Source: a virus
Strand: one strand, 5' to 3'
Virus record (IMG/VR): IMGVR_UViG_3300019927_000044
Location: 3,331 to 67,330 of that record
Length of the DNA stretch: 64,000 nt
In this document: positions 1 to 64,000 of the stretch, in pieces
Position numbering within the stretch: position 1 is the first letter of the stretch
Layout: each line of letters begins with the position of its first letter
The notes under the pieces: generated by a model
What the model was told of the DNA's origin: nothing
The model's input: only the letters and a program-made list of their open reading frames with translations
Database searches by the model: none
Translations under genes and position numbers: made by a program

Positions 1-1
1 C

Positions 2-259
2 ATCGTCGTGTTCGCTGGACCCGCTCATGACGACCTTTCGATTACCTTCATCGACACCACTGCGCTTTTTCAGTTCGATGTAGGCGACGTGTCGAGGTGC
101 GTCATCGTAGCGTTGGGCCTCCCAGACGACCATGATATCAGCCACCTCACCGACGCTACTGCCAGAAAAGTCTGGACGGTGGGCCTTCACCCAGTCATGT
201 GTGTTGCTGTTAATGTCGTTTTTCGTGTCAAGCTCATAACGTTTGCCTTTTCCAGCCAT
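2..259 (-). CDS. hjc: Archaeal Holliday junction resolvase (Hjc-like), truncated by the window edge
   Basis: Manual translation MAGKGKRYELDTKN...VADIMVVW...YIELKKRSG; matches the Hjc pattern G-x-x-x-E / D-h-h / E-h-K. Confidence 0.7.
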   Translation of the reverse strand, partial: MAGKGKRYELDTKNDINSNTHDWVKAHRPDFSGSSVGEVADIMVVWEAQRYDDAPRHVAYIELKKRSGVDEGNRKVVMSGSSEHDD

Positions 260-261
260 TT

Positions 262-486
262 TCAGTCAACCTCATACATTTCTCGCAATTCATCAAGCGT
301 TTGCGGGTCACCATTCCACGTATCAAACGATGCCCACATACTTTCTGCTTCTGTAATATCGTGTTCGTTGATAGCGTCTCTAATAATTCGTGCTTCTTCG
401 TAATGGTGGTGACTTTTGTATAGCTCACCATCAATGTATATCCCAACCCAATCTGGGTCCATTTTAACGGTAGTTAGTTTACTCAT
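262..486 (-). CDS. Hypothetical protein (74 aa)
   Basis: Acidic ORF coupled to its neighbours. Confidence 0.6.
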   Translation of the reverse strand: MSKLTTVKMDPDWVGIYIDGELYKSHHHYEEARIIRDAINEHDITEAESMWASFDTWNGDPQTLDELREMYEVD

Positions 487-646
487 CGTAAATCACCGTA
501 ATAAATCCACACTTCCCACCGACCCTGCTTGCGACACACTCTCTGTAGGGAACGTCGTACTTGTCAGCAAAGTGCGATTTAATAGTGTTGATGTCGCTGT
601 ACTCCGACTCGTACGTTTCGGATAGCTTATCTGCAACGCTTACCAT
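479..646 (-). CDS. Small hypothetical protein (55 aa)
   Basis: Manual translation MVSVADKLSETYESEY...VIYDE; TATA-like TTTTTTATA upstream. Confidence 0.55.
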   Translation of the reverse strand: MVSVADKLSETYESEYSDINTIKSHFADKYDVPYRECVASRVGGKCGFITVIYDE

Positions 647-680
647 ACGAATATACGTACGGCAAGCAGCTATAAAAAAC

Positions 681-1089
681 TTATGTTGCTAATATTCCGA
701 TAGCGACACCGAACGCAATCATGCATAGCACGCCAAAGAGCGGCCAGCCAATTGCCTCGTACCAACTATACGTCATTACCCGCTATGCACCGTCCTGTCG
801 TCACCACAGTGCTTACACTCTTCGTATCGGTAGCCAGCAGGTAGCTTGCTACTGATGTACATGTTTTTCGTATATTGATGCCCCATCGGATGTGAACAGT
901 CGTCTTGGTTGAACATTGTTAGCTGTGTAGTTTGCAGTAAATGTTACCGTCGTCGTCCATTGTCCAGTCGCTCTGTTCGACCGCTTCACGCATCGTCTGA
1001 TTCGGCTCGATATTGATATACGTACACTTGTTGCAGTGAACGTGGTTTTTGTTCACATTGTCGCAGTAGATTGTCAGGTTTGTGTTCAT
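681..1089 (-). CDS. Three coupled micro-ORFs: 919-1089 (56 aa, Cys/His), 776-916 (46 aa, CxxC), 681-776 (31 aa, hydrophobic)
   Basis: Manual translation; abutting or overlapping stop/start codons; below the ORF-track cutoff. Confidence 0.5.
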
Positions 1090-1892
1090 AGTTGTTCAAG
1101 GTATTCTGTTGGGTCTTGTAGGTGGTCTGGGTCCATTTCTATAACTGTATTCCCATCGAAGGCCTTGAAGGCACTATAGATGGCGTCTGAGGCAAGTACT
1201 GCCTCTTTCGTTTCCTCGTACAGCATTTCGGGGCCGTCATCAAAGTGCCCAGCAACAGCCTCGTAGTCCCAGTCGGTCGGTACTTCGCCGACGTATTCTT
1301 CCTCAGCGACACTATCATTATCGGTATCAATGAGTGTGAAATACACAAAGACAGGCACGTCATAGGCAGCCGCGTGTTCAGCATAGTGGGCCAGATGTCG
1401 GAGATTCAACTTCCCCAGCCATGACGAACTACTTTTCGTCTTCACATCACCGATAGCACGTAGCTCCCATTCAAGCTCGTTGAAATCGTCACCCATTGAA
1501 AACGCTGGATACGTTTCTCGAAGCGTGGTTTCGCCATAGGGCGTTGTGATGTCGGAAGGCAAGAACGACTGCTGTCCTTGGGCCTCCCACAGCCGAAGGT
1601 CCATCTTGTTGTCGAAAATAAGGCCATCTTCACCACTCTCACCTCTCATGTCTACGCCCCAGTTTTCAACTTGGAAACCGCGCTGTTTAATCCGTCCTTT
1701 TAGATGGGCCTCACCCCAGTCGTGTTTATCATAATTGTTTAGTAAACTGTTCCATTCGGTGTCCATATTTTCTGAACCACACTCTGGACATACTTCTGAA
1801 CCTGCGTAAGATTTTTCACCACAATCTTCGCATTTTGCACCTCTGTTCAAGTCGTCTGACGTGATGGAATTACTTTTATTCATTATTCCCAC
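1086..1892 (-). CDS. Zn-ribbon + PD-(D/E)XK restriction-endonuclease-like protein
   Basis: CEDCG...CPECGS ribbon; E(GEAHL)...MDLRL...GDVKTK catalytic pattern. Confidence 0.5.
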   Translation of the reverse strand: MGIMNKSNSITSDDLNRGAKCEDCGEKSYAGSEVCPECGSENMDTEWNSLLNNYDKHDWGEAHLKGRIKQRGFQVENWGVDMRGESGEDGLIFDNKMDLRLWEAQGQQSFLPSDITTPYGETTLRETYPAFSMGDDFNELEWELRAIGDVKTKSSSSWLGKLNLRHLAHYAEHAAAYDVPVFVYFTLIDTDNDSVAEEEYVGEVPTDWDYEAVAGHFDDGPEMLYEETKEAVLASDAIYSAFKAFDGNTVIEMDPDHLQDPTEYLEQL

Positions 1893-2272
1893 CTCTTTTC
1901 GGCACTAATACGTCCATGCTCTTCATGTTCTTCAATCTTTAGATTTTCGACTCTGTTGTCTATTTTCATGTTATTTTCATGATGAATATCTTTATTTATC
2001 ACAGAACTAAAACCGTGTTCAGCAATTGCGATTAGCCTGTGTATTTTAACAGAACATCTTTCATTGCACGCATTTGTCTGTACCACTTCATATCCATTAG
2101 AACTACTAATTGTGTGATATGGTGGTGTGAACTTTTTTATATCAAACTTTCTAACCCATTTTCCTATAGTACTTCGTGAAACGTCACACTTTTTTGCTAT
2201 TTCAGCTTGTGTAAAGTCTTCTTCTACGTATTTTTTACGTAGCCAACTTTCGTCTCTATATTTTTGCCCCAT
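1883..2272 (-). CDS. HTH + HNH endonuclease (free-standing, AT-rich)
   Basis: TQAEIAKKCDVSRSTIGKW HTH; IHRLIA...DIHHENNMKIDNRVENL HNH. Confidence 0.85.
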   Translation of the reverse strand: MGQKYRDESWLRKKYVEEDFTQAEIAKKCDVSRSTIGKWVRKFDIKKFTPPYHTISSSNGYEVVQTNACNERCSVKIHRLIAIAEHGFSSVINKDIHHENNMKIDNRVENLKIEEHEEHGRISAEKRWE

Positions 2273-2371
2273 TCGTGTATACGTAGACTACCTACGTATA
2301 TAAAGGTGTTGGTGTGGGTCGGAACGTATCAATTGATGGAAATAGTGCTGGTAGCGGTGGTTCGAGTAGTG

Positions 2372-2644
2372 TCATCGTAGTGAGAACCCTCCAAGGTCAG
2401 CTTCGACCTCACCAAAGAACACACGATAGCCTTCGAAGCTAACTGAACGCATGTCACTTGTGTGCGTGACCTTGATTGGGGCAGCGTTGTGGTCTTCAAG
2501 AATCATCCGTGTGGCACCTCGCGCAAACGGATTATGAAATTCTGTATAAATGTCTATCCATTGTTCACCAGCGACAGCTTCGTAATTACCTCTGCCATCG
2601 TAAAACTCGTTCAGCGTGTCAGCGATTGCATTGTGGTCTACCAT
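2372..2644 (-). CDS. Hypothetical protein (90 aa)
   Basis: Acidic ORF with its own TATA-like element. Confidence 0.65.
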   Translation of the reverse strand: MVDHNAIADTLNEFYDGRGNYEAVAGEQWIDIYTEFHNPFARGATRMILEDHNAAPIKVTHTSDMRSVSFEGYRVFFGEVEADLGGFSLR

Positions 2645-2667
2645 ACACAGTAGTGTATGATGTACAC

Positions 2668-2704
2668 CTACATAAATTCACCGATTCCAGTCTGCTGCGA
2701 TATA
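2668..2704 (-). pseudogene. Displaced duplicate of the polB 3' end (ISQQTGIGEFM*)
   Basis: Aligns to the PolB C-terminus KQTDIEKFM*; lies immediately after the HNH stop codon. Confidence 0.65.
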
Positions 2705-3358
2705 TTAGTATTCTTTGTAGTCTTCATTTTCTACCGTTCTATGACAAGATTTACACAATGTTTTAAGATTTTCTTCAAAGTTGCCATTTTCTGGTTCATC
2801 GAAATTTCGTATAGGTATTATATGATGCACTGAAAGGTCTACATCATATTTCTCTAAATGCTCACTCCGAGTAATACCACACTTAACACATTCAAAATCA
2901 TCTCGTTCTATTTGTGCCTCTCTTACAAATTCCCAATTTTTACCATATTTTACATCTCCACCCTTCCATCTTGGGTGATTTTCACCAGACATTTTCTCAC
3001 TATGTATGGAATTAAAACATTTATCCGAACATACAACATCTCCACAAACTTGTGATGGCCATTTTTCAACATTTTTATCACAATTTTCACATTGGTATAC
3101 TTCTTTCCCCCCAGAATATGAAGGTGAATCCTCTCCAGAACCGTTTCTCATTTCGGCTAAGAATTTTTTATGACATTCAGAATTACAGAAATGATTTTCA
3201 TGCTCTGACGCTCTACTATGAATTTTGTCAAAATTATCGCCACAATATGTACATTGTACACTTACTCTACTATCATGTTCCAGACCTTCATGTGCCCCGC
3301 GTGCTTGTTTGGAACCGAATACGCTATCACAAAATCTACACTTTACATCATTTTCCAT
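2705..3358 (-). CDS. Zn-finger HNH endonuclease (homing-type)
   Basis: C2H2 and CxxC repeats; ERDDFECVKCG...VHHIIP...NLKTLCKSCH; AT-rich. Confidence 0.9.
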   Translation of the reverse strand: MENDVKCRFCDSVFGSKQARGAHEGLEHDSRVSVQCTYCGDNFDKIHSRASEHENHFCNSECHKKFLAEMRNGSGEDSPSYSGGKEVYQCENCDKNVEKWPSQVCGDVVCSDKCFNSIHSEKMSGENHPRWKGGDVKYGKNWEFVREAQIERDDFECVKCGITRSEHLEKYDVDLSVHHIIPIRNFDEPENGNFEENLKTLCKSCHRTVENEDYKEY

Positions 3359-3379
3359 AAATTACTATAATATCTCAAA

Positions 3380-6300
3380 CTACATAAATTTTTCTATATC
3401 TGTTTGTTTTGTATCTGAAATCATTGATTTATAACTCCAATTCATGGCCGACAGAATCGGCGTCAACGAACTGCCGATGGTCTTCTGCAACTGCGTGTCC
3501 ATGTCGATGACGAAGTTATCTGGTACCTTGTTTGGATTCTCGACCGACACTGCATCGACGTTCATTCCATCCTCTTTCGTTTTGGCAGTGTACGTACTGG
3601 GCCAGTCACCGCGGACACGTTCGATGTGTAGTAGTTGTGGCTTACTACCTTCACCCATGTGTTCCCAGTCGAAGTTCTTGTTCGCGTACTTTGCACCGCG
3701 ATACGTTGTCGATGGTAGCTCAGTGGGCGACCCGTACTCGTCTGGGTGCATGCTCATTCCCTTTGGACGGGCGATGTGGGCGTTTGAACACTCACCCCTT
3801 TGGGCTGTATCGTATGCAGTCTTGATGCGCTCACGGATGGCCTCACGCGCCTTAGAACGCTCGTCAATTCGAAGGATATGTTCGAGTACGTCACTGCATA
3901 CCTCGCGGGTAATCGTTGCTCTGTCAGACCGCACTACGTCGATACCAGTCACGTTAAACTCTGCTGGGTCGAACCATTCACCCTCTTCCCATGCGATAAT
4001 TTCTGCGTATCGTTTCTTCCCTTCTGCATTTTTCGTCGCTGGCTCTGGAACAAACAACCACGGCGCATACGACTCTATCTCTAATCTGCAATAATGCTCA
4101 CCATTCTTAATATTAAATGTATCTTCTGTCCACTCATTGTACCATTCGTTAACGCGGTCAGCAGCATCGTGCGCAATCTCTACAACCTCTTCCATATCAT
4201 CGCGGTCCTCGATATCGACATACGGAACAGCGCTCATGACACTATCCGTATCTCCCCCCACAAGTCGGGCGTTCCGCCCGTCGTAACCGCGTTCTTCTTT
4301 AATATCATTTAACGCACCAACGAACTTATCAGATGAGTCGATAATCATCTTCCTTCCACCAAGTGTAATCCCTTCTGCAATGCGCCAATCATACAGTCTG
4401 TAGCCCTTTCCGTAGGAATTACTGTCTCCGAACACTCCGTAGCAATTCGGTATATTGGTAAATTTTCCATTACGTCCAGCAACAAGCATATGATTATCTT
4501 CTACTTGGATGCAGTAGACGCCATTCTGTGCCCGCTCACGAGTCTCGTCACGATGACAGCGGAATGACATATTCGACCGCTCTGTACGCCAAAAGACACG
4601 CCACACCGAGTCACCATGTCTGGAACTATCATCTTCTGTATAAGTCACTGGGTGACCAGTTTCCCACACGAGGCGCATGAAATCGTCTCGAAGATTTGTC
4701 GAAACTGTTGTATATCTCTTTGGTGTATCAGCAGTATCACCATCACCTTTCATCATCGTATCACGTAGCAGCTTTTTCTGCTCCGTACTACATTTTTCAA
4801 ATACCCAAGATGGAATGGTCATATTGTAGCTCCCCTCACCACACCACTCAGTCAACATCTCGGCCCATACAGAACCGCTGTGGTTAATATCTGTATCTGT
4901 GACAGTGTACGATAGCTCCATTTCTTCAAATAGCTCAACTATTTCGCTGTGATGGTCTGGATGCACAGACTTATACTGAGAGATGGATATCCTATCACCA
5001 CGAGGTTCATCACCACTAAGATAAACTGAACCCTCAGTAATAAACCACCCAAGAAGCTTAATAACATTATCAGCATCATAATGTCTTGGGATGGCGTTGT
5101 GTCTTCCATTATCACTACAGCGGATAGATTCATCGGTGGTATCACCATCGTAATAATCCGCGAGGTCGATGGTATCTATACCACTACCATCAGTAGAAAT
5201 CCAATTGTTTGGAGTTTCGTATTGTGTCCACTTATTAAGGTTGCCAGCCTCGGTGTATTCGTATCCTCCACCATGTCGTGGTTTATTGGCGAGGAATCTA
5301 TGGTCTGGCGTTACTTTCAAGTCCATGGATTGGTTCTGTATGTGAACAATTTCACCATCATAGTTTGGCTTTTCTATTGTCTCTGTAACTGGTTTAACCT
5401 GCATTTCTTTTGTTTTTGGGTTGTACGAATACACATCATCACCAACCTCAATATCTGTAATGTTTCGGACCCCATCTGGTGTCAGTACTTCTGTATCGGG
5501 CGTGAAGCAACTATTCACAACCCTCTTAACGGCACTGTAGAGGTCTGTACCATCGTAATCGTTTTTCATTTCCATCAATTCATCTACAACACTATTCATA
5601 AACCCTTCTTTTATCGACGGTTTGCAGAAGTATAGCTTTTCATAATTGGGGCTATCCTCCTTTTTTATGTTCTTTGTACGCGTGTCAATGTATGTCCACC
5701 GACAGTCGTCTTTCGTATATTCAGACGCTTCTAAGTCCTCTTCTGTCCCAATAAGCGTTTCTGGGGACATATTACAGTTCCGAATCATGTTCGGATACAT
5801 CGACCATAGGTCTGGATATACAGCGTTCTTATGCCGCCCAAACTCTGGGGTGAAGTTGTGTGCCCCATAGTACCAATCCCGCTCTGGTTTCTCATTTGTT
5901 GGTAGTGCAATACCAGCATTATAGGCTTCACGAAGAATAAATGGGTCGAGGATATCAATGTTGTTATGGCAGTTATCGAACTGCACGCCTGTCAGCTTAC
6001 GAATGTTCTGGAATAGGTCGGTGACGCCCGCACTGTGGTCGATTCCTACAACGGCCTGCACGTCACGCATGTTGTATTTCAGGAACAGTTCAGGCTCGTC
6101 ACGCCACGCACTGTCGATATCTTCGATTTCTTCTTTCCCGAAGCCTAATTCCCGATTAGCGATGTTTTCGAGGCCGTACCCACCATTGGGCTTGCTGTAC
6201 TGGGTCTTCTTATAGGCCTTCATCATGTCGAAAAAGGTCAGACCTTTGCCAGACGGTCCCCAGCTACCGTCCCAGACCTGCTCCATTGGCGACCAACCCT

Positions 6301-7228
6301 TGAATGACATGATGTTACGTGCCTTACAGCGGTTAATGAGATAGGGGTAGTCGAAGGCCTTCCCATTGTCAGTAGTCGAGGAATTCCAGCCACCAAGCAT
6401 GTCGGGCTGTTTGTCAGCGACGTACTGATTGAAGTTATGAAGTAGCGCCGACTCTTCGTCAAACACACGTACGTCGCTGATATTGACTGGATGGCTGTGG
6501 TCGTCAGTTTCGATAGTGTCTGGCCGATTCTCGACGGCCATATTCTGTATTTCAGTATCGCTGTAGGCCCAGCCCTCATAGCGCAGTACCCAGACAGTGT
6601 ACTCGTCGGTATAGTTGTCGTGGGCAGTGATGGCCGTGACGGGCTGGTCAGCCTCGTCTGGGTCAGGAAACCCGTCTGGACTCTCAACCTCAATATCAAT
6701 CGTTATCTGACGAGGGTCAGCCTTCCAGTCAGCGTCGATGGCTTCAAAATCATCGACGTGAACGCGGTAGTCGCCATTAATGTACTGTGAGTCCCACGTT
6801 TCGTCCTTGTCGACTTCGATGTGGGTATAGATACCATTGTCAATGAGGAATCGCGTGGTGTAGAATACGTCAGCTTCCCACGTTGTATCAAAGTATTCTC
6901 GCAACCCCTCTTTGTCACGACCGCCATTGATATGCTCTGGCAGCTTCGTGTACACTCTCGCAAGGTCGTCGCCATGAATTGACTCGTAGCCACCTTCGGC
7001 GGTTTCGACCCACTGATGATTCTTGACGCGCTGGCTGTATGCATCTCGCTCGATATAGAACGATGGCAGATGCCCTTCAACTTCGACCCAGCGAGATTTT
7101 CCACTTCGTGTCCGACAGAACAGATAGACAACAGGTTCCTCGAACTGTTCGCGGTACTCGATATTCATTATATGCAACTGTTCTGTGTTACTGCCACCGT
7201 CGTCAATAAAGTCGTTCAATCCAGCCAT
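3380..7228 (-). CDS. polB: Family B DNA polymerase with intein
   Basis: ExoI IDIE, ExoII FDYPYL, ExoIII YNMRDV; polymerase motifs DLWSMYP, KRVVNS/CYG, GDTDS. Confidence 0.97.
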   Translation of the reverse strand: MAGLNDFIDDGGSNTEQLHIMNIEYREQFEEPVVYLFCRTRSGKSRWVEVEGHLPSFYIERDAYSQRVKNHQWVETAEGGYESIHGDDLARVYTKLPEHINGGRDKEGLREYFDTTWEADVFYTTRFLIDNGIYTHIEVDKDETWDSQYINGDYRVHVDDFEAIDADWKADPRQITIDIEVESPDGFPDPDEADQPVTAITAHDNYTDEYTVWVLRYEGWAYSDTEIQNMAVENRPDTIETDDHSHPVNISDVRVFDEESALLHNFNQYVADKQPDMLGGWNSSTTDNGKAFDYPYLINRCKARNIMSFKGWSPMEQVWDGSWGPSGKGLTFFDMMKAYKKTQYSKPNGGYGLENIANRELGFGKEEIEDIDSAWRDEPELFLKYNMRDVQAVVGIDHSAGVTDLFQNIRKLTGVQFDNCHNNIDILDPFILREAYNAGIALPTNEKPERDWYYGAHNFTPEFGRHKNAVYPDLWSMYPNMIRNCNMSPETLIGTEEDLEASEYTKDDCRWTYIDTRTKNIKKEDSPNYEKLYFCKPSIKEGFMNSVVDELMEMKNDYDGTDLYSAVKRVVNSCFTPDTEVLTPDGVRNITDIEVGDDVYSYNPKTKEMQVKPVTETIEKPNYDGEIVHIQNQSMDLKVTPDHRFLANKPRHGGGYEYTEAGNLNKWTQYETPNNWISTDGSGIDTIDLADYYDGDTTDESIRCSDNGRHNAIPRHYDADNVIKLLGWFITEGSVYLSGDEPRGDRISISQYKSVHPDHHSEIVELFEEMELSYTVTDTDINHSGSVWAEMLTEWCGEGSYNMTIPSWVFEKCSTEQKKLLRDTMMKGDGDTADTPKRYTTVSTNLRDDFMRLVWETGHPVTYTEDDSSRHGDSVWRVFWRTERSNMSFRCHRDETRERAQNGVYCIQVEDNHMLVAGRNGKFTNIPNCYGVFGDSNSYGKGYRLYDWRIAEGITLGGRKMIIDSSDKFVGALNDIKEERGYDGRNARLVGGDTDSVMSAVPYVDIEDRDDMEEVVEIAHDAADRVNEWYNEWTEDTFNIKNGEHYCRLEIESYAPWLFVPEPATKNAEGKKRYAEIIAWEEGEWFDPAEFNVTGIDVVRSDRATITREVCSDVLEHILRIDERSKAREAIRERIKTAYDTAQRGECSNAHIARPKGMSMHPDEYGSPTELPSTTYRGAKYANKNFDWEHMGEGSKPQLLHIERVRGDWPSTYTAKTKEDGMNVDAVSVENPNKVPDNFVIDMDTQLQKTIGSSLTPILSAMNWSYKSMISDTKQTDIEKFM
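4445..5509 (-). mobile_element. Intein (355 aa) with LAGLIDADG endonuclease in PolB motif B
   Basis: Begins CFTPDTEVLT, ends GRNGKFTNIPN before Cys+1; LLGWFITEGS and TMMKGDGD blocks. Confidence 0.92.
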
Positions 7229-7332
7229 TACTGTTGTATAATACGGCTACCTACATAAAGGTGTCGATGGCTTTTGCAGCAAACTCGTCACTGACCATAT
7301 CAACTACAACTACACAACAAAAACGTAAAAGA

Positions 7333-7503
7333 TTACTCTTCTATTGGGTCCATCGACACCATCACTTTCAGTACGTCGATGGCTGCGTGATAGTACAGAT
7401 TTTCCCTGATTACGTGGTCGTCAGCGTTTTTAGCGGCCTCTGTTCTTGCACATGCCTGTTGTATCAACTGTCTCTGCATCAATAGGCGTTCTGAATCTCT
7501 CAT
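7333..7503 (-). CDS. Small hypothetical protein (56 aa)
   Basis: Manual translation MRDSERLLMQ...DPIEE; ATGA overlap with the upstream gene. Confidence 0.55.
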   Translation of the reverse strand: MRDSERLLMQRQLIQQACARTEAAKNADDHVIRENLYYHAAIDVLKVMVSMDPIEE

Positions 7504-7955
7504 TGGTTGTCGTACACGTATCTATGTCCATGCGACCGAAGCAGTTCGTTGGGGTCACCGCGACCATCTTGGGCGTTCGTCACCCATTGCAGTCCTTTAT
7601 CGAAACCAATGTCACGCTCACATGCGATGATAGCCGCACAGATGGTCACAGAGCGGCTTCGACCAGCATGGCAGTGTACGAGGACCTGTTCATTCTGGAC
7701 CCACTCAGAAATGTTCTCAGCGGCTATCTCGAACATTGTATAACTACAGTCGCCGCCATGTTCTTGCTGTGACTCGACACCATCAGCTAACATGAAATGG
7801 TCGTAGGGGATTCGACCAGCCACGTTATTTTCACAGCGGTCTTGGCAAACGCTGACAATGCGGTCGAACTTTCCTGCCGTGGACCCATGTCTAACTTCTT
7901 CGATGGACGCATTCCACAGTTGCCCGCCGTCAGTTCCGTAGATTGGATAGACCAT
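7500..7955 (-). CDS. Dual-specificity/Cys-based phosphatase
   Basis: VLVHCHAGRSRS (HCxxGxxR) P-loop; upstream LADG general-acid loop. Confidence 0.88.
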   Translation of the reverse strand: MVYPIYGTDGGQLWNASIEEVRHGSTAGKFDRIVSVCQDRCENNVAGRIPYDHFMLADGVESQQEHGGDCSYTMFEIAAENISEWVQNEQVLVHCHAGRSRSVTICAAIIACERDIGFDKGLQWVTNAQDGRGDPNELLRSHGHRYVYDNQ

Positions 7956-7996
7956 TACATACTACCATATGTGTACATCATATAAAAGTGTTTTTG

Positions 7997-8512
7997 TTAC
8001 GATTGCTCAATTTCGTCGGCGGCTGTCCCGACACCATCGACGCGATAGAAATAGCCATTCACGTCGATGTCACGATTGTAGGGATGGTCAACGAGGAACA
8101 TGAACATGTCTGGTTCGTCGTCAACTAACTCTGCCAGCTTCGGTTTATCGTCAATGTAGGCGTCATGCGGTGTATGCAGCTTTTCACTTTTCGGTGTAAG
8201 AAACTCGTTGTAGGGGATGTTGTGGTGCTGTAGCCACGATTGTATCTGGTCATCAACGTCAAAGCGATGGGTGACGATATCAACAGTGTGTCCAGCCTGC
8301 CGCATCCGCTCGACGTGATGCCCAAGGTAGGGTTCACACGGTTCGATATCCAGCGGCGACTCTTCCCACATTTCTTGCGTGATTTCATGAAACTGGTCAC
8401 GCTGTTCTGGGTTTTCAAAGCCCCATGAGTCTACATCGTCAATACCCATTTCATCGTACGCTGGTTCGTGTATCTCAGCCAACACACCTTCCACGTCCAG
8501 TGCAATTTGCAT
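7997..8512 (-). CDS. HAD-superfamily 5'(3')-deoxyribonucleotidase-like protein
   Basis: IALDVEGVL motif I, IVTHR motif II, K and YIDDKP motif IV. Confidence 0.8.
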   Translation of the reverse strand: MQIALDVEGVLAEIHEPAYDEMGIDDVDSWGFENPEQRDQFHEITQEMWEESPLDIEPCEPYLGHHVERMRQAGHTVDIVTHRFDVDDQIQSWLQHHNIPYNEFLTPKSEKLHTPHDAYIDDKPKLAELVDDEPDMFMFLVDHPYNRDIDVNGYFYRVDGVGTAADEIEQS

Positions 8513-8568
8513 ACACCACTATAGGTGTACTACGTATAAAAAGTCTTCGGTTACGGTTCAGTTACTGT

Positions 8569-9171
8569 CTATTCGTCGTCTTCATCATCGTCGTCAGTAG
8601 GGTTCCCAGCTTCGCTGCCATTGCCAGTCTCCTGCTGAGTTTCGGTATCCGACGAAGGTTCGTCCGCCGTACTTTCCTCGTCGTTTGAGGTAGCAGAGTC
8701 GCGCTCTGCGGAGTCGTCTTCTGACGACTCAACACTACCGATGTCGTCTCGAATCTGCTCGATGGTACGTTCACCGACGCCCTTCGCGTCCATCAGTTCC
8801 TCGTCAGTTGCGAGGTAGACTTCTGTCGGCGTGCTGATATCGTGATTCTGTCTGAGGCGCTTGGCGTAGGTCGGTCCGATACCAGTGATTGCCGTCGTAC
8901 CATCGTATTCACTGAGGTAGTCTGGTAGCTGTGGTTCGTCACCCGCAGCTTCTTCGTCAGTATCGCCCTCACTATCAGTAGCATCGTTGTCAGCCACAGC
9001 CGCCGTATCCGTATCAGCAGCCGTCTGGTCGCCGCCGAAGGTAACGTCGTCGTTCCCGTCGTCGTCAACGTCGACGCTTGCTTCATTGCCGCTGAAGTAC
9101 GCGTACGCAGCCGCAGAGATGGTTGTAAGTGCAATGCCGCCAGCCGCCACGAATTCAGGTGGAACATTCAT
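8569..9171 (-). CDS. Membrane-anchored helix-hairpin-helix protein
   Basis: N-terminal hydrophobic helix; ITGIGPTYA and AKGVGERTI HhH motifs between acidic linkers. Confidence 0.75.
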   Translation of the reverse strand: MNVPPEFVAAGGIALTTISAAAYAYFSGNEASVDVDDDGNDDVTFGGDQTAADTDTAAVADNDATDSEGDTDEEAAGDEPQLPDYLSEYDGTTAITGIGPTYAKRLRQNHDISTPTEVYLATDEELMDAKGVGERTIEQIRDDIGSVESSEDDSAERDSATSNDEESTADEPSSDTETQQETGNGSEAGNPTDDDDEDDE

Positions 9172-9173
9172 TG

Positions 9174-9569
9174 TTAGTTGTCTCCAAGTTCGATGGTCCC
9201 GCGCTCATTGAGGGACGCATTTGTAGTGACGCCACCAATCCCCATAAGTGTGTCGAAAGTCACTTCGTCTGGGTCCACGTCAGTGTGCGATGCGACGAAC
9301 TGCACCAACGGACTGTCATTGTCGCCAGTACCGTCATTAGGAATCAGGAACTCGCGCTTACCAGTTCCGTACAGTTCACCGTCAGCGGTCTGAACGCCGA
9401 AGTGGAAGACGACAGACGGTTCGTCAACCAGATTCGGTTCTGGCTCAGTGAACGTTGCTTGCAGGTCAAGCGTAGCCTCACGCTCGCTGAACAGTTCTCG
9501 AAGCGCCTCAGTTGAACTGCGGTCGTCTGTGCTAAATAGTGCGTTACGCACGTATTGTAGTAGGCTCAT
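9174..9569 (-). CDS. Hypothetical protein (131 aa)
   Basis: Acidic ORF with upstream TATA-like element. Confidence 0.7.
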   Translation of the reverse strand: MSLLQYVRNALFSTDDRSSTEALRELFSEREATLDLQATFTEPEPNLVDEPSVVFHFGVQTADGELYGTGKREFLIPNDGTGDNDSPLVQFVASHTDVDPDEVTFDTLMGIGGVTTNASLNERGTIELGDN

Positions 9570-9623
9570 ACATACTATTGTAGAAGCCCTATGTATAAAA
9601 AAGTGCCGACTCGTCAGTCAATC

Positions 9624-9687
9624 GAGAAATTTGTTCCGTTCGGGCCTGTGACGCAATCGAAAATTTCTCACATGACCACGAACGGAA
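9624..9687. repeat. Two interleaved perfect 9-bp inverted repeats
   Basis: GAGAAATTT 9624-32 / AAATTTCTC 9661-69; TTCCGTTCG 9634-42 / CGAACGGAA 9679-87. Confidence 0.8.
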
Positions 9688-9924
9688 TCAGTCGATAAAT
9701 CTATTCCGCTCGGGCCAAACGTCTTCCAGCCGCTCAAGCCGACGAATGTATTCTTTTGCCGTTAGTTCCTCGTTCAGAAGCATCTCTGAAAGCGTACGCA
9801 TATCGTACACCATTTGTTCGGCCACGACAAGCTCGTCAATTTCCTCCTGAATTTCGGCTACTGTAGCCACACCGTCATGCTCAACCTCACTGATTGGCTT
9901 ATCTGGGACGCGCTCTGACAGCAT
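9688..9924 (-). CDS. Hypothetical protein (78 aa)
   Basis: Acidic coupled ORF. Confidence 0.65.
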   Translation of the reverse strand: MLSERVPDKPISEVEHDGVATVAEIQEEIDELVVAEQMVYDMRTLSEMLLNEELTAKEYIRRLERLEDVWPERNRFID

Positions 9925-10235
9925 TATTGTGCCACCTCTTCAACACGGCGCTTGAAGCGACGGAACAGTTTTCGCTGTAGGTAGTCCGACCGAAGACTGT
10001 GTTCTCGCTTCGCACGCTGTAGTTCCGTGATGATGGCACGCCACTCGTCGTCTTCAAGTGGGTATTCATCACGCATAGGCGAATACCCGTCAAGTGCCTG
10101 TGCCGCATTAGCAATCTTTTGTTCGTTCTCACTGTCGATGTTCTCCAAATCAGCAAGCACGAACGGGAGAAATTCTTCTGTTAGCTGTCGACGCTCGTTT
10201 TCGCGCAGTTGTAGTGGAACAGTTACCATACACAC
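9924..10235 (-). CDS. Hypothetical helical protein
   Basis: Charged helical ORF with upstream TATA-like element. Confidence 0.65.
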   Translation of the reverse strand: MCMVTVPLQLRENERRQLTEEFLPFVLADLENIDSENEQKIANAAQALDGYSPMRDEYPLEDDEWRAIITELQRAKREHSLRSDYLQRKLFRRFKRRVEEVAQ

Positions 10236-10274
10236 GTACTACAACTGCCGACTATAAAAACGTTTTGTTACTGC

Positions 10275-10892
10275 TTAGATGCCGTAATGTTCGATTGCAC
10301 CCTCCTTCGTTCGGTACAGATGGATACCACTGGTACAGCGCGCAGTCACGTCATCATCAAACTCGTTTTCGGGCTGAATCAGGTCACCAAGCTCGTACTC
10401 GAAATCATTGTCATGACGTGACACATCTTCGAACACACCAGACGCATTTTCGGCGTCACTCATGAATTCTCGCTCTTTATCAGCAAACTCGTCTGGGTCG
10501 TACATGTCTGCGACGAAGGCCATGTTTGTTCGCAGCTTTTTTCGACCAAATGCGCTGTGGCGTGGATACACGACCTTGGCCGTGGGAGGAAGGAGTAGCT
10601 TGACGATAGCATTGCGAGTTGCCTTCCACGCAACACGTTCTTCCTCAAGGCGGACTACTTCACCGTCTTTCCCTTCAAGTTCGGCAACGGCATCAGTCTC
10701 GATATTGAAGCGGTTGTACATCGCCTCTGCAAACTCCTCGAACTTGTTTTCAATACGCTCAGCCTTCCGCTGTGCGTTGTCAGCAACGTTTGCAGCACGT
10801 CGCGCATCTTCCTGTGCTGTTTCTAACTCGTCTTCAAGTGCTTCGATTCGGTCTTCGTTCTCAACTGTCGAACCGCCAAGTAGGATTCCCAT
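10275..10892 (-). CDS. Coiled-coil + DUF5758-like protein
   Basis: IVKLLLPPTAK...KLRT...FEYELGD...FDDDVTARCTSGIHLY pattern. Confidence 0.65.
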   Translation of the reverse strand: MGILLGGSTVENEDRIEALEDELETAQEDARRAANVADNAQRKAERIENKFEEFAEAMYNRFNIETDAVAELEGKDGEVVRLEEERVAWKATRNAIVKLLLPPTAKVVYPRHSAFGRKKLRTNMAFVADMYDPDEFADKEREFMSDAENASGVFEDVSRHDNDFEYELGDLIQPENEFDDDVTARCTSGIHLYRTKEGAIEHYGI

Positions 10893-10944
10893 GTGCGTTT
10901 CATTATAAAGTCTTTATTGTAATAAGTGTTTTCATTCACGTTCA

Positions 10945-11362
10945 AAAAAAAACGGTCGGATAGCCCGTTACCGCCACACTTTGTGGTGATACGATACCTG
11001 TTTCAATGTGGCCTACTGGCACGGAGGCAGTCGACCAAATGTCGAACTCATCCATATCATTGAGCCGCGATTATATGCGGCAATCTAACAGGCTGGTGTC
11101 CATTTAATCCATACTTCGCCACAGTTCACCCAACAGTTACCTTTAGGGCGATGCCCTATTCGGCATCGTCCTATCGGCTCGTGCGATAGTACGATACTTT
11201 GCCGTGCATAGGGTATACACCGTTTCACGAGGTCAGTTGTGTAGCGCGCATGGAACCACTTTTCATTTCGGTATCTTAATTTGGTTTATGCTTGTTTTGC
11301 GTCGGTGGAAGGGGCATATCAACCCACCATCCGTGTCAGGGGTAGTTCGACCACCGACATAC
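10945..11362 (-). ncRNA. Putative structured ncRNA A (~410 nt)
   Basis: No long ORF; TATA-like element at 11381-90 and T9 run at 10944-52 on the - strand; multiple helices. Confidence 0.6.
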
Positions 11363-11399
11363 TATGTTAGGAACCCCGTGTATAAAAAAGTTTCGAAAA

Positions 11400-11676
11400 T
11401 AAATGGAAGAGGGCTGCATGATTACCGCACCCACAGCCGTTAGTTAAAGGCTTTTCCTATCTCATATCCCTTACCGTAAGTGTCTACATGACGTTTCACC
11501 GTCATCCCCGACAATCTTACAAGGGCTATAATTCGGTCTACCATACTGTTGTGAGCCATGACCTCCCTACAGCGTTAATCAGCTATGGTCATGCGGCCTC
11601 CAAGCGGACAGCCTACCGCTCTCATCGCAAGATGCTTAGTTGTATGCACTAACTTCCTCTCGTGTGAGAGGCATGT
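11400..11676 (-). ncRNA. Putative structured ncRNA B (~275 nt)
   Basis: No long ORF; TATTAAGTA about 21 nt upstream; nested helices with G-U pairs on the - strand; T-rich end. Confidence 0.6.
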
Positions 11677-11712
11677 AGTAGTACACAACCCAGCTACTTA
11701 ATACTTGTGAAA

Positions 11713-11979
11713 CTATTCCATTTTCTCCATCCCATCAACGCTAATTGAGATACTATCATCTCGACGTTGCCGACCAAGTTCAAACTGCTCACTCGCCGTA
11801 TGACCGACCAGTTCCGCCGTCAGACCGTCGCCAACGTCAAAGACGATGCATACCACCTTCGTCAGTCCAAGGCTCTTCATCTCCGTCTCAACGACTGTCA
11901 GCGGCTCTGGCACTTCGTCAGTATCGAACTGTACAACATCTCCTTCCTGTAGGTTTTCGGGCCTCATTCGTCGTAGCAC
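11713..11979 (-). CDS. Hypothetical protein
   Basis: Acidic ORF; true start probably MRPENL. Confidence 0.6.
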   Translation of the reverse strand: MLRRMRPENLQEGDVVQFDTDEVPEPLTVVETEMKSLGLTKVVCIVFDVGDGLTAELVGHTASEQFELGRQRRDDSISISVDGMEKME

Positions 11980-12239
11980 TCCGTATGCATGTCAGACTTC
12001 CAGTCGTACTTATGCCAGTGGTTAGACAGATTTGAGTTGAGTATGATGTCTTTCAGCACTGTCTGACAGCGTGGGCACAGCGTCTTTGCGTAGTCCGCCG
12101 TCCAGAGTCCGTCTTTCCTAACCGTCGACTGCGAGTCGGCGTTTGGCAACTCTGTGACGCGACCGTACAGCCAGACGCCACCATGAATACCGTACTCATC
12201 CTTCACGTCACTGCCACAACCGACACAACGAATTGTCAC
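11964..12239 (-). CDS. Small Zn-finger protein
   Basis: CVGCG...CPRC. Confidence 0.65.
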   Translation of the reverse strand: MTIRCVGCGSDVKDEYGIHGGVWLYGRVTELPNADSQSTVRKDGLWTADYAKTLCPRCQTVLKDIILNSNLSNHWHKYDWKSDMHTECYDE

Positions 12240-12571
12240 ATTCCAGCCTCCCGAACCGTTTCAAGTGCGTCTTCATACCGCTCTTCGTCTATTTTAATCA
12301 GCACGCGTAGCAATTCATACGTGCTGTATTCTAAGTCTTCATCTGTCGGGCCACTTTCTATATCGTAATTATCGACACAGTTTTCTATTCGCTCGACCAA
12401 CATGTCGGCAACCCAGTCGAGTGCTACAGCAGCACCGCCACTAACAATGTCTTGTTCAGACGGGGACGCACTGTCAAAATAGACCGCCTTACCAAGCGGT
12501 TTATCGTTTTCTTCATCTTTGACAGTTTCAACACCGTACGAGTCGATAACTTCGTACAATTTTCCGTTCAC
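12236..12571 (-). CDS. Hypothetical protein (111 aa)
   Basis: Acidic ORF. Confidence 0.65.
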   Translation of the reverse strand: MNGKLYEVIDSYGVETVKDEENDKPLGKAVYFDSASPSEQDIVSGGAAVALDWVADMLVERIENCVDNYDIESGPTDEDLEYSTYELLRVLIKIDEERYEDALETVREAGM

Positions 12572-12602
12572 ACAATACTATACTATACGAAAGGTTATAA
12601 AC

Positions 12603-13214
12603 TTATCGTTCACCCACTGCTGGGAAGTGCGTCTTAAGGACAGGATGCATGTCTTTCACGGCGATGTCATTATATGGACGAGAACCAGCTAAGTCGGCCA
12701 TGTGCATTGTCTGTTCGGCACTTGTTGAAGGGGGTGACCCAACATACCAGCAGCCGTTATGGGCCTCCACAGCGTCAGCTACGCCGTCTGGCAGGCTTGT
12801 GTGATTGCGAATGTAATTGGCAGCAAGAATGTCGTGATTTGAAACAGTGCTATCAACTGCCGTGGGCGGGCGACCGTACTTAAACATGTCGTGTAGGATA
12901 CAGGCCGCTCGCATCTCATTCACGTCCTGTTGGCTCATATGGCCCTGCTTTTTCAGCGACGGTGCAAAGCCCTCAAACATCGAACAGACACGTTTTATGT
13001 GCAGCCAGAGGCCATGTCGTGACCGATGTTCGGGCTGGTGGTTCCGAGACGAGGCTGGGGCGACCCAAAAATAATTCGGGATATCATCCTGAATGACCTG
13101 AATGACCTGCTCTCGAAGATGACTGTCAGTAATATCAGTCACTTCGGGAAAACGTGCCACAGCTTCGTCGTCGTCAAAGTCACCGTACAAATCGTGTGTT
13201 ACCGTAATGTCCAT
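12603..13214 (-). CDS. HD-domain phosphohydrolase (YhaM-like)
   Basis: GLWLHIKRV...ILHDMFKYG...HDILAA...EAHNG...HMAD. Confidence 0.85.
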   Translation of the reverse strand: MDITVTHDLYGDFDDDEAVARFPEVTDITDSHLREQVIQVIQDDIPNYFWVAPASSRNHQPEHRSRHGLWLHIKRVCSMFEGFAPSLKKQGHMSQQDVNEMRAACILHDMFKYGRPPTAVDSTVSNHDILAANYIRNHTSLPDGVADAVEAHNGCWYVGSPPSTSAEQTMHMADLAGSRPYNDIAVKDMHPVLKTHFPAVGER

Positions 13215-13333
13215 ACAGCCTCAATTACGGTTAGGAGGTTTAAGTACTTTTCGGTTCCAGACTGTAGTCTTTATTTGGACAGCCCTCGTCAATTTCGTGG
13301 CGCTCTTCACAGTCGTAGCAGTAGACGTTTCTG

Positions 13334-13654
13334 TTACTTGTCATTGATTTTTTCCTTCATATTGTGTCGTAATACTTTCATCGTCATGTCATGACCGTAA
13401 TCTCCATTACATACAGCATGTTCGCCAGTTTCTTCGTCACTGACTGACAGTTCGACCTCGTTACTACAGGCAACACATGTAAAGACTGTCGTCTGTCGAA
13501 GTACTATCGGTGCCGTCGCATTAGTCGTTACGGTCTGCATTAACAACTCACCGAGTGCATATTCTTCATGCACGTCGTACTCAGCGTCTTCGTTGATGGC
13601 ACCACATTCTTGACAAATGTGGTCAGTCATTGTTCCATCTGACGAGTCCACCAC
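13334..13654 (-). CDS. Zn-finger protein
   Basis: CQECG...CVAC...C. Confidence 0.6.
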   Translation of the reverse strand: MVDSSDGTMTDHICQECGAINEDAEYDVHEEYALGELLMQTVTTNATAPIVLRQTTVFTCVACSNEVELSVSDEETGEHAVCNGDYGHDMTMKVLRHNMKEKINDK

Positions 13655-13855
13655 TGTTCAAACTGGGCCAGCGCCGCACGACGGTCGATTGATTCCAGTT
13701 CTTCGACACCGTAGCCCTTACTATACCCTTTCCAAAAGCTCTTCCATGCGATTTCTTTTGCTGGGTCGTCGTATTCTGCCATACACAGTAACGTACTGTG
13801 CCTATGTATAAAAAAGTATCGTCTTACTCTGACGTAAACTCGAAGTTACTTGTCA

Positions 13856-14311
13856 TTATTCTTCCTCGATTAGTGACGCCAACATTGCCGCGTACCCAGC
13901 AAGGTCACGGGCAGCATCGGACGTGCTATCATTGCCGACTTGCGGTTCATCAGCCAGCAAGACAAGGGTATATGCGCGTAGAACCTTGTCCAGCATCCGT
14001 GTGAAGATGCCATCAGCGTTCTCTTCAAACAGCGACCCATTCGTGGGCGTATCGGCCATCTTCACGTACTCGTCTCCCTCATGTTTGATAGTCGTTGGTC
14101 CACCCTCGTCAGCCATCACGCGCTTGATAGCACCAACCTTCTCGTAGGCGTTTCCGTAGTCGTCGTTTTTGTCTTCGACGGTTTCTGCCACATCTTCGAG
14201 AACGTCTTGCGGACGAGTCTGGTTCAATTCTGCCAGAAGTTCACTTCCGTTAACTTCAAACGTCATTTCGATTTCTCTGGCACCATACAGACCACTATTC
14301 ATCATCATCAC
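13856..14311 (-). CDS. Nucleotide-modification-associated domain 1 (DUF1599/Nmad1)-like all-alpha protein
   Basis: KNDDYG...RMLDKVLR...DSTSDAARDLAGYA pattern. Confidence 0.65.
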   Translation of the reverse strand: MMMMNSGLYGAREIEMTFEVNGSELLAELNQTRPQDVLEDVAETVEDKNDDYGNAYEKVGAIKRVMADEGGPTTIKHEGDEYVKMADTPTNGSLFEENADGIFTRMLDKVLRAYTLVLLADEPQVGNDSTSDAARDLAGYAAMLASLIEEE

Positions 14312-14443
14312 CGTCGTTAGTCAACACAATGTCGTCTTCGCTGTCACTGTTTTCGAAAATCTCGCCAGCGTCGTCTGTGTCGTCAGTGTTGTCTACCATA
14401 CACAGTAGTATAGCAGACCTACCTATAAAAAGTTATCGACTTA

Positions 14444-14803
14444 CTATTCGCCCCGAGGAATGTCGTCAGTGTCAGGTTCTTCTGGCTCTTCGACAACTTC
14501 GTCTGGCTGCGACATGCCAGACTCTGCGGTGCCATTTTCAAATGGCACAACTTCAAGTTCCTGCAGGGCCGTCAGTCCAGCCTCAATCGGAATGATGAAC
14601 TCGATTGGGGCCATCAGGTCACGGGCGTCTTCACCCTTGACCAACTTCCCAACCACTTCATCGGGCTGGTCGTTAAGTCCAGCCACTTGCGCCAACTGTA
14701 GGGCCAGTTCTCGACTGACCGATTCTGGGTCGATAAGAATGCTTGTCTCCGCTCTATCCATTACGCTGTCGTCGCCAATAATGTCTGATGGGTAACGCGT
14801 CAT
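14444..14803 (-). CDS. Hypothetical acidic protein
   Basis: ORF with upstream TATA-like element. Confidence 0.6.
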   Translation of the reverse strand: MTRYPSDIIGDDSVMDRAETSILIDPESVSRELALQLAQVAGLNDQPDEVVGKLVKGEDARDLMAPIEFIIPIEAGLTALQELEVVPFENGTAESGMSQPDEVVEEPEEPDTDDIPRGE

Positions 14804-14869
14804 GCGTCCCCTACTACACGGTACTACTATAAAAAAGTGTTGCTATTTGTCTATACTACTGAACTGCGT

Positions 14870-14899
14870 TCAACAGAGGCTGAAGCCGCATCTCGCAAC
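14870..14899 (-). repeat. Synonymously diverged duplicate of the last 9 codons plus stop of the 14937-15035 gene
   Basis: GTTGCGAGATGCGGCTTCAGCCTCTGTTGA vs GTTGCGAGATGCGGCTTTAGCTTGTGCTAA; both encode VARCGFSLC*. Confidence 0.9.
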
Positions 14900-14936
14900 C
14901 TTTGAGAGTGTGTAACACTCTCATTCGGTAGCAGCT

Positions 14937-15035
14937 TTAGCACAAGCTAAAGCCGCATCTCGCAACGCACCGCTCACAGCCTTCGATGAACGCAATATCG
15001 CTACCACAGTCAGGGCATTTATCGAGGTGTCCCAT
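14937..15035 (-). CDS. 32-aa CPxCG zinc-ribbon microprotein
   Basis: MGHLDKCPDCGSDIAFIEGCERCVARCGFSLC; GTCAGTACG motif 11 nt upstream. Confidence 0.7.
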   Translation of the reverse strand: MGHLDKCPDCGSDIAFIEGCERCVARCGFSLC

Positions 15036-15093
15036 GTGTATTATTCCGTACTGACGCGTTTATTTTGATAAACGCTTCCGTGATTGAATGTTT

Positions 15094-17064
15094 TCATTCT
15101 GAACTGACAGATACTTCGTCACTATTCACAACGATGTACGAATCGCCATTTTCTTCATCGAAGAATTGCATTACCTCTTCGTCGGTCAGCTTGGCAATCG
15201 CGTTCTCAACGATATCAGCGACCTGCCCCTCACTCTTGTCAGCCCACATATGATGGGACGGGTCCATGATAGACCCATTCTTATCATCACTACGCCGCTC
15301 ACGTTCAGCACGCACGTACTGTAGTCCCTCGTCGTTGGTGTAGTACTCGACGGGACTGATGCCCAGCATGTGCTGTGTGTCCAGACTCTGCACGTCGTCT
15401 GGCGTCACACGTTTGTCGTCAATCGTATTCTCAAGGTGCTGTGCGACTTCTGCATCGACTTCTCGCCATTCTACGTCCCCTTCATCGTCATCATCACTGA
15501 ACGCGCTCAGACCCTCGTCAGCGTCGTCTGTGTCGTCGTTAGTATCTGGCTCTGTTGCACGAGATGGTGCAAGCGACTCGGCTGCATTTTCAGTTTCGCG
15601 TACTTCCGTCGTCGCAGATAGCTCGGCCTCAAATTCGTTAACTGTCTCAGCGATGTGCTGGTCACGAATCGGGTCGGTTACAGGTTCGAACAGTTCTGGG
15701 TACACATCGAGATTCGGGTGACCGAACGTGGACCCACCCAAAAATTCATACATGTGTGCCCCATTCGGCCCGTCACCCTCATGTTTGACGATTAGATACT
15801 CGTCTTCCATTTCGTCCAGCACACCTTTGTCACGACTGTTCGACAGTTGGTCTTTTGACAGCGATGGGATATCTGCATAATCGTCAATATACTCCGCGAT
15901 ATCCATGCGTGTCGCCTGTAGCCCACCGTTCGGACCATGCCCACCGACACCATTGTGCTCGTCTGTCAGTGCGTCGATAACTGCAAGTCGCTGTTCATCC
16001 ATACCGTGCGTGAGATTCAGCAGTAGATGGCGGTAGGAAAGGACATTGCCGATGTCTTGCGGTTCAGCAACAAGATATTCCGTCCCACCGACGTTCATCG
16101 TCTCACGAGAGTGATAGTTCATCCGCGTCCACGACCGAATGTGGTTCCCGACCGCCTTGGCAGCCCGCTTACTGTCAGTTTTTCCCCAGTTGAATATCGG
16201 CCCCATGACTTCGAATGTGTCCCAGCCATAACTTTCGATATCTGGGTGCGTGGACGTGGGCCAGTCGATATCTTCACTGTGTGGGATAATGACGGGACGG
16301 GCGTAGGACTTTGTAACGCCGTCGACAGTACTCTCAAGCGGGCGTGGGATATTAGCAATGTGGTCCTGTACAGCCCGCGTCCCTTCATCGAAGTTGAAGT
16401 TGTATGTATGCTCACGGTCAGTAACCTCGACCTCGCGGTGGTCGAACATGGTCTTCCCGACCGCACGGTTAATGTCTTCGTCGGCCTCAACGCGAATGAC
16501 CATCTGCCGCGTTTCCAGTTCTTTCGGAATGTCGGCATTATTCTCGTCAGCGAACAGGAAGACGGTCGGCATTGCCTGTTTCTCAATTACGTCTTCCTCT
16601 CGTCCGCCATCACCGTCGTCAACATTCCGACTATGCTGGAACCCGACACCATTTTCGTCGGCGTCGTCACCCGCTGAAGACTTTACCATTTCTAACATTT
16701 TACCCTGCATCTGCTGGAACTCTGCGAACGCGCCGATATACTTCTTGTTCCAGCGGTCTGAGTCGACCAGCCCCATGTCAGACGTGCTACCAGTCCGCAG
16801 CAGCCAGTCATTGACCCAAATTTTGTCCTGCGTCTGCTTAAGTTTCGTCTTCCCCTCACCGCTTTTTCCACGGATAATCAGTTGCAGATACTCGTCTGGG
16901 TCGATAGAAAGGCCAGATGCGTAGCCCGCAGCAGTCGCAAGGAATTCGGCCTCATTACCGACCATTTCCGACCGAATCACGTCGACAATATTCTCCGCGA
17001 TATTATCTGCCACTTCGTAATTCGGGGCTGTCTTATCGGATACGTCTATTTCAAATTCACTCAT
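15094..17064 (-). CDS. P-loop ATPase, probable replicative helicase
   Basis: Walker A GKSGEGKT, AFAEFQQ Walker B-like, ELETR putative Arg finger, acidic C-terminal domains. Confidence 0.6.
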   Translation of the reverse strand: MSEFEIDVSDKTAPNYEVADNIAENIVDVIRSEMVGNEAEFLATAAGYASGLSIDPDEYLQLIIRGKSGEGKTKLKQTQDKIWVNDWLLRTGSTSDMGLVDSDRWNKKYIGAFAEFQQMQGKMLEMVKSSAGDDADENGVGFQHSRNVDDGDGGREEDVIEKQAMPTVFLFADENNADIPKELETRQMVIRVEADEDINRAVGKTMFDHREVEVTDREHTYNFNFDEGTRAVQDHIANIPRPLESTVDGVTKSYARPVIIPHSEDIDWPTSTHPDIESYGWDTFEVMGPIFNWGKTDSKRAAKAVGNHIRSWTRMNYHSRETMNVGGTEYLVAEPQDIGNVLSYRHLLLNLTHGMDEQRLAVIDALTDEHNGVGGHGPNGGLQATRMDIAEYIDDYADIPSLSKDQLSNSRDKGVLDEMEDEYLIVKHEGDGPNGAHMYEFLGGSTFGHPNLDVYPELFEPVTDPIRDQHIAETVNEFEAELSATTEVRETENAAESLAPSRATEPDTNDDTDDADEGLSAFSDDDDEGDVEWREVDAEVAQHLENTIDDKRVTPDDVQSLDTQHMLGISPVEYYTNDEGLQYVRAERERRSDDKNGSIMDPSHHMWADKSEGQVADIVENAIAKLTDEEVMQFFDEENGDSYIVVNSDEVSVSSE

Positions 17065-17114
17065 CCACTCACAGATAGAGTATGGGGATATAAAAAGTTA
17101 TCGATTGCTGCTCG

Positions 17115-17747
17115 CTACAGATACTGCTTCACTCGTTCCACGTCACCGTGCGGGAATGGCGTGTCCGTATAGACACCCCAGTCCATTGAAACTGCCTTCA
17201 ACCTCGCTCGGAAGGACGGAATATCACTATTGTTTGGAATGATGTGGTCGGCAGTGTGTGGCGAATTAGCGGCATACATCGACGCACAGTCCCATTCGTA
17301 TAGTTCCTGTTTGTCACGGTACTGGAACTGTTCCCACATTTCGTGGTCGACACTGACAGGCTCACCGTGCTTGCGCTTGAATCGTAGGTCTGGAAGTGTC
17401 CAGATAGCTATTGTTCTGACAGCACAGTCGAATCGAGTTTCGAATACATCGACTTCTGCGGGTGAACGAATGCCGCTGACAATTACCACGTCACTGTCAG
17501 AATCATTGACAATCGTGTCAGCAAGACCATCAGCGAAGGTAAAGTCACCGTATTCTTCTTTACAATTACCAGCCCATTCAGCAAGACTGATGTCAACACC
17601 ACTGTCTTGCCATTCTCCCCGAACAAAGTCGCTCATTTCTTCGACACGAACGTCTTTACCCCATTCAGTGAAGTGCTGTTCGAGAAGGTCAGCGGCCAGT
17701 GATTTGCCAGCGCCCTGCGGTGCAGCGAGTAGGATGATTGATTCCAT
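17115..17747 (-). CDS. P-loop nucleoside monophosphate/dephospho-CoA kinase-like protein
   Basis: AAPQGAGKS; VIVSGIRSPAE; LRFKR. Confidence 0.75.
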   Translation of the reverse strand: MESIILLAAPQGAGKSLAADLLEQHFTEWGKDVRVEEMSDFVRGEWQDSGVDISLAEWAGNCKEEYGDFTFADGLADTIVNDSDSDVVIVSGIRSPAEVDVFETRFDCAVRTIAIWTLPDLRFKRKHGEPVSVDHEMWEQFQYRDKQELYEWDCASMYAANSPHTADHIIPNNSDIPSFRARLKAVSMDWGVYTDTPFPHGDVERVKQYL

Positions 17748-17784
17748 ACACTACCCTATTGTGCAGGGTAGTATAAAAGGATTA

Positions 17785-18357
17785 CTATTCTACGTTACGC
17801 ATGACGATTTCTGTATTTGACGGAACGAAGTGTAGCCCATTGTCAAAGTTTTCACACTCTTTACCCGAAAACCAGCCGAAGCTATTTCCAATTACATCTT
17901 TGTCGTCATAATAGACTGTCGACTCTATCAGACTCGACTTTTTCTCCGAAATGATATTAAACGATGATGTCAGCGGTAGCACTACACTATTGACACCATC
18001 ACTGAACCTGACACACTTTTCACGCTCTTGCACTTCTTGCACGGCCTCATACACCCGCTGCAAATCATCTTCTGGAATTGTATACCCATTCCACTCTACA
18101 CTATCACACGCTTCAATATCCAGCGTTGCTTTTGAACCATCTGTCTTACCTGCTGGAACATACGTAAGGCCAGTAGATGTATGGTGTGTCGACTGCGCCT
18201 GTCCGTCAATCTCACGCAGCGTCGTCAGAATTTCACTGATATCGTCTGGCGTGAGATAGTGCGTGTAAGTTTCATTACCGCCGTCAATCTTGACAGCATC
18301 GCCGTCGAATGTTGCTTCAAAGTCGTATCGTGGTTCGATGTCGAGTGTTTCAGACAT
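17785..18357 (-). CDS. Hypothetical protein (190 aa)
   Basis: Acidic ORF. Confidence 0.65.
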   Translation of the reverse strand: MSETLDIEPRYDFEATFDGDAVKIDGGNETYTHYLTPDDISEILTTLREIDGQAQSTHHTSTGLTYVPAGKTDGSKATLDIEACDSVEWNGYTIPEDDLQRVYEAVQEVQEREKCVRFSDGVNSVVLPLTSSFNIISEKKSSLIESTVYYDDKDVIGNSFGWFSGKECENFDNGLHFVPSNTEIVMRNVE

Positions 18358-18400
18358 TACGATTAGTATATTGCGAGGGTATTACTTAATAGTACCGATT

Positions 18401-18586
18401 CTACTCGACAATGCGGTAGTCGTTCTCTGGGTCTTCTATCCCAACCCACTCAGTTTCGACAGTCTCTCGCTTGTCCATCTCTGTGTTACAGTCAGGACAG
18501 AGTAGTTGCCGATGAACGCCACCGCTCTCGACAAGTACAGCACTGTTGTCACAGTCGTCACAAATGTATTTGTAGCTACTGCTCAT
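18401..18586 (-). CDS. Small Zn-ribbon protein
   Basis: CDDC...CPDC. Confidence 0.65.
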   Translation of the reverse strand: MSSSYKYICDDCDNSAVLVESGGVHRQLLCPDCNTEMDKRETVETEWVGIEDPENDYRIVE

Positions 18587-19053
18587 AGTTCCTCATAGCG
18601 GTACGCATCAACATCTGGCTCTGGCTCACACCAGCCGTTACAGACACCGACACCATTGCTCTGCATGTCGATTGTCTCAGCGTAGCAGTAGCCGACAGTC
18701 TCGACACCAAACGCGTCGTAGATTTCGTCAGACTCGAAACCGATAACTGGACCGTCGTCGTAATCGACCATCGTCGCCCACTCAAACAGATGTTCGTGCA
18801 GTTCGTACTCACACAGTTGCTCTAAACCAGCCTGTAGCGCATCTGGAAGCGATTCAGTAGTGAACAAGTGTTCTACCCTTCGCCCCCCGTCACAGCCCTC
18901 ACGACAGCACACAGACTGCTCTACAACGACAAACAGTTCGTCACCATCAACCATATCGACTTGGCTAACGCCGAAGCCGTCGATATCAAATGTCGGCTCG
19001 CTCAGTTCGTGGTCAGTGTCGTGCAGTGGTTCGACGTAAGTTGGTGGTTGCAT
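18583..19053 (-). CDS. Hypothetical protein (156 aa)
   Basis: Acidic ORF. Confidence 0.65.
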   Translation of the reverse strand: MQPPTYVEPLHDTDHELSEPTFDIDGFGVSQVDMVDGDELFVVVEQSVCCREGCDGGRRVEHLFTTESLPDALQAGLEQLCEYELHEHLFEWATMVDYDDGPVIGFESDEIYDAFGVETVGYCYAETIDMQSNGVGVCNGWCEPEPDVDAYRYEEL

Positions 19054-19095
19054 TACGTCTTAACCATCACACCACTATAATAAAAAGCTGTCGAT

Positions 19096-19575
19096 TTACT
19101 CGTCTACTGTGTTCAGTTCAAGCGACTGGAAATAAAATCCGTTCTTGTTAGTCCCAGCATTCCATGAACTTTCATCAGTAATTACAGTAATTTCATCAGG
19201 GTCGAAATATAGCGTTTCAATATTATCGCTTGTACTTTCTTCATCAACAATTTCAAATTCTTCATCGAACGGTAGCACAATTTTATGACCTTCCATATCA
19301 ATGAATGAGACAATACGAGTAGCACCGTCTGGAACCAGCGCATCTTCGGCCAGTTGTTTAACCTTTGAAAGCGCCACTCGCAACGACTTGCATCCATTGT
19401 AGTGAATGCGAACATCACTATCATCATATCCATCACCAACGACAAACACATTACCAGAATGATGAACATAGCCAGCGGTGTTCTCTTCATCATCGAACTT
19501 CTTTGCTGCTTCAAGAGTGTCTTCGGCGGGCACTGTAAGGCTCCCAATTTCAACGTCGGTAGTATCGTTTGACAT
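19096..19575 (-). CDS. Hypothetical protein (159 aa)
   Basis: Start MSNDTT placed just downstream of the repeated promoter module. Confidence 0.65.
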   Translation of the reverse strand: MSNDTTDVEIGSLTVPAEDTLEAAKKFDDEENTAGYVHHSGNVFVVGDGYDDSDVRIHYNGCKSLRVALSKVKQLAEDALVPDGATRIVSFIDMEGHKIVLPFDEEFEIVDEESTSDNIETLYFDPDEITVITDESSWNAGTNKNGFYFQSLELNTVDE

Positions 19576-19661
19576 TGCGATTAGACAAAAGAGACTATTT
19601 GTATTAAACTTTTCTATATTATTCTCACGCATATTTACTGACGAAAAAAAAAACTACCTAC

Positions 19662-21005
19662 TTACACGTCGATTTCGTCACGGATGGCCTCGACAGACGG
19701 GTCCACATCGAACGCATCATCGTTCAGTTCAACCAGTCCAGCAAGGTCATACGTCTCGCCATCGACCTCGAAGGCGTCTTCGTCGTCCAGTGAGGCTTCT
19801 CGGCCAGCCATCTTTTCACTAACCATCTGTGCGAATCGCTCTTCCTGCTCGGTCGGGTGGTCGACGCCGCTGTCGTCGTCGCCATCGCCCATCTCGAAGC
19901 CGCCACCGTCGTTACCATCGGCACTGCCGCCCCACTCGTCAGGTTCGTCCTGCCAGCCCTCACCGCTGTACCACTGGTACAGTTCGTCAGCGGGCTGGTC
20001 GAAGAACTCGTCCAGTTCCTCGTCAGCATCATCGCTGTATCGAAGCCCAACCTCGTCGTAGCCGTCCAGTTCAATGTCGTCATACGAACTGTCACGGGCA
20101 TTCATCGCCTCGACAAAGGCCTCGTAGTCGTCCAGTGCGTACCCGATATTGGCTTCACGCATCGCACCGCCATTGAAGCGACTGATGGAGATGAACAGCC
20201 GCTCACCGTCGATATCAGGACGGACATGCGGTCGGCGGACAGTTCGTGGCGACCGACCAAGACCGCCCCTATCTTCGGACTTTGCCAGCTTGCTCTTATC
20301 CGTCGTCTCAACGTTGTCGTAGAAGTCAGCGTCAGCACTGCCACGCCAGCCCTTTGCTGGCTGGAACAGGCCCTTGATAAGATATGGCTGTTCACCATCA
20401 TCGGGCTTCGTGAACCGCGCCCACGGCAGGCCATTGAAGTCCATCGCACGACCAACGAACTGGCCAGCGATACCGCCATACCAGACCATTACGTTGTCGG
20501 TATCGAAGCTGTCGACAGTGACAGAATTGAACGTTCCGCCACCAACGTCGACACCCTTCTCATTTCCGTCACGGTCGAAGGACGGTTCGGTATCTTCGTC
20601 GTCTGGGTCGACAATCTTGTAGTCAGTCCCACCGACAGACTCGTCGCTCACGTCGTCAGGAATGTCACCGACGACGGCCTCAACGGCCTCAGTCGCCGCC
20701 TCAACCATTTCGTCGTCAACTTCCATGCCGCGCATGTAGTCAGGTTCTTCGACAGCCAGTTCAAGATAGTCGTTGAACTGACTGGTACTGACGAAGCCCT
20801 CGGGAATGCTGTCGTTCTTCCAGATTTCACCCTTCTCGACAACAGCGTCCGCAAACGTGACGCCGAAGTTACTGCCCGTCTGTTCGGCATCACTCACGTC
20901 AGGCGAGACGATATCATCGACCTCACCTTCAACGATGGTGTGCGGGTGCTGCGTGACTTGTGGGTACCAATCGAAATCGAATACGTCGTCGTTGGTTTCT
21001 ACCAT
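19662..21005 (-). CDS. Large, very acidic protein of unknown function
   Basis: 447-aa ORF with its own promoter and T10 terminator. Confidence 0.8.
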   Translation of the reverse strand: MVETNDDVFDFDWYPQVTQHPHTIVEGEVDDIVSPDVSDAEQTGSNFGVTFADAVVEKGEIWKNDSIPEGFVSTSQFNDYLELAVEEPDYMRGMEVDDEMVEAATEAVEAVVGDIPDDVSDESVGGTDYKIVDPDDEDTEPSFDRDGNEKGVDVGGGTFNSVTVDSFDTDNVMVWYGGIAGQFVGRAMDFNGLPWARFTKPDDGEQPYLIKGLFQPAKGWRGSADADFYDNVETTDKSKLAKSEDRGGLGRSPRTVRRPHVRPDIDGERLFISISRFNGGAMREANIGYALDDYEAFVEAMNARDSSYDDIELDGYDEVGLRYSDDADEELDEFFDQPADELYQWYSGEGWQDEPDEWGGSADGNDGGGFEMGDGDDDSGVDHPTEQEERFAQMVSEKMAGREASLDDEDAFEVDGETYDLAGLVELNDDAFDVDPSVEAIRDEIDV

Positions 21006-21128
21006 TGCATACTATTGTAGACGGTGGTTATACTTAAGTCTTCTGTTTTACGTCGTAAAGCGAAGAACTGCTAAGTCTTCTGTTTTGCACCGCAAAAAAA
21101 AAAGGATACCGATTGAATCTCTAATCGG

Positions 21129-21338
21129 TTACTCGTGTGGACCGAGCGGAAACTCATGCGGCTTGATATGCGCTATCAAGAACGTGAACAGACCGCAGAG
21201 GAGGCCAGAGAACAGCAGGCCGTAGACGCCACTTGAGGAGATTGTCCCCAGCCCGATTCCCATTGCGATGCCTGCACACACCAGCACTCCATCTGGGTGC
21301 TGTAGCGTCCAGTCGCCAAGTTGCTGGATGATGCTCAT
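21129..21338 (-). CDS. Small two-TM membrane protein
   Basis: MSIIQQ...two hydrophobic segments; preceded by 28-aa TM and 18-aa micro-ORFs. Confidence 0.6.
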   Translation of the reverse strand: MSIIQQLGDWTLQHPDGVLVCAGIAMGIGLGTISSSGVYGLLFSGLLCGLFTFLIAHIKPHEFPLGPHE

Positions 21339-21478
21339 GCGTACACCTCTTGATAGGCCGTGACAGTTGCGTAGGCCAGCCACGCAAGGCACATCGCAGT
21401 AAATACGACCCAGCCCCACATATTACATAGCCTCCCGAGTGGTCGGCACAGTAACGCTTGTTTCGATTGAAACAACCA

Positions 21479-21976
21479 TTACATAGCCTCCTGCATCTCG
21501 ACACCATCGTACAGTAGCTCACTGTCCAGCTTGACGACACACAGATACTCTGCGGCACTCTTTGGTATCCACAGTTCGCCGCTGTCAGCGCCGTCATACT
21601 CGTCATCTTCGTACATTTTTAGCATCGACTTGCGACCGTCACCGCTTTCAAGCCAGCCAGCCTGTACGATTTGCGTATTATTGAACAGCACTGCATCTTT
21701 TCCGAGTGAGGCCTGATGGTTCAGTTCACCAAACGCAATCTTGTTCAGCGAATTGTCACTGAAACCAAACTCGTTCTGGGCGTATTCAGACCACGTACCA
21801 CTAATTATCATACACTCAGTCGCGTCGTCGTCAAGTGCCGAGCCACGTGCATCAGCACGCTGCTGGGCGACTTTCAGCAGTCGCTCGAACTGTTCAGCAG
21901 GGATATCATGGCAATGTTCGTTGCTGTCCAGAATTTGCTGAAGATTGTCTTCGGTGAACGCTGTTGGGAGTTCCAT
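21479..21976 (-). CDS. Hypothetical protein (165 aa)
   Basis: Acidic ORF. Confidence 0.65.
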   Translation of the reverse strand: MELPTAFTEDNLQQILDSNEHCHDIPAEQFERLLKVAQQRADARGSALDDDATECMIISGTWSEYAQNEFGFSDNSLNKIAFGELNHQASLGKDAVLFNNTQIVQAGWLESGDGRKSMLKMYEDDEYDGADSGELWIPKSAAEYLCVVKLDSELLYDGVEMQEAM

Positions 21977-22014
21977 TACAGCCCTATATTCGGATTAGGG
22001 GGTAATAAAACTTC

Positions 22015-22120
22015 GCATTTGAAATGCTCGCCTCGGCTTACGCCGTGCGTAACCGTGCGAGATAGCGTGTGCTATCACGCAGGCTCATTCGATTTCACGA
22101 ACTGCGTTCGAGAAAAAGAA
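22015..22120. other. Dense hairpin cluster in an intergenic region
   Basis: GCATTT/AAATGC, TTACGC/GCGTAA, GATAGC/GCTATC, GCCT/AGGC, CGAAC/GTTCG. Confidence 0.55.
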
Positions 22121-22128
22121 ACTTTCGA

Positions 22129-22374
22129 CTACAGTTCGTCAATCTCGTCCATGACCTTGCGAATAAGTTCGGCGGCACCATCACTACGTTTGTGATACAC
22201 TCTCGTCACGTACTCACCGCTTTCAGTTACCTTCTCACCTTCCTGAACATCTTCACAGCGATATGCCTCATACTCACAGGTTTCTGGCATATCGCCCGCA
22301 TCTGGCCGAGACATGTTTATAATAGCTAACTGTGCAACACCGCGCCGATTAACATCAACTGTCACTCTAAGCAT
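22129..22374 (-). CDS. Hypothetical protein (81 aa)
   Basis: Coupled ORF. Confidence 0.6.
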   Translation of the reverse strand: MLRVTVDVNRRGVAQLAIINMSRPDAGDMPETCEYEAYRCEDVQEGEKVTESGEYVTRVYHKRSDGAAELIRKVMDEIDEL

Positions 22375-22711
22375 CAGTAATCAATGACGTAATCTGGTCT
22401 TCGATTTCATCACCGTTCACATGCCCGTCGCCGTACTGTAGCAGTGCATCAATCATCGCCTCGCAGGCTGCATTGGTATGACAATACAGCGTCACCATCG
22501 AATCGTTCCGTTCGTGAATGGCGTTGTAAATGCGCTCTGCATAATCGTCAGCAATGGCACCACATTCCTTACGGTTGTGGTCGCCATAATGGGCGTATTC
22601 TTGCAGCACACGGGCATACCACAGCGCACGCCAGTCGTCAAGTGTTACTGACGGCGCTGTGTCCCTATCCGCTGGGTCAGCAGGAACAGCGTTATGTTCT
22701 ATTATAGCCAT
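22367..22711 (-). CDS. Hypothetical protein (114 aa)
   Basis: Start MAIIEH lies about 25 nt after TTTATGTA. Confidence 0.6.
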   Translation of the reverse strand: MAIIEHNAVPADPADRDTAPSVTLDDWRALWYARVLQEYAHYGDHNRKECGAIADDYAERIYNAIHERNDSMVTLYCHTNAACEAMIDALLQYGDGHVNGDEIEDQITSLITDA

Positions 22712-22732
22712 ACTATTGTATAATAGACCCAC

Positions 22733-23569
22733 TTACATAAAGGTGTCGGATGCTTTTTCAGCAAACTCGTCTGGGTCACAGTCTTTCCACCGTCCTTCAC
22801 AACGACTGTGACAACTGCTACAAAGTGTAATTAAATTATCTAATGTATTAGAATCAGACACATTATCAAAATCACTTCGAGGTTTAATATGATGAACGTG
22901 GTTGGATTCGTCTTTAAATTCGCATACTTGACAGATATAGCTGTCACGGTCTAACCTTTCTTGACGTATTTCTTCCCAACCAGAACCATACGCTCTTTCA
23001 CCAGTACCAGCCAACTCTTTCATATCTAATCTATTAATTTTCAATCCAGCTTCTTTCAATGCCTCATTCCACGACCCAAAATTTCTTTGATAAGTTGTAC
23101 TATCCCAAGGGCCGTCATCATTCATATCCCCCTTTGTTGGCGTTCTGCCCAATTCTTCTGCAAATTGCTGTAAATCTTCTATTAATTGCCGTTTAGATTT
23201 TACACATTCTATCTTTTTATTAATATCTAATCCAGCCTCTTCTAATGCATTATTCCATGACCCAAAATGTCGATGATAAATATTTGCATATCTCTGTCCA
23301 AATTCTTCCATTTTTTCTTGTGTTGGGGGACCGTCCACTTTTTCTGCAAATTGTTGGAGGTCTTTTATTAATTGTTCTTTAGACACCCCCTTTTCTTGGT
23401 TAACATCTAATCCAGCCTCCTTCAATGCTCCATTCCACGACTCAAAATACTTCACATAAGTTGTCGGACTCCACGGACCTTCATCATTCATGTCGTTTTG
23501 CGTCGGCGTTTTACCCAACTCTTCCGCAAAAATCTTCAAGTCTTCTATTAATCGGTCATCGCTAACCAT
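22733..23569 (-). CDS. HNH endonuclease with three homing-endonuclease-associated repeats
   Basis: Three LIEDLxxFAEELGxTPT...FGSWNxALxEAGL repeats; RDSYICQVC...HVHHIKP...NLITLCSSCH. Confidence 0.9.
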   Translation of the reverse strand: MVSDDRLIEDLKIFAEELGKTPTQNDMNDEGPWSPTTYVKYFESWNGALKEAGLDVNQEKGVSKEQLIKDLQQFAEKVDGPPTQEKMEEFGQRYANIYHRHFGSWNNALEEAGLDINKKIECVKSKRQLIEDLQQFAEELGRTPTKGDMNDDGPWDSTTYQRNFGSWNEALKEAGLKINRLDMKELAGTGERAYGSGWEEIRQERLDRDSYICQVCEFKDESNHVHHIKPRSDFDNVSDSNTLDNLITLCSSCHSRCEGRWKDCDPDEFAEKASDTFM

Positions 23570-23622
23570 ACTATATACATAGTACCATACACGTTACATG
23601 TATATAAATCCAGCGAAGTAAG

Positions 23623-23904
23623 TTACGTATCTGCGAGAATCGTCACAAGTGGCTGTTCATACGTCCCATCACGGCCAGCAGCCCGCTCAATCTTGTCAGT
23701 CTCACCTTCAAATAGGTCACGTACGTCTTCATATCCGACTGAAACATCAGCATAACCGACCGATACAGACTCCAAGAAAATGCTGATACTTTCACACCCG
23801 TCTGGATGGCAGCGAATTTCTCCGTGGTGGACCAGTGACAGCGCCTCTGCGACAGTAATTTCAACCTCAAGTTCAAGGTTCTTCTGTTTGACAGTTGATT
23901 GCAT
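23623..23904 (-). CDS. Hypothetical protein (93 aa)
   Basis: Acidic ORF. Confidence 0.6.
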   Translation of the reverse strand: MQSTVKQKNLELEVEITVAEALSLVHHGEIRCHPDGCESISIFLESVSVGYADVSVGYEDVRDLFEGETDKIERAAGRDGTYEQPLVTILADT

Positions 23905-23937
23905 ACATACTACCGTACACGTTCCACGTATATAAAT

Positions 23938-24798
23938 CTATTGCCCTCCAAGAACGTTTTCAGTATCGAAGTTTTCTATAACTTCCATATAGCGCTCTCG
24001 CTCCCTTGAGCGGGCATGTTCCCTGTTGTGACAGATTTCTATATCTACTACATCAATAAATTCTATTTTTCCAGACTCTCTATATTCCTTCACATTATGT
24101 GATGGAATTCTATTCACTGGCGAGTTTGTCATACCAACGTAGTACCACACTTCATTAAGTGAATTTTTTAATTTTATTGTGTAAACATATTGTTGGTGGT
24201 TATATAAATTATTTTGCTGCATATATTTTTTAACTTTTTCTTCAACATCCTTTGGCGATGGGGTAGACCCTACATCTGTGGCCCATTTTAATCCATCTAA
24301 TAAACGAACGCGCCTTTTTGACTGCTCAAATTCTTTCATTTCAGAGTTATTAAATGGGTTTTTACTATTACCGTTTTTAGCATCATATTCTGCAAATGTT
24401 TCGTATATTCTTCCAAATTCTTTGTCCATAATATATGATATAAACCGCCGTCCTTCTTTTGAGCGCATTACATCCTTGTTATATGTATATTCATTATGTA
24501 TTCGAAGCTTTTTACTAACATAATTATAAAACCATTCAAACCCCCACTCTTTAGCCACACTTCTATCCATTTGTTCTATTTTAACGTATGGCCTAAATGC
24601 TATATACATATCATGTGCGAGAAACCTGCTATGCATCCTATCGACAGCTTCACTACACACTTGAAACTTAGAACTTACACTTCTACCGCCTTTGTTATAT
24701 TTAATTTTTGCTTTTGTACCCACTGGTTTCATGAAATCGCATTTAGAACTATCAAACAATCCTATACGCATCCATTCTCTCTGAGACATACGAAACAC
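23938..24798 (-). CDS. GIY-YIG endonuclease (C-terminal nuclease domain)
   Basis: YVYTIKL...YYVGMTNSPVNRIPSH...ERE; AT-rich, basic. Confidence 0.8.
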   Translation of the reverse strand: MFRMSQREWMRIGLFDSSKCDFMKPVGTKAKIKYNKGGRSVSSKFQVCSEAVDRMHSRFLAHDMYIAFRPYVKIEQMDRSVAKEWGFEWFYNYVSKKLRIHNEYTYNKDVMRSKEGRRFISYIMDKEFGRIYETFAEYDAKNGNSKNPFNNSEMKEFEQSKRRVRLLDGLKWATDVGSTPSPKDVEEKVKKYMQQNNLYNHQQYVYTIKLKNSLNEVWYYVGMTNSPVNRIPSHNVKEYRESGKIEFIDVVDIEICHNREHARSRERERYMEVIENFDTENVLGGQ

Positions 24799-24947
24799 TT
24801 TATGCTATAAGTATATAAATCCAGCGAAGTAGTAACAGCACAACAATACAACAGTAGTAACAGCACAGTCCAACTCCCGTAGTCACCGCCCCGCACAACC
24901 CTATTGTTGTATATGTACTACTATAGTAAAAGAGTGTCGGTCTGCCC

Positions 24948-25304
24948 CTACTCGCTACCGCGACAGTCGTCTGCGTCACATCGCTCTTCCCACGACCCTA
25001 TCATGTCAACAGTAAAGACTTTTTTATATGCATAGCGATAGTTGTTACAGTCTTCACATCGCTCTTGTACCGCTTCATGTAGAACCGCTGTCTTACCGTC
25101 TCCTTGCCCTTCTACTTTGAACGGCTTAGAATTGGCGTGTGCTGTAGCAAGCAATGGCTGTTTGCTGCCTCTATGTTCTATTTCCCAATGGTGTCCGTTA
25201 CAGCCCTCTGTGTTGTCGCTACTTTTCGACTTGTAATACGCTCGAACAATACCTGCTGTAGCAGTCACCGCAGCAACAACTGGTAGTGGGTCAATATTGA
25301 ACAT
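24948..25304 (-). CDS. Protein with N-terminal hydrophobic segment and Cys/His motifs
   Basis: LPVVAAVTATAGIV; CNGHHW, CEDC. Confidence 0.6.
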   Translation of the reverse strand: MFNIDPLPVVAAVTATAGIVRAYYKSKSSDNTEGCNGHHWEIEHRGSKQPLLATAHANSKPFKVEGQGDGKTAVLHEAVQERCEDCNNYRYAYKKVFTVDMIGSWEERCDADDCRGSE

Positions 25305-25402
25305 TGCAGATAGACCTCTATGGCCTACCTATAAAAAACTTCGTATTGAAAATACTCAGTCAATACGATGCCGATATATTCGCCATTGGAAAGTTGTCGA
25401 AG

Positions 25403-25906
25403 CTATTCTTCGGTCAGCGATTCACGCTCAGTTGTAACAACGACACCACTGTCACTGTCACGGGCAGCCCGCTGCACTGACGGACCACCATCCTTGTCAA
25501 TTTGGCCGCCAGCCGCTATTTCAGCGGTTTCTTGCTCGGTACTATTGTCACCACCATCAAACCATTCAGATTCTCTCAGCGCCGACTCAGCGTCTTTCAT
25601 GGCGTGCTGGGCAAGTAGGTACGACCCATCACCGTCTGGGACGACTGGGACCACTGTTGTGTCTGGTTCACAGTCACGCATTGTACTGTCACCCTCTCCG
25701 ATATCTGATGGTCGGTAGCCCCACTTTGCGAGGAACTGTAGGGCTGCGTTATCGACTGTCCAGCCACCATTCGGTAGGTCATGCGTGTGCATGTCACCGT
25801 CTGGCGCTCGAAGGTAGATGCGAAGTATTGGAACTGGTTGCTGTGGTACATTGCCAGTTTGTCTGAATTGCAGTGCGACAAGTCGTGCGAGTGGTTGGTT
25901 AATCAT
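25403..25906 (-). CDS. Hypothetical protein (167 aa)
   Basis: Acidic ORF. Confidence 0.65.
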   Translation of the reverse strand: MINQPLARLVALQFRQTGNVPQQPVPILRIYLRAPDGDMHTHDLPNGGWTVDNAALQFLAKWGYRPSDIGEGDSTMRDCEPDTTVVPVVPDGDGSYLLAQHAMKDAESALRESEWFDGGDNSTEQETAEIAAGGQIDKDGGPSVQRAARDSDSGVVVTTERESLTEE

Positions 25907-26184
25907 GCGCTCACAACCCCTTCATCGTCGCTGTACGTCCACTGACCGTCTTCTATCGCGTCAAGCGTGGTCCAGACCTTTTTGCTGTGGCGGTGGCTCA
26001 CAAACGTATTGTCGCGCTCATAGGCCAGTGCCGTGCGAATCTCTGCGATGAATGCAGTCGTGTCGATATGGCGCTTAATTTCCGATGCCTTCGGCGGGAT
26101 ACCGTTTTCCCGCAGTTCATCGCACAGATTGGTCAGAATGCCACTGTAAAGCAGTTCATCGCGGTCGTATTCGTACTGTTGCAT
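25903..26184 (-). CDS. Hypothetical protein (93 aa)
   Basis: Start MQQYEY lies after GAAAGGTTTATATAC. Confidence 0.6.
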   Translation of the reverse strand: MQQYEYDRDELLYSGILTNLCDELRENGIPPKASEIKRHIDTTAFIAEIRTALAYERDNTFVSHRHSKKVWTTLDAIEDGQWTYSDDEGVVSA

Positions 26185-26224
26185 ACACTGTTGCCTTTCG
26201 GGGCAGTGTATATAAACCTTTCTA

Positions 26225-26734
26225 TTATATCCCGTGGACAAACGTATGTTCGCTGTAAAGGTCAAACCACTTACCACGGTTATCTTCATCAACAACACAC
26301 GCGTCTACATCATCGTCTACTTTTCCGCCAACTGTACTGTCATACTCACTTTGTACGAGTGCGGCAGCAGTACGACCACATTGCGGACACGTCGTCGGAA
26401 CATCTGTATTTGAGAACGTCGGTTCATCGACGCTTAATGGGTCTGTAAGTGCTGCTCGTTTGACATACGTGAGATAGTGCCCGCTACCATAATCGTTCGG
26501 TTCGAATGTCAGTGTGACATATTCGCCACGCTCATATGAATGTACATCCCCGTCAATTTTAACAGCCCCACCACCCATATCTTCCGCACCACCGTCAGTA
26601 CGCCTGTCACGACCGATTACTGGGATGTTGACGTACAGTGAACTGTCTATTGATGAATTGGTAAGAACTTTCGCAAGTAGTGTTTCGGTATCGTTACTGT
26701 CGAAGTGGTCGGTATGCATCGCCATACATACCAA
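26225..26734 (-). CDS. Hypothetical protein with CPQCG
   Basis: Acidic ORF. Confidence 0.6.
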   Translation of the reverse strand: MVCMAMHTDHFDSNDTETLLAKVLTNSSIDSSLYVNIPVIGRDRRTDGGAEDMGGGAVKIDGDVHSYERGEYVTLTFEPNDYGSGHYLTYVKRAALTDPLSVDEPTFSNTDVPTTCPQCGRTAAALVQSEYDSTVGGKVDDDVDACVVDEDNRGKWFDLYSEHTFVHGI

Positions 26735-26769
26735 TTAACAGCTACCTATAAAAAGCTATCGGAACTGCC

Positions 26770-27297
26770 TTATTCGTTGCGCTGGTCGAGTAGACCGACG
26801 ACCGTGAACTCTTCCTCGTAGTCGTTGTGATTTGCGCCTGTATTTGCGATATAGCTCAGTTGTACATTCTCATCATCCTGCATACTCTTGATGGTCCCAG
26901 AACCGAACACATCACGGTGCTGATTACTCTTAACGTCCATTTCTCCGTCATTGAACATCGTATCATTACCTTCTGCGGTAACAGTGACACGATAGTTGTC
27001 TTCGATGTACGCAGCGAAATCGCTCTTTGTAGCCATCTCAATTTCCTCTTCCGCCTTTTCTTTCAGTGTGCTGAGATAGACATAGCCATCAGACTGCCAA
27101 CTCTCACCACTCATGTAGACGGCAGTATCATTGTCACCGTCGTCAGCAGCAGTGACAGAATTGACAACAGCGACACCATCAGTTACTTCACGACCGCGCC
27201 CATCTTCCTCTAACAGTTCATCAGCCATTTCAACAATCGTTTCTGCATCGACTTCGTGACCATCAACGTTAACGGCAAGGTCTTCAGTTTCGGACAT
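26770..27297 (-). CDS. Hypothetical protein (175 aa)
   Basis: Start MSETED lies after the repeated promoter module. Confidence 0.65.
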   Translation of the reverse strand: MSETEDLAVNVDGHEVDAETIVEMADELLEEDGRGREVTDGVAVVNSVTAADDGDNDTAVYMSGESWQSDGYVYLSTLKEKAEEEIEMATKSDFAAYIEDNYRVTVTAEGNDTMFNDGEMDVKSNQHRDVFGSGTIKSMQDDENVQLSYIANTGANHNDYEEEFTVVGLLDQRNE

Positions 27298-27478
27298 TGC
27301 ACTTAGGTAGAAGAGCCTATCTGTATTAAGTCTTTTCATATTACTACAAGTAATATTGACTGCTAAATAAAAAAAAAACTATGACAGTTCTTTTTCCATA
27401 CAGTCTCGATGCAGGTCTGTACCAGTCTCAACACGTTCACCGAGCGGTATTTTCTCACCACAGCGTCGACAGATATGC

Positions 27479-27862
27479 TCAGACATCTGTTACAGGCTCC
27501 CCTTCTTCTTGTGGTTCGTATTTGACAGACGTAACATTTCCGTATTCCATCAGCTTTTGCCAGCGGGCCAATTTAGACATGGAAGCTGGAAGTTCACCAC
27601 TGACGTAGCCTTGTAGCAGACTCTCTGCATGACGTTCGTCAACTTCTATCGTAGTTGTCTTTATTGCCATCCGCGTGTCAATTGCGTCAACTTCGTGGGA
27701 CATGACGACTTGCGACCTTGTGAATTCCATCACATCACACTGTTGCAGAGTATGGGTAATAAAACTATCGAAATACTGTATACCTCTCAGACGCGTCTGT
27801 AGCGGTTTGAAATGAACGCAACCAATGCCACTCACTTCGAAAAGAAACAGTCTGTACGCCAA
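27479..27862 (-). CDS. Hypothetical protein (start uncertain, possibly 27730)
   Basis: Acidic C-terminal part. Confidence 0.45.
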   Translation of the reverse strand: MAYRLFLFEVSGIGCVHFKPLQTRLRGIQYFDSFITHTLQQCDVMEFTRSQVVMSHEVDAIDTRMAIKTTTIEVDERHAESLLQGYVSGELPASMSKLARWQKLMEYGNVTSVKYEPQEEGEPVTDV

Positions 27863-27870
27863 CTGAGCGG

Positions 27871-29679
27871 TTATTTGTAGCCGTCTGGCAATTCGTCAGC
27901 GACCGTCACGTCGACAGCTTCAAGCACGTAATCTTCAATCAGATGTTGCTTATCTTTCAGTAATTCAACGCATGATTCATCTAATAAATAGGTAAAGCAC
28001 CAGTCACTTTCGCTTCTCATACCTCTCCCTATTGCTTGTTGCATATCTATTGCCGCTGAACCAAAGTACCAATCCCACTCATTGAGTTCGTTAACCCTAT
28101 AATTCGTCCGCTTCGCTTCGGGACCAGCGTACGGGTGTGCAGCCTTCGCAATGACCTGCCAGCGAGTTTGCCAGTCGTCAAGACTGATACCTTCCGCCAT
28201 GCCGACTGAAAGGAACACTTGCCCGCCCTCGTTCTTGCCCAGCCCGCCGTCGTCCACGTCAGCGTTTAGCCAGTCTTCAAGTGACTGCTCGCGGTTATCC
28301 TCGTCCTGACACCGCGTCCGCCGTCGAACGTTGGCAGGTAGCAGTTCGTACAGCTTTTCCATGATGGCATAGCTGTGACAGTGAACGAAGCCGCGATGTG
28401 GGTTCCCCTCATTGTGATAGTCAGCAATGTCAGCAATCTTATCTGCCATCTTCGGTAGCGTCGTGTCACGTTCTGCCATTGTCATTTTACCGACAGTACA
28501 GTCCGTGTAAATCGGGCGGCGATGGGGGTCAAACGTTGACTCAACCTCGACGTTAGCTACGTCACCGCTCGGGAGGCCCAATTCCTTCATGAAGTCGTGC
28601 TTCGGAATTGTGGCGCTGGATAGGACCGCCTTATGACCTTGCGACCACAGGAAACTGTCAAGAAATCGGCCAATGTGAATCGGTTCAAATTCTACTTTGA
28701 AACCATCATCTTCATCTTCGGTATTGACCGTCCAGTGGTTATTTTCGACATCTTCAATCAGGTTACTGACCTTACGGGAGAACTGCTGTAGGTCTTCCTG
28801 ATTGTCAGACTGCTGTTCAGTTAGTTCGACTATCATTTCATACTCGTCCAGTTTTTCAGCAACGAGTGGTTGCACATCATTAGATAGCCAGTCGACCATT
28901 TCAGTAGCGTCATCAGTGCTGGGCGGTATCGAAATGTCGTCGTACACAACAGGGACAGTGTTGTCGCTCACAACAACGCCAATGAACTGTAGTGCAAAGT
29001 CTTCGATAGACTGACACTCATCAATTAGCACCAGTTCACGTGGGTCGAGTCGGCCATCAACAGTTTCAGGTATCATGGAGTTAGCCATGAGGTAGGCGAT
29101 GTTTGTCGTCAGTTCGGCAGTGTGCTTGGCCGACTCTTTCCGACCGTAGTAATCACAGCCGCCAGACGTGTGTGGCTGTTTCTTGTACTGACAGTCAAAG
29201 TCGTCAACGCGCTGGCAAATGGCATTGTCAACGCTTGCACCTCTATCCATACGGTGCTTGCACTGGTAATTGCTCATTCCCTTGATGGTCAACACATCAT
29301 CACCGATGAATTCATCGGCGTTTATCTGGTCAATGAGAGAGTTAAGCGGCGTGGTGATGAATGAGTCACGATTAAACACGTTGTCAATCGTTGCCACGAC
29401 CGCATATATGATTAGGGACTTTCCAGCACCAGTGGGGGCTGAAAGCGTGACTGCGCTGTTGTCGTTGACATATAGCTCTTTGATAATCTCGACCACAGCC
29501 TCGCGCTGGTGCGGTCGATATTCGGGTGCAGGCCAGATTTCGTCAACAGCGGCACCAATGCACGCGTCAAACCCGACGCCATCAGCTTGAGCCGCGTACT
29601 GTTCGATAATCGTCTCTTTGAACTCGTCTGACTGAAGCGGTGGAGTAACGTCACCGCCTATCTGGAATGGACTTCGCAT
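27871..29679 (-). CDS. Rad3/XPD/DinG-family SF2 helicase
   Basis: APTGAGKS, four-Cys Fe-S cluster region, LIDECQ, SSATI, AEGISL, QQAIGRGMRSESD. Confidence 0.92.
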   Translation of the reverse strand: MRSPFQIGGDVTPPLQSDEFKETIIEQYAAQADGVGFDACIGAAVDEIWPAPEYRPHQREAVVEIIKELYVNDNSAVTLSAPTGAGKSLIIYAVVATIDNVFNRDSFITTPLNSLIDQINADEFIGDDVLTIKGMSNYQCKHRMDRGASVDNAICQRVDDFDCQYKKQPHTSGGCDYYGRKESAKHTAELTTNIAYLMANSMIPETVDGRLDPRELVLIDECQSIEDFALQFIGVVVSDNTVPVVYDDISIPPSTDDATEMVDWLSNDVQPLVAEKLDEYEMIVELTEQQSDNQEDLQQFSRKVSNLIEDVENNHWTVNTEDEDDGFKVEFEPIHIGRFLDSFLWSQGHKAVLSSATIPKHDFMKELGLPSGDVANVEVESTFDPHRRPIYTDCTVGKMTMAERDTTLPKMADKIADIADYHNEGNPHRGFVHCHSYAIMEKLYELLPANVRRRTRCQDEDNREQSLEDWLNADVDDGGLGKNEGGQVFLSVGMAEGISLDDWQTRWQVIAKAAHPYAGPEAKRTNYRVNELNEWDWYFGSAAIDMQQAIGRGMRSESDWCFTYLLDESCVELLKDKQHLIEDYVLEAVDVTVADELPDGYK

Positions 29680-29772
29680 ACCCGTACATCACACGGGTAC
29701 TATAAAAAAGTATCGTATTAAAAATACTCAACCGATGCGATGGTGAATAAATCACCATCGAAAAGTATCTAT

Positions 29773-30381
29773 CTACTCTTCTGGGTAGAACGTGATTCCG
29801 ACACCGTTGATGTTCGCATCATAGTCAGCATACCAGCCATCAGGAATGTGACTAATTTCTGCCTCGTTTTCGTAGACATATAGACAGTAGCACCCGCTAT
29901 TGTCTTCCGTCTGAATGACTTTGCCAGAGAAGTTGTTATTTTTGTCAATTTCTTCTCCAACGCTTTCCCAGTCAGGTTCATCATCGACGGGGCTAAATTC
30001 TACCCCATCAATGGTAATGTTCTCGTCATTTTCAGCAGCGTCGATGATGTGCTGACCCACTTCAAGCAGTTCATCACGTGGCATTTTGACAACCTCGCCA
30101 GTCTCGTCAGCAAGCTGCACTTTCACGTTCTGCATGTCCCAGTAAATTTCCTCTTTTTCACCATCTCGAAGTCGTTCCCATGAATGTATGGTGTGTGGCG
30201 TTGTGTCGTATTTGACACCATCGTAGCGATTATCATCGATGAAGTCGTACCCGACTGAGTGCCGACGACCGTCATCAGTTGTCACATCAATGCGGCGCTC
30301 ACCCGCGATAATTTCGTTCAGTTCATCTTCGGTAATCTCAACAATCTTCGTGTCGCCATCGCCGTTTGTGATTTCGACCAT
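29773..30381 (-). CDS. Hypothetical acidic protein (202 aa)
   Basis: First gene of the leftward unit at the divergent promoter. Confidence 0.7.
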   Translation of the reverse strand: MVEITNGDGDTKIVEITEDELNEIIAGERRIDVTTDDGRRHSVGYDFIDDNRYDGVKYDTTPHTIHSWERLRDGEKEEIYWDMQNVKVQLADETGEVVKMPRDELLEVGQHIIDAAENDENITIDGVEFSPVDDEPDWESVGEEIDKNNNFSGKVIQTEDNSGCYCLYVYENEAEISHIPDGWYADYDANINGVGITFYPEE

Positions 30382-30462
30382 TGCGTTTCAACTGTCTGGT
30401 CGGATAGTAATAAAGGCTCCGATTTACCACAGATTTATATACTCCCAACCACACGTACACAT

Positions 30463-30774
30463 ATGGGCAACAGACTTCCCAAACCAACGGCAGTCGAACT
30501 GCTGAAAGAACGACAGGCAAATGTCGACGGTGCATTCGGCGTCAGTCAGGCTAACTTGCCAGACAAGGCTGACGACATTGGTGACGTTGACGAGGCCGCA
30601 AACCCGTCTGCGACCGATTTAGACCACGTTGACGCCGCTGCTGGAAGTATGCAGCACAGTGAAAACGACGGTATGCATACGTTCTATGATGGCCCGAACG
30701 TCGTGCTGGCGGGCAGTCGCTACGTGTGCGTGGATGATGGTAGCCTGATAGACGATATCACGAACTGGGCATAG
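30463..30774 (+). CDS. Hypothetical protein (103 aa)
   Basis: Start MGNRLPKP lies after GATTTATATAC. Confidence 0.6.
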   Translation: MGNRLPKPTAVELLKERQANVDGAFGVSQANLPDKADDIGDVDEAANPSATDLDHVDAAAGSMQHSENDGMHTFYDGPNVVLAGSRYVCVDDGSLIDDITNWA

Positions 30775-30803
30775 ACCAAAACACTTATTACATAGTGCAG
30801 TAA

Positions 30804-31079
30804 TTGTCGTGTATGGTGAATCGAACACCACTCCCCCAGCGGTCGAACAGTACGCTTGAACTTGTCACAGACTTCGATAACGAAAATGTTGCACATCTTA
30901 CCTCGACGGACGGCAGCCTTTTCCTACAGTTTAACCAATTGAAACGTATGGATGTGGGTGATTTTGAGGCATTGTACTTAAGACATAAGGGTGAAATTGT
31001 CACATCTATCTATGTCGAGTCACATGTTGCGACACGCATGGAAATCGAACTGGTTCGTGACGGCGTTATTGAACCGTAA
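30804..31079 (+). CDS. Hypothetical protein
   Basis: ORF after a TATA-like element. Confidence 0.55.
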   Translation: MSCMVNRTPLPQRSNSTLELVTDFDNENVAHLTSTDGSLFLQFNQLKRMDVGDFEALYLRHKGEIVTSIYVESHVATRMEIELVRDGVIEP

Positions 31080-31350
31080 CACTTAATACAAATACCTCAC
31101 AATAGACAACTGCAATGGTACGAGTTACTGACGGCGATTACAGCTTCGAGGCAGAGGTTACAGAACAGTACGACCACAGCGGCGATACATTCGCGCATGT
31201 CGAAGAGCGTGACGGTCAGCGGTCTGGTTGGGTCGAACTGAACTGATACCGTAATACTTTTGTAGTGTCGGACTAACGGGTGCGATGCCAAAGACGGCGA
31301 CGTGTACCGCGTCTGGTTCCAGCGATAGAGTAGTCGGTACCTTTTTGTAA

Positions 31351-31767
31351 GTGGGTGTTGAAGACCGTTATGTAATGGCAGTGAACCCAATCGACAGTGT
31401 TGAACTGTCCACGGACGGTCGACGCTACGGAGAGTACGGACGTACAGATGGCGGTTCGCTCGTGTTTGTCTGGTATCACGATGGGCTGTACAGCTACAAT
31501 GAACCTGCATGGGCAATGGGTGGCATGGAAGAAGCTCGAATAGACGACCGTGTTGAGACTATTCTTGTCTCACACTTCGGTACTGTCTACGCCATCGACC
31601 GTGAAGCATTTGGTCGTGCCTATGGTGTACTTGACGGTATTGACCAGCTTATCGCAACCGCGTCGGACGATTTCGTCAGCCGTATTGGTCGTGCTAAAGA
31701 CATTTTCAATAAGCATCTCGACATGGCACACATTGATGACGGGTACCACAAGCGGGCTAACCACTGA
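31351..31767 (+). CDS. Hypothetical protein
   Basis: ORF; start uncertain. Confidence 0.55.
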   Translation: MGVEDRYVMAVNPIDSVELSTDGRRYGEYGRTDGGSLVFVWYHDGLYSYNEPAWAMGGMEEARIDDRVETILVSHFGTVYAIDREAFGRAYGVLDGIDQLIATASDDFVSRIGRAKDIFNKHLDMAHIDDGYHKRANH

Positions 31768-32147
31768 TGAAGGGAGCGCCTTCATCTGATTTTCAGTCCG
31801 CCTGTGGAGGACTGAAACATTAATGAGTGATTTCCTCATTCTTGCGACGGCTGTGACACTGTGCTGTGGCTGGCCTGTCGCGTGCTACATCATCTGGCGT
31901 GTCGTTGGGCTGGCATAGGTCCGACAGTATTAAGTACTTATAGCTATTATACTATATTGGGGGCGGTGTGGGAGGCCTACTAACTTTGCTGTGCTGTTAC
32001 TAAGAGCCAGAAATTAGATTAGGGACTTTGCTGACTTTTCATGTGCGTATATGTATCTGCACGTATATTATTGGCAGTTATCTATAACTGCTGTGCATAC
32101 CTCGCTCGAATCGATGGATTTATATGTGGATGGTGCTATTGTCATGT

Positions 32148-32399
32148 ATGGCTCGCATTTTCCGCGAATGTCCATGCTGTCGGCAGTACCGCGACGACGT
32201 GCAGCGCGATTATACTGGCGAGCGAGAGGCGTGTGGAAAGTGTAAGAAACATGAAACTGGACCAATTCGTGACAGGCGGCATTATCGTAGCAGCTACCGC
32301 ACTGCACCGCAGATGGGTGGACGTGACTGTCTACGAAAGTTCCGTGACAGTCTTCGACGTAATGGAGAAGACTTAAGTGATATGCTCGATAAGCACTAA
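32148..32399 (+). CDS. Zn-finger protein (83 aa)
   Basis: CPCC...CGKC after GGATTTATAT. Confidence 0.6.
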   Translation: MARIFRECPCCRQYRDDVQRDYTGEREACGKCKKHETGPIRDRRHYRSSYRTAPQMGGRDCLRKFRDSLRRNGEDLSDMLDKH

Positions 32400-32487
32400 T
32401 CGCAATGGAATACCTCTGTGAAGCCTTCGATTGCATCGTTACCGAATCGCCATGTCCGTACTGCGGCTCTACGGGACACGATGAACT

Positions 32488-32691
32488 ATGAGTGACGCTG
32501 TTGCCAGTGGCTACGTCAGCGTTAAGCGGCTTTCTGACGGCGCTGAATGGGATGAGAAAGTCGTCGTCTTCCCGTCGCAAGTCTGCGACACAGACGGCAC
32601 TCACGTGCCTATTGAAGACGCTGCACGGCGGCAGGCGCGTCGACAAGCGGGTATGGGGCAGTTCAAGGTCGTCGGCGTCGACGTGAGCTAA
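32488..32691 (+). CDS. Hypothetical protein (67 aa)
   Basis: Followed by a T10 terminator. Confidence 0.6.
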   Translation: MSDAVASGYVSVKRLSDGAEWDEKVVVFPSQVCDTDGTHVPIEDAARRQARRQAGMGQFKVVGVDVS

Positions 32692-32796
32692 GACAGTCGA
32701 GTTTTTTTTTTGACGGTTAGATATAACCAGTAGTAATTTCGTGAACTGCTGCCTCTTTTTCGAAACCTATAAGTAGGGATACGACAATGACTACAT

Positions 32797-33027
32797 ATGG
32801 CAGCACTCTGCCCGAAGCTCGAAGATATCGAAGCGGTGATAGATGAACACACTGGTGGCAATGTTGTAACAGCTCAGCGACACAACGCTGGCCATGTCTA
32901 TGTCAGTTACATACACAACGCTGGCAGTCTTCAAACTCGGTATGACAACATTCGAGAACTGGCCGATTACTTTTCTGATATTGGCTATGAGACAGAAGTA
33001 AACGGTCTTTCGTTATACGTCTGGTAG
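32797..33027 (+). CDS. Hypothetical protein (76 aa)
   Basis: Own promoter. Confidence 0.6.
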   Translation: MAALCPKLEDIEAVIDEHTGGNVVTAQRHNAGHVYVSYIHNAGSLQTRYDNIRELADYFSDIGYETEVNGLSLYVW

Positions 33028-33299
33028 ACTCCGTTGCGGGCCAGAAATCAGATTAGGAGGCTTTTCACAGAAAAGTTATACTTTTTCTGAAAATCGCCAG
33101 AAATTAGATTAGGAGGGTTGTGGGCTTCATGTGCGTGTACGTTCTGCACATGATAACTGCTGGTAATATTATTGTCGTGCATATAACTGTCACGCATATC
33201 GAAAGGTTTAGAGCGAATAGCTCATGCACCATTCGCTCTATCGCGTGAGGTCGATAGACCGAAGGGTTTATACCATTGCACCTCATGTCTCTAATCGCA

Positions 33300-33542
33300 A
33301 TGCAACACACCACCGTCGTGCCAGAAAACGCCGAAAGTCGAAAAGCCCAGAAACTATCAACGTGCCCGTACTGTTGCGCAAATGCAAACCGTTTAGATAG
33401 TACGTGGTATTTCAAGTGTGAAGGTGAAACGCGGCATACGTACCACGCGGATGATTATGATGGCATTCGACAGACTGATAATACCATTTACGGTAATGTT
33501 GAAGATAACATTTCCGTAACCCCGAATTACGGTAAGCTGTAG
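33300..33542 (+). CDS. Small Zn-finger protein (80 aa)
   Basis: CPYC...C after GAAGGGTTTATAC. Confidence 0.6.
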   Translation: MQHTTVVPENAESRKAQKLSTCPYCCANANRLDSTWYFKCEGETRHTYHADDYDGIRQTDNTIYGNVEDNISVTPNYGKL

Positions 33543-33606
33543 GCGGGCAGACTTTTTTATTTGGCTGGCGATATGCGTGGCAGTAATGTCGAAAGGTTTA
33601 ATATAC

Positions 33607-33745
33607 CCTACCTCATTTGTTGAGGTACGCGACGGTAAGCGTGGTTTCCCTACGCCTTACCCGATTTGTAAGCCCTGTATCGGAATTGAAAGATTCCGTA
33701 CGTGGGGACGACTGATTTTCAATCAGTAGCCCCCAAACCAAAGGA
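33607..33745 (+). ncRNA. Structured leader or small RNA upstream of the glycosylase gene
   Basis: Five consecutive hairpins between TATA and ATG; two have G-U pairs on the + strand. Confidence 0.5.
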
Positions 33746-33755
33746 CAACACTACA

Positions 33756-34424
33756 ATGTCAGACATTCAATCCGTACGTGAATGGATAGTTGACCACAAC
33801 GAAGATTATGCTCAAGTGCGTAGCCGTTTGGATGCATGTCGGAATGTCATCCTTCATGGTCGTTTGGACGCCGCCAGTGAAATGCTGAGGGCGTCTTACA
33901 TCAATGCGGTCCTTTCCATCAGAACCGCGAAAGACCGTCATGAAAACGCATTTGCGGCGTACTATGCCAGTGATAAAGTGTCACTGAAAGATGCAGCCCT
34001 ACAAACGGTGTATGGTGGGCACAAAAAGAACTGGCTTAACCGTACCCATAATAAGGTAGACTGGGAAATGCTGGCTATTGCAGTCCGCCAGCATATTAAA
34101 AATGGTCGCATCAAGAAGCTACTTGAAACCGTCGTGGATAATATTGTCGGTGTGTCATATCGCAAAGGTTCATTTATGCTGGCAATGGTCGGCATGCATG
34201 AATACATGTGTATCGATAGCAATGTCGGAAACTTTGCAGATATTGACACCGATGGGGACTATTACAGCGCGACGGCATACCTATCTGATTGTAAGGCCAT
34301 ATATGACGAAATAAATGCTCAGTGGCTTCCGCCGTTTATTGTCCAGTGGGCAATATATGACGTGGAGCGCGGCGAACATGCCCGTCATATGCCGTTTTAT
34401 AATCAGGTGTTAGGTGGCAAATGA
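33756..34424 (+). CDS. HhH-GPD DNA glycosylase/lyase-like protein (Ogg2-like)
   Basis: NIVGVSYRKGSFMLAMVG...MCIDSNV...QWAIY parallels the Ogg2 IKGIGYKEASHFLRNVG...IIDRH pattern. Confidence 0.65.
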   Translation: MSDIQSVREWIVDHNEDYAQVRSRLDACRNVILHGRLDAASEMLRASYINAVLSIRTAKDRHENAFAAYYASDKVSLKDAALQTVYGGHKKNWLNRTHNKVDWEMLAIAVRQHIKNGRIKKLLETVVDNIVGVSYRKGSFMLAMVGMHEYMCIDSNVGNFADIDTDGDYYSATAYLSDCKAIYDEINAQWLPPFIVQWAIYDVERGEHARHMPFYNQVLGGK

Positions 34425-34588
34425 AGCCAGTATCGGCACTTAAAAAAGACGGTAATATTGTTGCACTATTTGAAGAGCGAAAAGACGCCTATCAGCTACG
34501 TGAGGAGAAACAAGAATTTGAAGAGTGCCACTTTACAGTAGAAAAACATATCCTCTATCGGGATATCGAAGATAGAGAACAGCTGTAG
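34421..34588 (+). CDS. Small hypothetical protein (55 aa)
   Basis: Manual translation; ATGA overlap. Confidence 0.55.
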   Translation: MKPVSALKKDGNIVALFEERKDAYQLREEKQEFEECHFTVEKHILYRDIEDREQL

Positions 34589-34670
34589 GGTGGTTTTTTT
34601 TTGGTCGGTGGATATGCGTGACAGTAATATCGCTGGATTTATATACATGGCAGTGTATGAACTAAGTGTA

Positions 34671-34973
34671 ATGTCCGAACTTGATGTTGCTGTCGGCGCG
34701 GCAGTTGAATCGGCTCAAAAAGCATACGACAGCGGTGACAAAAACCCCTTCGACCACGGTTTTGCCCATCTTGAGGTAGATGGTCGCACAAGCCTCGCAA
34801 AGGCGCTACAAGAACACCCAGCGGTAAACGCGTCCGATTCATCATACGTTACTGTTGATGGACTCTCACGGTATCTCACGCCCCAGCAGGCGGGCTATAG
34901 AGCGTTCATCGAGACGTTAGAAGACTACGGCGTTGATGTGGGTCATGTTTCGCGGCATGGCCGTCTTGACTGA
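34671..34973 (+). CDS. Hypothetical protein (100 aa) ending RLD
   Basis: DHGFAHL...YRAFIETLEDYGV...RLD resembles a recurrent phage hypothetical family. Confidence 0.65.
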   Translation: MSELDVAVGAAVESAQKAYDSGDKNPFDHGFAHLEVDGRTSLAKALQEHPAVNASDSSYVTVDGLSRYLTPQQAGYRAFIETLEDYGVDVGHVSRHGRLD

Positions 34974-35058
34974 CAATTGAGGTTTTTTTTGGTCGGTGGA
35001 TATGCGTGATAGTAATATCGACAGACTTAATACATCTCATTCTAAAGTACTAATCGCA

Positions 35059-35232
35059 ATGTCCAATGCACGAAAAGCTCAGATATGGTACGATGTTAGA
35101 ACCGATGAAAGGGAACATACCGATATTGTTCAAGTGGATGATATAGAGAAAAGTGGTGATATTATAAAAATCTGGCTTGAAGGTAGTGAAGAGCCAGATT
35201 ACTATGTAAATGGTGTCCATTTCTTAGAGTAG
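35059..35232 (+). CDS. Small hypothetical protein (57 aa)
   Basis: Follows a promoter module. Confidence 0.6.
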   Translation: MSNARKAQIWYDVRTDEREHTDIVQVDDIEKSGDIIKIWLEGSEEPDYYVNGVHFLE

Positions 35233-35311
35233 GGCAGCTTTTTTTTAGTCGGTGGATATGAGTGACGGTAATATCGACAGACTTAATACACACCATTTCA
35301 TTTACTGATGT

Positions 35312-35512
35312 ATGCTCTTTGGCCGATGTCCGCGATGTGGTGATGTGGCGGAATTGTTCCACGCAAATGCTGTAAAGTGTCTGTGTAAGCATTGTATTCG
35401 TACGACTGAGAGAAATTCACGTTTACAAAATCATGGCCGTCCAGAGTTACCTCATGATAAGAATGATGTACAATTAGTGTATCAAGTAGATAGAGTATAC
35501 TCACAATTGTAG
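35312..35512 (+). CDS. Small Zn-finger protein (66 aa)
   Basis: CPRCG...CKHC after a promoter module. Confidence 0.6.
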   Translation: MLFGRCPRCGDVAELFHANAVKCLCKHCIRTTERNSRLQNHGRPELPHDKNDVQLVYQVDRVYSQL

Positions 35513-35519
35513 AGTGACA

Positions 35520-36330
35520 TTTTTTTTTGGTCGGTGGATATGCGTGACAGTAATATCTTTTCTAAGACGCTGTATGGCTTTCTCAGCAGTTTTTGACGTA
35601 TGAGGGTTCCAACTACGTGCCCCACAAACAAACCGCCCTAACACGTACTGACAGACTTCTAAGCTGGTTCTTACGGTGGTAATGAGAGAGAATAGGTAGG
35701 TTGTGGGTTCTGGCTGGGAGAGTGTTGTAAGGAATGCATGGGAGTTATTTCTGTATGTATGGGCGTATTTACTGGTAGATATGGGCATATTTAGTGATTG
35801 AATGGGTGTAATTGCGGGAAGATATGGGGGTGGGTACTTGTGCGGCGACGAAAATAACCTGTAGTTATACCCTAATAGCCCACAGACGGCCATGCCTTAC
35901 ACGCGTACGTAACGCAAAACGGCCAGAAATCAGATTAGCGGGTGTGTGCTGGCTTACACGGGCGTGAGAAGCGGATAACTGACGGTAATGAAAAGGTGGG
36001 GGACATATGCAGCTAAGAAATGATGAAATAGTACTTCACAAATATGCGATGAAATAGTACTTCACACCTTTACCTAATACATCCTAATATGACCTTGTAC
36101 ATTTCATGTCAGATATGTGGACTGGCAAGTATTGCCGCCAAACCACTCTCAATCAGGTAGCCGCAATCTATCAGTCAGACAGAATTAAGGACAGTCGACA
36201 GTGTATAAGGGTGTATAATGCATGTATAAGGTTTTACGCGTGTACAATCTACCTTTACAGCTATAGTAGTTTCACGTCTATAACAGTGAAACAAAGTCGA
36301 TAACTCAAAGACATATTTGCCAGTACAAGA
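35520..36330. other. ORF-poor region with iteron-like repeats (origin or genome-end candidate)
   Basis: G-rich + strand at 35670-35870; 19-bp repeat at 36022-40 and 36048-66; TGTATAA three times at 10-11 bp spacing, 36201-29. Confidence 0.45.
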
Positions 36331-36333
36331 TTG

Positions 36334-36585
36334 CTACCTGCTGTAAACAGCGGCATTAACGGTTTCGCCAGCTTTAAGTGGGGTAAGGTGCATTGTACAA
36401 GTACATCAAGTCAGGAGCTACCCGCCACTTGCCCACCCTTCAAACCCTCTTGCTGGGGTTACACCGTGAAACGTCGAAGGGCTCGATTCAAACAGCAGGT
36501 CCGTGTGTTGTCCACGGGAATGGTTCACTGAGGTAGTAGAAGCCCGTTAAGAGCGGTAAGTCTTCGAACGTTCGATACCTCATGC
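36334..36585 (+). ncRNA. Putative structured ncRNA C (~250 nt)
   Basis: 9-bp closing helix 36336-44/36492-500 with nested helices; further domain closed by TGAGGTA/TACCTCA. Confidence 0.55.
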
Positions 36586-36725
36586 AATCACGACAAAGGC
36601 GCTGTACAGCCACACAAAGCCCTACAAGGCGACGTAACCATGTAAGACGGTAAGAACTAACCAGCGGCGTGATACCAAAACCTATCCGCTATATTCACGC
36701 TAAACAGGTAATACAGACTTCAACG

Positions 36726-37019
36726 ATGCACATCAATTACAACGACAGCGGCAAAATCGAAAGTATAGATGTCGACAAATACGGCGATGTTCGAACGGAA
36801 GTAGAACAGGCGTTGCAACGGTTTTTCCACAACAAAACGGCCAAAGTCCGCGCTGGGCTTGTGGCTGCTGGTGTAAGCGACTTGAACAAGGCTCATCCGC
36901 ATTCTAAGCGGTATCAAGACATGGCTGATGACATGACCGTGGAAATCGAAGATATCACTCATACGCGGCGTGGATACGAATGTGAGGCTACTCGCGTCAT
37001 CATTCAGGAGGCTAACTGA
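36726..37019 (+). CDS. Hypothetical protein (97 aa)
   Basis: ATG start MHINYND. Confidence 0.6.
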   Translation: MHINYNDSGKIESIDVDKYGDVRTEVEQALQRFFHNKTAKVRAGLVAAGVSDLNKAHPHSKRYQDMADDMTVEIEDITHTRRGYECEATRVIIQEAN

Positions 37020-37020
37020 T

Positions 37021-37329
37021 ATGACTGAAGCAAACACTCAAGCTATCCGCGTGTACGTCCCTATCAATGCTCCAACTGATTCGCACCAAGACGTGAAGAG
37101 CTATTTCAGCCAGCGTTTCGGTGGGTACACTGAGTATAACGTGAATGGTGGGTGGGAAAGTGACAGTGGGCAATGCATTCAAGAACCAGTAAAAATCTAT
37201 GAATGTGTGGCTGATACAAACGAACCCGTTACCGTGGCAAAACGACTGGCTCAAATGGTCAAAGCACAATCAGATGAAGATACTGTCATGTGGGAAATTC
37301 GACCTGTCACTGTGATGGGTATGGAATAG
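37021..37329 (+). CDS. DUF3574/PII-like small protein
   Basis: FGGYT...GGW...G...EPV pattern. Confidence 0.5.
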   Translation: MTEANTQAIRVYVPINAPTDSHQDVKSYFSQRFGGYTEYNVNGGWESDSGQCIQEPVKIYECVADTNEPVTVAKRLAQMVKAQSDEDTVMWEIRPVTVMGME

Positions 37330-37584
37330 CACACCCGCCCGTCGAAATTGGTCAAGTGGGTAACATCTTTTTTATCGGGGTGCGGGGTGCATACACGCCT
37401 GCTCTGTGTCATTTTGATATCCCATATATAGCGACCCGCCGACACGTTTTGAGCCTCATTTTTTATTTTTTACAGATTTGACCCAAAATTGCCAGAATTT
37501 AGATTAGGGGGTTACAGCAACGTAAACATAAATTACAACTGTTATAAAAAAAAAAGAGTTGTAGGTCTTACAACATGTTGCTGC

Positions 37585-37821
37585 TCACTCGTGATGCATC
37601 CACCGCTCTGTCATAATTAGCAGCCGTCGCCAGTCGTGTATCCACGGATGTCGAGGGGAAACACCGTAGTCAAGTATTGGATACATTTCTGACACTTTTT
37701 TGCTAAAACGGCGCTGTTCTATGTCAGGGTGCTCAGACGCCAGCTTCGGTATGTCAACATTTCCGTCACTCTTGATAGCTCGTTTTGCTATCAACAATTT
37801 AATATTTGGGTTATTCGTCAT
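37585..37821 (-). CDS. Hypothetical protein (78 aa)
   Basis: Coupled to the HNH gene. Confidence 0.55.
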   Translation of the reverse strand: MTNNPNIKLLIAKRAIKSDGNVDIPKLASEHPDIEQRRFSKKVSEMYPILDYGVSPRHPWIHDWRRLLIMTERWMHHE

Positions 37822-38229
37822 TTAAATAGGTCCAGAATGTATTTTACCATGACACGTTTCGCACAGCGTTAACAAATTTCGACGTGTGTTCGTCCCGCCA
37901 CAGCCCAGCGGTACAATGTGGTGAATCGGTGCGCTCGCATCCACGTCAGACCCGCACCCTTGGCACGTATAGTCGTCCCGCTCTAAGACGTATTCTCGAA
38001 GTGCTTGCCAATCGTCATCACGTGGGTAATCCCGAAATCTGACATGGCCGAGGAAATCGTCGTATGGTTCTTGTTTCACCCATTCAGTTGTAGAAATTAC
38101 CCCAGCGTTGTCTCGTGACTTTGCACCACGGTACCATATTTGATTCGAGTCATCGTGATGCGTTGTCACGACCTCACCCTCTTCGACATTGTGGTAATAA
38201 ATATTACCGACACGTATTTTCTGACTCAT
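37822..38229 (-). CDS. HNH endonuclease, possibly packaging-associated
   Basis: ERDDYTCQGCG...IHHIVP...GGTN...NLLTLCETCHGKIH; near the terminase genes. Confidence 0.9.
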   Translation of the reverse strand: MSQKIRVGNIYYHNVEEGEVVTTHHDDSNQIWYRGAKSRDNAGVISTTEWVKQEPYDDFLGHVRFRDYPRDDDWQALREYVLERDDYTCQGCGSDVDASAPIHHIVPLGCGGTNTRRNLLTLCETCHGKIHSGPI

Positions 38230-38495
38230 AGTGGAATATCGTCACGGTCGTAGCCAGCCTGTTCCAGACGGCTAACTGCTCGCCGTCGTTCATCGAGGTT
38301 GGCAACAATTTCGTGCAATTCATCTCGCTGCTTCCGTATCGCTACTTTACGTTCCAGCCTTTCTTTCACAGCAGTGACATGACCCTCATTGATATCCGAC
38401 GTGTCACTAATTGGAACCATTACACGTTCTTCTTTCCCACCAGCAGTTACGTGAACAACTGCAATATGTTCAGTAACCACCTCAGTCCACGTCAT
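38226..38495 (-). CDS. Hypothetical protein (89 aa)
   Basis: Start MTWTEV. Confidence 0.6.
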   Translation of the reverse strand: MTWTEVVTEHIAVVHVTAGGKEERVMVPISDTSDINEGHVTAVKERLERKVAIRKQRDELHEIVANLDERRRAVSRLEQAGYDRDDIPL

Positions 38496-38556
38496 TGGTA
38501 ACAGCCCCATCCATATTATAATATAATAGCTGTAACTACTAAAGTGTTGTGGTACG

Positions 38557-38875
38557 CCACGACCCCGCCCTTCCTCTGGCCTGCAACGGAATCTTTCGAT
38601 TCCTTGCGTGGCCCGCAAGACGAGTCTTGCATGGCCATGTAGGGGTTGTCCTCTACAGGCCACGACTGATTTTCAATCAGTAGGGGCTCCCGACAGTAGC
38701 CAGTTTACTGAAAGCTTCTGAGACGACGCTGAAGCGGTTTGAATATCAGCATGACCAATACCACTCACTTTCTATTCAAACCGATTGAGCGTCGACTGTG
38801 GGCGACTGAGTATGGGTTGCTGGTGAGACAGTGGGCGTGATATAGAAGCCCCACTCAAAAAATGGGCGGTCGTGG
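38557..38875. ncRNA. Putative structured ncRNA D (~320 nt), strand unresolved
   Basis: Terminal helix CCACGACC/GGTCGTGG plus GCCC/GGGC; perfect 11-bp stem 38735-45/38773-83; several hairpins. Confidence 0.6.
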
Positions 38876-38969
38876 TGGGCGGACTACAAACGTGTCGTCC
38901 CCTCCGCAGACTATTACTGCGAATCATAACACTTAAGTTACTGGGACCGTTAGTAATATATACAGCAAT

Positions 38970-39566
38970 ATGACGGTGCCAGAACACCAGTTGGATAGAA
39001 GTGAAGGGAACGGTAGTAGTGCTGGTATTGATGATAAGTACGACGGAACCGAATACCAGTCAAAAGACAAACGTAGTGATACAAAGACGACATTTTACGA
39101 ACATGATATTGACTCACTTGAGGTCAGTCAGCGGCGAAAGCGGCAGTTAAAGCGTTCACTACGTCGACAGGAAGGTGAAGATTTCGGTGAAGGGACGACC
39201 AAAGACCGAAATTACCGCAGTCGGAAAAAGCAAAACCGTGAAGAATGGCGACGACGCATTGTCTTGACTTATGCATCGCAGGCAGAGCTAACTGATAGGC
39301 AGAAAGAGCGGTGTGTCCATTGGATGATGGATGTGCTTGAAATGACTTCATTTGGACCCTATTCGAAGGAGAAAATAGCCCTCGGTGTTGTTAACGTCGT
39401 CGGAAATAGTGAAGGCCGCATGCTTGAGGATGAAGAACTGTTTCAGGACCTGATGCGTGCGGCTGAAATAACGTTGGACGACAATGAGACACCAGACCAT
39501 GACACAATGGGCCGATTACGTGGTTTGGTACGTGACCGTATCCCAAGTCAAAAACTCGACGGATAA
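38970..39566 (+). CDS. TFB-like (single cyclin-fold) transcription factor
   Basis: TTF...KRSLRRQ...YASQAELTDRQKERC...YSKEKIALG parallels the TFB linker and first cyclin repeat; no Zn ribbon. Confidence 0.55.
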   Translation: MTVPEHQLDRSEGNGSSAGIDDKYDGTEYQSKDKRSDTKTTFYEHDIDSLEVSQRRKRQLKRSLRRQEGEDFGEGTTKDRNYRSRKKQNREEWRRRIVLTYASQAELTDRQKERCVHWMMDVLEMTSFGPYSKEKIALGVVNVVGNSEGRMLEDEELFQDLMRAAEITLDDNETPDHDTMGRLRGLVRDRIPSQKLDG

Positions 39567-39629
39567 TTTGTCAGTACGTTCCAGTGTGGAGAAGGCATCT
39601 TTGATGCTTGAACCACATGGGTCACTCTA

Positions 39630-40598
39630 TTGGGACCAGAGTGGCTGCCCATACTCGGCCATACCGTTTTTGATACTATGACTAACCTACGAGAACGAGT
39701 TGTTGATACGATACCAGACGACGTAGAGTTGTTCGAGCAAAACGGCGATGTGTATGGTCGGGACGAGCATGGGGAATTTATTTTAGACCCGCTTCGAGGT
39801 TCTGACGAGCCAGTTGAGGGCCGCTGTGGTGCGGTCTGTAAATTTACAATGGAGCGATATGGGCAGACCCGATACTGCACTGCAATGCCCGAATCTACGT
39901 TTGTAGATGATGGGTCAGACTTTTGCAGAAACCACAAATCGAGGGAAGCACTAATGGAACGAGCATACGAACTATTTGAACACGGTTACTTCGCACAGAA
40001 TTACGTCAATTTCGCACAGAAGCTTGATGCGGCAAAGTTTCTGTTTGCTGTAGAAATGGTTGGTGGGCTATTTGAAATGAGTACCCACGAATTTGAACTG
40101 CACGAAGAGCGTCGAAATATTGACACGAGTGATAGCAACCTTATTAACGAAGATTCGGTTGCTGTCGACCTTCCGCTTCCGACACAGAAAACGTTGGCAT
40201 TTCAGGCTAACGAACTGTGGACGGCGGCGCTAAAAGAGGTCATGACGCAGAATATGCAGGAAGCCATCTTTACAGACGGCATGGCTACTGAAACGATTTC
40301 TCAGACTGCTGATATGGAGGGGAAGATTACTGATACGAAAACAGAGTCGGTAGAACATCACCTCCATCTACCACTTTCTCGTGTTGCGAAAGATATCAAA
40401 AACCATCTTGAGAATGGTGGCGTTACTATCGATGACGACGATGGTGCTGGCGTGACGTTTGAGCAGCGTGAGTACACGCTGAACGTCGGGCCAGAAGATA
40501 ATGATGCAGAGGTCGATGATGTTGGAGAAGTCGCTTCAGACCTTACTGAGAAGCTGCAATCGGGTGCTGAGGAGATTGAGGTGGAGATTGATGGCTAA
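39630..40598 (+). CDS. terS: Terminase small subunit (probable)
   Basis: GRCGAVC...YC...FCRNH Cys/His motif; position before TerL; start probably MTNLRE. Confidence 0.6.
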   Translation: MGPEWLPILGHTVFDTMTNLRERVVDTIPDDVELFEQNGDVYGRDEHGEFILDPLRGSDEPVEGRCGAVCKFTMERYGQTRYCTAMPESTFVDDGSDFCRNHKSREALMERAYELFEHGYFAQNYVNFAQKLDAAKFLFAVEMVGGLFEMSTHEFELHEERRNIDTSDSNLINEDSVAVDLPLPTQKTLAFQANELWTAALKEVMTQNMQEAIFTDGMATETISQTADMEGKITDTKTESVEHHLHLPLSRVAKDIKNHLENGGVTIDDDDGAGVTFEQREYTLNVGPEDNDAEVDDVGEVASDLTEKLQSGAEEIEVEIDG

Positions 40599-40776
40599 TA
40601 GGGAAGATATTGTTGCGGCTGAATGGAACGATGCTGATGCAAGTGACCATCTTCCACAGCACCCAGACGACGTGAGTGAGCTATGGGATGCTGATAAAAT
40701 GGCGATTGTCAATTACGAAGATGGTCGACGTACGGGCGTTGTAACTGCTGAATATCCCATTTCGGTGAGACGATAA
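40591..40776 (+). CDS. Small hypothetical protein (61 aa)
   Basis: Coupled to TerL. Confidence 0.55.
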   Translation: MANREDIVAAEWNDADASDHLPQHPDDVSELWDADKMAIVNYEDGRRTGVVTAEYPISVRR

Positions 40777-42656
40777 TGTACGACGGTATGCCCGAGGAAC
40801 TTCGTGAACTACTCCCTCACGACATTCGTCTTTATATGCGAAATTTGTGGGTTCATCCCAACGACCCAACACGAAGTTACGATTTTTATGATGACGTTGG
40901 TCCAGCAGAAGATGAAGACGATGAAGAAGGGCAGTTTCTTCACTATCTTGCTGACGAAGATGGACCACTTGTTCCGAAAAATTGGGGCGATGTAGTTGTT
41001 CTTAATTTCGCTCGTGGGTGTCTAAAAACAACGACGGCGACTGCGGCTGCTGACTGGGGCGTGAGCCAGTTCCCCATGATTGAAGTTGACATTACTGCAC
41101 CGCGACAAGAGCAGTTCGGTGAAGTAATGGACAGATTTAAGGGGGCCGTCAAAAACAGCGGCATGGAAAAGCTACGGACGAAAGACAATATTAGTCACCA
41201 GAAGTTCGAGCGCGTACTTGAAGATGATAGCGGTGATACAATTAACGTCGAAGCTGACGTGAAGGCACGTTCTGCGTGGGGTAGCGGTGACGCACTTCGT
41301 GGACTGCACGGCCACTTCGGTATTATTGACGAGTTTCAGGACGTTGACGAATCGATGTTCTCAACGTTCCTTGAGGCAGTCGACCAGTCTGTTCCGCAAG
41401 TTCCGTATTTCCCGACGATTTTCATTATTGGAACGCCGAAGATGGCCAATTCGTTCTTCCATGACCTTTGGTCAATGTCGGACCAAAAGACGTGGAAACC
41501 GTACGAAGATAAAGATGGTGGCGAATGGGTCGAGCAAGACGAGCCAGACGAATTTATCCCACCCGAGCTTGCTGAACGGCGCGAGGAACTGCACGAAGAA
41601 GCAGATGAGTATATTGAATATTTGCATGGCGTTGCGAGAGAGGCTTACAATGAATGGCAGTCGCGTGATGATGCGCCACGAGATGTAGCTATTCCAGACG
41701 ACCTACAATCGATTGTTGCAGAAATCCAGAGCAAGCGTGAGGCTGCATCGTCTATTGAAGGTTATACTGTTACTGGCTGGCACATCGACCAGTATGCGTC
41801 CCCACTGCACGATGATGCAAAGATAGAATTTAAGCGCCAAAAATATACCGAAAAGAAGTTTAAAAACGAGGTGCTGGCAGAGTTTTACACGCCAGAAAAC
41901 GACCTGCTTGCCGACACGCACGTTAATGATGCATTTATTGACGACGCTGGCTTCACAAACAGACGGCAGTATGATGATAGCACTGTCGTGATGGGCGTTG
42001 ACTGGGGTGGTGGTAGTTCCGAAGATGCGTCAGATACTGTTATTGTCGTTGGTGAGCAAATCGGTGACGATGAGAGTGAGCGAATTGTAGTTCGGGATAT
42101 CGAATTCCTTGACCCAGACCTCAATAAGCAAGACGAATTGGACGAAGTTGAACAGCGCATACGTGACTATGAGGTTGACCGCATTGCGGTGGACGAGGGG
42201 TACGGCGCAAAGCAGCGTGAAGACCTGCAAGAAGGGAATAACATCTGGAACGATGATGGATGGGAGTCTGTATGTGGTATAATTTACGGCAACATCAAAG
42301 ATAAGGAAAAGCCGAAGTTTAGTGATTCAAGCTTTACTAACTCCGCATACTGTACTGTTGCCCGAACACACATGATTGAATCGATGGTCGACTACTTCAA
42401 AGATGGGCGGATTGAGATTCCCGCTGCGGATATGGATAACAACCGTGACGGGATGAAACAACAACTTATTGACCATTTGACTGCCCCGTACACTGATAGG
42501 ACAGAAACCAGTGGTGGGAAAAAGAAACTAAAAGTGATGGCTGACAGAAACGATGACGCGTTTCAGGCCTTCACGTATATGTACATCGCTGCTAAGAAAT
42601 TTGGCAGCACGAGAACGTTGACGAAAATTGGCAGCCATAATCGAACTGGATACTAA
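40776..42656 (+). CDS. terL: Terminase large subunit
   Basis: FARGCLKTT Walker A, GIIDEFQD Walker B, IGTPK, MGVDWG and NDDA nuclease motifs. Confidence 0.92.
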   Translation: MYDGMPEELRELLPHDIRLYMRNLWVHPNDPTRSYDFYDDVGPAEDEDDEEGQFLHYLADEDGPLVPKNWGDVVVLNFARGCLKTTTATAAADWGVSQFPMIEVDITAPRQEQFGEVMDRFKGAVKNSGMEKLRTKDNISHQKFERVLEDDSGDTINVEADVKARSAWGSGDALRGLHGHFGIIDEFQDVDESMFSTFLEAVDQSVPQVPYFPTIFIIGTPKMANSFFHDLWSMSDQKTWKPYEDKDGGEWVEQDEPDEFIPPELAERREELHEEADEYIEYLHGVAREAYNEWQSRDDAPRDVAIPDDLQSIVAEIQSKREAASSIEGYTVTGWHIDQYASPLHDDAKIEFKRQKYTEKKFKNEVLAEFYTPENDLLADTHVNDAFIDDAGFTNRRQYDDSTVVMGVDWGGGSSEDASDTVIVVGEQIGDDESERIVVRDIEFLDPDLNKQDELDEVEQRIRDYEVDRIAVDEGYGAKQREDLQEGNNIWNDDGWESVCGIIYGNIKDKEKPKFSDSSFTNSAYCTVARTHMIESMVDYFKDGRIEIPAADMDNNRDGMKQQLIDHLTAPYTDRTETSGGKKKLKVMADRNDDAFQAFTYMYIAAKKFGSTRTLTKIGSHNRTGY

Positions 42657-44332
42657 TGACAGAAGAATTTGATATTGGTGTCAGTGCAGAAACTGACGCT
42701 ACGACATCGTTTGAACTTGGACGTGTAGCAACACATCAGTATTCCGAACGCACTGCGGAGCGGACTGCTGGTGTTGGAACCGAAGAGGGTGACAGTGCCG
42801 ATGAAATTGACCCACGTCGGCTGATGGGCGACCCGACTGTTAATAAAATACGTTGGCTATATCGCACATCGCTGGCACAGACACTTGTCAATAAACCAGT
42901 CGATGATGCATTTAAAAATGGCTACGAAATAGAACACGACGGTAATCGTGACATTCAGTCGCTACTTGATGGTCTTGACTGGGAACAGCACTACAAAGAC
43001 GTGAAGAAAAAGGCACGTCGTGATGGATTTGCACTATCGTTCTTTGTTCTTGAGGATAATAGCGATGGTGTGTGGGAGGACCCAATGAAAGACGACGTGA
43101 CTGTTAGTTCTGTCAAAAAGCTTGAAATAGAGACACTTGACAGTCTTGCAACGTTTAAGGCCAGTCACGACGCTATTCCTGCGGGTGCTGATGCTGACCC
43201 ACTTGAAGGTCTTCCACACGACGACTATGAGATTCGTCCAACTGGTATTGTGATGGACACTGACCCCACATCTGAAACATACAAAGAACCACTTGGTTAT
43301 CTCATTGGTCCGAAAGACTGGATTGAGGAGCATGACCCGTCTGGTGTGAAATTCTATCATCGCAATCGCTTTATCCACCACGTTGAGAACCGTACCGTGG
43401 ATGGCGATATTAGCGATGATAGTCTGGGTCGCTGGGAAGGTGACAGCGTACTTGTCTCTTCGTATCATCTTCTTGACGGTATGAAGAAAGGTAACTGGGC
43501 GACAATGCAGACAGTATTCCGTTATGCTGCAAAGCTATACCACGTTGCCTTACCCGAAGACGCTGACGAAGACGACTGGGAGCAGGCCAATGAGAACATG
43601 CAGAATCTCAATGCCAAGTCAGAGCTTGTTACGCCAGCTGGCTACGAAATTGATGATTTCCAGACTGATGGTCAACTGGACCCAGAGCCGTACTTTGACG
43701 TGCTATTCGAGCAAGTCTGTGCGTCTAATGAGATGACCAAATCTGTTTTGTTTGGCACACAAAGCGGTACTGTCAGTGGGTCTGAAACTGATATCAAAAA
43801 TTACTTTAACAAAGTCGAGCGGATGCGTCATGGGTCTATTGACAGAGACATGCATAAATTTGTTAACAAGTCGATACAACTTGTTGACAATCGTGCAAGT
43901 AGCGATTACGACCTTGATTTTACAATTGAGTGGGGACCACTATTTCAGCTATCGCAGCTTGATAGGGCAGAGCAGCTATCCCGAACGATGGGGACGCTGG
44001 CCTCGGCTATCAATAACTTCATCCTGACGCCAGAAGAAGCCCGTGAGATTCTGAAAGAGGAGTGGGCTGACGTTGACATTGACTGGTCTGATAGTTTCAG
44101 TGAAGAAGAAACTGACTTCCTCAAAACGCTGAACATTGCCCAGCTTGGTACTGAGGCTGCATTACCAGACGGTGAGGGTGGCAGCGACGGAAATCCCGCT
44201 GTCGGGCAGAATGGTGGGGGCAACCCTCGCGGAAATACTATATCATCCGAACAACCAACGACTGATAACTTAAGCGATGAAGACAAAAGTGATATAGCAC
44301 GGAGAGTTGTGGAGATGATAGAAAATGAGTGA
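42656..44332 (+). CDS. Portal protein (DUF1073-like)
   Basis: Follows TerL; LVNKPVDDAFKNG, LFGTQSG...SETDIKNYF motifs. Confidence 0.88.
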   Translation: MTEEFDIGVSAETDATTSFELGRVATHQYSERTAERTAGVGTEEGDSADEIDPRRLMGDPTVNKIRWLYRTSLAQTLVNKPVDDAFKNGYEIEHDGNRDIQSLLDGLDWEQHYKDVKKKARRDGFALSFFVLEDNSDGVWEDPMKDDVTVSSVKKLEIETLDSLATFKASHDAIPAGADADPLEGLPHDDYEIRPTGIVMDTDPTSETYKEPLGYLIGPKDWIEEHDPSGVKFYHRNRFIHHVENRTVDGDISDDSLGRWEGDSVLVSSYHLLDGMKKGNWATMQTVFRYAAKLYHVALPEDADEDDWEQANENMQNLNAKSELVTPAGYEIDDFQTDGQLDPEPYFDVLFEQVCASNEMTKSVLFGTQSGTVSGSETDIKNYFNKVERMRHGSIDRDMHKFVNKSIQLVDNRASSDYDLDFTIEWGPLFQLSQLDRAEQLSRTMGTLASAINNFILTPEEAREILKEEWADVDIDWSDSFSEEETDFLKTLNIAQLGTEAALPDGEGGSDGNPAVGQNGGGNPRGNTISSEQPTTDNLSDEDKSDIARRVVEMIENE

Positions 44333-45092
44333 ATGTCCAAGTTGTGACAAAACTTTTCAAACTGATTCAGGAATGAAATCACACCACACGCAAGTACATA
44401 ATGAAAGTTTATGTATGATAGAAGTGGGCTGTGCAAATTGTAATGAACTATTTTCTGCCCACGAATATAAGATAGAACGTTCAGATAATTTGTTTTGTTC
44501 TCAAGAATGTCAGTCAGAATATAAAAAAGACAATGAATATTTACACCCTCCCACATATGAGGGTAAAGAACATCCACAATTTGATTCTACTAAAATAAAT
44601 TGTTGTTGATGTGATAAAATATATTTACAACATGATTATAAAATAGAACAAAATGAAAACAATTTTTGTTCTGTCGGTTGTCGTGCAGAATGGCAATCTG
44701 AAAACGTTGTAGGAGAATCACACCACCAATGGAGTGGTGGTAAAAATAAATATAACAAAGGTTGGGAAAGAAAAAGAATTAATGCAATAGTCCACTCTGA
44801 TGGAAGATGTAAATCGTGTGGAATATCAGAAAAAGAACATATTAATAAAAATGGTTTTGGTCTTCATGTTCATCATATAATACCATTAAAAGAGTTTGAT
44901 GACCAAAACAGAGCACATCAGTTAGATAATCTTATGCCCTTATGTATTAATTGCCATATGAGAGTAGAAAATTCTGGCGGGATGGAGCAAGGTCAGCAAA
45001 CGGCAAGTGAGCAGCCAGAAAATGACGGACTTTCGCGCCGAGACATTGACAGAATTGCAGAACGAACGGCAGAAATAATTCAAAACGAATGA
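44325..45092 (+). pseudogene. Zn-finger HNH endonuclease interrupted by an in-frame TGA (44607-09), fused to a duplicate portal C-terminus
   Basis: Frame continues after TGA to GRCKSCG...HVHHIIP...NLMPLCINCH, then SEQPENDGLS...EIIQNE*. Confidence 0.85.
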
Positions 45093-45148
45093 CACAGAAT
45101 GTTACATTAATATTAAAATGATAACAATTATTTGTCATTACGGTATAT

Positions 45149-45472
45149 ATGAGGAGTAACACAATGGGAGAATCATTCACAGTTTCGGAAGGCGACGTTC
45201 CTGATGGTGACGACTTTGTTGCGACAAAAGAAGGGCAGAATACAGAGTTTGTCGCAAAGTCTTTTGTACTTGGTGGAGAATTTGAAATTTATTGGGAACG
45301 TGATACGGATGGTGATGGAAACTATGAAGTGTCGGTGCTGCTTGATACGTTAGGGCAGGGCATTTCAACTGGTAATGATATCCCAGTTGATGAGTTTTTC
45401 CGCTCACGACTTCGATGTAAAAATGTTAGTGGCGATACCGCAGATATTAGTGTTATGGGGGAACGTTTATGA
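45149..45472 (+). CDS. Hypothetical virion-region protein
   Basis: Acidic beta-rich ORF between portal and protease. Confidence 0.65.
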   Translation: MRSNTMGESFTVSEGDVPDGDDFVATKEGQNTEFVAKSFVLGGEFEIYWERDTDGDGNYEVSVLLDTLGQGISTGNDIPVDEFFRSRLRCKNVSGDTADISVMGERL

Positions 45473-46002
45473 GTGGGCTTAATCCAACTGGTCTGGGTAA
45501 TACTGAAAACTTTTCTAACGTAAAAGCTGAATCGGTTAATGCAGAGCAATCATCTCTTAAAAACGTATCATCTGAAATAATTTCAAAAAATTTAAAAACT
45601 GATATTGATGTTAATGAATATGAATTTATTTCTATTTTAATCAAAAATCTTTATTCTGGTAATAATGAAAATATTATATTTCGTATAAATAATAATACAA
45701 ATAAAATATATAATAATATTTTTGAATACGGTTCATCAGTTAAAAATTATTGGGTTGTGGCTTCAAACACGTCTTCTGAAAATCGTTATTCTGGAAAAAT
45801 AGATATATTTTCAGGAGATAATATTAATGGCAATTCTCCTATAACAATTTCTAATCATGGAAATTTAAAAAAAGTTAATAACACTAAAATAAAAAATGGA
45901 CACACAACAAATAATGTTAGTATGAATTCCATTCAAATCAATACAACTGGTACAGAAAACTTATCATCAACAAAATTTGTTGTCATAGGTTATAAATATT
46001 AA
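45469..46002 (+). CDS. Very AT-rich, Asn/Ile/Lys-rich fibre-like protein
   Basis: NFSNVKAESVN resembles NFGNVTADSVN in the 61018 fibre. Confidence 0.65.
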   Translation: MSGLNPTGLGNTENFSNVKAESVNAEQSSLKNVSSEIISKNLKTDIDVNEYEFISILIKNLYSGNNENIIFRINNNTNKIYNNIFEYGSSVKNYWVVASNTSSENRYSGKIDIFSGDNINGNSPITISNHGNLKKVNNTKIKNGHTTNNVSMNSIQINTTGTENLSSTKFVVIGYKY

Positions 46003-46064
46003 AAAAAAATATTTGACAGAATATATTACCTGTCAGTACGATATAAACGAGACAGGTTGCTTCT

Positions 46065-47588
46065 ATGACTGACATTGTACGAAGTCACGACACTGGAATT
46101 AACGCGCTTGCAGACGCGGGTGGTGTCGTAGAGAGCGCGGATGGTGAAAGTGTCTCATTTGACTGGGACGAGCAACACGTCGTTACTGTTGATGCGCCAG
46201 CCGACCTGAAAGGTGCATTTGATACCGACAAGTTCTACAAAATTACCGATGCCGTTGTTGCGAGGCCGATTAAACAGCGGTATATTAAAGATGGCGAACT
46301 TGTCACAATGGTCAAAGCGGCTGACGAGCTTCGAAAAGCTGCATGGTCGTTTGACAATTCACCATACACCATCGGCCATCCTAACACTGGGATGGTCAAG
46401 GATGTGAACGACATCCACGGGTTCTGGCGCAACGTTCAGTACGACACTGACGATGCAGAAATGGTTGCGAATCTTTATATTCCAGTCACAGACGACGAGG
46501 CTGTTGACTATATTGAAGAAAATAAAGACGTATCGGTTGGATTTTACAACCGAGAGGCCGCTATTGACAGTTACGATGGCGACCTTGGGCCTCTTGTCGA
46601 AGATACCAGCGATGTAGATGGCGTTCAGACAGATATTCTTGGCAATCATATCGCTGGTGTTGAGCGCGGACGATGCAGTGGTGAAGATGGATGCGGACTT
46701 GATGACGCCTCTCATGGTGTCATCAAACAGACTGATTCTATGACAGACGAGTATTCTATCGTTGGTGATAGTTCTGTCGACTTTACGACAGACTATACTG
46801 ACGACGAGGGCCAGTATTTTGCAGTTGCGCCCGACGAGAATCCAGACGACGAACCAAAATTCCCTGTCAATAGTTGTTCTGATGTGGAAGACGCATGGCA
46901 CTTTGCTATTCGAGAGCGAGGTGACATTGACATTTCATTTGGAACGCTAAAAGAGCGCATTCAGTCGAGAGCGAGCAATCTTGACTGTGATGTACCATCC
47001 GAAGACGAATCGGATGATGGGGAAACTGACAATTCTTGTGGTTGCGGTACGACACAAACAATGGACGAAGACTTTAAGCTTCCACAAGCCAGTATCGACG
47101 CGCTGGCTGAGGAGAACGATAAGGTTGCACAGCTAATTGAAGAACGAGACGAATATGAGTCTGCGCTTGACGAGCGGCGTGAGCGTATTGACGACGCGTT
47201 CGATTCTGCCGAAAACTTTGACATCGACCTTGACGAAGATGAGTGTCGGTGCGATGGTGTTAAGCAGATTGTTGAAGACCTTGACGAGCAGATTGACGAG
47301 GTTGAAGACCTTCGAGACGAACTTTCCGAATATCGGGAAGACGAAATCGAAGAGAAGCTTGACGAACTTGAAGACTTTGGTGCTGACCGTGAAGAGATGA
47401 AGGAAATGGCCGACGAGGCCGAAAACCCTATTTCGGAACTGGACAGCGAGCTTGAGCGGTGGGAGACTATCGCTGAAAACGTTGACGACAGCACCGTGAA
47501 GAATACTGAGTCTGGTACCGAGTCTACACCAGACACGACAGTTGAATCCAGTGGCACGCGAAGTTACGGTCGCGGTCACGGGGCATAA
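46065..47588 (+). CDS. Prohead protease (DUF2213-like) fused to an acidic coiled-coil scaffold
   Basis: PYTIGHP...VSVGF...GNHIAGVERGRCS; coiled-coil C-terminus. Confidence 0.85.
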   Translation: MTDIVRSHDTGINALADAGGVVESADGESVSFDWDEQHVVTVDAPADLKGAFDTDKFYKITDAVVARPIKQRYIKDGELVTMVKAADELRKAAWSFDNSPYTIGHPNTGMVKDVNDIHGFWRNVQYDTDDAEMVANLYIPVTDDEAVDYIEENKDVSVGFYNREAAIDSYDGDLGPLVEDTSDVDGVQTDILGNHIAGVERGRCSGEDGCGLDDASHGVIKQTDSMTDEYSIVGDSSVDFTTDYTDDEGQYFAVAPDENPDDEPKFPVNSCSDVEDAWHFAIRERGDIDISFGTLKERIQSRASNLDCDVPSEDESDDGETDNSCGCGTTQTMDEDFKLPQASIDALAEENDKVAQLIEERDEYESALDERRERIDDAFDSAENFDIDLDEDECRCDGVKQIVEDLDEQIDEVEDLRDELSEYREDEIEEKLDELEDFGADREEMKEMADEAENPISELDSELERWETIAENVDDSTVKNTESGTESTPDTTVESSGTRSYGRGHGA

Positions 47589-47637
47589 TCTGTCAGTACG
47601 ATTAATACAGACGGAGACATAACGGAGATACTATATT

Positions 47638-48204
47638 ATGGCAGTTGAACGCTACGTTGAACAGGCTGACCGTTCCCCGCTATCGGGTATTGTTGACGAA
47701 GACATTTACGCTGGTGAACTGACCAGCGATGGTGGCAGTGGTGTCACCGCCTTCGTTTACGCCGATGCGAATGAAACGCTTGGCCTTGCACGATATGATG
47801 GACAGGCATTTGCACGAGAACACGAGGATGAAGTTCGGGAAGACAAGTACGTCGCTGGTGATGCCCAGCGTGAGCGTGCCCAGTACCACCCGAACGAATC
47901 TGACGCCCGTGTGAACGTTCGCACGGCGGAAGATAATGGCGTCGACCCCGCACCGTCGATTGGACATCGGGATGTTGTCGGTGTCATTGACGCGGCTGGT
48001 GGGACTGCTGACTCTGCGGCTGAGTTTAGCGGGCGCATTGTTCAGGAGGGTTACACTGACGATGCGGCAACGACGTACGACCGAGATACTGGCAACTTTA
48101 AGGCTATTGGCTATGCCTACCGTCCTGCACAGCAGGCGGGCAACAGCGTGACTGAGTTTGACCGACCAACTCGTGTCGTGCTTTTCGGAGAAATTAAGGA
48201 GTAA
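47638..48204 (+). CDS. Capsid decoration/cement protein (probable)
   Basis: Position between scaffold and MCP. Confidence 0.6.
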   Translation: MAVERYVEQADRSPLSGIVDEDIYAGELTSDGGSGVTAFVYADANETLGLARYDGQAFAREHEDEVREDKYVAGDAQRERAQYHPNESDARVNVRTAEDNGVDPAPSIGHRDVVGVIDAAGGTADSAAEFSGRIVQEGYTDDAATTYDRDTGNFKAIGYAYRPAQQAGNSVTEFDRPTRVVLFGEIKE

Positions 48205-48211
48205 TTAACTA

Positions 48212-49324
48212 ATGGCAACGACTTCTTTCCATACTGAAGAAGATTTCACTGAACAGGTTAGTCCCGACGAAGACCTCATGCTTGAGCGTGAGGGTCGTGA
48301 CCGTCGTGGTGTCCGTCGAGAGATGGCCCCACTGAATGTCATGGAGCGTGGGACGCGAAAGATTGAGGAAGGCGATGGGACGTATGTGCAGCACGATTCG
48401 TCCATGCCGACTGGTACCACTGGCGTTGGCGAGGTTCTTGGCAACGTCGACATCGTTCGGTACCTCGGTGACGAAGTGCTGATTCCGCGTATGACGCACT
48501 CCATGGCGCTTGACGCCGAAGACCTTGACCTTGGCAATGCCAATGAAAAGGTCCAGCGAGCGCAGGATACCGTCATGGAGATGTTCGACATTCAGGCGGA
48601 CCTACAGTTCCTCAAAGGCATTACCGATGAGGAAGGTAACGAGGTTCAGCCCGATATCTTCTCGTGGCTTGATAACAACATCCCGAGCGGAAATGTTATC
48701 GACGCGACGAACTACACGTCGGACTATTCGCTGTCGAACGGACAGCCGTCGAACATTATCCAGCGTGTTGCCTACCAGAACACGCAGGGTATCTATGCCG
48801 ACGACGCATGGGACATGGCGCTGTGGAAGCATCCTGTAGAGGCACTGTGGAACACGATTGACGACAACAGCGGCTTCGCGCTTCAGAGTCAGTGGGTTGA
48901 CATGGGCGCTGACGCGGCTGGTGTCGGTAACTCTGTCGTTGGCGATACGGTCAAGATTCCGAATCAGGTTGGTCTTCGCACCGCGCCCGACCAGCCCGAT
49001 AGTCTTCAGTTCGACATCGACTTCCCGACTCGTCAGAACTCCTCGTACGACTCGCCCATTGGTGACATCGAAGGGTTCACGGATGACGACGACGTGATGT
49101 ACCTCATCCCCGACCACGGTGGGGACTTCTTCTCGATGTACGAGCATCCCGAACCCACGCTTATTCAGGAGCCTGTCCGCAAGAACGGCGGGCGTCTTGA
49201 GTACGAGTACTACTGGCGTGCTGGTCAGGCATTCGGCTTCGGTTCCCACAAGACCGACGACGGTGCTGGTGGCGATGTTGCGTACGATGCCATCAAGATT
49301 GAGAACGTCTCTGCGCTATTCTAA
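48212..49324 (+). CDS. Major capsid protein (HK97 fold)
   Basis: 370 aa; position; AQDTVMEMFDIQADLQFLKG backbone-helix pattern. Confidence 0.85.
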   Translation: MATTSFHTEEDFTEQVSPDEDLMLEREGRDRRGVRREMAPLNVMERGTRKIEEGDGTYVQHDSSMPTGTTGVGEVLGNVDIVRYLGDEVLIPRMTHSMALDAEDLDLGNANEKVQRAQDTVMEMFDIQADLQFLKGITDEEGNEVQPDIFSWLDNNIPSGNVIDATNYTSDYSLSNGQPSNIIQRVAYQNTQGIYADDAWDMALWKHPVEALWNTIDDNSGFALQSQWVDMGADAAGVGNSVVGDTVKIPNQVGLRTAPDQPDSLQFDIDFPTRQNSSYDSPIGDIEGFTDDDDVMYLIPDHGGDFFSMYEHPEPTLIQEPVRKNGGRLEYEYYWRAGQAFGFGSHKTDDGAGGDVAYDAIKIENVSALF

Positions 49325-49403
49325 CATGACGGTGGGAACTGATAGCGCAGATGCAGAGCGGACTCATGCTACGCAGAGTCCGAAAGTCTCTGCGCTATTC
49401 TAA
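49307..49403 (+). repeat. 18-bp direct repeat of the MCP 3' end around a 61-nt spacer containing its 10-nt complement
   Basis: GTCTCTGCGCTATTCTAA at 49307-24 and 49386-403; ATAGCGCAGA at 49342-51; GGACTC/GAGTCC hairpin. Confidence 0.92.
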
Positions 49404-49415
49404 GGAGTTGTGGCA

Positions 49416-49583
49416 ATGGGTTCCGAAGAATCGTACGAACGACCATTGCCAAAACGCAATCGGGAAGATATTGACCAAAATAGCAAGAAAATTGACTGGC
49501 TCATGAAACTTGGCATTTTGGTCAGTGGCTATATGATTAACGATGGTGCGAATCTCGTAACTGACTTAGCTCAATTCATTTAA
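49416..49583 (+). CDS. Small protein with C-terminal hydrophobic segment (55 aa)
   Basis: Manual translation MGSEESYERP...DLAQFI; AGGAG SD upstream. Confidence 0.6.
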   Translation: MGSEESYERPLPKRNREDIDQNSKKIDWLMKLGILVSGYMINDGANLVTDLAQFI

Positions 49584-50005
49584 TGGCACTACCAACATTT
49601 GCGGTCACGGACGACAGTGAACTACAGACAGACGTTCGTGACCTGACATCATACAACGATTCGCCAGATGAACTGCCAGCAACGCAGTTTGACGGCATTA
49701 TCCGTAGTGCTAAACGGACGCTCTATGTAAAAACTGGGTCGGATAAATGGTACGACGATACGGCCTATGGTAATGCGCTTGTCATGATGGCGGCGCTAAA
49801 GGCAAAAGAGGCCGTTGAGAACGTCAATATTGATTCGTACGGCATTGCCGATGAATCACTGTCGTTCCATAATGCTGACCCAGATGATAGCCAGCAGATT
49901 CGGTCGTGGAGCGGTGAACTAAACGAGTCGCTTGAGAAATCTGACGTACAGTTCGACAACGAGCAAGACTTGGCGTTCAGTAACACAAGCTCATACATAG
50001 GATAA
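49583..50005 (+). CDS. Head-tail adaptor (probable)
   Basis: Synteny after MCP; size. Confidence 0.65.
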   Translation: MALPTFAVTDDSELQTDVRDLTSYNDSPDELPATQFDGIIRSAKRTLYVKTGSDKWYDDTAYGNALVMMAALKAKEAVENVNIDSYGIADESLSFHNADPDDSQQIRSWSGELNESLEKSDVQFDNEQDLAFSNTSSYIG

Positions 50006-50406
50006 TGGTTCGGAGTTCTGGCACACCACGACGGCGGGCGCTCGGTCACATGAGTCGCATCATTCGCAGTCGTGCAGAGCCAGTGACGTTTGCACGACCG
50101 ACCGAATCAAAGAACGCTCTTGACGACACAACCACCTCTCTAACGGAACACACGGAGTCTGTGTGGTTTTTTGACCCAGATAAAGGGGTTGGTACCGTTG
50201 ATACTGGCGAGCGCGTCAACGGTGCTATAGCGGCTCTCACAGTGGCTGATGATTCTGTCGATATTCAACTAAATGACAGAGTTACGCACGGTGGTGTCGA
50301 GTACGAGGTTGATACTGTCATCGGACAGCCAGTTGACGCGGATGCCGATGGTACAGCATCGCCAGAAACGTCATTCTTTATTATTGACATGGTGCGTCGT
50401 CAATAA
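50005..50406 (+). CDS. Head closure protein (probable)
   Basis: Synteny; NDRVTHGGVEYEV pattern. Confidence 0.6.
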   Translation: MVRSSGTPRRRALGHMSRIIRSRAEPVTFARPTESKNALDDTTTSLTEHTESVWFFDPDKGVGTVDTGERVNGAIAALTVADDSVDIQLNDRVTHGGVEYEVDTVIGQPVDADADGTASPETSFFIIDMVRRQ

Positions 50407-50999
50407 TGCCGTCAAACATTGACAGCGTTATTGATGATGTTGGTGATGTGAAAGACGACATTACAAACGAGTCTCGCAAAAAAGTCGGTTTAGAGATGCA
50501 AAATATGGCTGGTGATATTCGGCAGACGATTGCCAATGACCCGCTATATACAGGCGCACTGTATGATAGCGTCGAAATTGATACACCACTTCCCAATACT
50601 GTCGACATGCAGTTCACAGTCCGTGCTGGCGGTCCTCGTGCTGCACACGGTACTGTTGTTGAATTTGGGAGCGGTGACAAAAGTGAGCGACCATTCTCGG
50701 CATCTGAAAAGGTACCGCCACAGTGGTCGTTCAGTTCAACTTCTGAATATCCTCGACAGTTCCCATATTCTGCACCAAATATCTCTCCCGATGCGTTGGC
50801 AGTTGAAATAAAGCAGTGGATGGAACGAAAGGGAATTGTCCCGCAAAAAGACACGTTGTCTGCATCTGCATCGGCAATTGCGTCAACTATTGTCAATGAT
50901 GGGACGTATGCACATCCCTTTATGCGGCCAGCATATTACCGTCACGAATTACAGCTTATTCGTGCGGCCCGAAACGCAATACGGAGTGCTACACGATAA
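50406..50999 (+). CDS. Neck protein (HK97 gp10-like)
   Basis: YTGALYDS...VVEFGSG...AHPFMRPA. Confidence 0.75.
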   Translation: MPSNIDSVIDDVGDVKDDITNESRKKVGLEMQNMAGDIRQTIANDPLYTGALYDSVEIDTPLPNTVDMQFTVRAGGPRAAHGTVVEFGSGDKSERPFSASEKVPPQWSFSSTSEYPRQFPYSAPNISPDALAVEIKQWMERKGIVPQKDTLSASASAIASTIVNDGTYAHPFMRPAYYRHELQLIRAARNAIRSATR

Positions 51000-51565
51000 T
51001 GGCAACACGAGAGGTTGTTCGGACAGCGTTTTACGACGAGCTTGAGTCTTCTGTTAGTGGTTTGGTTGACAGTAGCAATGTATCGCTACAATCGCCAAAT
51101 GTGAAAGAAGATTTACCCGCAATTACGCACACAGACTCATACCGAAATATTCCATATAATCGCGGTACTGAACCATCTCGCATCATTCGTGATAGTGATG
51201 GCAATGTGAATGGGCAAGAGTTTACAAAAGTAATGGAAATTCGGTTTATTTGTACTATTGCATCTGAATTTGAAAGTGAAACTGAACAAATTTACGAAAC
51301 TGTTCGGTCACACTTCGAGGAATTTGAAACGTTTGAAACGAAAAACGTTGAAGATATTCACCCAGATGCAAGTAATATCTCCGTTGGTGATGCAAACCCA
51401 TCGGACGATATAGAGCGGGAACCAAGCATGCGTGGTGATGCACTGGATATCCGAATCCAGTATAAGCGGAAACATATTGAATCGCTAACGTCTATTACCG
51501 AGGTTAATACGGCTGTGGACGTTGACGATGACGATACTGACGAAATTAACAAGGTGACTAATTAA
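50999..51565 (+). CDS. Tail terminator/completion protein (probable)
   Basis: Synteny before sheath. Confidence 0.6.
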   Translation: MATREVVRTAFYDELESSVSGLVDSSNVSLQSPNVKEDLPAITHTDSYRNIPYNRGTEPSRIIRDSDGNVNGQEFTKVMEIRFICTIASEFESETEQIYETVRSHFEEFETFETKNVEDIHPDASNISVGDANPSDDIEREPSMRGDALDIRIQYKRKHIESLTSITEVNTAVDVDDDDTDEINKVTN

Positions 51566-51567
51566 TA

Positions 51568-52866
51568 ATGGCAGAAGTTTACGGCGGAAGTGGTCCTGTT
51601 GGGGATACGACAACTGTTCGCACTGGCGGAACGACCGCTATTAGTGCGGCATTTAATATTTCTGTTGGTCTTGTCGGCAATGCTGACTTGGCTAACGGAA
51701 CTGCCTCAGCAGAGTCCGTTGAGTTTGTAGAATCGTCCAGTGAAGCGGCAACGTTGTTCGGTGAAGATTCCGAACTAAAGCAGCAGATTGACCTTGCCAT
51801 TCTGAATGGTGCTGGGGAAATTTACGCTGCTGCGGTGCCCGAAACTGAAACAACTGAGTCCTTTGACAGTACGTCCAGCGGGACGCTGGGCAATCAGACG
51901 GTTGCTGACCCGCGTGTGATGCCAGAGGAAGAGATTACGGCCCTTGATACGGTCGAGTCGACAACTGTAACGGTCAATCTTGTCGACGGACTACCCTCAA
52001 CACCGACAGAAGCTAACACGATGAACCTAAATCCTGTTAGTGGCGAGTGGGCTGCCGATGAGTCGTCTGATTATGATATCACGTACACGTACAGCGACTA
52101 CTCGACGGCCATTACGAACATGGTTGACGAGTCGCCGCGCTTCCTCGGCATCTGTTCCGAGAAAAGTACTGATGGCAACACGGCACTGACTGGAATGAAC
52201 AACGCCGATGTTGGGTTCGACTTCATGCACGCTGTTGTTGGGGCTGTACCAGAAGTCGACCCGTCGTCGTTCAGTCAGTCCTACAACGACCGTCGTATGG
52301 GTGTTATCACGTCGTCTCGTGGCTACACAGACGATGCTGAAACGAATGAGCAACGTCTTGTCGGTGCAATTGCTGGCAAGCAGGCTGGGAAAGCACTTGG
52401 TGACTCTACGACGCAGGAACTTATTAGCGGCTTTACGGCGCTGAAACAAAATCACAATCCGAGTGATACGTCGACGCTAAACGACGCTGGCGCATACGTT
52501 GTTAAGGAAGAACGTGGTATCCGTGTTGTTCGAGATACTAACACCAGCGAGGAGGCCAAACTTGGCCGATTTGCGTGGTCGGAAATTACGGATGAGGTGA
52601 CTGAAATTTCCCACCTTATTTCGCTGGACTTCCTCGGTGAGAAAAACACTGAAGAGCGACGTGATGACCTTGCCGAGTCTCACCGTACGTCCTATGATGA
52701 ATTTGTTGCAGACGACCTGCTAACGAATTACTTCGTTGGCGTGTCTACTGTCAATGATACCACAGTCGACCTTAACATTGGTATCGATGTTGTCGGCTAC
52801 ATGGACAATATTAATGTTACGGTTACTGTCGGTGACGTGACTGTTGAAAACGGAGGTGCAAGCTAA
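51568..52866 (+). CDS. Contractile tail sheath protein
   Basis: 432 aa; GEKNTEERR...IDVVGYMDNINVTV C-terminal pattern; followed by tube gene. Confidence 0.8.
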   Translation: MAEVYGGSGPVGDTTTVRTGGTTAISAAFNISVGLVGNADLANGTASAESVEFVESSSEAATLFGEDSELKQQIDLAILNGAGEIYAAAVPETETTESFDSTSSGTLGNQTVADPRVMPEEEITALDTVESTTVTVNLVDGLPSTPTEANTMNLNPVSGEWAADESSDYDITYTYSDYSTAITNMVDESPRFLGICSEKSTDGNTALTGMNNADVGFDFMHAVVGAVPEVDPSSFSQSYNDRRMGVITSSRGYTDDAETNEQRLVGAIAGKQAGKALGDSTTQELISGFTALKQNHNPSDTSTLNDAGAYVVKEERGIRVVRDTNTSEEAKLGRFAWSEITDEVTEISHLISLDFLGEKNTEERRDDLAESHRTSYDEFVADDLLTNYFVGVSTVNDTTVDLNIGIDVVGYMDNINVTVTVGDVTVENGGAS

Positions 52867-53312
52867 TGGTTTGGTATCCTACAAATGCGAACGATGTTTC
52901 GCTAACGGTTAGTGTTGTAGAGCGCGACGAAACTGGGTCCCGTACTGGGTCGACTACACTTGGCGAAAGTGCCAATATCAGCGTCGATGATTTCAGTATT
53001 GGGACTGATGAAGACCTTGAGGGGCTGTCGGGAATTGGCAACCCTGAAGCTTTGGGCCTCTCACGCGGTGATATTGAACACACGTTCTCGTTCACTGTCC
53101 AAGGTGAAGACGCAGCACTGTTCACTGGTCTTGCCAGCGACGAAACTGGTCGTGCAGTCGAACTGGAAATTATTGTTGTAATGGAAGACTACAAAGATAA
53201 ACTTGTCGGTGCGCGTGCTGGCACTCGGAACATCTCTGGGTCCAGCGGCGACCCGATTGAGTTTGAAGTTGAAGGTATGGCAACTGGGCGACCGAACGCG
53301 GATACATCATAA
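52866..53312 (+). CDS. Tail tube protein
   Basis: 148 aa after the sheath gene. Confidence 0.75.
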   Translation: MVWYPTNANDVSLTVSVVERDETGSRTGSTTLGESANISVDDFSIGTDEDLEGLSGIGNPEALGLSRGDIEHTFSFTVQGEDAALFTGLASDETGRAVELEIIVVMEDYKDKLVGARAGTRNISGSSGDPIEFEVEGMATGRPNADTS

Positions 53313-53323
53313 ATTAATAACCA

Positions 53324-53890
53324 ATGAGTGACCTATTTGAAGTACGTGGTAAGACAGAAGAAGGTACAGACTGGCGTGGTTCCATTACAATCCAGATGGA
53401 TGGTGAAGAGAAAGAGCTTACCATTCGTCAGCTAAACGACACTGAAAACTGGGATGTGATGGAAAAAATTGACAAAAAGGAGCTTCAAAACCTTGACGCT
53501 GACGTTGATGAAGAGCTTGTTTCTGAGCTACAGGAGCTTGAAGAGCGTGAAGACCTAAGTGATGAAGAGCAAGAGCGGAAAGAAGAACTGTACGAACGCG
53601 TCGAGGAAGAAGACATGAACCTGTTCGATACTATCTCGAAAGAAACGTTCGAGGGTATCAAACAGGCTGCAAAGTACGGTGTTGAGCCTGACAACAAAGA
53701 CGTTCGTGATGCACTGACCGAACATGCTGGTGAAATTGAAGAGCAGTATGGCGGTACTGCACACGAAGATGCGCGACAGTACGTCAACGACAATGTTGTC
53801 AAGCCGATGATTGAAGATTCGGTTGACTTTACGTCGTTTGCTATCGGTATTAAAGTTCTGAACGCTACGCTTGGTGATGTAAAAAACTGA
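53324..53890 (+). CDS. Tail assembly chaperone
   Basis: Between tube and TMP; ends in an A AAA AAC slippery site. Confidence 0.75.
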   Translation: MSDLFEVRGKTEEGTDWRGSITIQMDGEEKELTIRQLNDTENWDVMEKIDKKELQNLDADVDEELVSELQELEEREDLSDEEQERKEELYERVEEEDMNLFDTISKETFEGIKQAAKYGVEPDNKDVRDALTEHAGEIEEQYGGTAHEDARQYVNDNVVKPMIEDSVDFTSFAIGIKVLNATLGDVKN

Positions 53891-54108
53891 AAGAGTTAGC
53901 CCATTCTGAAATGGGGAAAGAAATATATTCCCTACATGATAATGGGCGAAAATTATTTACATCACCGAAAGATTGTACACCAATTCAGCGATATGTTTAT
54001 GTGATGGCAAAAGACCATCACACTGACGACCCAGACGCGGGAAGCCCAAATCCGCACGGTATGCAGCACGGGCAAGACATTAAGAACCACACAAGTAAAT
54101 TTGTGTGA
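53881..54108 (+). CDS. -1 frameshift extension of the tail assembly chaperone
   Basis: Heptamer AAAAAAC 53881-87; the -1 frame reads KKLKELAHSEMGKEIY... to 54108. Confidence 0.75.
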   Translation, partial: KKLKELAHSEMGKEIYSLHDNGRKLFTSPKDCTPIQRYVYVMAKDHHTDDPDAGSPNPHGMQHGQDIKNHTSKFV

Positions 54109-54159
54109 CTTTTTTTGTAGCCATTTCTAATCTGTCAGTACGTTCTACACAGAATAGGT

Positions 54160-55944
54160 ATGGCTATCGAATCTCTTGAAATCGATGTCATCATTAATGT
54201 TGCTGAAGCTTTATCTTCATTAGAAGAATTAGAAAATGAGCTTGATGAACTTTCTGATGATATTGATGCTGTCGATAGGCGCGGGACAGAAGGGATTAGT
54301 GTTAATACCCGCGTTGACCCGATAGATGACGACCTTGCAGAAATTCGTGCAAAGTTAGCTGCATTTGAGCGGAGTACGTCGCTCGATATTGGGACAAATA
54401 TCGGTGGCATTGGTGGCGGGGGTGGTGGTATGGGACCAGCACAGCTACGTGGGGTGATGCGTGATGCTATGGCTGATGCTCTAAGCTCCACAGGCGGCTC
54501 TCAAGCGGTTGATGCATCGGCAAGGTCCAGAACCCTTCGCGGCGCGCTGCAACGGATGCAGGCGTCTACTGCGTCCAATGTGGGCGAGCTATTCGACCAG
54601 TTCGATGACTTTGGCGGCACTCGTCGTGGAACTGGTGACGACGGTGGCCCACTTGACAGTTTGTTCCGTCGAATGCGTGGTAGTTTTAGTAGCATGATTG
54701 ACGGTATGGGCGAGTTCGACCTTCGTATGTCGGACCTTCACAATGCGATGGCACGCCTTGTCCCGCTACTACTTGTCTTTATTGGTGCCATTCCAGCAGC
54801 TTACACTGCACTCATTGGTCTTGCGACTGCCGCAGTTGCTGCTGCTGCATCGCTGGCTGCTATTGGCGGCTTTGGTGCGTTAGGTGTTGCACTGCAAGAT
54901 GGGCAGTTAGATATGGCCCGATTGCAAGAAGTTGGAACTGAAATAAAGAACTCTTTCATTGACGCCTTCGCACCGCTGGCCGAACAACTACAGCCGTTGT
55001 TCATAGACGCAGTTGACGGTCTGGATAGATTCTTCCAGTTAGTTGCCAACAATGGTGATGCGTTGCTTGAACTGCGTGACGAGGCCAGAGCATTTGGTCA
55101 GTTTGTTATTGACTTTGTTCCAAACGCACTTCGAGCAATTGCTGGACTTGTTGAAGGAATGGCAGATGTCTTTGGCAACATTGGCGATTTCCTCCAACGT
55201 AACTTTGCTGGTGGAATGCGGCAGCTACTTCGAGTGACGAGAGATGCTATTCCTGCCGTCGCAGAGGTGGGGTTATTGCTTGCACAAGCTGTTCCGACAC
55301 TTGTTGAAATGTCTGTCGGCTTTATGCGCGTTGTTGGGACTGTAATACAGGTAATTGGTGCCTTCTCACGTCTACTCGGGCTATTAGGCATTGGGCCTGA
55401 AATGTTTGGGTTACTAACTGGTGCGATACTTGCTGCGGCAACCGCAACGTTACTTTTCAGAACTGCCATTGTTAAAGCATTAATAGCTTCGTTAGCAAAA
55501 CTGGGAGGTGGAATCTTAGCAGCCGCTTCATCACTTGTTGGATATTCTGGCAGTGCCATTGTAGCTACTTTAGCAACTAATGCACTTGGAATGGCGCTGC
55601 TGACACTTATCGGCATTGTCACTTTGGGCCTCGGAATTGCGGTACTGGCTGGTGTCGTTGGTGGGATAGCCTCACAGTTCGACCTTCTGAAAAACGATAT
55701 TACGGACACGACTGACGCACTAAAAGAGTTCGATAACGTTGCCAGTTCCGTTGGTGGTAATGGGTCGCAAAATCCGTATGGCTTTACACCAGAAAACGGT
55801 TCTGGCGGTGGTTCTGGAACGTCTGGCAGTAATAGTTCCAAAGACGTAACCATCAACATCGAGTCCAGTGGTGATTCTCAAGAAGATAGGAGCAACGCAC
55901 GCTATGCGGCATGGGCGCAAGGTCGAGACACAGGTAGTACATAA
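54160..55944 (+). CDS. Tape measure protein
   Basis: 594 aa, Ala/Gly/Leu-rich helical with hydrophobic segments. Confidence 0.85.
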   Translation: MAIESLEIDVIINVAEALSSLEELENELDELSDDIDAVDRRGTEGISVNTRVDPIDDDLAEIRAKLAAFERSTSLDIGTNIGGIGGGGGGMGPAQLRGVMRDAMADALSSTGGSQAVDASARSRTLRGALQRMQASTASNVGELFDQFDDFGGTRRGTGDDGGPLDSLFRRMRGSFSSMIDGMGEFDLRMSDLHNAMARLVPLLLVFIGAIPAAYTALIGLATAAVAAAASLAAIGGFGALGVALQDGQLDMARLQEVGTEIKNSFIDAFAPLAEQLQPLFIDAVDGLDRFFQLVANNGDALLELRDEARAFGQFVIDFVPNALRAIAGLVEGMADVFGNIGDFLQRNFAGGMRQLLRVTRDAIPAVAEVGLLLAQAVPTLVEMSVGFMRVVGTVIQVIGAFSRLLGLLGIGPEMFGLLTGAILAAATATLLFRTAIVKALIASLAKLGGGILAAASSLVGYSGSAIVATLATNALGMALLTLIGIVTLGLGIAVLAGVVGGIASQFDLLKNDITDTTDALKEFDNVASSVGGNGSQNPYGFTPENGSGGGSGTSGSNSSKDVTINIESSGDSQEDRSNARYAAWAQGRDTGST

Positions 55945-56423
55945 TGCCAACAATACAAATAGTTGACGATACTGGAACTGTCACAGAAACAGAAGTTATT
56001 AGTCGTGGTGCTGCAATATTAACTGATGTTCAGGCAGTAAATGTTGGGACTGAAATACCAACATTTGAAGACATTAATGACGAAAATCCAGACGTGTTTG
56101 TTCCAGCAGTTACACGACGAGTAGAATATGATAACAAGGGCGTTATGTCGAGCATTACGACAGATTGTGGTGAAACTGAGAACCGTCGTGAAGCTGATGA
56201 GAAGCCTAATATAACGCTTGAAGGCATTATCACCGAGTCGCAAATCCCCGCCGCGAAAAGTCTCAAAAGTCTGAATAAGATAATTCTTATCAGTGATATT
56301 GAACGAGGTGAAATGGTCATTGAAAGGGTAACTATTAGTCAAGATACAGACTTGCTTTCATACATTACAAATGGTAACGAAGAACTGGCATTTAGTTTCC
56401 AAATGCAGCTTAAACAGCCATGA
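55944..56423 (+). CDS. Tail tube initiator-like protein
   Basis: Synteny after TMP. Confidence 0.5.
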   Translation: MPTIQIVDDTGTVTETEVISRGAAILTDVQAVNVGTEIPTFEDINDENPDVFVPAVTRRVEYDNKGVMSSITTDCGETENRREADEKPNITLEGIITESQIPAAKSLKSLNKIILISDIERGEMVIERVTISQDTDLLSYITNGNEELAFSFQMQLKQP

Positions 56424-58018
56424 TACCTGATGATTCAGACTTTGCTGGAATAGATGCAGAGTCGCTTCCAGAAGTAGATTACGACTTTTCATGTAAGTCA
56501 GATACACCACCAGCACAAGCTGACGTGGCTGTCGACTTGTTTAAAAAAGACGATGAAGGTGGAGAGGTGAGTGGCCCATTTGCACCCGTTGCTGGCACAT
56601 TTGACGTTTCTGGTGAGTTTATTCGCCTTCCAGTGGTCGAAGCAGAAACGTGGGAAAATAAAGACGGCGCGTCTGATTTGATTCGTACCAGTCGTGTAAA
56701 AGTACCGATGATATGGGACGGTGTCGAAATACATGAGCTTGTCGGTGCAGATAGAGAAGATGAAGATGCTGGGTTCGATTTGTGTCGTATTAGCTACAGA
56801 GATAGAGATACTGGGCGCTGGCAAGTTCAGCAGTTTGGCTACGTCGCATCAATTGGCCCAGCCAGTGAAAATGGTGTGCTAAAGTTTTACACGTATGACC
56901 CAGCCGACTTCATGCGTGAGATACCTGTTACAAAAACATACGACGAACCTACTGCATCACAAGTCGCCAGTTTTGTCGCATTTGATGACGAATATGGACT
57001 GGATTTTAATAATCCTGTTCCAATTCTTGACACAATTGTTACAACGCCAGCAAGAAACTTTGAAGAAGCCGCCCGTGAAGATATAGAGGTCGATATTGTC
57101 GGTCAATATGAAAACTTAAATAACAACGTGTATGGCTGGGCTGATGAAAATATACCTATTATTGGAGACTTCTTACTTTCAGGTAGGGATGCATTAAACG
57201 TTAGTGAAGCAGAAGAATGGGCAGATGATGCACTTCATAACGGTGGACATAAACATTTTCGTCGTAATAGACACAATCTTGTCGATGTAATGAATTGGCT
57301 TACCGACCGCATTGGTGGGTCATGGTTCCTACAGCCAGAAGATAAAGGTGTAACACTTATTGTGAACAACGGTGGCGATGTTGACGATTCGATGGCACGT
57401 CGGTCGTTTAAAACGCAAAGTGTTGACCCATCACAATATGATTATATTCAGGGAACAAACCATAGCGATGCTATAGCAATAGACAATAATGCTATAGAAG
57501 ACATTAAACCTATAAATAAACTAACGCTAAATGGTGAAAGTGCAGATTCATTCTTAGGCCTTAATGCTGATAGGGACATATTTGACGGTCCATTAGGTGC
57601 CCCTCGTGGACATACAAACAAGTATCCTCACGTTGAAGTGACGTATCCGCCGCTACTTAAGCGGGCTGGCGGTGTTGAGTTGGGACCAAAACGTATTGAA
57701 TCTGATGCAACAACGCTTGCTGAAGCCAGAGAGGAGGCTATACAGTCATTTATTTCACAACACGAAGACAATACTGAAGGAAATATCATAATTTACGGAA
57801 AACCAACTATCCGACCGTATGATTATCTTTCCGCAAAGCCAGTTTGTAATGATGTGTTTGATATTGATGCTAACCCTATTCAATATGAAATTAATAGCGT
57901 CAAACATCATGTCAAAAACGATGAACCATACCAGACAGAATTAGGTGTCAGTATAGCATTAAATGAAGATATCGTGCGAGAAAATGTTGTAGACGATTAT
58001 CTTGACACAAGAAAATGA
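56420..58018 (+). CDS. Baseplate hub protein (probable)
   Basis: Synteny; GKPTIRPYD C-terminal pattern. Confidence 0.6.
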   Translation: MIPDDSDFAGIDAESLPEVDYDFSCKSDTPPAQADVAVDLFKKDDEGGEVSGPFAPVAGTFDVSGEFIRLPVVEAETWENKDGASDLIRTSRVKVPMIWDGVEIHELVGADREDEDAGFDLCRISYRDRDTGRWQVQQFGYVASIGPASENGVLKFYTYDPADFMREIPVTKTYDEPTASQVASFVAFDDEYGLDFNNPVPILDTIVTTPARNFEEAAREDIEVDIVGQYENLNNNVYGWADENIPIIGDFLLSGRDALNVSEAEEWADDALHNGGHKHFRRNRHNLVDVMNWLTDRIGGSWFLQPEDKGVTLIVNNGGDVDDSMARRSFKTQSVDPSQYDYIQGTNHSDAIAIDNNAIEDIKPINKLTLNGESADSFLGLNADRDIFDGPLGAPRGHTNKYPHVEVTYPPLLKRAGGVELGPKRIESDATTLAEAREEAIQSFISQHEDNTEGNIIIYGKPTIRPYDYLSAKPVCNDVFDIDANPIQYEINSVKHHVKNDEPYQTELGVSIALNEDIVRENVVDDYLDTRK

Positions 58019-58830
58019 GTAATAATTCTAACCCATATGACCTTGATGGTGGACAAATTCGGAGCATACTATCCGAGGCTGTTGACAGAGCGACAGTACT
58101 CGACGTGATTCCAGAAGCCCATGCCGTTCGTGTCAATCCTCGCGGTGATAATTCGCCACTTGTCGCACCAGTCGTGACACCAATGTACGGGTCTGTCACG
58201 CTGCCACGTAAAGGTTCTCGTGTGACGCTTGTCTATATTACTGACAACGTACCCATTTGTGTCGGTGGTATTTATCTTGCTGACGGTGAAGAACCGCCTA
58301 CCGCAAAAGATGGAGATATTATACTTGGCAACGGTACTGGGTCACAAATCAAAATAGCGGATGACGGACATATTGAAATTGTTACAGACGGTACTGAGCG
58401 CGTTGATATTGACAATAAAAGTGCCAGTGTCTATCTCTCGAATACACAAACAATCCCGTCACAATCGGACCCAACGAAGGTAAAATTTGACACTGTTGAG
58501 GAAGATAAAGAAAGTCTCTGGGACCAAGATAATTATCAAATGGTCGCTAAAGCGAGCGGGTTGCATAAAATAAACACATCAGTCGCAATCCTTTCGGCTG
58601 GACAAAATAAACTGTATGAGATAAGCATTTTCGTAAATGATGTAGAAGTAGATAAAATGTATCGACAATCAGCAACAAACGAACCGCTTTCACTACATGC
58701 GTCAACTTCTGAACTACTTGAGGCTGGCGATACAGTTGACGTTCGAGTGAAAAACCAATCTGGTAGTAGTAGAGATATAGAAGGTGATTCAGTGACAACA
58801 GAATTTGACATACGGAGGACTGGTATCTAA
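58015..58830 (+). CDS. Baseplate spike (gpV-like) with C-terminal extension
   Basis: OB-fold-like N-terminus LPRKGSRVTLVY. Confidence 0.7.
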   Translation: MSNNSNPYDLDGGQIRSILSEAVDRATVLDVIPEAHAVRVNPRGDNSPLVAPVVTPMYGSVTLPRKGSRVTLVYITDNVPICVGGIYLADGEEPPTAKDGDIILGNGTGSQIKIADDGHIEIVTDGTERVDIDNKSASVYLSNTQTIPSQSDPTKVKFDTVEEDKESLWDQDNYQMVAKASGLHKINTSVAILSAGQNKLYEISIFVNDVEVDKMYRQSATNEPLSLHASTSELLEAGDTVDVRVKNQSGSSRDIEGDSVTTEFDIRRTGI

Positions 58831-59165
58831 TGGTTGAGTATCCGACTGACGCTGAACTAAATGGGCAGAAAGACATCTTTATTGATGAGGCAGGTGATAT
58901 TTCTGTAATTAGCGGTATTGACCAGCTTGCACAATCAGTTGGTATAGATATATTTGATGAAACGCAAGACTTTACTGGGTCTAAATTAACAGGCCTGACA
59001 ATTGGCCGACTTGAGGCCCAAATCCGCGATGGCCTTGATAATGACCCGCAGCTTGACGATATTGTCAGCGTTACAATACGAAGTTTTGATGAGGAGGCTG
59101 GCAATGTATTTATTGAAGTTGTAACAACTGCAAACAACGAATTTACACTTCCGATAGAACTATGA
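58830..59165 (+). CDS. Baseplate wedge protein (gp25-like)
   Basis: 111 aa before baseplate J. Confidence 0.65.
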   Translation: MVEYPTDAELNGQKDIFIDEAGDISVISGIDQLAQSVGIDIFDETQDFTGSKLTGLTIGRLEAQIRDGLDNDPQLDDIVSVTIRSFDEEAGNVFIEVVTTANNEFTLPIEL

Positions 59166-60994
59166 CAATAATTAACGGACAATACGAAAAATTGACGGAA
59201 CAGGAGATTACTGACGCACTTGAGCAGGAACTACAGGACCAGTTTGGTGCTGATATTGACCTGACAGAATCGTCAGTTTTCAGCACACTTATTAGTACGC
59301 TGGCGGCAGTGCTGGCAGAAAATCAAGAAAAATCGCTACAAGATGTATACCAGAGCGCGTTCCTTGATACGGCCACTGGTATTGACCTTGAACGCATTGT
59401 TGCACTTATCGGTCTACAGCGCCGTCAAGCAACGCACGCTACTGGCGTTCAGCGATTCCTCGCAAGTGGAAAGGTGACACAGGACTATGTTATTCAACGC
59501 GGGACAACTGTCCAAACTGGCGGTGGAGAGCCAATAGAATTTGAAACGACTGATGTTACCATTCTTAAACTGATTGATAGTTTTGAAAACGGTAATCTTG
59601 ATGAATACAATGGTAATACTACTAACGCGTCTACACTATCGGTTGCTAATGCGCCAGAAGGGTCAAATGTCCTTGAACTTGATGCAACTGAAGATGCAAG
59701 TATCTATCAAGAGAACACTGTGCTAAAACGCGGCAGTGTAATGCATTGCTACGTACGGCCAGATGCAGGCACCGTTCCGATTATGCAGTTTGGCATTCAG
59801 CAAAGTGATGTGTCGAACTATTATCAGGTCGCTGTAGACGAGGCAAACGATACTATCTCACTTGAGCGGTTTGATAGCGGTTCTCTGGCCTCGACTATCG
59901 ATAGCACTAACGTGACCATTTCCAGCAACACATGGTACGAAATCGAAGTGGACTGGAACATCACGGATAATATCAGCGTCACGCTGTATGACATCGACGG
60001 TAACGAACTTGCTACCTTAGGCGGCATTGACGATACATATATTCAAGGGCTGTGTGGCTTTAAAAGTGGCGATAACAATGGCACAAAACAGTTCGACTGG
60101 TACACTACCAGCGAAGTGAGTGTCAATATTCGGGCCATTGAGGGTGGCAGTGCTGGCAATGTCGGCCCTAATAGCATTACGTCTATTCCGTCACCGCCCG
60201 CTGGCGTCAACGCAACGACAAATCTTTACTCGACTGGCGACCTTGACCTATATGACCTTGAAGGAACGGCCTTTATTGTCGGTCGTGACAGGGAAGAAGA
60301 TGACGAACTACGCGAACGTGCTGAAGAGGCCGTTGCGGGTGGTGGTACTTCAACTCACGACGCCCTTGCCGCAGCACTAATTAACGATATTATTGACGTT
60401 ATTTCCGTCACAATTTACGAAAATAAAACATCAATAGATAATAGTGGCAGTGGCGGACTACCGCCTCACTCATTTGAAGCTGTTGTGTACGGTGGTGACG
60501 AAACTGAAATTGCCAGAACAATATTCGATAATAAAGCAATAACGTCAAATGATATCGGCGGTGTTCGTGGAACAAAAGTTACGGAAACAGTACAGTCAAA
60601 TGTAAATAACGACGAACGCCAGATATCATTTACTCGACCGACAAAGCAGACTGTTGATATTACAATTAATATTGTTACGTCCGACTCATACATTGGTGAC
60701 AATAATTTGAAAGACCTTATTGTCAAATATATTGGTGGTACGTTGTCTGACAGTACGAATGCATTAGGTCTTAGTGTTGGAAAAGACGTTCGTATTGACC
60801 AGCTTCGTGATATCATTGTTGGTGAAGATACTGGTGTTATTGGATTTGACCAGTCTGTTGACGGGACTCCCATTAGTACAACACCAAGTACTACAACAGT
60901 CAGTGGTCTTCAAATCGTTGATATTGGAGAAAATGAAGTTGCAAAAACTGACGCAACTGACGGAAGTATTACGATTAACAAAACTGAGCTATAA
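59162..60994 (+). CDS. Baseplate J-like protein with an internal beta-sandwich insertion
   Basis: FLDTATGIDLERI; GSAGNV; GRDREEDDELRER; PPHSFEAVVYGG. Confidence 0.9.
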   Translation: MTIINGQYEKLTEQEITDALEQELQDQFGADIDLTESSVFSTLISTLAAVLAENQEKSLQDVYQSAFLDTATGIDLERIVALIGLQRRQATHATGVQRFLASGKVTQDYVIQRGTTVQTGGGEPIEFETTDVTILKLIDSFENGNLDEYNGNTTNASTLSVANAPEGSNVLELDATEDASIYQENTVLKRGSVMHCYVRPDAGTVPIMQFGIQQSDVSNYYQVAVDEANDTISLERFDSGSLASTIDSTNVTISSNTWYEIEVDWNITDNISVTLYDIDGNELATLGGIDDTYIQGLCGFKSGDNNGTKQFDWYTTSEVSVNIRAIEGGSAGNVGPNSITSIPSPPAGVNATTNLYSTGDLDLYDLEGTAFIVGRDREEDDELRERAEEAVAGGGTSTHDALAAALINDIIDVISVTIYENKTSIDNSGSGGLPPHSFEAVVYGGDETEIARTIFDNKAITSNDIGGVRGTKVTETVQSNVNNDERQISFTRPTKQTVDITINIVTSDSYIGDNNLKDLIVKYIGGTLSDSTNALGLSVGKDVRIDQLRDIIVGEDTGVIGFDQSVDGTPISTTPSTTTVSGLQIVDIGENEVAKTDATDGSITINKTEL

Positions 60995-61017
60995 TCTGTC
61001 AGTATGGTTAATATAGA

Positions 61018-62475
61018 ATGACACGGCAGACAACATTGCATAATTTTAACGTTCCTGAAACTGGCGATGCAGATTACGCCGATACGTTTGCGCAGTATTT
61101 CGACTCTGTTGATAATGCGATAGAGATACGAGATACTGAAAATAATATATCAAATTATGAACCACAAGAAGGGGCTAAATTCACTGCTACAGATAGTGGC
61201 GTTATTTATATTGGTGACGGTAGCTCATGGACACAAATTACATCAACAGGCATTAATCCAAACTTTGGAAATGTAACTGCTGATTCGGTCAATACAAAGG
61301 AAATAAATAACGTCAAAACACCGCTGCCCAAAAACGGGGGCGCTGGCATAAACGACGCTGTATCCGCAGGAACAAAAATCGAACTACAATCTGGCGTTTA
61401 CGAACTTAATTCACCAATACAGATAGATGCTGACGGACTCTCTCTCATCGGGCAAGGAGTTGAATCGTCCGAGGCTGGAGATAATGACACCAACATAACG
61501 GTGCTACGTAAGGTTCACAACGGGCCGATGGTCGAAACGACCTCTAATGAAGTTAGAAGTGTTACCATCAAGGGAGTCGCGTTCGACGGCCAAAAATCGA
61601 CATATAGCGGGCGTGGCGTGGATGCTGGCGAGGTGCCAAATAATTGGAAGATTCAAGACTGTGTGTTTTACGATATTGCCAGTGAACCAATATATGCGGA
61701 TATGTTATACAATAGTTGGATACAAGACAATTGGTTTAGACGGTGGGGGACATCTGGTAATTCTGACGCAATAAAGATAGATAAGACGGGAAACACGTCT
61801 CCAAGCCATCTAAAAATCACGGGGAATGACTTTCGTGATGGGGACGGAAACAGCCGCGACTGCATCAACGTGGAAACGTGTGATGCGTTAAGGGTGCAAA
61901 ACAATGAGCTAAACCTCCCCGCTCGCCACGCCGTCCGTATCAAAGAGTGTGAAACGCTTTTCCTTTCTGGAAACTACAGCGAGGATGCGGGGGACTCGGG
62001 ATATGTTCTCGGAGTGACGGGCGCAGACAATATTCAGCACGCCACGGTCCACGCAAATCGGGCGAGCCGAGGAGGGACTGGGTATGGTTTTGACTATCGT
62101 AACGTTCGCAATTCTGTTGTAGGAGAGAATCAAGCGTTTAATTTTAATAGTGGCGGGGCGCGAGTTGGAACTGACTGCAAAGATTTCCTGTGGCTTACCA
62201 CAAACGTCGGCAGTGACGTTACGTTCAACTCGCAGGTGTATTATACTCCAAACGTAGTTCGGCAAAGCACTGGAGATATCGTTGTTTTGGACGATAACGG
62301 AGATATAGCGAAAAAAATCACCACCACTGCAAATAAACTTTATCAGGGGGCGGATTATTCAACGTCGAATGTCTCGTTAGATAGAACGTTTGACGCAGAT
62401 AATACAACGGTTAATGAGTTGGCTGATGTTGTCGGGACGATTATATCTGACCTTGGCCTTGATATTGCCCGATAA
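61018..62475 (+). CDS. Tail fibre/spike with pectin-lyase-like beta-helix
   Basis: GAGINDAV...IELQSGVY...LSLIGQG followed by parallel beta-helix repeats. Confidence 0.8.
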   Translation: MTRQTTLHNFNVPETGDADYADTFAQYFDSVDNAIEIRDTENNISNYEPQEGAKFTATDSGVIYIGDGSSWTQITSTGINPNFGNVTADSVNTKEINNVKTPLPKNGGAGINDAVSAGTKIELQSGVYELNSPIQIDADGLSLIGQGVESSEAGDNDTNITVLRKVHNGPMVETTSNEVRSVTIKGVAFDGQKSTYSGRGVDAGEVPNNWKIQDCVFYDIASEPIYADMLYNSWIQDNWFRRWGTSGNSDAIKIDKTGNTSPSHLKITGNDFRDGDGNSRDCINVETCDALRVQNNELNLPARHAVRIKECETLFLSGNYSEDAGDSGYVLGVTGADNIQHATVHANRASRGGTGYGFDYRNVRNSVVGENQAFNFNSGGARVGTDCKDFLWLTTNVGSDVTFNSQVYYTPNVVRQSTGDIVVLDDNGDIAKKITTTANKLYQGADYSTSNVSLDRTFDADNTTVNELADVVGTIISDLGLDIAR

Positions 62476-62522
62476 TGAGAGTGAACATAACAATTTATTC
62501 AAAAATAAATTTATGAAATAAA

Positions 62523-63179
62523 ATGTCTTGGGGTAGTAACAAGTGGGGTGACTATTATTGGGGTATAAATAGCCAATTTAATATTGGTAGAAATATTCGT
62601 ACGGCTGAAAAGAAATGGAACAGCGGTATTGCATTCTCACCACATTCAAATACATATAAACTTTTAGAATCTTTATTATCTGAGGCTGGTCGTATAGATA
62701 ATGATTTAACTGCAATAAACAAAAGTACAAAAATAAATACTGCTTTTGGTGAAGAACTTGAAAAAATTGGAAATCTTGTCAATGTTAATAGGCAAAGTAA
62801 TGAATCTGATGTAAAATATCGGGCACGTATTAAAGCTACATTTCGTGCGGCAACTACCAGTGCGACATTTGACGAATTTGTTCAATTCTCTTCATCAGTT
62901 CTTTCAACAGACGTTAATAATCTTACATTTACGACAAATGTTCCAGAATCAGCAACCATTCGCGTTGGCGCTGACGGTGATGTATATGACAATGCTGACC
63001 TTACGAATCAGCAGATTGTCGACTTACTCGGTCGTGGTGTGCCTGCTGGTCATGAAGTGAACATTGTTGAACGTGGAACATTCCTTCTCAAATCAGACGG
63101 ACAGGCTAACACGGCAGATAATGGGCTAACATCTGACACAATTGATACTGGTGGAACGCTTGCGGCTGACATAATATAA
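62523..63179 (+). CDS. Baseplate wedge protein (gpI-like)
   Basis: GEELEKIGNLVNVNR...DVKYRARIKA...VPAGH. Confidence 0.75.
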   Translation: MSWGSNKWGDYYWGINSQFNIGRNIRTAEKKWNSGIAFSPHSNTYKLLESLLSEAGRIDNDLTAINKSTKINTAFGEELEKIGNLVNVNRQSNESDVKYRARIKATFRAATTSATFDEFVQFSSSVLSTDVNNLTFTTNVPESATIRVGADGDVYDNADLTNQQIVDLLGRGVPAGHEVNIVERGTFLLKSDGQANTADNGLTSDTIDTGGTLAADII

Positions 63180-63205
63180 TCTGTCAGTACGATTGACACA
63201 GAACG

Positions 63206-64000
63206 ATGTCTTGGGCAATTCAAGATAGGTTCCCAACTTGGGGAGAAAATGGCGAATACCCAGCAAACGGTTTCTTCTACGAAGGTGGGGACCAAGTTAA
63301 CGAGAAGCATCAGGACGCCCTCTGGAACGGAATTAAAAACTTCGAGCAAAATGTTCGAGATTCATTAACTGACATTGACAGTAACCAAGACGGGACTGTT
63401 GATGCTGCCGACAATGTAGAAACAAATGGCACTCCGTCTAAAATTATTGACACGACTAATAACATTGATTTGCTTCGTGCCAATGAAAACGGTCCTGTAG
63501 AAATTCCTAATGGCGACGTTGTAATTACAAATGGTGATATTACTAACGGTTTGAAAACTATATTTGATTCTTCAAAAGAACATATTCCATATACTATACT
63601 TTCAAAAAACCAAATTACAGTTAATGCTGGAACAAATATAGACGGTGGTGGTACGATAGACCTTGGTAGTTCAATTTCCGTATCTCACAGCGACACAAGC
63701 ACACAAGGAGATGTTTCTTCTATTAACGGTTCTGCTATAACAGATATAGCTTTAGATGATGCAGGTCACGTAACTTCTATCAACACGACAAGTTTTGATA
63801 ACCGATATCTTTTTGAATCTGAATACAATCCTGAGTCTGACACACACAATAGATACTCTGACAGTGAAGCACGAAGTGCAGTTAACAATTCAAATGTTAA
63901 TGTTGGATATGCTGACAATGCAGGTGATGCAAATACGCTCGATGGAATAAATTCAAGCGAATTTGCACGTCTGTACGATGGTGTTAAAACACCAGTCTAT
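63206..64000 (+). CDS. Tail fibre protein, N-terminal part (open at the window end)
   Basis: Manual translation MSWAIQDRFPTWGENGEYP...ANTLDGINSSEF; Gly/Asn/Thr-rich. Confidence 0.75.
   Translation, partial: MSWAIQDRFPTWGENGEYPANGFFYEGGDQVNEKHQDALWNGIKNFEQNVRDSLTDIDSNQDGTVDAADNVETNGTPSKIIDTTNNIDLLRANENGPVEIPNGDVVITNGDITNGLKTIFDSSKEHIPYTILSKNQITVNAGTNIDGGGTIDLGSSISVSHSDTSTQGDVSSINGSAITDIALDDAGHVTSINTTSFDNRYLFESEYNPESDTHNRYSDSEARSAVNNSNVNVGYADNAGDANTLDGINSSEFARLYDGVKTPVY

Follow-up and report, generated by a model that had tools for sequence, protein, structure and literature searches.

Duplicated gene ends at proposed homing-endonuclease cassettes and short hairpin inserts in a haloarchaeal myovirus genome

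The DNA analyzed here, referred to as the window, is a stretch of 64,000 nt corresponding to positions 3,331 to 67,330 of IMGVR_UViG_3300019927_000044, and all coordinates are those of the window. It represents most of the 67-kb genome of a haloarchaeal myovirus, a salt-lake archaeal virus whose nearest isolate is HATV-2. Four endonuclease genes and one intein were identified in this genome with Pfam. The initial annotation had described a second copy of the terminal codons downstream of the genes for DNA polymerase (polB), portal protein and major capsid protein (MCP) and of a CPxCG zinc-ribbon gene. These duplications were found to be real and non-random, and further cases were identified. 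The features of the polB locus are as follows.

2668-2700, minus strand: residual native polB end, SQQTGIGEFM, 10 codons and stop, GC 0.46
2705-3358, minus strand: free-standing HNH endonuclease gene behind polB, 217 aa, Pfam HNH E 4.8e-8, GC 0.34
3380-3440, minus strand: replacement (foreign) polB 3' end, about 16-20 codons, ending in KSMISDTKQTDIEKFM and stop, GC 0.23
3380-7228, minus strand: family B DNA polymerase gene polB, 1282 aa, Pfam DNA_pol_B and DNA_pol_B_exo1
about residues 574-917 of polB: intein, Pfam Intein/Hint

The active end of polB reads KQTDIEKFM before the stop. Its last ~60 nt have a GC content of 0.23 versus 0.48 for the gene body while the frame remains intact, and it is exactly at this replacement end that polB departs from the family consensus and from its 80% relative, L043. 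The 217-aa protein encoded behind polB carries a C2H2 finger and Cys-rich modules, with the HNH motif at its C-terminus. The residual end is out of frame with the HNH gene, has its stop at 2668, and shares 11 nt, stop included, with the active end. Although only 10 codons of it remain, it resembles the terminal SQQSGLGEWT of the HNH-free L043 gene and the family consensus. About 120 homologues were listed for comparison, and the nearest HNH-free polB (L043, 80% protein identity, followed by a different downstream gene) together with about 45 homologues have ends like the residual copy of the window. The same order of polB, HNH gene and residual end, with the same HNH gene, was also found in two other metagenome contigs from different samples. 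Among the roughly 120 homologues listed, no empty polB allele closer than 80% amino acid identity was found, so that the polarity at polB rests on composition and consensus.

The portal locus is arranged in the same manner on the opposite strand.

42656-44332, plus strand: portal protein gene, 558 aa, Pfam Phage_portal_3 E 5e-26, 43.5% identical to the HATV-2 portal
44219-44332, plus strand: replacement (foreign) portal 3' end, 36 codons after QNGGG, GC 0.43
44325-44975, plus strand: portal-site HNH gene, Pfam HNH E 1.1e-8, own stop lost
44976-45092, plus strand: residual native portal end, 38 codons and stop, GC up to 0.50 (residual ends, 0.46-0.50)

The last 36 amino acids of portal are 47% identical (18/38, E 3e-10) to the 38-codon downstream copy, the stop of which lies at 45090-45092, correcting the initial annotation. 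It can be added that the HNH gene is interrupted by an in-frame TGA (44607-44609), and that its frame continues into that of the residual end. It is a pseudogene, decayed by the in-frame stop. The HNH proteins of the two sites are paralogues (43% identical over 102 aa), and both genes are AT-rich (GC 0.32-0.34). Based on GC content, Pfam and alignment, polB and portal thus do carry diverged ends flanking an AT-rich HNH gene, as originally proposed.

A relative's contig, L002+L006 (here c12), was used as the reference for the portal and MCP comparisons. It is collinear with window positions 41203-52400 at 93-96% nucleotide identity, save for three blocks present only in the window. One of these, 44218-44974 (757 nt), comprises the replacement portal end and the HNH gene and is missing in c12. 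Collinearity stops at 44217, and the sequences diverge from 44218 while the portal frame remains uninterrupted to 44332. At its C-terminus, the c12 portal has the sequence that forms the residual copy of the window (36/38 aa; 90.5% nucleotide identity over 126 nt). An empty allele, which the initial annotation had suggested looking for in relatives, was therefore found for portal but not, within the identity given above, for polB. At the junction, the portal-site HNH gene runs on into the residual end, its own last codons and stop being gone, which fits a non-homologous right-hand join.

In other genes the duplicated ends are separated by a short spacer.

48212-49324, plus strand: putative MCP gene, 370 aa
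49307-49403, plus strand: MCP short insert; copy 1 49307-49324, spacer 49325-49385, copy 2 49386-49403
14937-15035, minus strand: CPxCG zinc-ribbon gene, 32 aa
14870-14966, minus strand: CPxCG short insert; copy 1 14937-14966, spacer 14900-14936, copy 2 14870-14899
21423-21491, minus strand: short insert of the 165-aa gene (21479-21976); 13-nt copies 21479-21491 and 21423-21435, 43-nt spacer
15041-15093, minus strand: 656-aa gene, weak candidate at its 3' end; copies of 15 nt that differ at 4 positions, 8-bp hairpin, relay ORF starting at ATGA

The MCP gene had no match in Pfam or PHROGs, and its putative identity is based on synteny with HATV-2 (portal, protease, 188 aa, MCP) and on ESM Atlas look-alikes, which are capsid families. 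Its insert consists of an exact 18-nt repeat around a 61-nt spacer and contains a relay ORF of 25 codons (49326-49403), followed by GGAG and the ATG of the next gene. Compared with c12, whose MCP protein is identical, the insert is a 79-nt indel, and the flanks show no co-conversion tract. The fold z-score is -2.8, that of the empty allele being 0. Homologous inserts were found in five MCP lineages (fold z -1.3 to -3.4), and at least 4-5 gains or losses are needed on the tree. Hairpin 1 of these inserts is 12-15 bp long, its loop contains the stop codon, and three pair types occur at two positions. In L035 versus L036, the insert sits within a larger swapped junction segment. No endonuclease was found at the MCP end in any of the 30 other MCP loci of which the 3' end was read.

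Homologues of the CPxCG gene were present in 8/8 relatives examined (L027-L029 and L066-L070). The two 30-nt copies in the window differ at five positions, all of them silent (25/30 matches; P about 3e-4 under random substitution), and the codons of copy 1 are AT-richer than those of copy 2. The 37-nt spacer forms two hairpins (fold z -4.4). A parallel insert in the CPxCG gene of L066 has a spacer of likewise 37 nt (fold z -6.1). The claim that the copies in MCP and CPxCG flank only a hairpin spacer, of 61 nt and 37 nt respectively, therefore holds. Neither CPxCG insert has a relay ORF, and the next gene lies behind a TATA-like tract about 60 nt downstream, not at the stop. In L027, a LAGLIDADG gene, so assigned from a motif recognized by reading the ORF, lies between copies ending CVAGCGFSLCG and CSAGCGFSLC, the differences between which are mostly silent.

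The insert of the 165-aa gene has an 18-codon relay ORF starting in a TAATG overlap; no relatives were found for comparison. In the 656-aa gene, copy 2 coincides with the promoter-like motif GTCAGTACG, and this case may be due to chance. A gene of the related genome G001 has a short insert with exact repeats and an in-frame relay ORF (fold z -3.1), the second hairpin of which (23 nt) is a copy of a hairpin located behind another gene, ahead of a T-rich tract. Recurring gene ends, for which a scan of relatives had been suggested, were searched for in six related genomes. Terminal peptides gave 68 raw hits versus 5 in reversed or complemented controls; a single 123-nt tandem array supplied nearly all of the 68, and a few spurious ORFs contributed as well. 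A 15-nt scan gave 23 hits versus 7. The strong cases thus stand out above the controls; the weak ones may be chance.

The short inserts, those of the window (MCP, CPxCG and the 165-aa gene, with the 656-aa gene as a possible fourth) and those of relatives, measure 53-79 nt and consist of terminal codons, a hairpin-bearing spacer and the terminal codons again. No recognizable endonuclease remnant was found in them, and the spacers are of native composition (GC 0.46-0.56) rather than AT-rich. In the MCP, CPxCG and G001 inserts the first part of the spacer repeats the gene end in inverted form (in G001, in one of two alternative folds), which places the stop codon in or beside a strong hairpin. 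The non-MCP inserts of the window have fold z-scores of -1.8 to -4.4, versus 0 for the empty allele. Relay ORFs in frame with copy 2 were identified in the five MCP lineages, the 165-aa gene and G001, at insert lengths of 56-79 nt. They start -4 to +2 nt from the stop of the gene with the duplicated end (gene A) and end just upstream of the start of the next gene (gene B), and in these respects have the sequence properties of predicted termination-reinitiation ORFs. Where copies differ only at silent sites (P 2e-4 to 3e-3), two alleles or selection on copy 2 are indicated, and simple local duplication does not explain the pattern. Near-identical viruses differ in the presence of short inserts, a pattern as compatible with loss through recombination between the direct repeats as with gain.

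Several other classes of element were considered and rejected. A transposon or MITE with target-site duplication does not agree with spacers that are each unique among the sequences compared, save for the one 23-nt G001 hairpin, or with duplications of 13, 18, 18, 22 and 30 nt. Tandem duplication of the junction between genes A and B was dismissed on comparison of the spacer with the 5' part of gene B (shuffle p 0.02-0.74, with p > 0.1 in 7/9). A bacterial-type intrinsic terminator was discarded on reading the sequence behind the MCP, CPxCG and 165-aa hairpins of the window, where no T-run is present. A run of T6-7 does occur past copy 2, at about 16 nt in L012 and 12 nt in L035.

It is fairly probable that a second copy of the last codons is produced by two different processes, one involving homing-endonuclease cassettes and the other short gene-end hairpin inserts. 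In the former, a free-standing HNH gene would move along with the 3' end of the gene preceding it in the donor. The enzyme would cut the endonuclease-free allele close to its 3' end, copying of the donor would begin in homologous sequence upstream of the cut and extend across the donor gene end and the endonuclease gene, and the far side of the break would be rejoined without homology. Since the donor gene end is copied in, the host gene would gain a foreign, working C-terminus, the recognition site would be split and the native end would be stranded downstream. For portal, this predicted course is shown by comparison with c12; the polB arrangement appears consistent with it, and relative L027 shows the putative cassette layout at its CPxCG gene with a LAGLIDADG enzyme. 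The earlier proposal of insertion near the 3' end with a replacement C-terminus is therefore supported for the endonuclease cases by the empty portal allele, the foreign GC content and the LAGLIDADG relative.

In gene arrangement, the cassette layout is that of the "mobile ORF with a foreign C-terminus" of fungal mitochondria. Such mORFs occur in atp6 of Allomyces macrogynus and in atp6, atp9, cox2 and nad3 of Glomus sp. (PMC3630166). In both systems the endonuclease ORF lies in the 3' part of a conserved gene and several genes per genome are affected (PMC3630166); the inserted foreign C-terminus is in phase and the native one, closer to that of relatives, lies downstream. The portal and polB loci display the predicted equivalents of all three features (3'-end endonuclease ORF, in-phase foreign C-terminus and downstream native end). 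Unlike the fungal cases, the host here is an archaeal tailed virus and not an organelle, and the enzymes are HNH proteins with zinc-finger modules rather than LAGLIDADG or GIY-YIG proteins, though a relative has LAGLIDADG. Mobility of the Allomyces mORF was shown biochemically, whereas the present cassettes are known from sequence comparison. The fungal mORFs are not described as having short counterparts that lack an endonuclease but carry hairpins and relay ORFs (PMC3630166). No report of a foreign-C-terminus endonuclease layout in archaeal viruses was found in literature searches.

T-even and ICP1 phages carry free-standing homing endonucleases, with intronless homing and the Seg and Mob enzymes as known examples. 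Endonuclease genes have been placed at boundaries of genetic exchange (PMC10448857). Their enzymes resemble those described here in being free-standing genes beside essential conserved genes, with flanking DNA co-transferred and presence varying among relatives, and in having repeated zinc-finger DNA-binding modules. In contrast to the window, the T-even and ICP1 endonuclease genes are intergenic, or else divide a gene into halves that still work, and no description of a duplicated and replaced gene end in these systems was found in literature searches.

Phage capsid genes may end in hairpins and leaky terminators, and termination-reinitiation coupling proceeds via ATGA or TAATG overlaps. The short inserts resemble these systems in placing a strong stem-loop on the stop codon of a structural gene that is highly expressed, and in having a short ORF that leads from the stop codon to just upstream of the next start. 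They differ in having hairpins without a T-run (in the window), duplicated terminal codons and a relay ORF that ends in the last residues of gene A. The duplication would allow gene A to retain its end and, where the next gene lies directly at the stop, a relay ORF from the stop of gene A to that of copy 2 would still let ribosomes reach gene B. Such inserts may be products of recombination or template switching, spread and lost through recombination, and would survive only if the end of gene A and the delivery of ribosomes to gene B are both preserved. They probably also alter mRNA end stability or translational coupling; a tie to endonuclease cutting is possible.

One reading, held tentatively and short of probable, is that the short inserts are selected regulatory modules, in which the hairpin at the stop codon would define or shield the 3' end of the gene A mRNA and the relay ORF would meter translation of gene B. 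The inverted copy could base-pair with one repeat or the other, and this switch between two states would be sensed by ribosomes as they complete gene A. This agrees with folding stronger than in shuffles (z -1.3 to -6.1), compensatory pairs in hairpin 1, retention in five MCP and two CPxCG lineages (the latter sharing the spacer length), relay ORFs that stay in frame despite differing insert lengths, and the G001 hairpin copied from one located before a T-rich tract. However, near-identical viruses lack the insert, the MCP and CPxCG hairpins of the window have no T-run, any repeat accompanied by an inverted copy would automatically have the two-state property, and the covariation comes from five to seven sequences. 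Compensatory arm changes can moreover arise without selection, since template switching makes an inverted copy of adjacent sequence in one step and the stem arms change together (PMC8794818). That replication template switching at gene-end quasi-palindromes left the inserts behind as neutral footprints, tolerated only if both genes remain expressed, is somewhat unlikely. The order of copy, inverted copy and copy in the MCP inserts, L066 and G001, the exact repeats in the MCP insert of the window and in G001, and the documented creation and maintenance of hairpins (PMC8794818) would be expected from it, but that work concerns rRNA and genomic hairpins without a direct repeat of a gene end. Template switching also leaves unexplained the silent-only divergence of the copies, which includes TCT/AGC serine switches. 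Distant lineages have spacer motifs in common, and the second hairpins bear no relation to the gene end.

A common origin with the cassettes, with the short inserts as HNH-type cassettes minus the endonuclease or as cut-resistant alleles with a split recognition site, is rather unlikely. It draws on the CPxCG gene end hosting both a full LAGLIDADG cassette (L027) and short inserts (window, L066), on the silent-only differences, expected if copy 1 derives from another allele, on the AT-richer codons of CPxCG copy 1, on the patchy distribution of the inserts, and on the number of endonuclease genes, plus an intein, in the genome. Against it, the spacers lack the low GC of the endonuclease genes, the other MCP loci read have no endonuclease (0/30), and the MCP copies of the window are identical with flanks free of co-conversion relative to c12; what the spacers contain is not the debris of a gene, for they have relay ORFs, and their hairpins are conserved and show compensatory changes. 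That the duplications are matches by chance or artefacts of assembly is extremely improbable. The 11-nt polB match is by itself only moderately unlikely and the 656-aa case is on a par with control hits, but chance falls far short of accounting for an exact 18-nt repeat within 80 nt or for 25/30 matches, and the repeats are shorter than one sequencing read. The polB layout recurs in independent contigs of other samples and MCP inserts of the same design in five other contigs, so that the artefact considered in the initial annotation is not borne out.

It is distinctly unlikely, on our estimate, that the short inserts form an undescribed class of tiny gene-end cassettes in archaeal viruses, built of terminal codons, their inverted copy, a hairpin and the terminal codons once more, transferred by allele-to-allele recombination, perhaps with endonucleases acting in trans, and serving as ribosome-sensed RNA switches with a relay ORF. 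If this were true, the output of the gene that follows the capsid gene would be set by the relay ORF. The last five residues of the capsid protein are retained in the relay peptide of some lineages, the changes being silent only, and this peptide could thus also be a functional C-terminal mimic.

The ends of four genes recur downstream in the window, as the initial annotation had claimed, and each recurrence was recovered. The polymerase gene polB ends in KQTDIEKFM-stop, and 712 nt downstream, past an HNH gene, a second end, SQQTGIGEFM-stop, terminates at position 2668. The portal gene end recurs past a second HNH gene, where 38 codons at 44976-45092 match its last 36 residues at 47% identity (E 3e-10). 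The two other recurrences lie past short spacers: the putative major capsid protein (MCP) gene, 48212-49324, repeats its last 18 nt exactly past 61 nt, while the 32-aa CPxCG gene repeats its last 30 nt past 37 nt with five differences, all of them silent and including TAA to TGA (P about 3e-4 under random substitution). Scans added a 13-nt duplication at the end of a 165-aa gene (21479-21976) and a weak one at the end of a 656-aa gene. In control scans, run on sequence that had been reversed or complemented, 5 and 7 matches came up; only the strong cases deserve trust. Most raw matches in the terminal-peptide scan came from one 123-nt tandem array, which has at least eight units at about 19,100-20,100 of the relative G004 (L057/L058) and is also found at the end of G005.

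The window represents 64 kb of a 67,387-bp IMG/VR virus record. Its gene order (portal, prohead protease, a 188-aa gene, the putative capsid gene, head completion, sheath, tube) agrees with that of Haloarcula tailed virus 2, the nearest isolate (43.5% identity for portal, 42% for the capsid candidate). Pfam matches were obtained for polB (with an intein), portal, two HNH genes, a GIY-YIG gene and a third HNH gene. The capsid protein matched nothing in Pfam or PHROGs and was putatively assigned from synteny and ESM Atlas look-alikes only. PHROGs searches with six proteins found nothing, modelling the MCP with AlphaFold from 12 sequences reached a pLDDT of 30, too low for use, no MCP relatives were found in prokaryote genomes, and the structural region had no megablast match among phage records. 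The intein occupies about residues 574-917 of polB (gene 3380-7228; Pfam Intein_splicing and Hint, both weak); many polB homologues are without it and measure about 915-960 aa, versus 1282 aa in the window.

Relatives were aligned in search of empty alleles (gene ends free of an endonuclease cassette or short insert), a check proposed in the initial annotation, and for portal one was found. The near-identical relative IMGVR_UViG_3300019924_000012 (c12; L002 and L006) is collinear with window positions 41203-52400 at 93-96% nucleotide identity, and three blocks occur in the window only: 44218-44974, 45101-46013 and 79 nt past the capsid gene. In c12 the portal gene runs from QNGGG directly into MEQGQQTASEQP, ends in IIQNE-stop and is followed by the promoter-like motif of the protease gene. 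This end is identical at 36 of 38 positions to the residual, that is, the native gene end stranded downstream in the window. GC content across the window site is 0.43 in the 36 codons past QNGGG, 0.32 in the HNH gene and 0.50 in the residual. The start of the HNH gene overlaps the stop of the new portal end; its ORF is without its own last codons and stop, continues in frame into the residual, and is interrupted by an in-frame TGA at 44607-44609. The only sequence common to the junctions is a GGnGG microhomology. The arrangement is as expected from one-sided donor repair, by a mechanism that we infer as follows: a break in the empty allele would have been repaired from a donor, guided by homology on the left side and rejoined without homology on the right, and decay of the endonuclease would have come later.

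Directly 3' of the native portal stop lies the 913-nt block 45101-46013 (GC 0.30), which holds two ORFs without a family match (45149-45472, 107 aa; 45469-46002, 177 aa, GC about 0.23). An imperfect direct repeat of 8-10 nt (GACA..GAAT) borders the block, directly past the stop codon.

The polB-HNH-residual arrangement was also found in two contigs from other samples at 97% protein identity, which excludes an assembly artefact; one derives from the c12 sample, so that sharing extends to the polB cassette but not to the portal one. GC content is 0.23 in about the last 60 nt of the gene, 0.34 in the HNH gene and 0.46-0.47 in the residual and downstream DNA. The search for empty alleles yielded no truly close one for polB; the nearest HNH-free polB, that of L043 (80% identity across the final 333 aa), has NWSYDEIVADSQQSGLGEWT before its stop codon, and about 45 further homologues end in D[ST]xQxxxxxFM-stop. 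The window residual fits this pattern and resembles L043, while the active end leaves both right past NWSY. Six native codons are absent between the replacement point and the residual, and therefore some native sequence was lost. Given the lack of a truly close empty allele, the polarity (residual as native end, active end as replacement) is well supported but not proven. The HNH proteins of the polB and portal sites are paralogues that share their finger modules and have 43% identity across the catalytic half. No relatives of the HNH were found in IMG/VR, and the protein search returned only a near-identical copy and one 39% match.

In the relative G002 (L027), the CPxCG gene ends in CVAGCGFSLCG-stop. 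Next comes a 239-aa ORF, AT-rich and bearing an LLMGDG motif, and directly past its stop lies CSAGCGFSLC-stop; six of the seven nucleotide differences between the copies are silent. As judged from sequence, this is the cassette architecture of polB and portal with another enzyme family. Five other relatives have a single-copy CGFSLC-stop end and two a more divergent CGWSACG-stop. Among these viruses, the end of the CPxCG gene is thus a genuine site where endonucleases land. Assembly artefacts were rejected as an explanation, since the same layouts recur in independent contigs.

The layout of these cassettes is that of fungal mitochondrial mobile endonuclease ORFs, in which the gene continues in phase into an inserted foreign C-terminus, while its native C-terminus, the one more like that of relatives, stays downstream; the ORF sometimes shares the frame of this remnant, and several genes per genome can be affected (PMC3630166). 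A literature search for the layout in phages or archaeal viruses gave no earlier description; an archaeal virus is a new setting for an already known layout, not a new kind. Invasion of essential genes by an endonuclease plus a spare gene end appears to operate in archaeal viruses also. The targets are two essential genes of one genome (polymerase, portal) and, in a relative, a conserved zinc-ribbon gene of small size. Cassettes of this kind give rise to proteins with chimeric ends and to stray pieces of genes, both of which annotation pipelines call wrongly. They also serve as markers of recombination boundaries and allow endonuclease target sites to be predicted, expected where the residual copy begins.

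The 3' end of the capsid gene was read at 31 loci (the window and 30 relatives), and an insert past the stop was present in seven: the window, L012, L016, L017, L030, L035 and L031, the last being hairpin-like and non-duplicating. The last five capsid codons are duplicated in five distinct lineages. At least 4-5 gains or losses are needed on the capsid tree, and in three pairs of nearly identical capsid genes the insert is present in one and absent in the other. Compared with c12 the window insert is clean, with no raised flanking divergence; between L035 and L036 it lies within a larger exchanged junction segment reaching into the next gene. In the pairs L035/L036 and L030/L031, near-identical capsid genes are joined to next genes whose first ~25-75 nt are strongly diverged, which marks the junction as a recombination hot spot, independent of inserts.

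Each capsid spacer opens with an inverted copy of its own lineage's last codons. The first hairpin (12-15 bp) carries the stop codon in its loop and is followed by a second hairpin and then the second copy. The arms of the first co-vary, with three pair types at two positions among only five to seven sequences. The inserts fold more stably than shuffles do, at z of -1.3 to -3.4, versus 0 for the empty allele. A small relay ORF, leading from the capsid stop to that of the second copy, is present in all five capsid lineages (19-25 codons, in frame with the second copy and ending on its stop). Measured from the end of the capsid stop, its ATG lies at -1 to +2 nt, and the frame is kept despite insert lengths of 61-79 nt. 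In the window, GGAG and the ATG of the next gene follow directly.

The same kind of relay ORF, with TAATG and ATGA overlaps, occurs at the 165-aa gene, whose product has no relatives in IMG/VR, and at a gene of the relative G001. The second hairpin of the G001 insert recurs (22/23 nt) past another gene's stop, with a T-rich tract after it:

G001 (L047/L048), 3735-3757 and 21034-21056: recurrent hairpin, shared by gene ends

The CPxCG inserts of the window and L066 both have a 37-nt spacer (fold z -4.4 and -6.1) and are without a relay ORF; here some 60 nt, with a TATA-like tract, separate the insert from the start of the next gene. No relative of the 656-aa gene above 68% identity, which might have shown an empty CPxCG allele, was found.

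Several readings of the short inserts were rejected. Readthrough of the MCP stop fails because no insert length (79, 62, 65, 61 and 65 nt) is divisible by three; tandem junction duplication, by which the spacers would derive from the 5' end of the next gene, was not supported; the spacers are unique, which dismisses a repeat family or MITE; and their composition excludes AT-rich endonuclease debris.

Three overlapping readings were weighed. In four lineages all differences between the copies are silent, TCT/AGC serine switches among them (P 2e-4 to 3e-3). This points either to ends from two alleles, such as one-sided repair after an endonuclease cut would bring together, or to selection acting on a translated second copy. 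That the inserts are endonuclease-related derivatives or resistance alleles would agree with the former, and we consider it unlikely. The layout of copy, inverted copy and copy is what double template switching produces, and template switching can mimic compensatory evolution (PMC8794818). Our working view is that the inserts are small recombination or template-switch products, persisting only if the gene bearing the insert keeps its end and the next gene its ribosome supply; such a filter would account for the duplication as well as for the relay ORF. In addition, the hairpin at the stop codon probably has an effect on translational coupling or on the mRNA end. That the inserts are neutral scars passed by this filter seems somewhat doubtful, and a selected regulatory role is a tentative possibility. 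With the short inserts, the tolerance of compact viral genomes to insertions where neighbouring genes are tightly coupled can be tested in a small system, and they may expose a regulatory device at the capsid gene end.

Elsewhere in the window, two further endonuclease genes matched by Pfam stand in one row with a 93-aa gene (22733-24831, minus strand):

22733-23569, minus strand: HNH gene with three homing-endonuclease-associated repeats (HNH_repeat modules)
23938-24798, minus strand: GIY-YIG gene

Each gene of the row has upstream a copy of one TATA-containing promoter-like segment. There is also an exact 21-nt repeat (24811-24831 and 23600-23620), with a partial copy near 23930. The arrangement looks like a head-end counterpart of the gene-end duplications. 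Between small genes at 34590-35560, an intergenic element of ~40 nt occurs four times, consisting of a T-run and then GGTCGGTGGATATGCGTGACAGTAATATC; one of the four runs on into the promoter-like motif GCTGGATTTATATAC, and the element is probably a terminator-plus-promoter unit.

Follow-up and report, generated by a model that had tools for sequence, protein, structure and literature searches.

The locus raises the question whether a block of about 410 bases without a protein gene, situated amid the replication genes of a virus, could itself be the gene of an RNA. The block (10944-11360, minus strand) is termed RNA A here. The window, i.e. the whole stretch of 64,000 nucleotides that was analysed, comprises bases 3331-67330 of a 67,387-base IMG/VR record that is rated complete. 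Its source is an uncultivated tailed virus of haloarchaea of ~67 kb, the large terminase of which shows 47.6% identity to the counterpart in Haloarcula tailed virus 2. As the GC content of the virus is ~47%, the host is probably a low-GC haloarchaeon. The left 30 kb form a minus-strand gene block for replication and nucleotide metabolism that encodes a family B polymerase with intein, a helicase, HD, NT5C, a phosphatase, a HhH protein, and HNH and GIY-YIG endonucleases.

The ORF-poor gap and its transcription signals

RNA A is situated in a gap of 820 bases (10893-11712), the largest ORF-poor gap of the leftward replication block. The gap is bordered by two minus-strand genes, that of a DUF5758 protein (10275-10892) and one of 88 aa (11713-11979). 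ORFs within it do not exceed 47 aa on the gene strand or 79 aa on the opposite one and none of them is conserved in relatives, so that the ORF-free block described in the original prediction was confirmed. The DUF5758 protein has a predicted coiled coil in its N-terminal part and the DUF5758 domain in its C-terminal part. Elsewhere this domain constitutes, according to the atlas consulted, the C-terminal part of viral proteins with pentapeptide, LRR, HEAT or MORN repeats; the atlas holds no link of the domain to RNA. An AlphaFold2 model of the protein was of low confidence (mean pLDDT 52.7) and therefore too poor for a fold search. No RNA-processing gene was found among the neighbours of RNA A.

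On the minus strand of positions 1-30400 a regular promoter class is discernible, (A)CAC-TTTTT(T)ATA, followed by an ATG ~24 nt later that is often preceded by (A)TAGTATGT. Distinct minus-strand sites were counted with the regular expression C(C/T)T3-6AT(A/G), which gave 16 sites including the RNA A copy. At 13 of the 15 others an ORF of 34-1282 aa begins with an ATG that follows the motif after 21-26 nt (mode 24). Such a spacing implies that the mRNAs of at least 13 genes are leaderless. The promoters of this class at 14432-14424 and 13816-13807 drive only ORFs of 34 and 51 aa, which are likely to be real small proteins. The TATA box of RNA A, CTTTTTTATA, is found at 11390-11381 on the minus strand, and the promoter is nearly identical to that of the gene at 9174-9569, including the start-proximal TAGTATGT; the two were also recovered independently as a self-hit of 83%. 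The place of the ATG in these genes is taken by CGGTGG in RNA A. The claim that the block shares the TATA-to-start geometry of neighbouring genes was thus borne out.

The same holds for the claimed T9 end: between 1 and 30 kb, runs of at least seven T on the minus strand occur four times including that of RNA A, all of them intergenic. T9 is a strong termination signal in archaea. Between the T-run and its ATG the DUF5758 gene possesses a TATA element of its own, which is conserved in all relatives. Together with the promoter and the T-run this element frames RNA A as a separate unit. What marks an archaeal transcription unit was therefore found here, i.e. a BRE/TATA at the spacing that is the genome's own and an oligo-T 3' end, and the identity with gene promoters and the rarity of the oligo-T end support the earlier proposal that the RNA has its own promoter and terminator. 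The host RNA polymerase would start ~24 nt downstream of the TATA box and transcription would end at the T9 run. As the TATA class is the same as that of the neighbouring genes for replication and nucleotide metabolism, RNA A would be expected to be made together with them. The features are compiled in Table 1.

Table 1. Positions in the window of the elements assigned to RNA A and the evidence for each
Feature	Position	Strand	Evidence
BRE/TATA-type promoter, CGAAAC + CTTTTTTATA	11381..11396	minus	motif and spacing as in 13 gene promoters on the same strand
Predicted start region	11354..11360	minus	inferred from the 24-nt TATA-to-start spacing; ~11356 in TAGTATGT/CGG
Micro-ORF of 13 codons, MSVVELPLTRMVG	11319..11360	minus	ATG 20 nt after TATA box, 4 nt before usual start position
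RNA A body, ~405 nt, without conserved ORF	10953..11358	minus	92.7-95.7% identity in L003/L004/L005
Predicted long-range 12-bp helix H3	11339-11326 with 11028-11016	minus	RNAalifold; invariant in all sequences
A-rich linker, predicted single-stranded	11260..11304	minus	unpaired in consensus; variable in L005
Predicted 14-bp helix H6, closing the central domain	11108..11254	minus	RNAalifold; one G-U/G-C change, otherwise invariant
Hairpin H8, best covariation-supported helix	11201..11221 (11221-11214 with 11208-11201)	minus	alignment columns 146-153/159-166
Facultative 57-nt double-hairpin module including the 12-bp stem	11138..11194	minus	absent in L005 and in the contig of run X3
Helix H11 enclosing hairpin H12 (GCCGC/GCGGC)	11052..11092	minus	pair 11086/11059: A-U in window, G-C in all three relatives
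3' hairpin region H14, alternative pairings S1:S3 or S2:S3	10973..11012	minus	covariation in L003
Oligo-T (T9) terminator	10944..10952	minus	A9 on plus strand; T10 in L003 and L005; interrupted in L004

Conservation in related viruses

Homologues were reached through the DUF5758 protein. They comprise two metagenomic contigs of JGI, L003 of 9.2 kb and L004 of 3.7 kb, and one of Logan, L005 of 2.6 kb. Further partial variants are present on Logan contigs from four runs of hypersaline-lake and related samples, the virus being contained in the hypersaline-lake samples of runs X1 and X2. The full homologues are thus three in number, two of which are almost identical across the 5' two-thirds, and the occurrence of RNA A is limited to a small lineage of viruses.

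RNA A diverges by 4.3% from L004, 7.3% from L003 and 6.2% from L005. For the adjacent DUF5758 gene the divergence is 13% overall, reaching 25% in the third position of codons against ~7.5% in the first two, and the upstream gene region is ~85% identical in the relatives. On three separate contigs the divergence of RNA A is 3-6 times below that of the third codon positions of both flanking genes. The constraint is thus about as strong as on the positions that determine amino acids. This comparison of sequences shows strong purifying selection on the nucleotide sequence of RNA A, the high identity of which could in part derive from recent recombination.

The substitutions are spread evenly over the three phases (11/10/9), i.e. 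a 3-periodicity is absent, and no ORF of RNA A is conserved among the relatives on either strand. A frame of 37 aa is broken in L003 by indels of +4 and -2, the 47-aa frame meets a stop after nine codons in L005, and the 79-aa frame on the plus strand is cut by a 1-nt deletion in L005 and by a gene insertion in L003 and L004. This inserted gene encodes 82 aa of no known family and lies between RNA A and the region upstream of it (L003:2619-2867, L004:979-1227; between window positions 11396 and 11378). The cassette brings a duplicate TATA region of ~19 nt, so that the cassette gene and RNA A each keep a promoter, which looks like a cassette exchange at promoters. The TATA box of RNA A is kept in both contigs despite the insertion directly upstream.

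The region that is separated from RNA A by the cassette is itself ORF-poor (window 11400-11712, minus strand, directly upstream of RNA A) and is termed RNA B. Neither of the two is disturbed by the insertion of the 82-aa gene with its duplicated promoter. RNA B is ~97% identical in L003 and L004 (L004:520-960; L003:2160-2600) if one disregards two insertions (55 and 51 nt), each of which is a hairpin pair. The stems of the two insertions differ and a frame CCGCA(A/G)AGUGCG...CGCACGAGGC is shared. RNA B opens with a frame of 12 codons, MPLTREEVSAYN, which has PLTR in common with the 13-codon frame of RNA A. The stop of the RNA B frame is lost in L003 and L004 (12 versus 24 aa). A paralogous relation of RNA A and RNA B was considered and rejected, the scores of local alignments being below the shuffle mean.

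These short frames bear on the possibility that the transcript is the mRNA of a micro-peptide, e.g. of the 13-codon frame at 11360-11319, with the remaining ~360 nt as a structured 3' untranslated region. The ATG of this frame 20 nt after the TATA box is near a leaderless start, the three nucleotides by which the PLTR codons of RNA A differ from those of RNA B all occupy third positions, and two neighbouring promoters of the same class drive the ORFs of 34 and 51 aa mentioned above. The sole substitution in the frame among the relatives is synonymous as well, which gives no power to judge coding. However, the ATG is 4 nt upstream of the position used by the 13 gene promoters, the RNA B frame does not retain its stop, and a peptide fails to explain why ~360 nt downstream are conserved like first and second codon positions. 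A micro-peptide mRNA is therefore quite improbable.

A more distant relative, IMGVR_UViG_3300007852_000001 (G001), is a complete genome of 64.5 kb with direct terminal repeats and a GC content higher than that of the window virus. Its terminase is 74% identical and its DUF5758 homologue 34% identical. Directly upstream of the latter a gap of 780 nt without substantial ORFs is present (L034:715-1494, corresponding to 24596-25375), which contains TATA-like elements and has a folding z of -3.8. The gap holds a tRNA-like element (L034:931-999) that scores 27.7 bits against a gathering score of 29 and has the anticodon loop CUCCAAA; there were no other Rfam matches in the gap. Near its 3' end two direct repeats of GTCTCCACGGTGGCTTT were noticed. 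Neither by sequence nor by covariance model was similarity detected between this gap and RNA A. A structured island devoid of ORFs thus seems characteristic of the position ahead of DUF5758 in the virus group, for which this one genome is suggestive.

The position directly upstream of DUF5758 in both lineages could also be expected of a long cis-acting leader or attenuator of this gene that operates by controlled read-through at the T-run. This run is indeed interrupted in L004 (TTTTCTCTC, 1670-1757, after window position 10949), and the same contig has a net insertion of 75 nt with an 8-bp GCCAGCGA/TCGCTGGC hairpin between RNA A and the DUF5758 promoter. The interruption would fit read-through, whereas the additional 75 nt argue against a leader, as do the conserved TATA element that DUF5758 has for itself between T-run and ATG and the general strength of T9 as a termination signal. 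A leader function is in our judgement very improbable.

Secondary structure and hairpin modules

The folding energy of RNA A differs modestly from that of shuffled sequences (z = -2.0 for the minus and -2.9 for the plus strand), the minus strand being no better than the plus strand. A consensus structure was obtained with RNAalifold from the alignment of the four sequences and is thus fitted to the data that score it. On the minus strand this consensus has 101 pairs, seven of them changed on both sides, a covariation term of -2.31 and 99.5% of the cells paired. With the partners slid by 1-3 columns the paired fraction drops to 32-46%. None of 500 column shuffles matched the observed compensatory count or the covariation score, a result that refers to a fitted consensus of four sequences. 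In the plus-strand consensus the compensatory pairs number three, broken pairs are more numerous and the covariation term amounts to +0.31. Of the seven one-sided changes at paired sites of the fitted consensus, six leave a G-U pair when read on the minus strand, whereas the plus-strand reading would be A-C.

In a non-circular test the minimum free energy structure of the window sequence alone was scored against a permutation null. Eleven changed pairs were kept and 11 were broken, which is the same as in the null. Compensatory pairs numbered three on the minus strand versus 0.54 expected (P=0.012), and one versus 0.41 on the plus strand. As full homologues are few and two of them nearly identical, covariation has little power. 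Our reading is that several local hairpins are really conserved and that, of the two strands, the signal is in favour of the minus strand. The global fold, with its ends paired, the 12-bp H3 and the 14-bp H6, is only weakly indicated and is a prediction, because it rests on invariant columns.

The best of the local hairpins, H8, occurs in three haplotypes with four pairs changed on both sides: GGUGU/ACACC in L003 and L004, ACCGC/GCGGU in L005, and GGUGU/ACGGC with one G-G mismatch in the window. In H14 the pairs of columns 359/398 and 364/393 are compensatory in L003, where one further pair is broken. With regard to the helices that had been pointed out originally, the arms of the 12-bp stem (11144-55/11162-73) are real, 12 nt long and 92% complementary, and the stem has a wobble on the plus strand in the window. 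The helix of GTCGGTGG (11358-11351) with CCACCGAC (11308-11301) is also present, and the change that it undergoes in relatives keeps the pair as U-G. The long-range CCTGTT/AACAGG pairing fared less well: it exists in the sequence but is broken in L003, and the competing local helix H11 covaries.

The module that includes the 12-bp stem is not a fixed part of RNA A: L005 and a contig of run X3 lack it, and a contig of run X2 has a second copy of it near 11330-11334. It occupies an internal loop of the consensus fold and its loss thus leaves the other helices intact. Such hairpin turnover fits peripheral domains of a structured RNA. Fold-back (templated) mutation, to which the locus also seems prone, is able to imitate compensatory change, which is a reason for caution against over-reading the covariation.

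Palindromes and compensatory changes in their arms are equally expected of DNA hairpins. The block could accordingly be a DNA-level element with cruciform-capable palindromes, such as a protein-binding region, a recombination hot spot or a replication or packaging signal. That folding of the plus strand is no poorer than that of the minus strand, and that the wobble of the 12-bp stem falls on the plus strand in the window, would agree with this. Against it, repeated boxes, an AT-rich unwinding tract or repeats in common with the rest of the genome are absent, and promoter and terminator frame the block exactly. In addition, the six of seven one-sided changes that keep a G-U on the minus strand only, counted on the fitted consensus, point to RNA. 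A DNA element is, on this evidence, decidedly unlikely.

The block may alternatively be a spacer or a decaying remnant without function, its identity being due to recombination or hitch-hiking and its hairpins to fold-back mutation. This is suggested by the tiny and closely related set of homologues, by the gain and loss of hairpin modules in RNA A as well as RNA B, by the window-only structure in which preserved pairs are not in excess, and by the cassette gene inserted in the same gap. A spacer is nevertheless difficult to reconcile with a divergence 3-6 times below that of the third codon positions of both flanking genes on three contigs. A perfect copy of the viral gene promoter and a rare T9 run would not be expected to frame it, the adjoining RNA B is ~97% conserved too, and an ORF-free gap is retained in the distant relative. 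We regard this explanation as rather unlikely.

Relation to known RNAs and possible function

The identity with gene promoters, the rare oligo-T end, the absence of a conserved ORF, the low divergence and some compensatory changes in favour of the minus strand support a large RNA with its own unit, in line with the original prediction of an undescribed large RNA. From these features RNA A would be an independently transcribed, structured, non-protein-coding RNA gene of the virus, a reading that we hold with somewhat better than even confidence.

No known family was recognized. Positions 10800-11800 were scanned on both strands with cmscan against 4227 Rfam families, including all those of RNase P (archaeal, bacterial A/B and type T), without any match at E<=10. 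At the gathering score Rfam gave no match over the whole window. The relative L004 had no match either, also at E<=10. The models of GOLLD, ROOL, HEARO, OLE and phi29 pRNA likewise did not match at E<=10. ARAGORN, also when introns were allowed at a lowered threshold, detected no tRNA or tmRNA in the window, and no Rfam tRNA match was present at E<=10. RNA A has no homologue by blastn in 50,697 phage records and 72,556 plasmids, nor by exact 18-23-mers in IMG/VR. A 19-mer search of JGI metagenome contigs returned a single match, L006, which is a 20-nt chance match. Protein-anchored scans with the DUF5758, HD and HhH proteins and with the G001 DUF5758 homologue did not provide further homologues of RNA A, and the homologue search with the 88-aa neighbour led to one short contig that ends short of RNA A. 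A covariance model of the central domain (R1) detected nothing in the records of five related viruses, nor did it reveal a paralogue within the window.

A relation to RNase P had been put forward originally because of words that resemble CR-II, CR-III and P7-P5. These words do exist at 11272-11197, and in size RNA A is like RNase P RNA. They are however situated on the most variable columns (97, 99, 100, 146, 147, 164-166 and 169) of sequences that are ~95% identical overall: in relatives ACCGAAAT is changed to ACCGAGAT or A-TGTGAT, GTGAAACGG to GTGAAACAC, and GGCAAAG to ACCAAAG or GGTAACG. RNA A thus differs from RNase P RNA both in the Rfam models, none of which matched, and in the invariance of the CR words. 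CR-I is absent, as had been observed at the outset. The lack of an Rfam match, the variable words and the absence of CR-I together lead us to reject the RNase P link. A divergent RNase P RNA or an RNase-P-derived ribozyme can hardly be entertained, and the analogy should not be carried forward.

The species 1 and 2 RNAs of T4 ('band C/D') and the GOLLD and ROOL RNAs of prophages are phage-encoded stable structured RNAs with a role that is not deducible from sequence. Like these, RNA A is virus-borne, hundreds of nucleotides long and ORF-free, with its own predicted transcription unit in an ORF-poor island, and the island of G001 also holds a tRNA-like element. RNA A differs in that it matches neither GOLLD, ROOL nor any other Rfam family, belongs to a virus of Archaea, has a TATA/BRE promoter and an oligo-T terminator, and occurs in one small lineage. 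Nothing comparable was encountered in Rfam, in the phage and plasmid collections or in the literature searched. The RNA A family is new and has, as a virus-encoded stable RNA, precedents in phages.

Non-coding RNAs transcribed from virus promoters have been described for tailed viruses of haloarchaea, namely the T-ant antisense RNA of phiH and the antisense RNAs of HFTV1 (PMC12542753). Those transcripts lie antisense to genes of the virus, whereas RNA A does not overlap with a gene and its complementarity to the rest of the genome does not exceed chance. An antisense action on viral mRNAs was therefore rejected: the best complementarity is an exact match of 14 nt between the terminase mRNA (41373-41386) and RNA A (11024-11037), of which ~0.1-0.2 are expected by chance, and it was not counted as evidence. 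In the halovirus HRTV-DL1 an expressed non-coding RNA is derived from a PATE of the IS200/IS605 kind (PMC10544981). RNA A resembles it as an ORF-free, palindrome-rich block of ~0.4-0.5 kb in a halovirus genome. It differs in being single-copy, in the absence of a TnpB nearby and in its promoter of the virus gene type. A PATE/IS200-IS605 MITE was rejected, given the single copy in the genome and the lack of a match in the phages and plasmids that were compared.

Other candidates were dismissed as well. As regards mimicry of CRISPR repeats, only the 7-mer CCCTTGT, located in RNA B, is in common with a haloarchaeal repeat given in PMC5974055; chance would yield ~2.4 matches of this kind, and the CRISPR-DR models of Rfam did not match the RNA A region at E<=10. 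The genome-wide CACGAG motif is at chance level, the hairpin is unique in the window and not a member of a repeat family, and the similarity to the late motif TGTCAGTACG named in the original prediction extends to 8 of 10 positions, which is not significant.

As to the function of the putative RNA gene, the ~405-nt product would have several selected hairpins and probably a closed multi-helix body with its ends paired and with H3 and H6, a body that would tolerate gain and loss of the peripheral 57-nt double-hairpin module. Our best guess is a stable RNA that may act in trans through a protein partner, as a scaffold or decoy, and not as an antisense RNA to viral mRNAs. This mode of action is given well under half the credence of the RNA gene itself. 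RNA A would probably act together with the adjacent and equally conserved RNA B. A bolder proposal, which we consider doubtful, is that the two found a new class of large structured RNAs in tailed viruses of archaea, i.e. stable, closed and modular ribonucleoproteins that would be co-expressed with the replication genes, hijack or neutralize a host factor (for instance as a defence decoy) and gain and lose stem-loops at their periphery, the island upstream of DUF5758 in related viruses, with its tRNA-like element in G001, being their conserved home.

To our knowledge, apart from a few antisense transcripts almost nothing has been learnt about the non-coding RNAs that archaeal viruses encode, and we know of very few large archaeal RNAs in Rfam. 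On computational evidence and few relatives, RNA A would count among the earliest proposals of a large structured RNA from an archaeal virus. An RNA gene of ~400 nt that is conserved like coding positions and is placed beside a second such gene would offer a concrete entry point for study, and the presence/absence polymorphism of the hairpin modules amounts to a natural experiment on the gain of domains in structured RNAs.

Homing-endonuclease genes were also noticed. L003 carries two additional ones of the HNH/HNH-repeat type (5824-6627 and 7815-8714), inserted between syntenic genes that are neighbours in the window (compare 7500-9171). The window for its part has an HNH gene (22733-23569), the gene of a GIY-YIG protein (23938-24798) and the intein in PolB (3380-7228).

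Follow-up and report, generated by a model that had tools for sequence, protein, structure and literature searches.

What does a virus keep in a stretch of its genome that holds no open reading frame? The question is raised by an ORF-free gap of 820 nt (positions 10893-11712) that lies between two minus-strand genes of the DNA analysed here, a stretch of 64,000 nucleotides that comprises nearly all of a 67,387-bp IMG/VR virus record and to which we refer as the window. A preliminary description of this DNA had proposed that the gap holds two structured RNAs in tandem, RNA A and RNA B. Here we ask whether RNA B is a unit in its own right, on which strand and in what shape it would act, and what the variation of this locus among related viruses says about its nature.

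Results

A non-coding gap in a virus of haloarchaea

The source of the window is an uncultivated tailed virus of haloarchaea, because its large terminase is 47.6% identical to the homologue of Haloarcula tailed virus 2 (HATV-2) and the accompanying genes include those for an intein-bearing family B DNA polymerase, a helicase, HNH and GIY-YIG endonucleases and nucleotide metabolism. The RNA B region sits in a gap with the following surroundings:

12571-11713, minus strand: operon of genes for 111, 91 and 88 amino acids, upstream of RNA B
11713-11979, minus strand: the 88-aa gene, last of this small operon and upstream flank of the gap
10275-10892, minus strand: DUF5758 gene, the other flank of the gap, beyond RNA A

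Downstream of RNA B lie RNA A and then the DUF5758 gene. Pfam and PHROG scans of the neighbouring genes revealed no RNA-binding or RNA-processing protein.

Relatives were reached via the DUF5758 protein and contigs encoding it, and more distant ones via the DUF5758 and HD proteins. The close metagenome relatives comprise two contigs with RNA B, L003 (9.2 kb) and L004 (3.7 kb), and one with RNA A only, L005; since L003 and L004 are identical across RNA B, they amount to one divergent lineage with full-length sequence. In addition, Logan contigs from four hypersaline-lake runs (X1-X4) were aligned to the region. A blastn search with the gap (821 nt) against 50,697 phage records yielded no relatives, exact and degenerate DNA patterns of RNA B found no copies in viral, genome and metagenome contig collections, and locus searches with the flanking proteins or a DUF5758 alignment in viral, metagenome and genome collections brought no further relatives. 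The single match of the DUF5758 protein to the phage records by tblastn was a weak one to a Ralstonia phage, HATV-2, the nearest cultured relative by terminase, being absent from the matches. Gene-level mosaicism is seen near RNA B alongside patches of 97-100% identity, and the 111-aa gene (12236-12571, minus strand) lacks a counterpart in L003, where only 3 aligned positions are left.

RNA B is part of a conserved unit without a coding frame

The preliminary description had assigned positions 11400-11676 (about 275 nt) to RNA B. The conserved unit is wider, extending on the minus strand from 11714 to about 11385 and comprising about 330 nt of protein-free sequence. Its upstream boundary falls at 11714, within the stop codon (11715-11713) of the 88-aa gene. 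Since contigs of runs X2 and X4 diverge from the window precisely at 11714/11715, the cassette, including the 38 nt before 11676, behaves as one unit. Its parts are as follows:

11677-11714, minus strand: conserved leader of 38 nt without any difference between the window, L003 and L004 (100% identity); TATA-like TATTAAGT at 11703-11696
11601-11692, minus strand: 5' domain, with predicted hairpins at 11690-11637, 11634-11623 and 11620-11603
11439-11600, minus strand: core domain of about 162 nt, predicted to form a closed three-way junction
11404-11438, minus strand: 3' domain, starting with GGCUGUGGGUGCGGU
11384-11403, minus strand: T-rich end with T3, T4 and T6 runs, read from the sequence and identical in L003 and L004

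Over the 330 positions shared by the window and L003 (11714-11385) the two sequences are 98.2% identical, compared with 86.6-92.6% in the flanking genes and 93.4% in RNA A. Because the genome is mosaic and has other patches that are 97-100% identical, part of this high identity may reflect recent recombination instead of selection.

No coding frame is conserved on the sense strand, since each frame holds 5-13 stop codons and an insert of 55 nt, which is not a multiple of 3, is tolerated in L003 and L004. The opposite strand has one candidate:

11488-11652, plus strand: antisense ORF of 54 codons (76 codons from stop to stop), rejected as a gene

That this ORF encodes a small protein, with the RNA structure being incidental, we consider very improbable. 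Its frame is open both in the window and in L003, and when read in this frame the three substitutions found in the core amount to two silent changes and one N to D. However, the 55-nt insert (the module M1 described below) shifts the frame in L003, so that the last, C-terminal third of the product is unrelated there; the whole core is missing in other variants; no gene is called at this place on L003 or L004; the peptide is basic and His-rich, whereas the proteins of the virus are strongly acidic; and the ORF would run antisense to all the surrounding genes.

The minus strand is predicted to fold into three domains

When folded as minus-strand RNA, positions 11400-11676 reach -90 kcal/mol (z -2.35; 3 of 200 shuffles did equally well), as compared with -76.1 kcal/mol (z -1.73) for the plus strand. 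In both energy and z-score the minus strand therefore folds better, in agreement with the earlier proposal that the G-U pairs favour it. The core alone folds at -51.3 kcal/mol on the minus strand (z -2.76, 2 of 200 shuffles as good) and has a z-score of -2.01 on the plus strand.

The 5' domain is predicted to consist of a long irregular hairpin at 11690-11637, with the tip CCUCUC-ACAC-GAGAGG at 11671-11656, followed by a small CAUC/GAUG hairpin (11634-11623) and by the AGCGG/CCGCU helix, which had been noted before and is recovered at 11620-11603. When folded from 11692 this domain has z-scores of -2.74 in the window and -2.87 in L003; folded from 11676, it reaches only -1.46 and -1.59, respectively.

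Two branches emerge from the core. One is the long nested stem 11542-11449, which ends in the tip AUGACG-GUGAAA-CGUCAU at 11505-11488 and contains the proposed nested series CCCUU/AAGGG, GUAAG/CUUAC, UGUC/GACA and AUGACG-GUGAAA-CGUCAU (11525-11468); this series is present in every minimum-energy fold. The other is the local hairpin 11593-11557, in which CAUGACC/GGUCAUG had been suggested to enclose AUAGC/GCUGU. This hairpin forms when the core is folded alone and is displaced in the full-length fold, where a long-range helix of 16 bp, pairing 11597-11580 with 11439-11424, competes with it. GGCUGUGGGUGCGGU supplies most of the 3' strand of this helix (11439-11424), which would hold the 3' domain to the start of the core (11597-11580). 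As an alternative, the 3' domain could adopt the local GGCUG/CAGCC hairpin of the preliminary description, a helix that is possible and is favoured by no fold (z -1.0 for the hairpin alone). The suggested GUUAGU/ACUAAC pseudoknot does not hold up: L003, L004 and contigs of all four runs have GUGAGU, the partner is unchanged and there is no compensation.

Inspection by eye gave no convincing case of a kink-turn within the AUGACG stem, of a hammerhead-like CUGAUUA...GAAAC, of bulge-helix-bulge splice sites at the boundaries of the modules or of repeats of the CRISPR or CreA-like type.

Substitutions tend to preserve the minus-strand pairs

In the consensus fold (RNAalifold) all six substitutions fall at positions predicted to be paired; one breaks its pair and five keep it via wobble (G-C/G.U twice, U-A/U.G, C-G/U.G and G.U/A-U). 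Because RNAalifold used both sequences, the count was repeated on the fold of the window alone, where on the minus strand 4 of 6 substitutions keep their pair (P = 0.005 by random placement of changes of the same type); the identical placement test on the plus strand gives P = 0.66. Collectively, the six changes stabilise the minus-strand fold by 5.9 kcal/mol, which 4.4% of random sets match, and shift that of the plus strand by 0.1 kcal/mol.

The three substitutions in the core all keep their pair (11530, U.G to C-G; 11502, A-U to G.U; 11451, G.U to A-U), and the U to C change at 11424 in the 3' domain turns a G.U pair with G11597 into G-C. At sites 11638 and 11651 of the 5' hairpin, the G-U and C.U of the window correspond to G-C and C-G in relatives. 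A covariation check within RNA B thus counts five one-sided wobble changes and no double change, all from a single divergent lineage, and we take the substitutions as modest but strand-specific evidence of an RNA fold in that one lineage. The earlier view of RNA B as a distinct, non-coding, structured unit of the minus strand is supported: no frame is kept, the 55-nt insert is tolerated, identity is 98.2% versus 87-93% and wobble-type preservation is found on the minus strand only.

Ends of the unit and the case for read-through

A TATA box separate from that of RNA A had been ascribed to RNA B. What precedes RNA B is only the TATA-like TATTAAGT (11703-11696) and not the canonical early box CTTTTTTATA, which is found about 27 nt before the starts of RNA A and of the genes starting at 14803 and 14397. 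The leader element TATTAAGT is a putative promoter of RNA B and predicts a start near 11676. Such a start conflicts with the 5' hairpin 11690-11637, which folds well only when the RNA begins further upstream. At the other end, the T-rich stretch reported directly upstream of RNA A is confirmed as runs of T3, T4 and T6 at 11403-11384, the T6 run doubling as part of the RNA A TATA box. Archaeal terminators are oligo-T, and these runs are the likely termination site of RNA B. The generic archaeal signals of an RNA gene at this locus are, accordingly, the conserved oligo-T runs and, upstream, only the TATA-like TATTAAGT without canonical CTTTTTTATA.

Since the 5' hairpin needs a start upstream of 11676 and relatives improve its pairs, read-through from the operon would be a serious alternative to a promoter of RNA B's own. 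It is also conceivable that RNA B belongs to the operon of 111-, 91- and 88-aa genes (12571-11713) as its long, structured 3' untranslated region, possibly processed to a stable 3'-derived RNA, in which case the oligo-T runs at 11403-11384 would be the terminator of that operon. We regard this as unlikely. From the stop codon at 11713 down to 11399 there is no run of at least 4 T, the TATA-like box is weak in comparison with the canonical early box, good folding of the hairpin 11690-11637 requires an RNA that begins upstream of 11690, which fits read-through, and in the relative L007 a B-like 3' end passes into a tRNA-Val gene without a T run, which suggests co-transcription and processing. 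Conversely, the cassette has its boundary at precisely 11714, with other DNA upstream of it in other variants, which fits a unit with its own promoter; the 100% conservation of the 38 nt before 11676 likewise fits a unit that brings its promoter along.

RNA B varies by whole modules

In L003 and L004, alignments place two insertions in RNA B relative to the window:

11600/11601, minus strand: junction of 5' domain and core; 55-nt double-hairpin module M1
11438/11439, minus strand: junction of core and 3' domain; 57-nt double-hairpin module M2

Each module consists of GGUUGU, a 9-bp hairpin, a linker CCGCA(A/G)AG, a second hairpin and CGAGG. Between M1 and M2, 15 of 15 pairs are kept, 6 of them through double changes. 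In ViennaRNA folds both modules form independent hairpins and the remaining fold of RNA B is intact, so that their sites mark the two junctions of the three domains.

At least four structural forms occur among the sampled contigs, two of them within run X1. The window-like form without M is found in X1 record 2, and X3 record 10 and X4 record 14, which are shorter, resemble the window where they cover the region. The form with M modules is found in X2 record 7, which has about 50 extra letters at 11597-11600 and a loose end at 11432 that reads M2-type letters. In two further contigs other letters stand in place of the 163-nt core, 58 in X1 record 1 and 113 in X4 record 12; from the lengths and boundaries we infer that these replacements are one and two M modules, and the single-module form could have originated by recombination between M1 and M2. 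Because core-less variants exist, with two forms co-occurring in run X1, the core, which is the main folded domain, is dispensable in nature and not required for propagation, and RNA B is accessory.

Each module of RNA B, i.e. the 5' hairpin, M1, the core, M2 and the 3' domain, starts with GGYYGY (GGUUGU, GGCCGC or GGCUGU). In the window the motif stands at 11690, 11614, 11598 and 11438 on the minus strand, that is, 4 times in 330 nt versus an estimated 0.7-0.9 by chance, in a count made post hoc and by eye; it could drive slippage or recombination. RNA A is modular too: L005, the X2 contig, swaps 81 nt (window 11141-11221) for 24 other letters, and in X1 there are about 61 extra letters near 11332 in RNA A, including a copy of 11140-11179.

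The M module is dispersed over RNA B and protein genes

A covariance model built from M1 and M2 was used to search for further copies of the module. The copies are:

L003 2259-2326 and 2474-2543: within RNA B of L003
14491-14556 of the window, minus strand: inside a 119-aa ORF (E 1.6e-8)
L003 5522-5588 (corresponding to window 8673-8739, minus strand): inside an HHH_5 gene
L011 2142-2210: in an intergenic stretch of this distant relative

The module thus occurs in frame in two protein genes, once in an intergenic stretch and twice inside the RNA B of relatives; the RNA B of the window has no copy, and the window as a whole shows no enrichment of M-like linker motifs. The HHH_5 protein of L003 has 19 extra residues (57 nt) that overlap the 3' half of the M copy. 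Among four copies, 98% of cells pair, and 12 of 15 pairs show double changes, a result reached by 0 of 500 shuffles, in an alignment that was fitted by the model and thereby favours structure. The conserved linker CCGCAGAG is read in different frames among the copies, and its conservation is therefore at the nucleotide level. Hairpin spacers of 37 and 61 nt at gene ends were considered as relatives of M and are unrelated to it.

The nearest analogy to M is offered by the Rickettsia palindromic elements, which insert in frame into genes (PMC10969869). M resembles these elements and MITE-like insertions in that all are short hairpin elements, found in frame within genes as well as in non-coding DNA and variable in presence between strains (PMC10969869). 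It differs from the Rickettsia elements in length, about 57 nt versus about 150 nt, and in build, being two hairpins joined by the CCGCAGAG linker, whereas Rickettsia palindromic and MITE-like elements have terminal inverted repeats. Furthermore, and unlike in the Rickettsia elements, M copies differ by compensatory changes that keep the fold over the sequence, have no transposase link and reside in a virus of archaea.

The same observations invite a reading in which the stretch works as DNA or not at all, as a recombination-prone spacer of hairpin modules in a mosaic region, its identity reflecting recent exchange between viruses and its indels slippage across palindromes with GGYYGY direct repeats. 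The patches of 97-100% identity in nearby coding DNA, the number of structural forms (at least four, two of them in run X1), the GGYYGY motif at every module boundary and the presence of M within protein genes, where it behaves as selfish DNA, are all in line with this. We nevertheless rate it as distinctly improbable: strand-specific wobble substitutions are not expected of a DNA element, the G+C content of the RNA B region equals that of the surrounding DNA (47-50%) with no turn of the cumulative GC skew, and there are no iterons or tandem repeats.

The locus in distant relatives and the link to RNA A

At the site upstream of the DUF5758 gene, distant relatives carry tRNA genes or other ORF-free structured stretches:

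L006 8-85: tRNA-Arg
L007 151-391: tRNA-Val, tRNA-Leu and, by eye, a third tRNA-like T arm
L011 5230-5554: tRNA-Gln and, by eye, a possible intron-containing tRNA
L009 1-44: tRNA cut at its 5' end
L020 6503-7255: tRNA-Val and tRNA-Trp
L012 8369-9275: ORF-free structured stretch of 906 nt
L014 9024-9533: ORF-free structured stretch of 509 nt

L009 may be the other side of the L011 island, both coming from the same sequencing run. The islands often adjoin genes for RNA ligase (PF09414), RtcB or Acb5-like proteins; neither RNA ligase nor RtcB genes were found in the virus of the window, and ARAGORN detected no tRNA gene in the window. The islands of L012 and L020 have a short element in common, CCACC-R-AGGUGG..GGGAAACC. 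The assemblies of L005, L006, L009 and L010 break 80-400 nt upstream of the DUF5758 gene (80-125 nt in L006, L009 and L010), an effect that a polymorphic or repeated RNA island would cause.

Positions 1-47 of L007 resemble the last part of the core together with the first part of the 3' domain. Given three exact blocks at near-equal spacing (TAAGGGA, ACUAACGG and GUGGGUG), a B-like RNA appears to be present in this virus, whose DUF5758 protein is only 32% identical. The B-like 3' end of L007 is followed by tRNA-Val at 151, with tRNA genes in place of RNA A. A search with the core covariance model (R3) recovered only the copy of the window itself and none in eleven more distant related loci.

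Two RNAs in tandem might have been expected to act together, as had been suggested. In L003 (2619-2867) and L004 (979-1227), RNA B and RNA A are separated by an 82-aa gene that is assigned to no family and has a CTTTTTTATA promoter box of its own; it is missing from the window at about 11384, where the two boxes have fused into one. This intervening gene and the tRNA genes of L007 argue against an obligate pair, and in X1 record 1 RNA A is found on the same contig from which the 163-nt core of RNA B is missing. The idea of a joint action of RNA A and RNA B is therefore not supported.

Comparison with known kinds of RNA

The Rfam search that had been suggested for RNA B (Rfam 15, whole window, gathering thresholds) gave no match. 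At E-values up to 10, the only hit in 10700-11900 was a chance one to snoU61 (14.7 bits versus a gathering threshold of 55), inside the upstream coding gene. ARAGORN detected neither tRNA nor tmRNA in the window; the same tools detect tRNAs in L006, L007, L011, L020 and L009 (5'-cut). Archaeal RNase P RNA (RF00373) had no match in the whole virus record and was detected in the control, Haloferax volcanii. By eye, GCGAUGA (11627-11621) and CUGA (11582-11579) look like boxes C and D at about the right spacing, without C'/D' boxes or an Rfam C/D match, and in relatives M1 separates the two.

The 10800-11800 region has no tandem repeat (minimum score 30) of the kind expected of a ToxI-like RNA of type III toxin-antitoxin systems, and what follows downstream is RNA A and the DUF5758 gene. 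Comparing RNA B with the rest of the window for matches of at least 12 nt yielded one same-strand 12-mer and no antisense match, with 2-3 random 12-mers estimated; given that no extended complementarity to other parts of the genome exists, RNA B is unlikely to act as a trans-antisense RNA.

With the GOLLD (RF01998) and ROOL (RF03087) RNAs, examples of the large or medium-sized structured non-coding RNAs of phages and archaeal viruses, RNA B has in common that it is virus-borne and ORF-free, more conserved than its neighbours and folded in several domains, that it lies in or beside tRNA-gene islands and that it has no known partner. It differs from them in having no Rfam match, in being much smaller (about 290-330 nt), in having been found so far only in a narrow group of hypersaline-lake contigs and in its dispensable core. 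It also recalls the Y RNA/YrlA-Ro60 (Rsr) modules of bacteria and phages, being small, structured and located in a viral tRNA island that in relatives has RtcB or RNA ligase genes alongside. In contrast to these modules, RNA B belongs to a virus without TROVE/Ro60 (PF05731; none in six-frame searches of the 67-kb record), RtcB or RNA ligase, and it has neither a tRNA-like element nor an Rfam match to Y RNA or YrlA. RNase P RNA, tmRNA, group I introns and other structured RNAs are known to have expansion segments. Like these RNAs, RNA B gains and loses hairpin modules at the tips or junctions of helices around a core fold that persists; unlike them, it has lost its largest domain in some variants, and the inserted module is also found in protein genes. 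RNA B is best filed as a new member of the loose class of virus-borne structured RNAs that have no described function.

Discussion

In this study we have analysed a modular non-coding locus of a haloarchaeal virus. On balance, we consider it probable that RNA B is an accessory and self-contained cassette for a non-coding RNA, running from 11714 to about 11385 on the minus strand and acting as a folded RNA. The locus as a whole would be a hypervariable 'stable-RNA island' between the early operon and the DUF5758 gene. RNA B would be transcribed rightward on the minus strand together with the early genes, starting at a weak TATA-like box of its own or continuing from the operon as read-through, with transcription ending at the oligo-T runs. 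The transcript would fold into three domains, i.e. the 5' hairpins, the core with its three-way junction (162 nt) and a 3' strand clamping the first part of the core, and would act neither as an mRNA nor as an antisense regulator nor as a DNA site. The folded RNA might bind or titrate a protein of the host or the virus, one possibility being a decoy of some RNA-directed host factor or defence; such a role is our best guess, with no partner gene nearby. As core-less variants exist, RNA B would be dispensable to the virus.

A bolder and, as a whole, doubtful proposal would explain the entire island upstream of the DUF5758 gene as an exchangeable slot for RNA cargo, filled elsewhere with tRNAs and RNA-repair ligases and here with two novel folded RNAs. 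RNA B would then represent a new class of decoy or anti-defence RNA that titrates, for example, a host RNA-targeting defence or an RNA-binding factor, and its relatives would be undergoing invasion by a new selfish element, a double hairpin of 57 nt that enters protein genes in frame as well. If this were true, M would be the first element of the Rickettsia palindromic kind in an archaeal virus.

To our knowledge, archaeal viruses have so far yielded very few non-coding RNAs, none of them with an assigned function. If transcribed, RNA B would add a compact and testable example. What makes it tractable is the existence of natural core-less 'knock-outs' and of insertion variants that mark the domain junctions, together with the context of a tRNA island and the M element. 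The M module, in turn, shows that small palindromic elements conserved in fold can colonise both the RNA genes and the protein genes of an archaeal virus. Finally, the variants and the placement of RNA B at a locus of tRNA and RNA-repair genes suggest a family of exchangeable RNA cargo that may be tied to translation or to conflict with the host at the level of RNA.

Follow-up and report, generated by a model that had tools for sequence, protein, structure and literature searches.

What can place, behind a viral gene of 32 codons, a second and differently spelled version of its last nine codons? The question is raised by a locus in the window, the 64,000-nt stretch of DNA analysed here, which makes up most of a 67.4-kb virus record. 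The source is an uncultured haloarchaeal myovirus. The proteome encoded in the window is acidic, and a terminase, portal, protease, tail sheath and polB are all encoded. No provirus relatives were found in scans of genome contigs.

The duplicated end of a micro-gene

The sequence-only reading had reported two 30-nt copies differing at five silent or stop-preserving positions, with 37 nt between them and no start for the second copy. All of this was borne out. The copies are 25/30 identical and both encode VARCGFSLC*, the differences being TTT/TTC, TTG/CTC (two), TGC/TGT and TAA/TGA. The chance that five random substitutions are all silent is about 3 in 10,000 (~0.03%). The spacer measured 37 nt, with a period of 67 nt, and no in-frame start was found for 14899-14870. 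The 17-nt identical core of the copies occurs only twice in the window (0.17 expected), and an exact scan of viral contigs with this 17-mer returned six unrelated chance matches only.

Since 11 or more further contigs have a single-copy orthologue in the same position, the 32-aa micro-gene is real. Its peptide had been likened to the C-terminal ribbon of class II RNRs; the likeness exists but is weak (phrog_23565, E 0.22; tblastn matches under RNR genes, E 0.07-0.5), and no RNR large subunit was matched in the virus. The gene after the micro-gene has its own T/A-rich promoter-like tract. The 656-aa protein encoded beside the micro-gene (window 15094-17064, minus strand) is 58-68% identical to relatives from hypersaline assemblies and Halorubrum phage GNf2; its identity to HATV-2 and HGTV-1 is about 30%. 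It is conserved in the clade and has a Walker-A-like GKSGEGKT motif, with no Pfam or PHROG match; in the relative P0024 an intein-sized insertion is present. An RNA-ligase gene (PF09414) lies immediately upstream of the 656-aa gene in GNf2 (L023), and such genes also occur in the relatives G002 and G003. In L026 (4005-5024) an HNH endonuclease is encoded between the 656-aa gene and the micro-gene, whose end is not duplicated there. Elsewhere in the window, an ORF of about 175 aa at 45470-46000, between the portal region and the protease, is very AT-rich and atypical for the genome. At 33553-35560 on the plus strand, an intergenic repeat of 37-48 nt that opens with a T run is present in five copies or more, which are probably promoter/terminator units.

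A search for one-copy alleles of the micro-gene had been proposed, and it was successful. The relatives L035 and L036 (94% nucleotide identity) carry an exact empty allele that lacks precisely 67 nt; not all relatives, therefore, carry both copies. The last 24 nt of the gene in the empty allele match copy 2 at 23 of 24 positions, and the DNA 3' of copy 2 is the DNA that follows the stop in L035 and L036. By these two matches, copy 2 is the displaced resident end and copy 1 is the end that came with the insert.

The hairpin in the spacer, described before as 8 bp long, has 9 bp (14923-14915 / 14911-14903), and an 11-bp hairpin over the first stop codon had been missed (arms 14956-14946 / 14941-14931). 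These hairpins are named P2 and P1, respectively (Table 1). The duplicated region folds at a z of about -5 on both strands. When the differences between the copies are read onto P1, two form a compensatory pair, one changes G-U to G-C and two fall in the loop. The 3' arm of P1 can pair with copy 2 as well.

The earlier idea that a 67-bp cassette swapped the gene end, with the copies coming from different lineages, is upheld in both parts by the exact empty allele. It was incomplete with regard to the spacer, which is more than filler and forms the conserved core of a structured element that recurs at unrelated sites. Protein selection, postulated for both copies, holds for copy 1, but this copy is also constrained by hairpin pairing.

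Table 1. Positions of the micro-gene, its insert and the other units in the window
Feature	Position	Strand	Evidence
CPxCG zinc-ribbon micro-gene, 32 aa; target gene, last 9 codons and stop now from the insert	14937..15035	-	
Inserted unit, 67 nt, first GTT through the AAG before the second GTT	14900..14966	-	exact indel against L035/L036; descriptor match
Copy 1, incoming, synonymously re-encoded 3' end VARCGFSLC*	14937..14966	-	sequence comparison and empty allele
Hairpin P1, 11 bp, stop codon in 3' arm	14931..14956	-	fold; compensatory differences from the L018 unit
Conserved linker TACCGAA (family consensus TRYN1-2RA(R))	14924..14930	-	structural descriptor
Hairpin P2, 9 bp, 3-nt loop	14903..14923	-	fold and descriptor
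3' junction AAG|GTT (family consensus RAR|GTY)	14897..14902	-	structural descriptor
Copy 2, displaced resident 3' end, untranslated, without in-frame start	14870..14899	-	matches empty allele; same downstream DNA
GTCAGTACG motif preceding the micro-gene, a putative late promoter	15047..15055	-	same motif in L008, L020, L022, L028
Second window unit, 79 nt, end of probable major capsid gene (48212-49324)	49307..49385	+	exact empty allele L037; displaced end 49386-49403
Third window unit, looser, 70 nt, end of 78-aa ORF 9924-9688	9646..9715	-	displaced end 9645-9618

A family of two-hairpin units

In all, 16 distinct units of 51-79 nt were found in related uncultured haloviruses, the window genome included. 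The core GTY-[hairpin 1]-TRYN(1-2)RA(R)-[hairpin 2]-RAR|GTY is shared by 13 of the 16; one of these has GG for TR, and the 67-nt micro-gene unit has P1 shifted by 7 nt. Three units (L018, window 9646-9715 and L013) fit the core only loosely. A structural descriptor, drawn from some of the units that it finds, gave 15 raw matches in 404 kb and 0-1 in each of 20 shuffles. L061, L064, L068a and L072a were first seen with the descriptor and so were not used in its design, and scans of related records added units in G001, G002, G003, G004 and G009. The descriptor had no match in 355 kb of the four cultured haloviruses HATV-2, HGTV-1, HRTV-5 and HSTV-2; a loose sequence pattern without structure gave background only in five cultured haloviruses.

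Closed end to end, all 16 units fold into the same two-stem dumbbell, with z-scores of -3.1 to -6.8 against base shuffles; these scores are inflated by the selection of the units for hairpins. When the 13 core units are closed at RAR|GTY, the GU of GUY pairs with the linker RY beside a purine-rich loop. A MAFFT alignment of the unit cores was not structure-consistent. Rfam returned nothing credible, either for three regions at E values up to 10 or for the whole window at the gathering score.

Several repeats were not counted as units. One is a borderline relaxed match, L065 +15683. Another, at window 21479-21423 (minus strand), is a 15-nt repeat of period 56 at the end of a 165-aa ORF, accompanied by a small in-frame ORF; it does not have the family core, and it may represent a ribosome-binding site that is repeated. 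The third is a 24-nt intergenic direct repeat at window 33040-33119, also of period 56, which flanks a hairpin and resembles the DNA 3' of the micro-gene in L007, L021, L026 and L027. In L021 (5071-5172) a repeat with a period of 101 nt ends a 180-aa gene, again without the core.

Units are present on both strands: at the ends of genes, across a gene start, within a gene in frame, between genes and in tandem. At the end of the capsid gene, a call that rests on gene order, the 79-nt window unit contains an ORF of 25 codons that shares its frame with the displaced end. Different units of 62 nt and 65 nt occupy the same capsid site in L043/L047 and L048, and 3/18 complete capsid-gene ends in the relatives have mini-units. 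The exact empty alleles of the two window units have flanks of 94-96% identity; for the third window unit (9646-9715) an empty allele was not found. GTT GCG of both window copies corresponds to GTA GCC in the empty micro-gene strains, whose allele is thus without the GTY of the family junction. GTY is not sufficient for insertion, being present in most empty capsid alleles.

In L018, a 59-nt unit is found in the same micro-gene, 7 nt further on than the window unit. It shares its P2 loop with the unit of L060, the two differ by two compensatory pairs, and their target genes are different. In one genome, the near-identical units L068a and L068b are separated by 8.7 kb. L059p and L059m have shared P1 arms and lie in opposite orientation 110 bp apart, one at the gene end and the other (51 nt) in frame inside the same gene. 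L072 has a tandem pair, the second of which (L072b) has the same P2 as L068b. The L064 unit is antisense over a gene start and provides a new GGAGG and ATG, and the end that the L061 unit overlaps is not re-encoded. The antisense units at L068 10398, L072 7429 and L064 15597 are located on or next to a GACTACTAC motif, a short way upstream of late structural genes. The L064 and L068b units precede the same gene in different viruses.

For the eight units at gene ends in sense orientation, the codon pairs were compared: 34 are identical, 17 synonymous and 3 non-synonymous. The similarity to the displaced end stops at the stop codon, and the displaced ends remain intact. In the three capsid units, L060 and L013, an ATG can be read at or just after the stop, opening a frame that runs into the displaced end. 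Such a short ORF may keep the coupling to the next gene. Both micro-gene units, of the window and of L018, have no such ATG-bearing ORF.

A proposed mobile element and its rivals

We think it likely that uncultured haloarchaeal myoviruses of one clade carry a family of non-autonomous mobile elements, 51-79 nt long, and that the 67-nt insert is a member. These elements would move as guided dumbbells with the help of a host enzyme. Presence and absence are precise, the two-hairpin architecture recurs with a conserved purine-rich core, and GTY stands at both ends. The sites are varied and on both strands, near-identical copies occur at separate sites, and gene ends as well as one gene start are re-encoded.

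In the mechanism that we propose, the travelling form of the unit would be a circular, single-stranded dumbbell closed at RAR|GTY, which would enter immediately before a GTY. Preferred sites would be those able to pair with the 3' arm of P1. This pairing would make the 5' end of the unit look like the target, giving an apparent duplication without a true target-site duplication. Selection would retain only copies with a 5' part that still spells the displaced codons and the stop, so that the insertion would be silent, and where the next gene is coupled it would also retain the short re-initiating ORF. Established units would additionally move between strains by recombination, which may explain why copy 1 is foreign and copy 2 resident. 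Our best guess for the enzyme is one that is presumably host-derived and acts on single-stranded DNA. Movement at the DNA level is slightly favoured because the units are both sense and antisense to genes.

The pairing of the P1 3' arm with the target after GTY averages 5.8/8, against 3.8 +/- 1.2 for random, an average biased by the units first found as repeats. Six units found without demanding a repeat have a mean of 5.3/8, and two of the six reach only 4. In the 67-nt unit, the arm pairs 7 nt downstream of GTY, not beside it. No Y1 transposase, reverse transcriptase, IS110 transposase or Cas1 was found in the viral records tested, and tyrosine recombinases gave no PF00589 match over the cut-off in 9 records. 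As a control, the same search recovered Y1 transposases in Haloferax.

It is conceivable, if doubtful, that the units represent a new minimal class of element. This would be a 50-80-nt dumbbell circle with strand exchange at RAR|GTY in the conserved loop, in which the P1 arm serves as a re-programmable pairing guide. Strand exchange would then be the work of either a host enzyme as yet unrecognised or the nucleic acid itself.

Free-standing homing-endonuclease cassettes that replace the C-terminus of a gene are known from fungal mitochondria, in Allomyces atp6 and in Glomus atp6, atp9, cox2 and nad3 (PMC3630166). Like these, the minis enter the 3' end, bring a foreign in-frame end and push the resident end downstream. 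Such cassettes are themselves present in the same viruses. In L007 (4958-5847), 34 nt separate the same micro-gene from a free-standing LAGLIDADG_2 gene of 239 aa (E 1e-13), behind which stands a displaced end whose start is 5 nt away from the window site, a rare archaeal-virus case of the fungal-type end-replacement cassette; the LAGLIDADG search matched L007 alone. In the window, the ends of polB and portal are duplicated around HNH genes. The polB gene (7228-3380, minus strand; 1282 aa, probably with an intein inside) is followed by an HNH gene (3358-2705, minus strand) and a displaced end to 2668, the two ends reading TKQTDIEKFM* and SQQTGIGEFM*. The portal gene (42656-44332, plus strand) has its stop overlapped by an HNH ORF (44325-45092, plus strand) that continues in frame into the displaced portal end.

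Each mini could thus be a remnant or an endonuclease-less passenger of such a cassette, with the hairpins arising on or after the loss. We regard this as unlikely. The units have 51-79 nt and no enzyme, with a 37-nt spacer only at the micro-gene, whereas the long endonuclease cassettes are without the two-hairpin core and gave no descriptor match. None of the 18 complete capsid-gene ends has an endonuclease. Units are also antisense, intergenic and in tandem, twins lie at different sites, and they are not confined to one cognate site but occupy many unrelated sites on both strands. The enzyme of L007 has no homologue in the virus genome of the window. A homing-endonuclease remnant was our first reading, and it was lowered once structured units turned up at unrelated sites on both strands.

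An RNA element is also improbable. In that case a minimal intron, or a circle that cleaves and ligates itself, would be released from the transcript at RAR|GUY and return to DNA through reverse transcription or recombination, and splicing would be optional thanks to the spare gene end. The core has an internal loop, rich in purines, that may contain tandem G-A pairs, and its covariation tolerates G-U; the P1 arm has two-state pairing, the displaced ends are intact, and RNA-ligase genes occur in G002, G003 and GNf2. As in hairpin and hammerhead ribozymes, GUC/GUU stands by a helix, the linker ends in GA and GAA/GAG follows the second helix. The loop is loosely like loop A of the hairpin ribozyme, in which G8, A38, G+1 and C25 are invariant in 941 examples (PMC8216279). 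However, the units have one internal loop only and no loop B, and the equivalent of G8 is A in several of them. The hammerhead (CUGANGA / GAAA / NUH, three stems) differs in its linker, which is URYN(1-2)RA in the units with no CUGANGA, and the units have no stem III pairing; Rfam matched neither ribozyme. The bulge-helix-bulge of archaeal introns was not found at a common register on both junctions; the only candidates, in five minis and L007, are inconsistent and flanked by 2 bp, and splicing of the spacer by this route, raised in the sequence-only reading, gained no support. Several units are antisense to the gene that they occupy, and the virus genome of the window has no match to a reverse transcriptase or RNA ligase.

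Without any mobility, the gene-end hairpins and duplications would arise from slippage or template switching during local replication, and they would be kept as terminators or RNA-stabilising structures. Single-copy micro-gene alleles do often have a weak hairpin over the stop, and direct repeats allow precise loss through recombination. Yet the fixed core recurs at unrelated sites well above chance, twin units with identical P2 lie at unlinked sites, and five changes separate copy 1 from the resident end, against 94% identity in the flanks, which leaves this explanation very unlikely. The spacer is also unlike the DNA adjoining either copy, and a simple tandem duplication was rejected on this ground.

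Off-target CRISPR spacer acquisition or a viral mini-array is barely credible: haloarchaeal type I-B repeats and spacers do have lengths like those of the 30-nt repeat and 37-nt spacer at the micro-gene, but the repeats of the units range from a few bases to 30 nt, are target sequence and differ at each site, the spacers all bear the same structured core, and no Cas1 was found in the viral records tested. A diversity-generating retroelement was rejected, as the differences are not A-specific on either strand and no reverse transcriptase was found.

Relation to known short elements

Returning to the guided, host-mobilised dumbbell, the nearest counterparts are other short hairpin elements. The yeast mitochondrial GC clusters (GC42) are short, form hairpins and have no enzyme; repeats of 2-3 nt (AG, ACT) flank them, and most are intergenic (PMC4478555); the double-hairpin elements (DHE) of Allomyces are cited in the same paper. 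Like both, the halovirus units have tens of bases, form hairpins, are polymorphic for presence and absence, have no enzyme of their own and are constrained in structure. Unlike GC clusters, they re-encode 4-9 target codons, are not GC-rich and reside in archaeal viruses.

Integrons have attC sites and gene-less cassettes, with the core RYYYAAC/GTTRRRY (PMC5027507). Like attC, the units have a G|TY triplet at either end, a hairpin enclosed by paired core halves, an unpaired spacer and a tandem pair, and their arm pairing is likewise perfect in the circle and imperfect once integrated. They differ in that the unit core is TRY/GTY with a Y-U mismatch, not AAC/GTT, they are much shorter and no integrase is nearby. 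The strand with GTY at either end is also the one that bears their purine-rich loops, which seems to be the reverse of the attC polarity.

REP/REPIN and IS200/IS605-derived elements are likewise short hairpins with stem mismatches, plausibly moved in trans as single-stranded DNA by Y1 (HUH) enzymes. No Y1 gene was found in the viral records tested, and the guide/cleavage tetranucleotide rule of IS608 could not be fitted to the units. REP/REPIN and IS200/IS605-derived elements are not known to re-encode gene ends.

With dispersed related copies, precise empty sites, a conserved structure and no enzyme of their own, the units belong to the broad kind of short non-autonomous hairpin elements. This kind is already known from the yeast GC clusters (PMC4478555), and the family itself is apparently undescribed. 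No description of it was found in the literature covered, most subscription papers lying outside this coverage, and a 2026 survey of noncoding RNA does not mention halophiles.

For the annotation of halovirus genomes, the family accounts for duplicated gene ends and for short ORFs that are spurious. With the defined core, the exact empty alleles and the predicted circular form, the question of what moves gene-end hairpin inserts becomes open to tests using short oligonucleotides and extracts of Haloferax. Should the P1 arm direct targeting, the units would be among the smallest programmable insertion substrates known. For the viruses, an element of less than 80 bases can occupy essential genes, such as those of the capsid and the tail-assembly region, without apparent cost, by re-spelling the displaced codons, the start signal or the coupling ORF.
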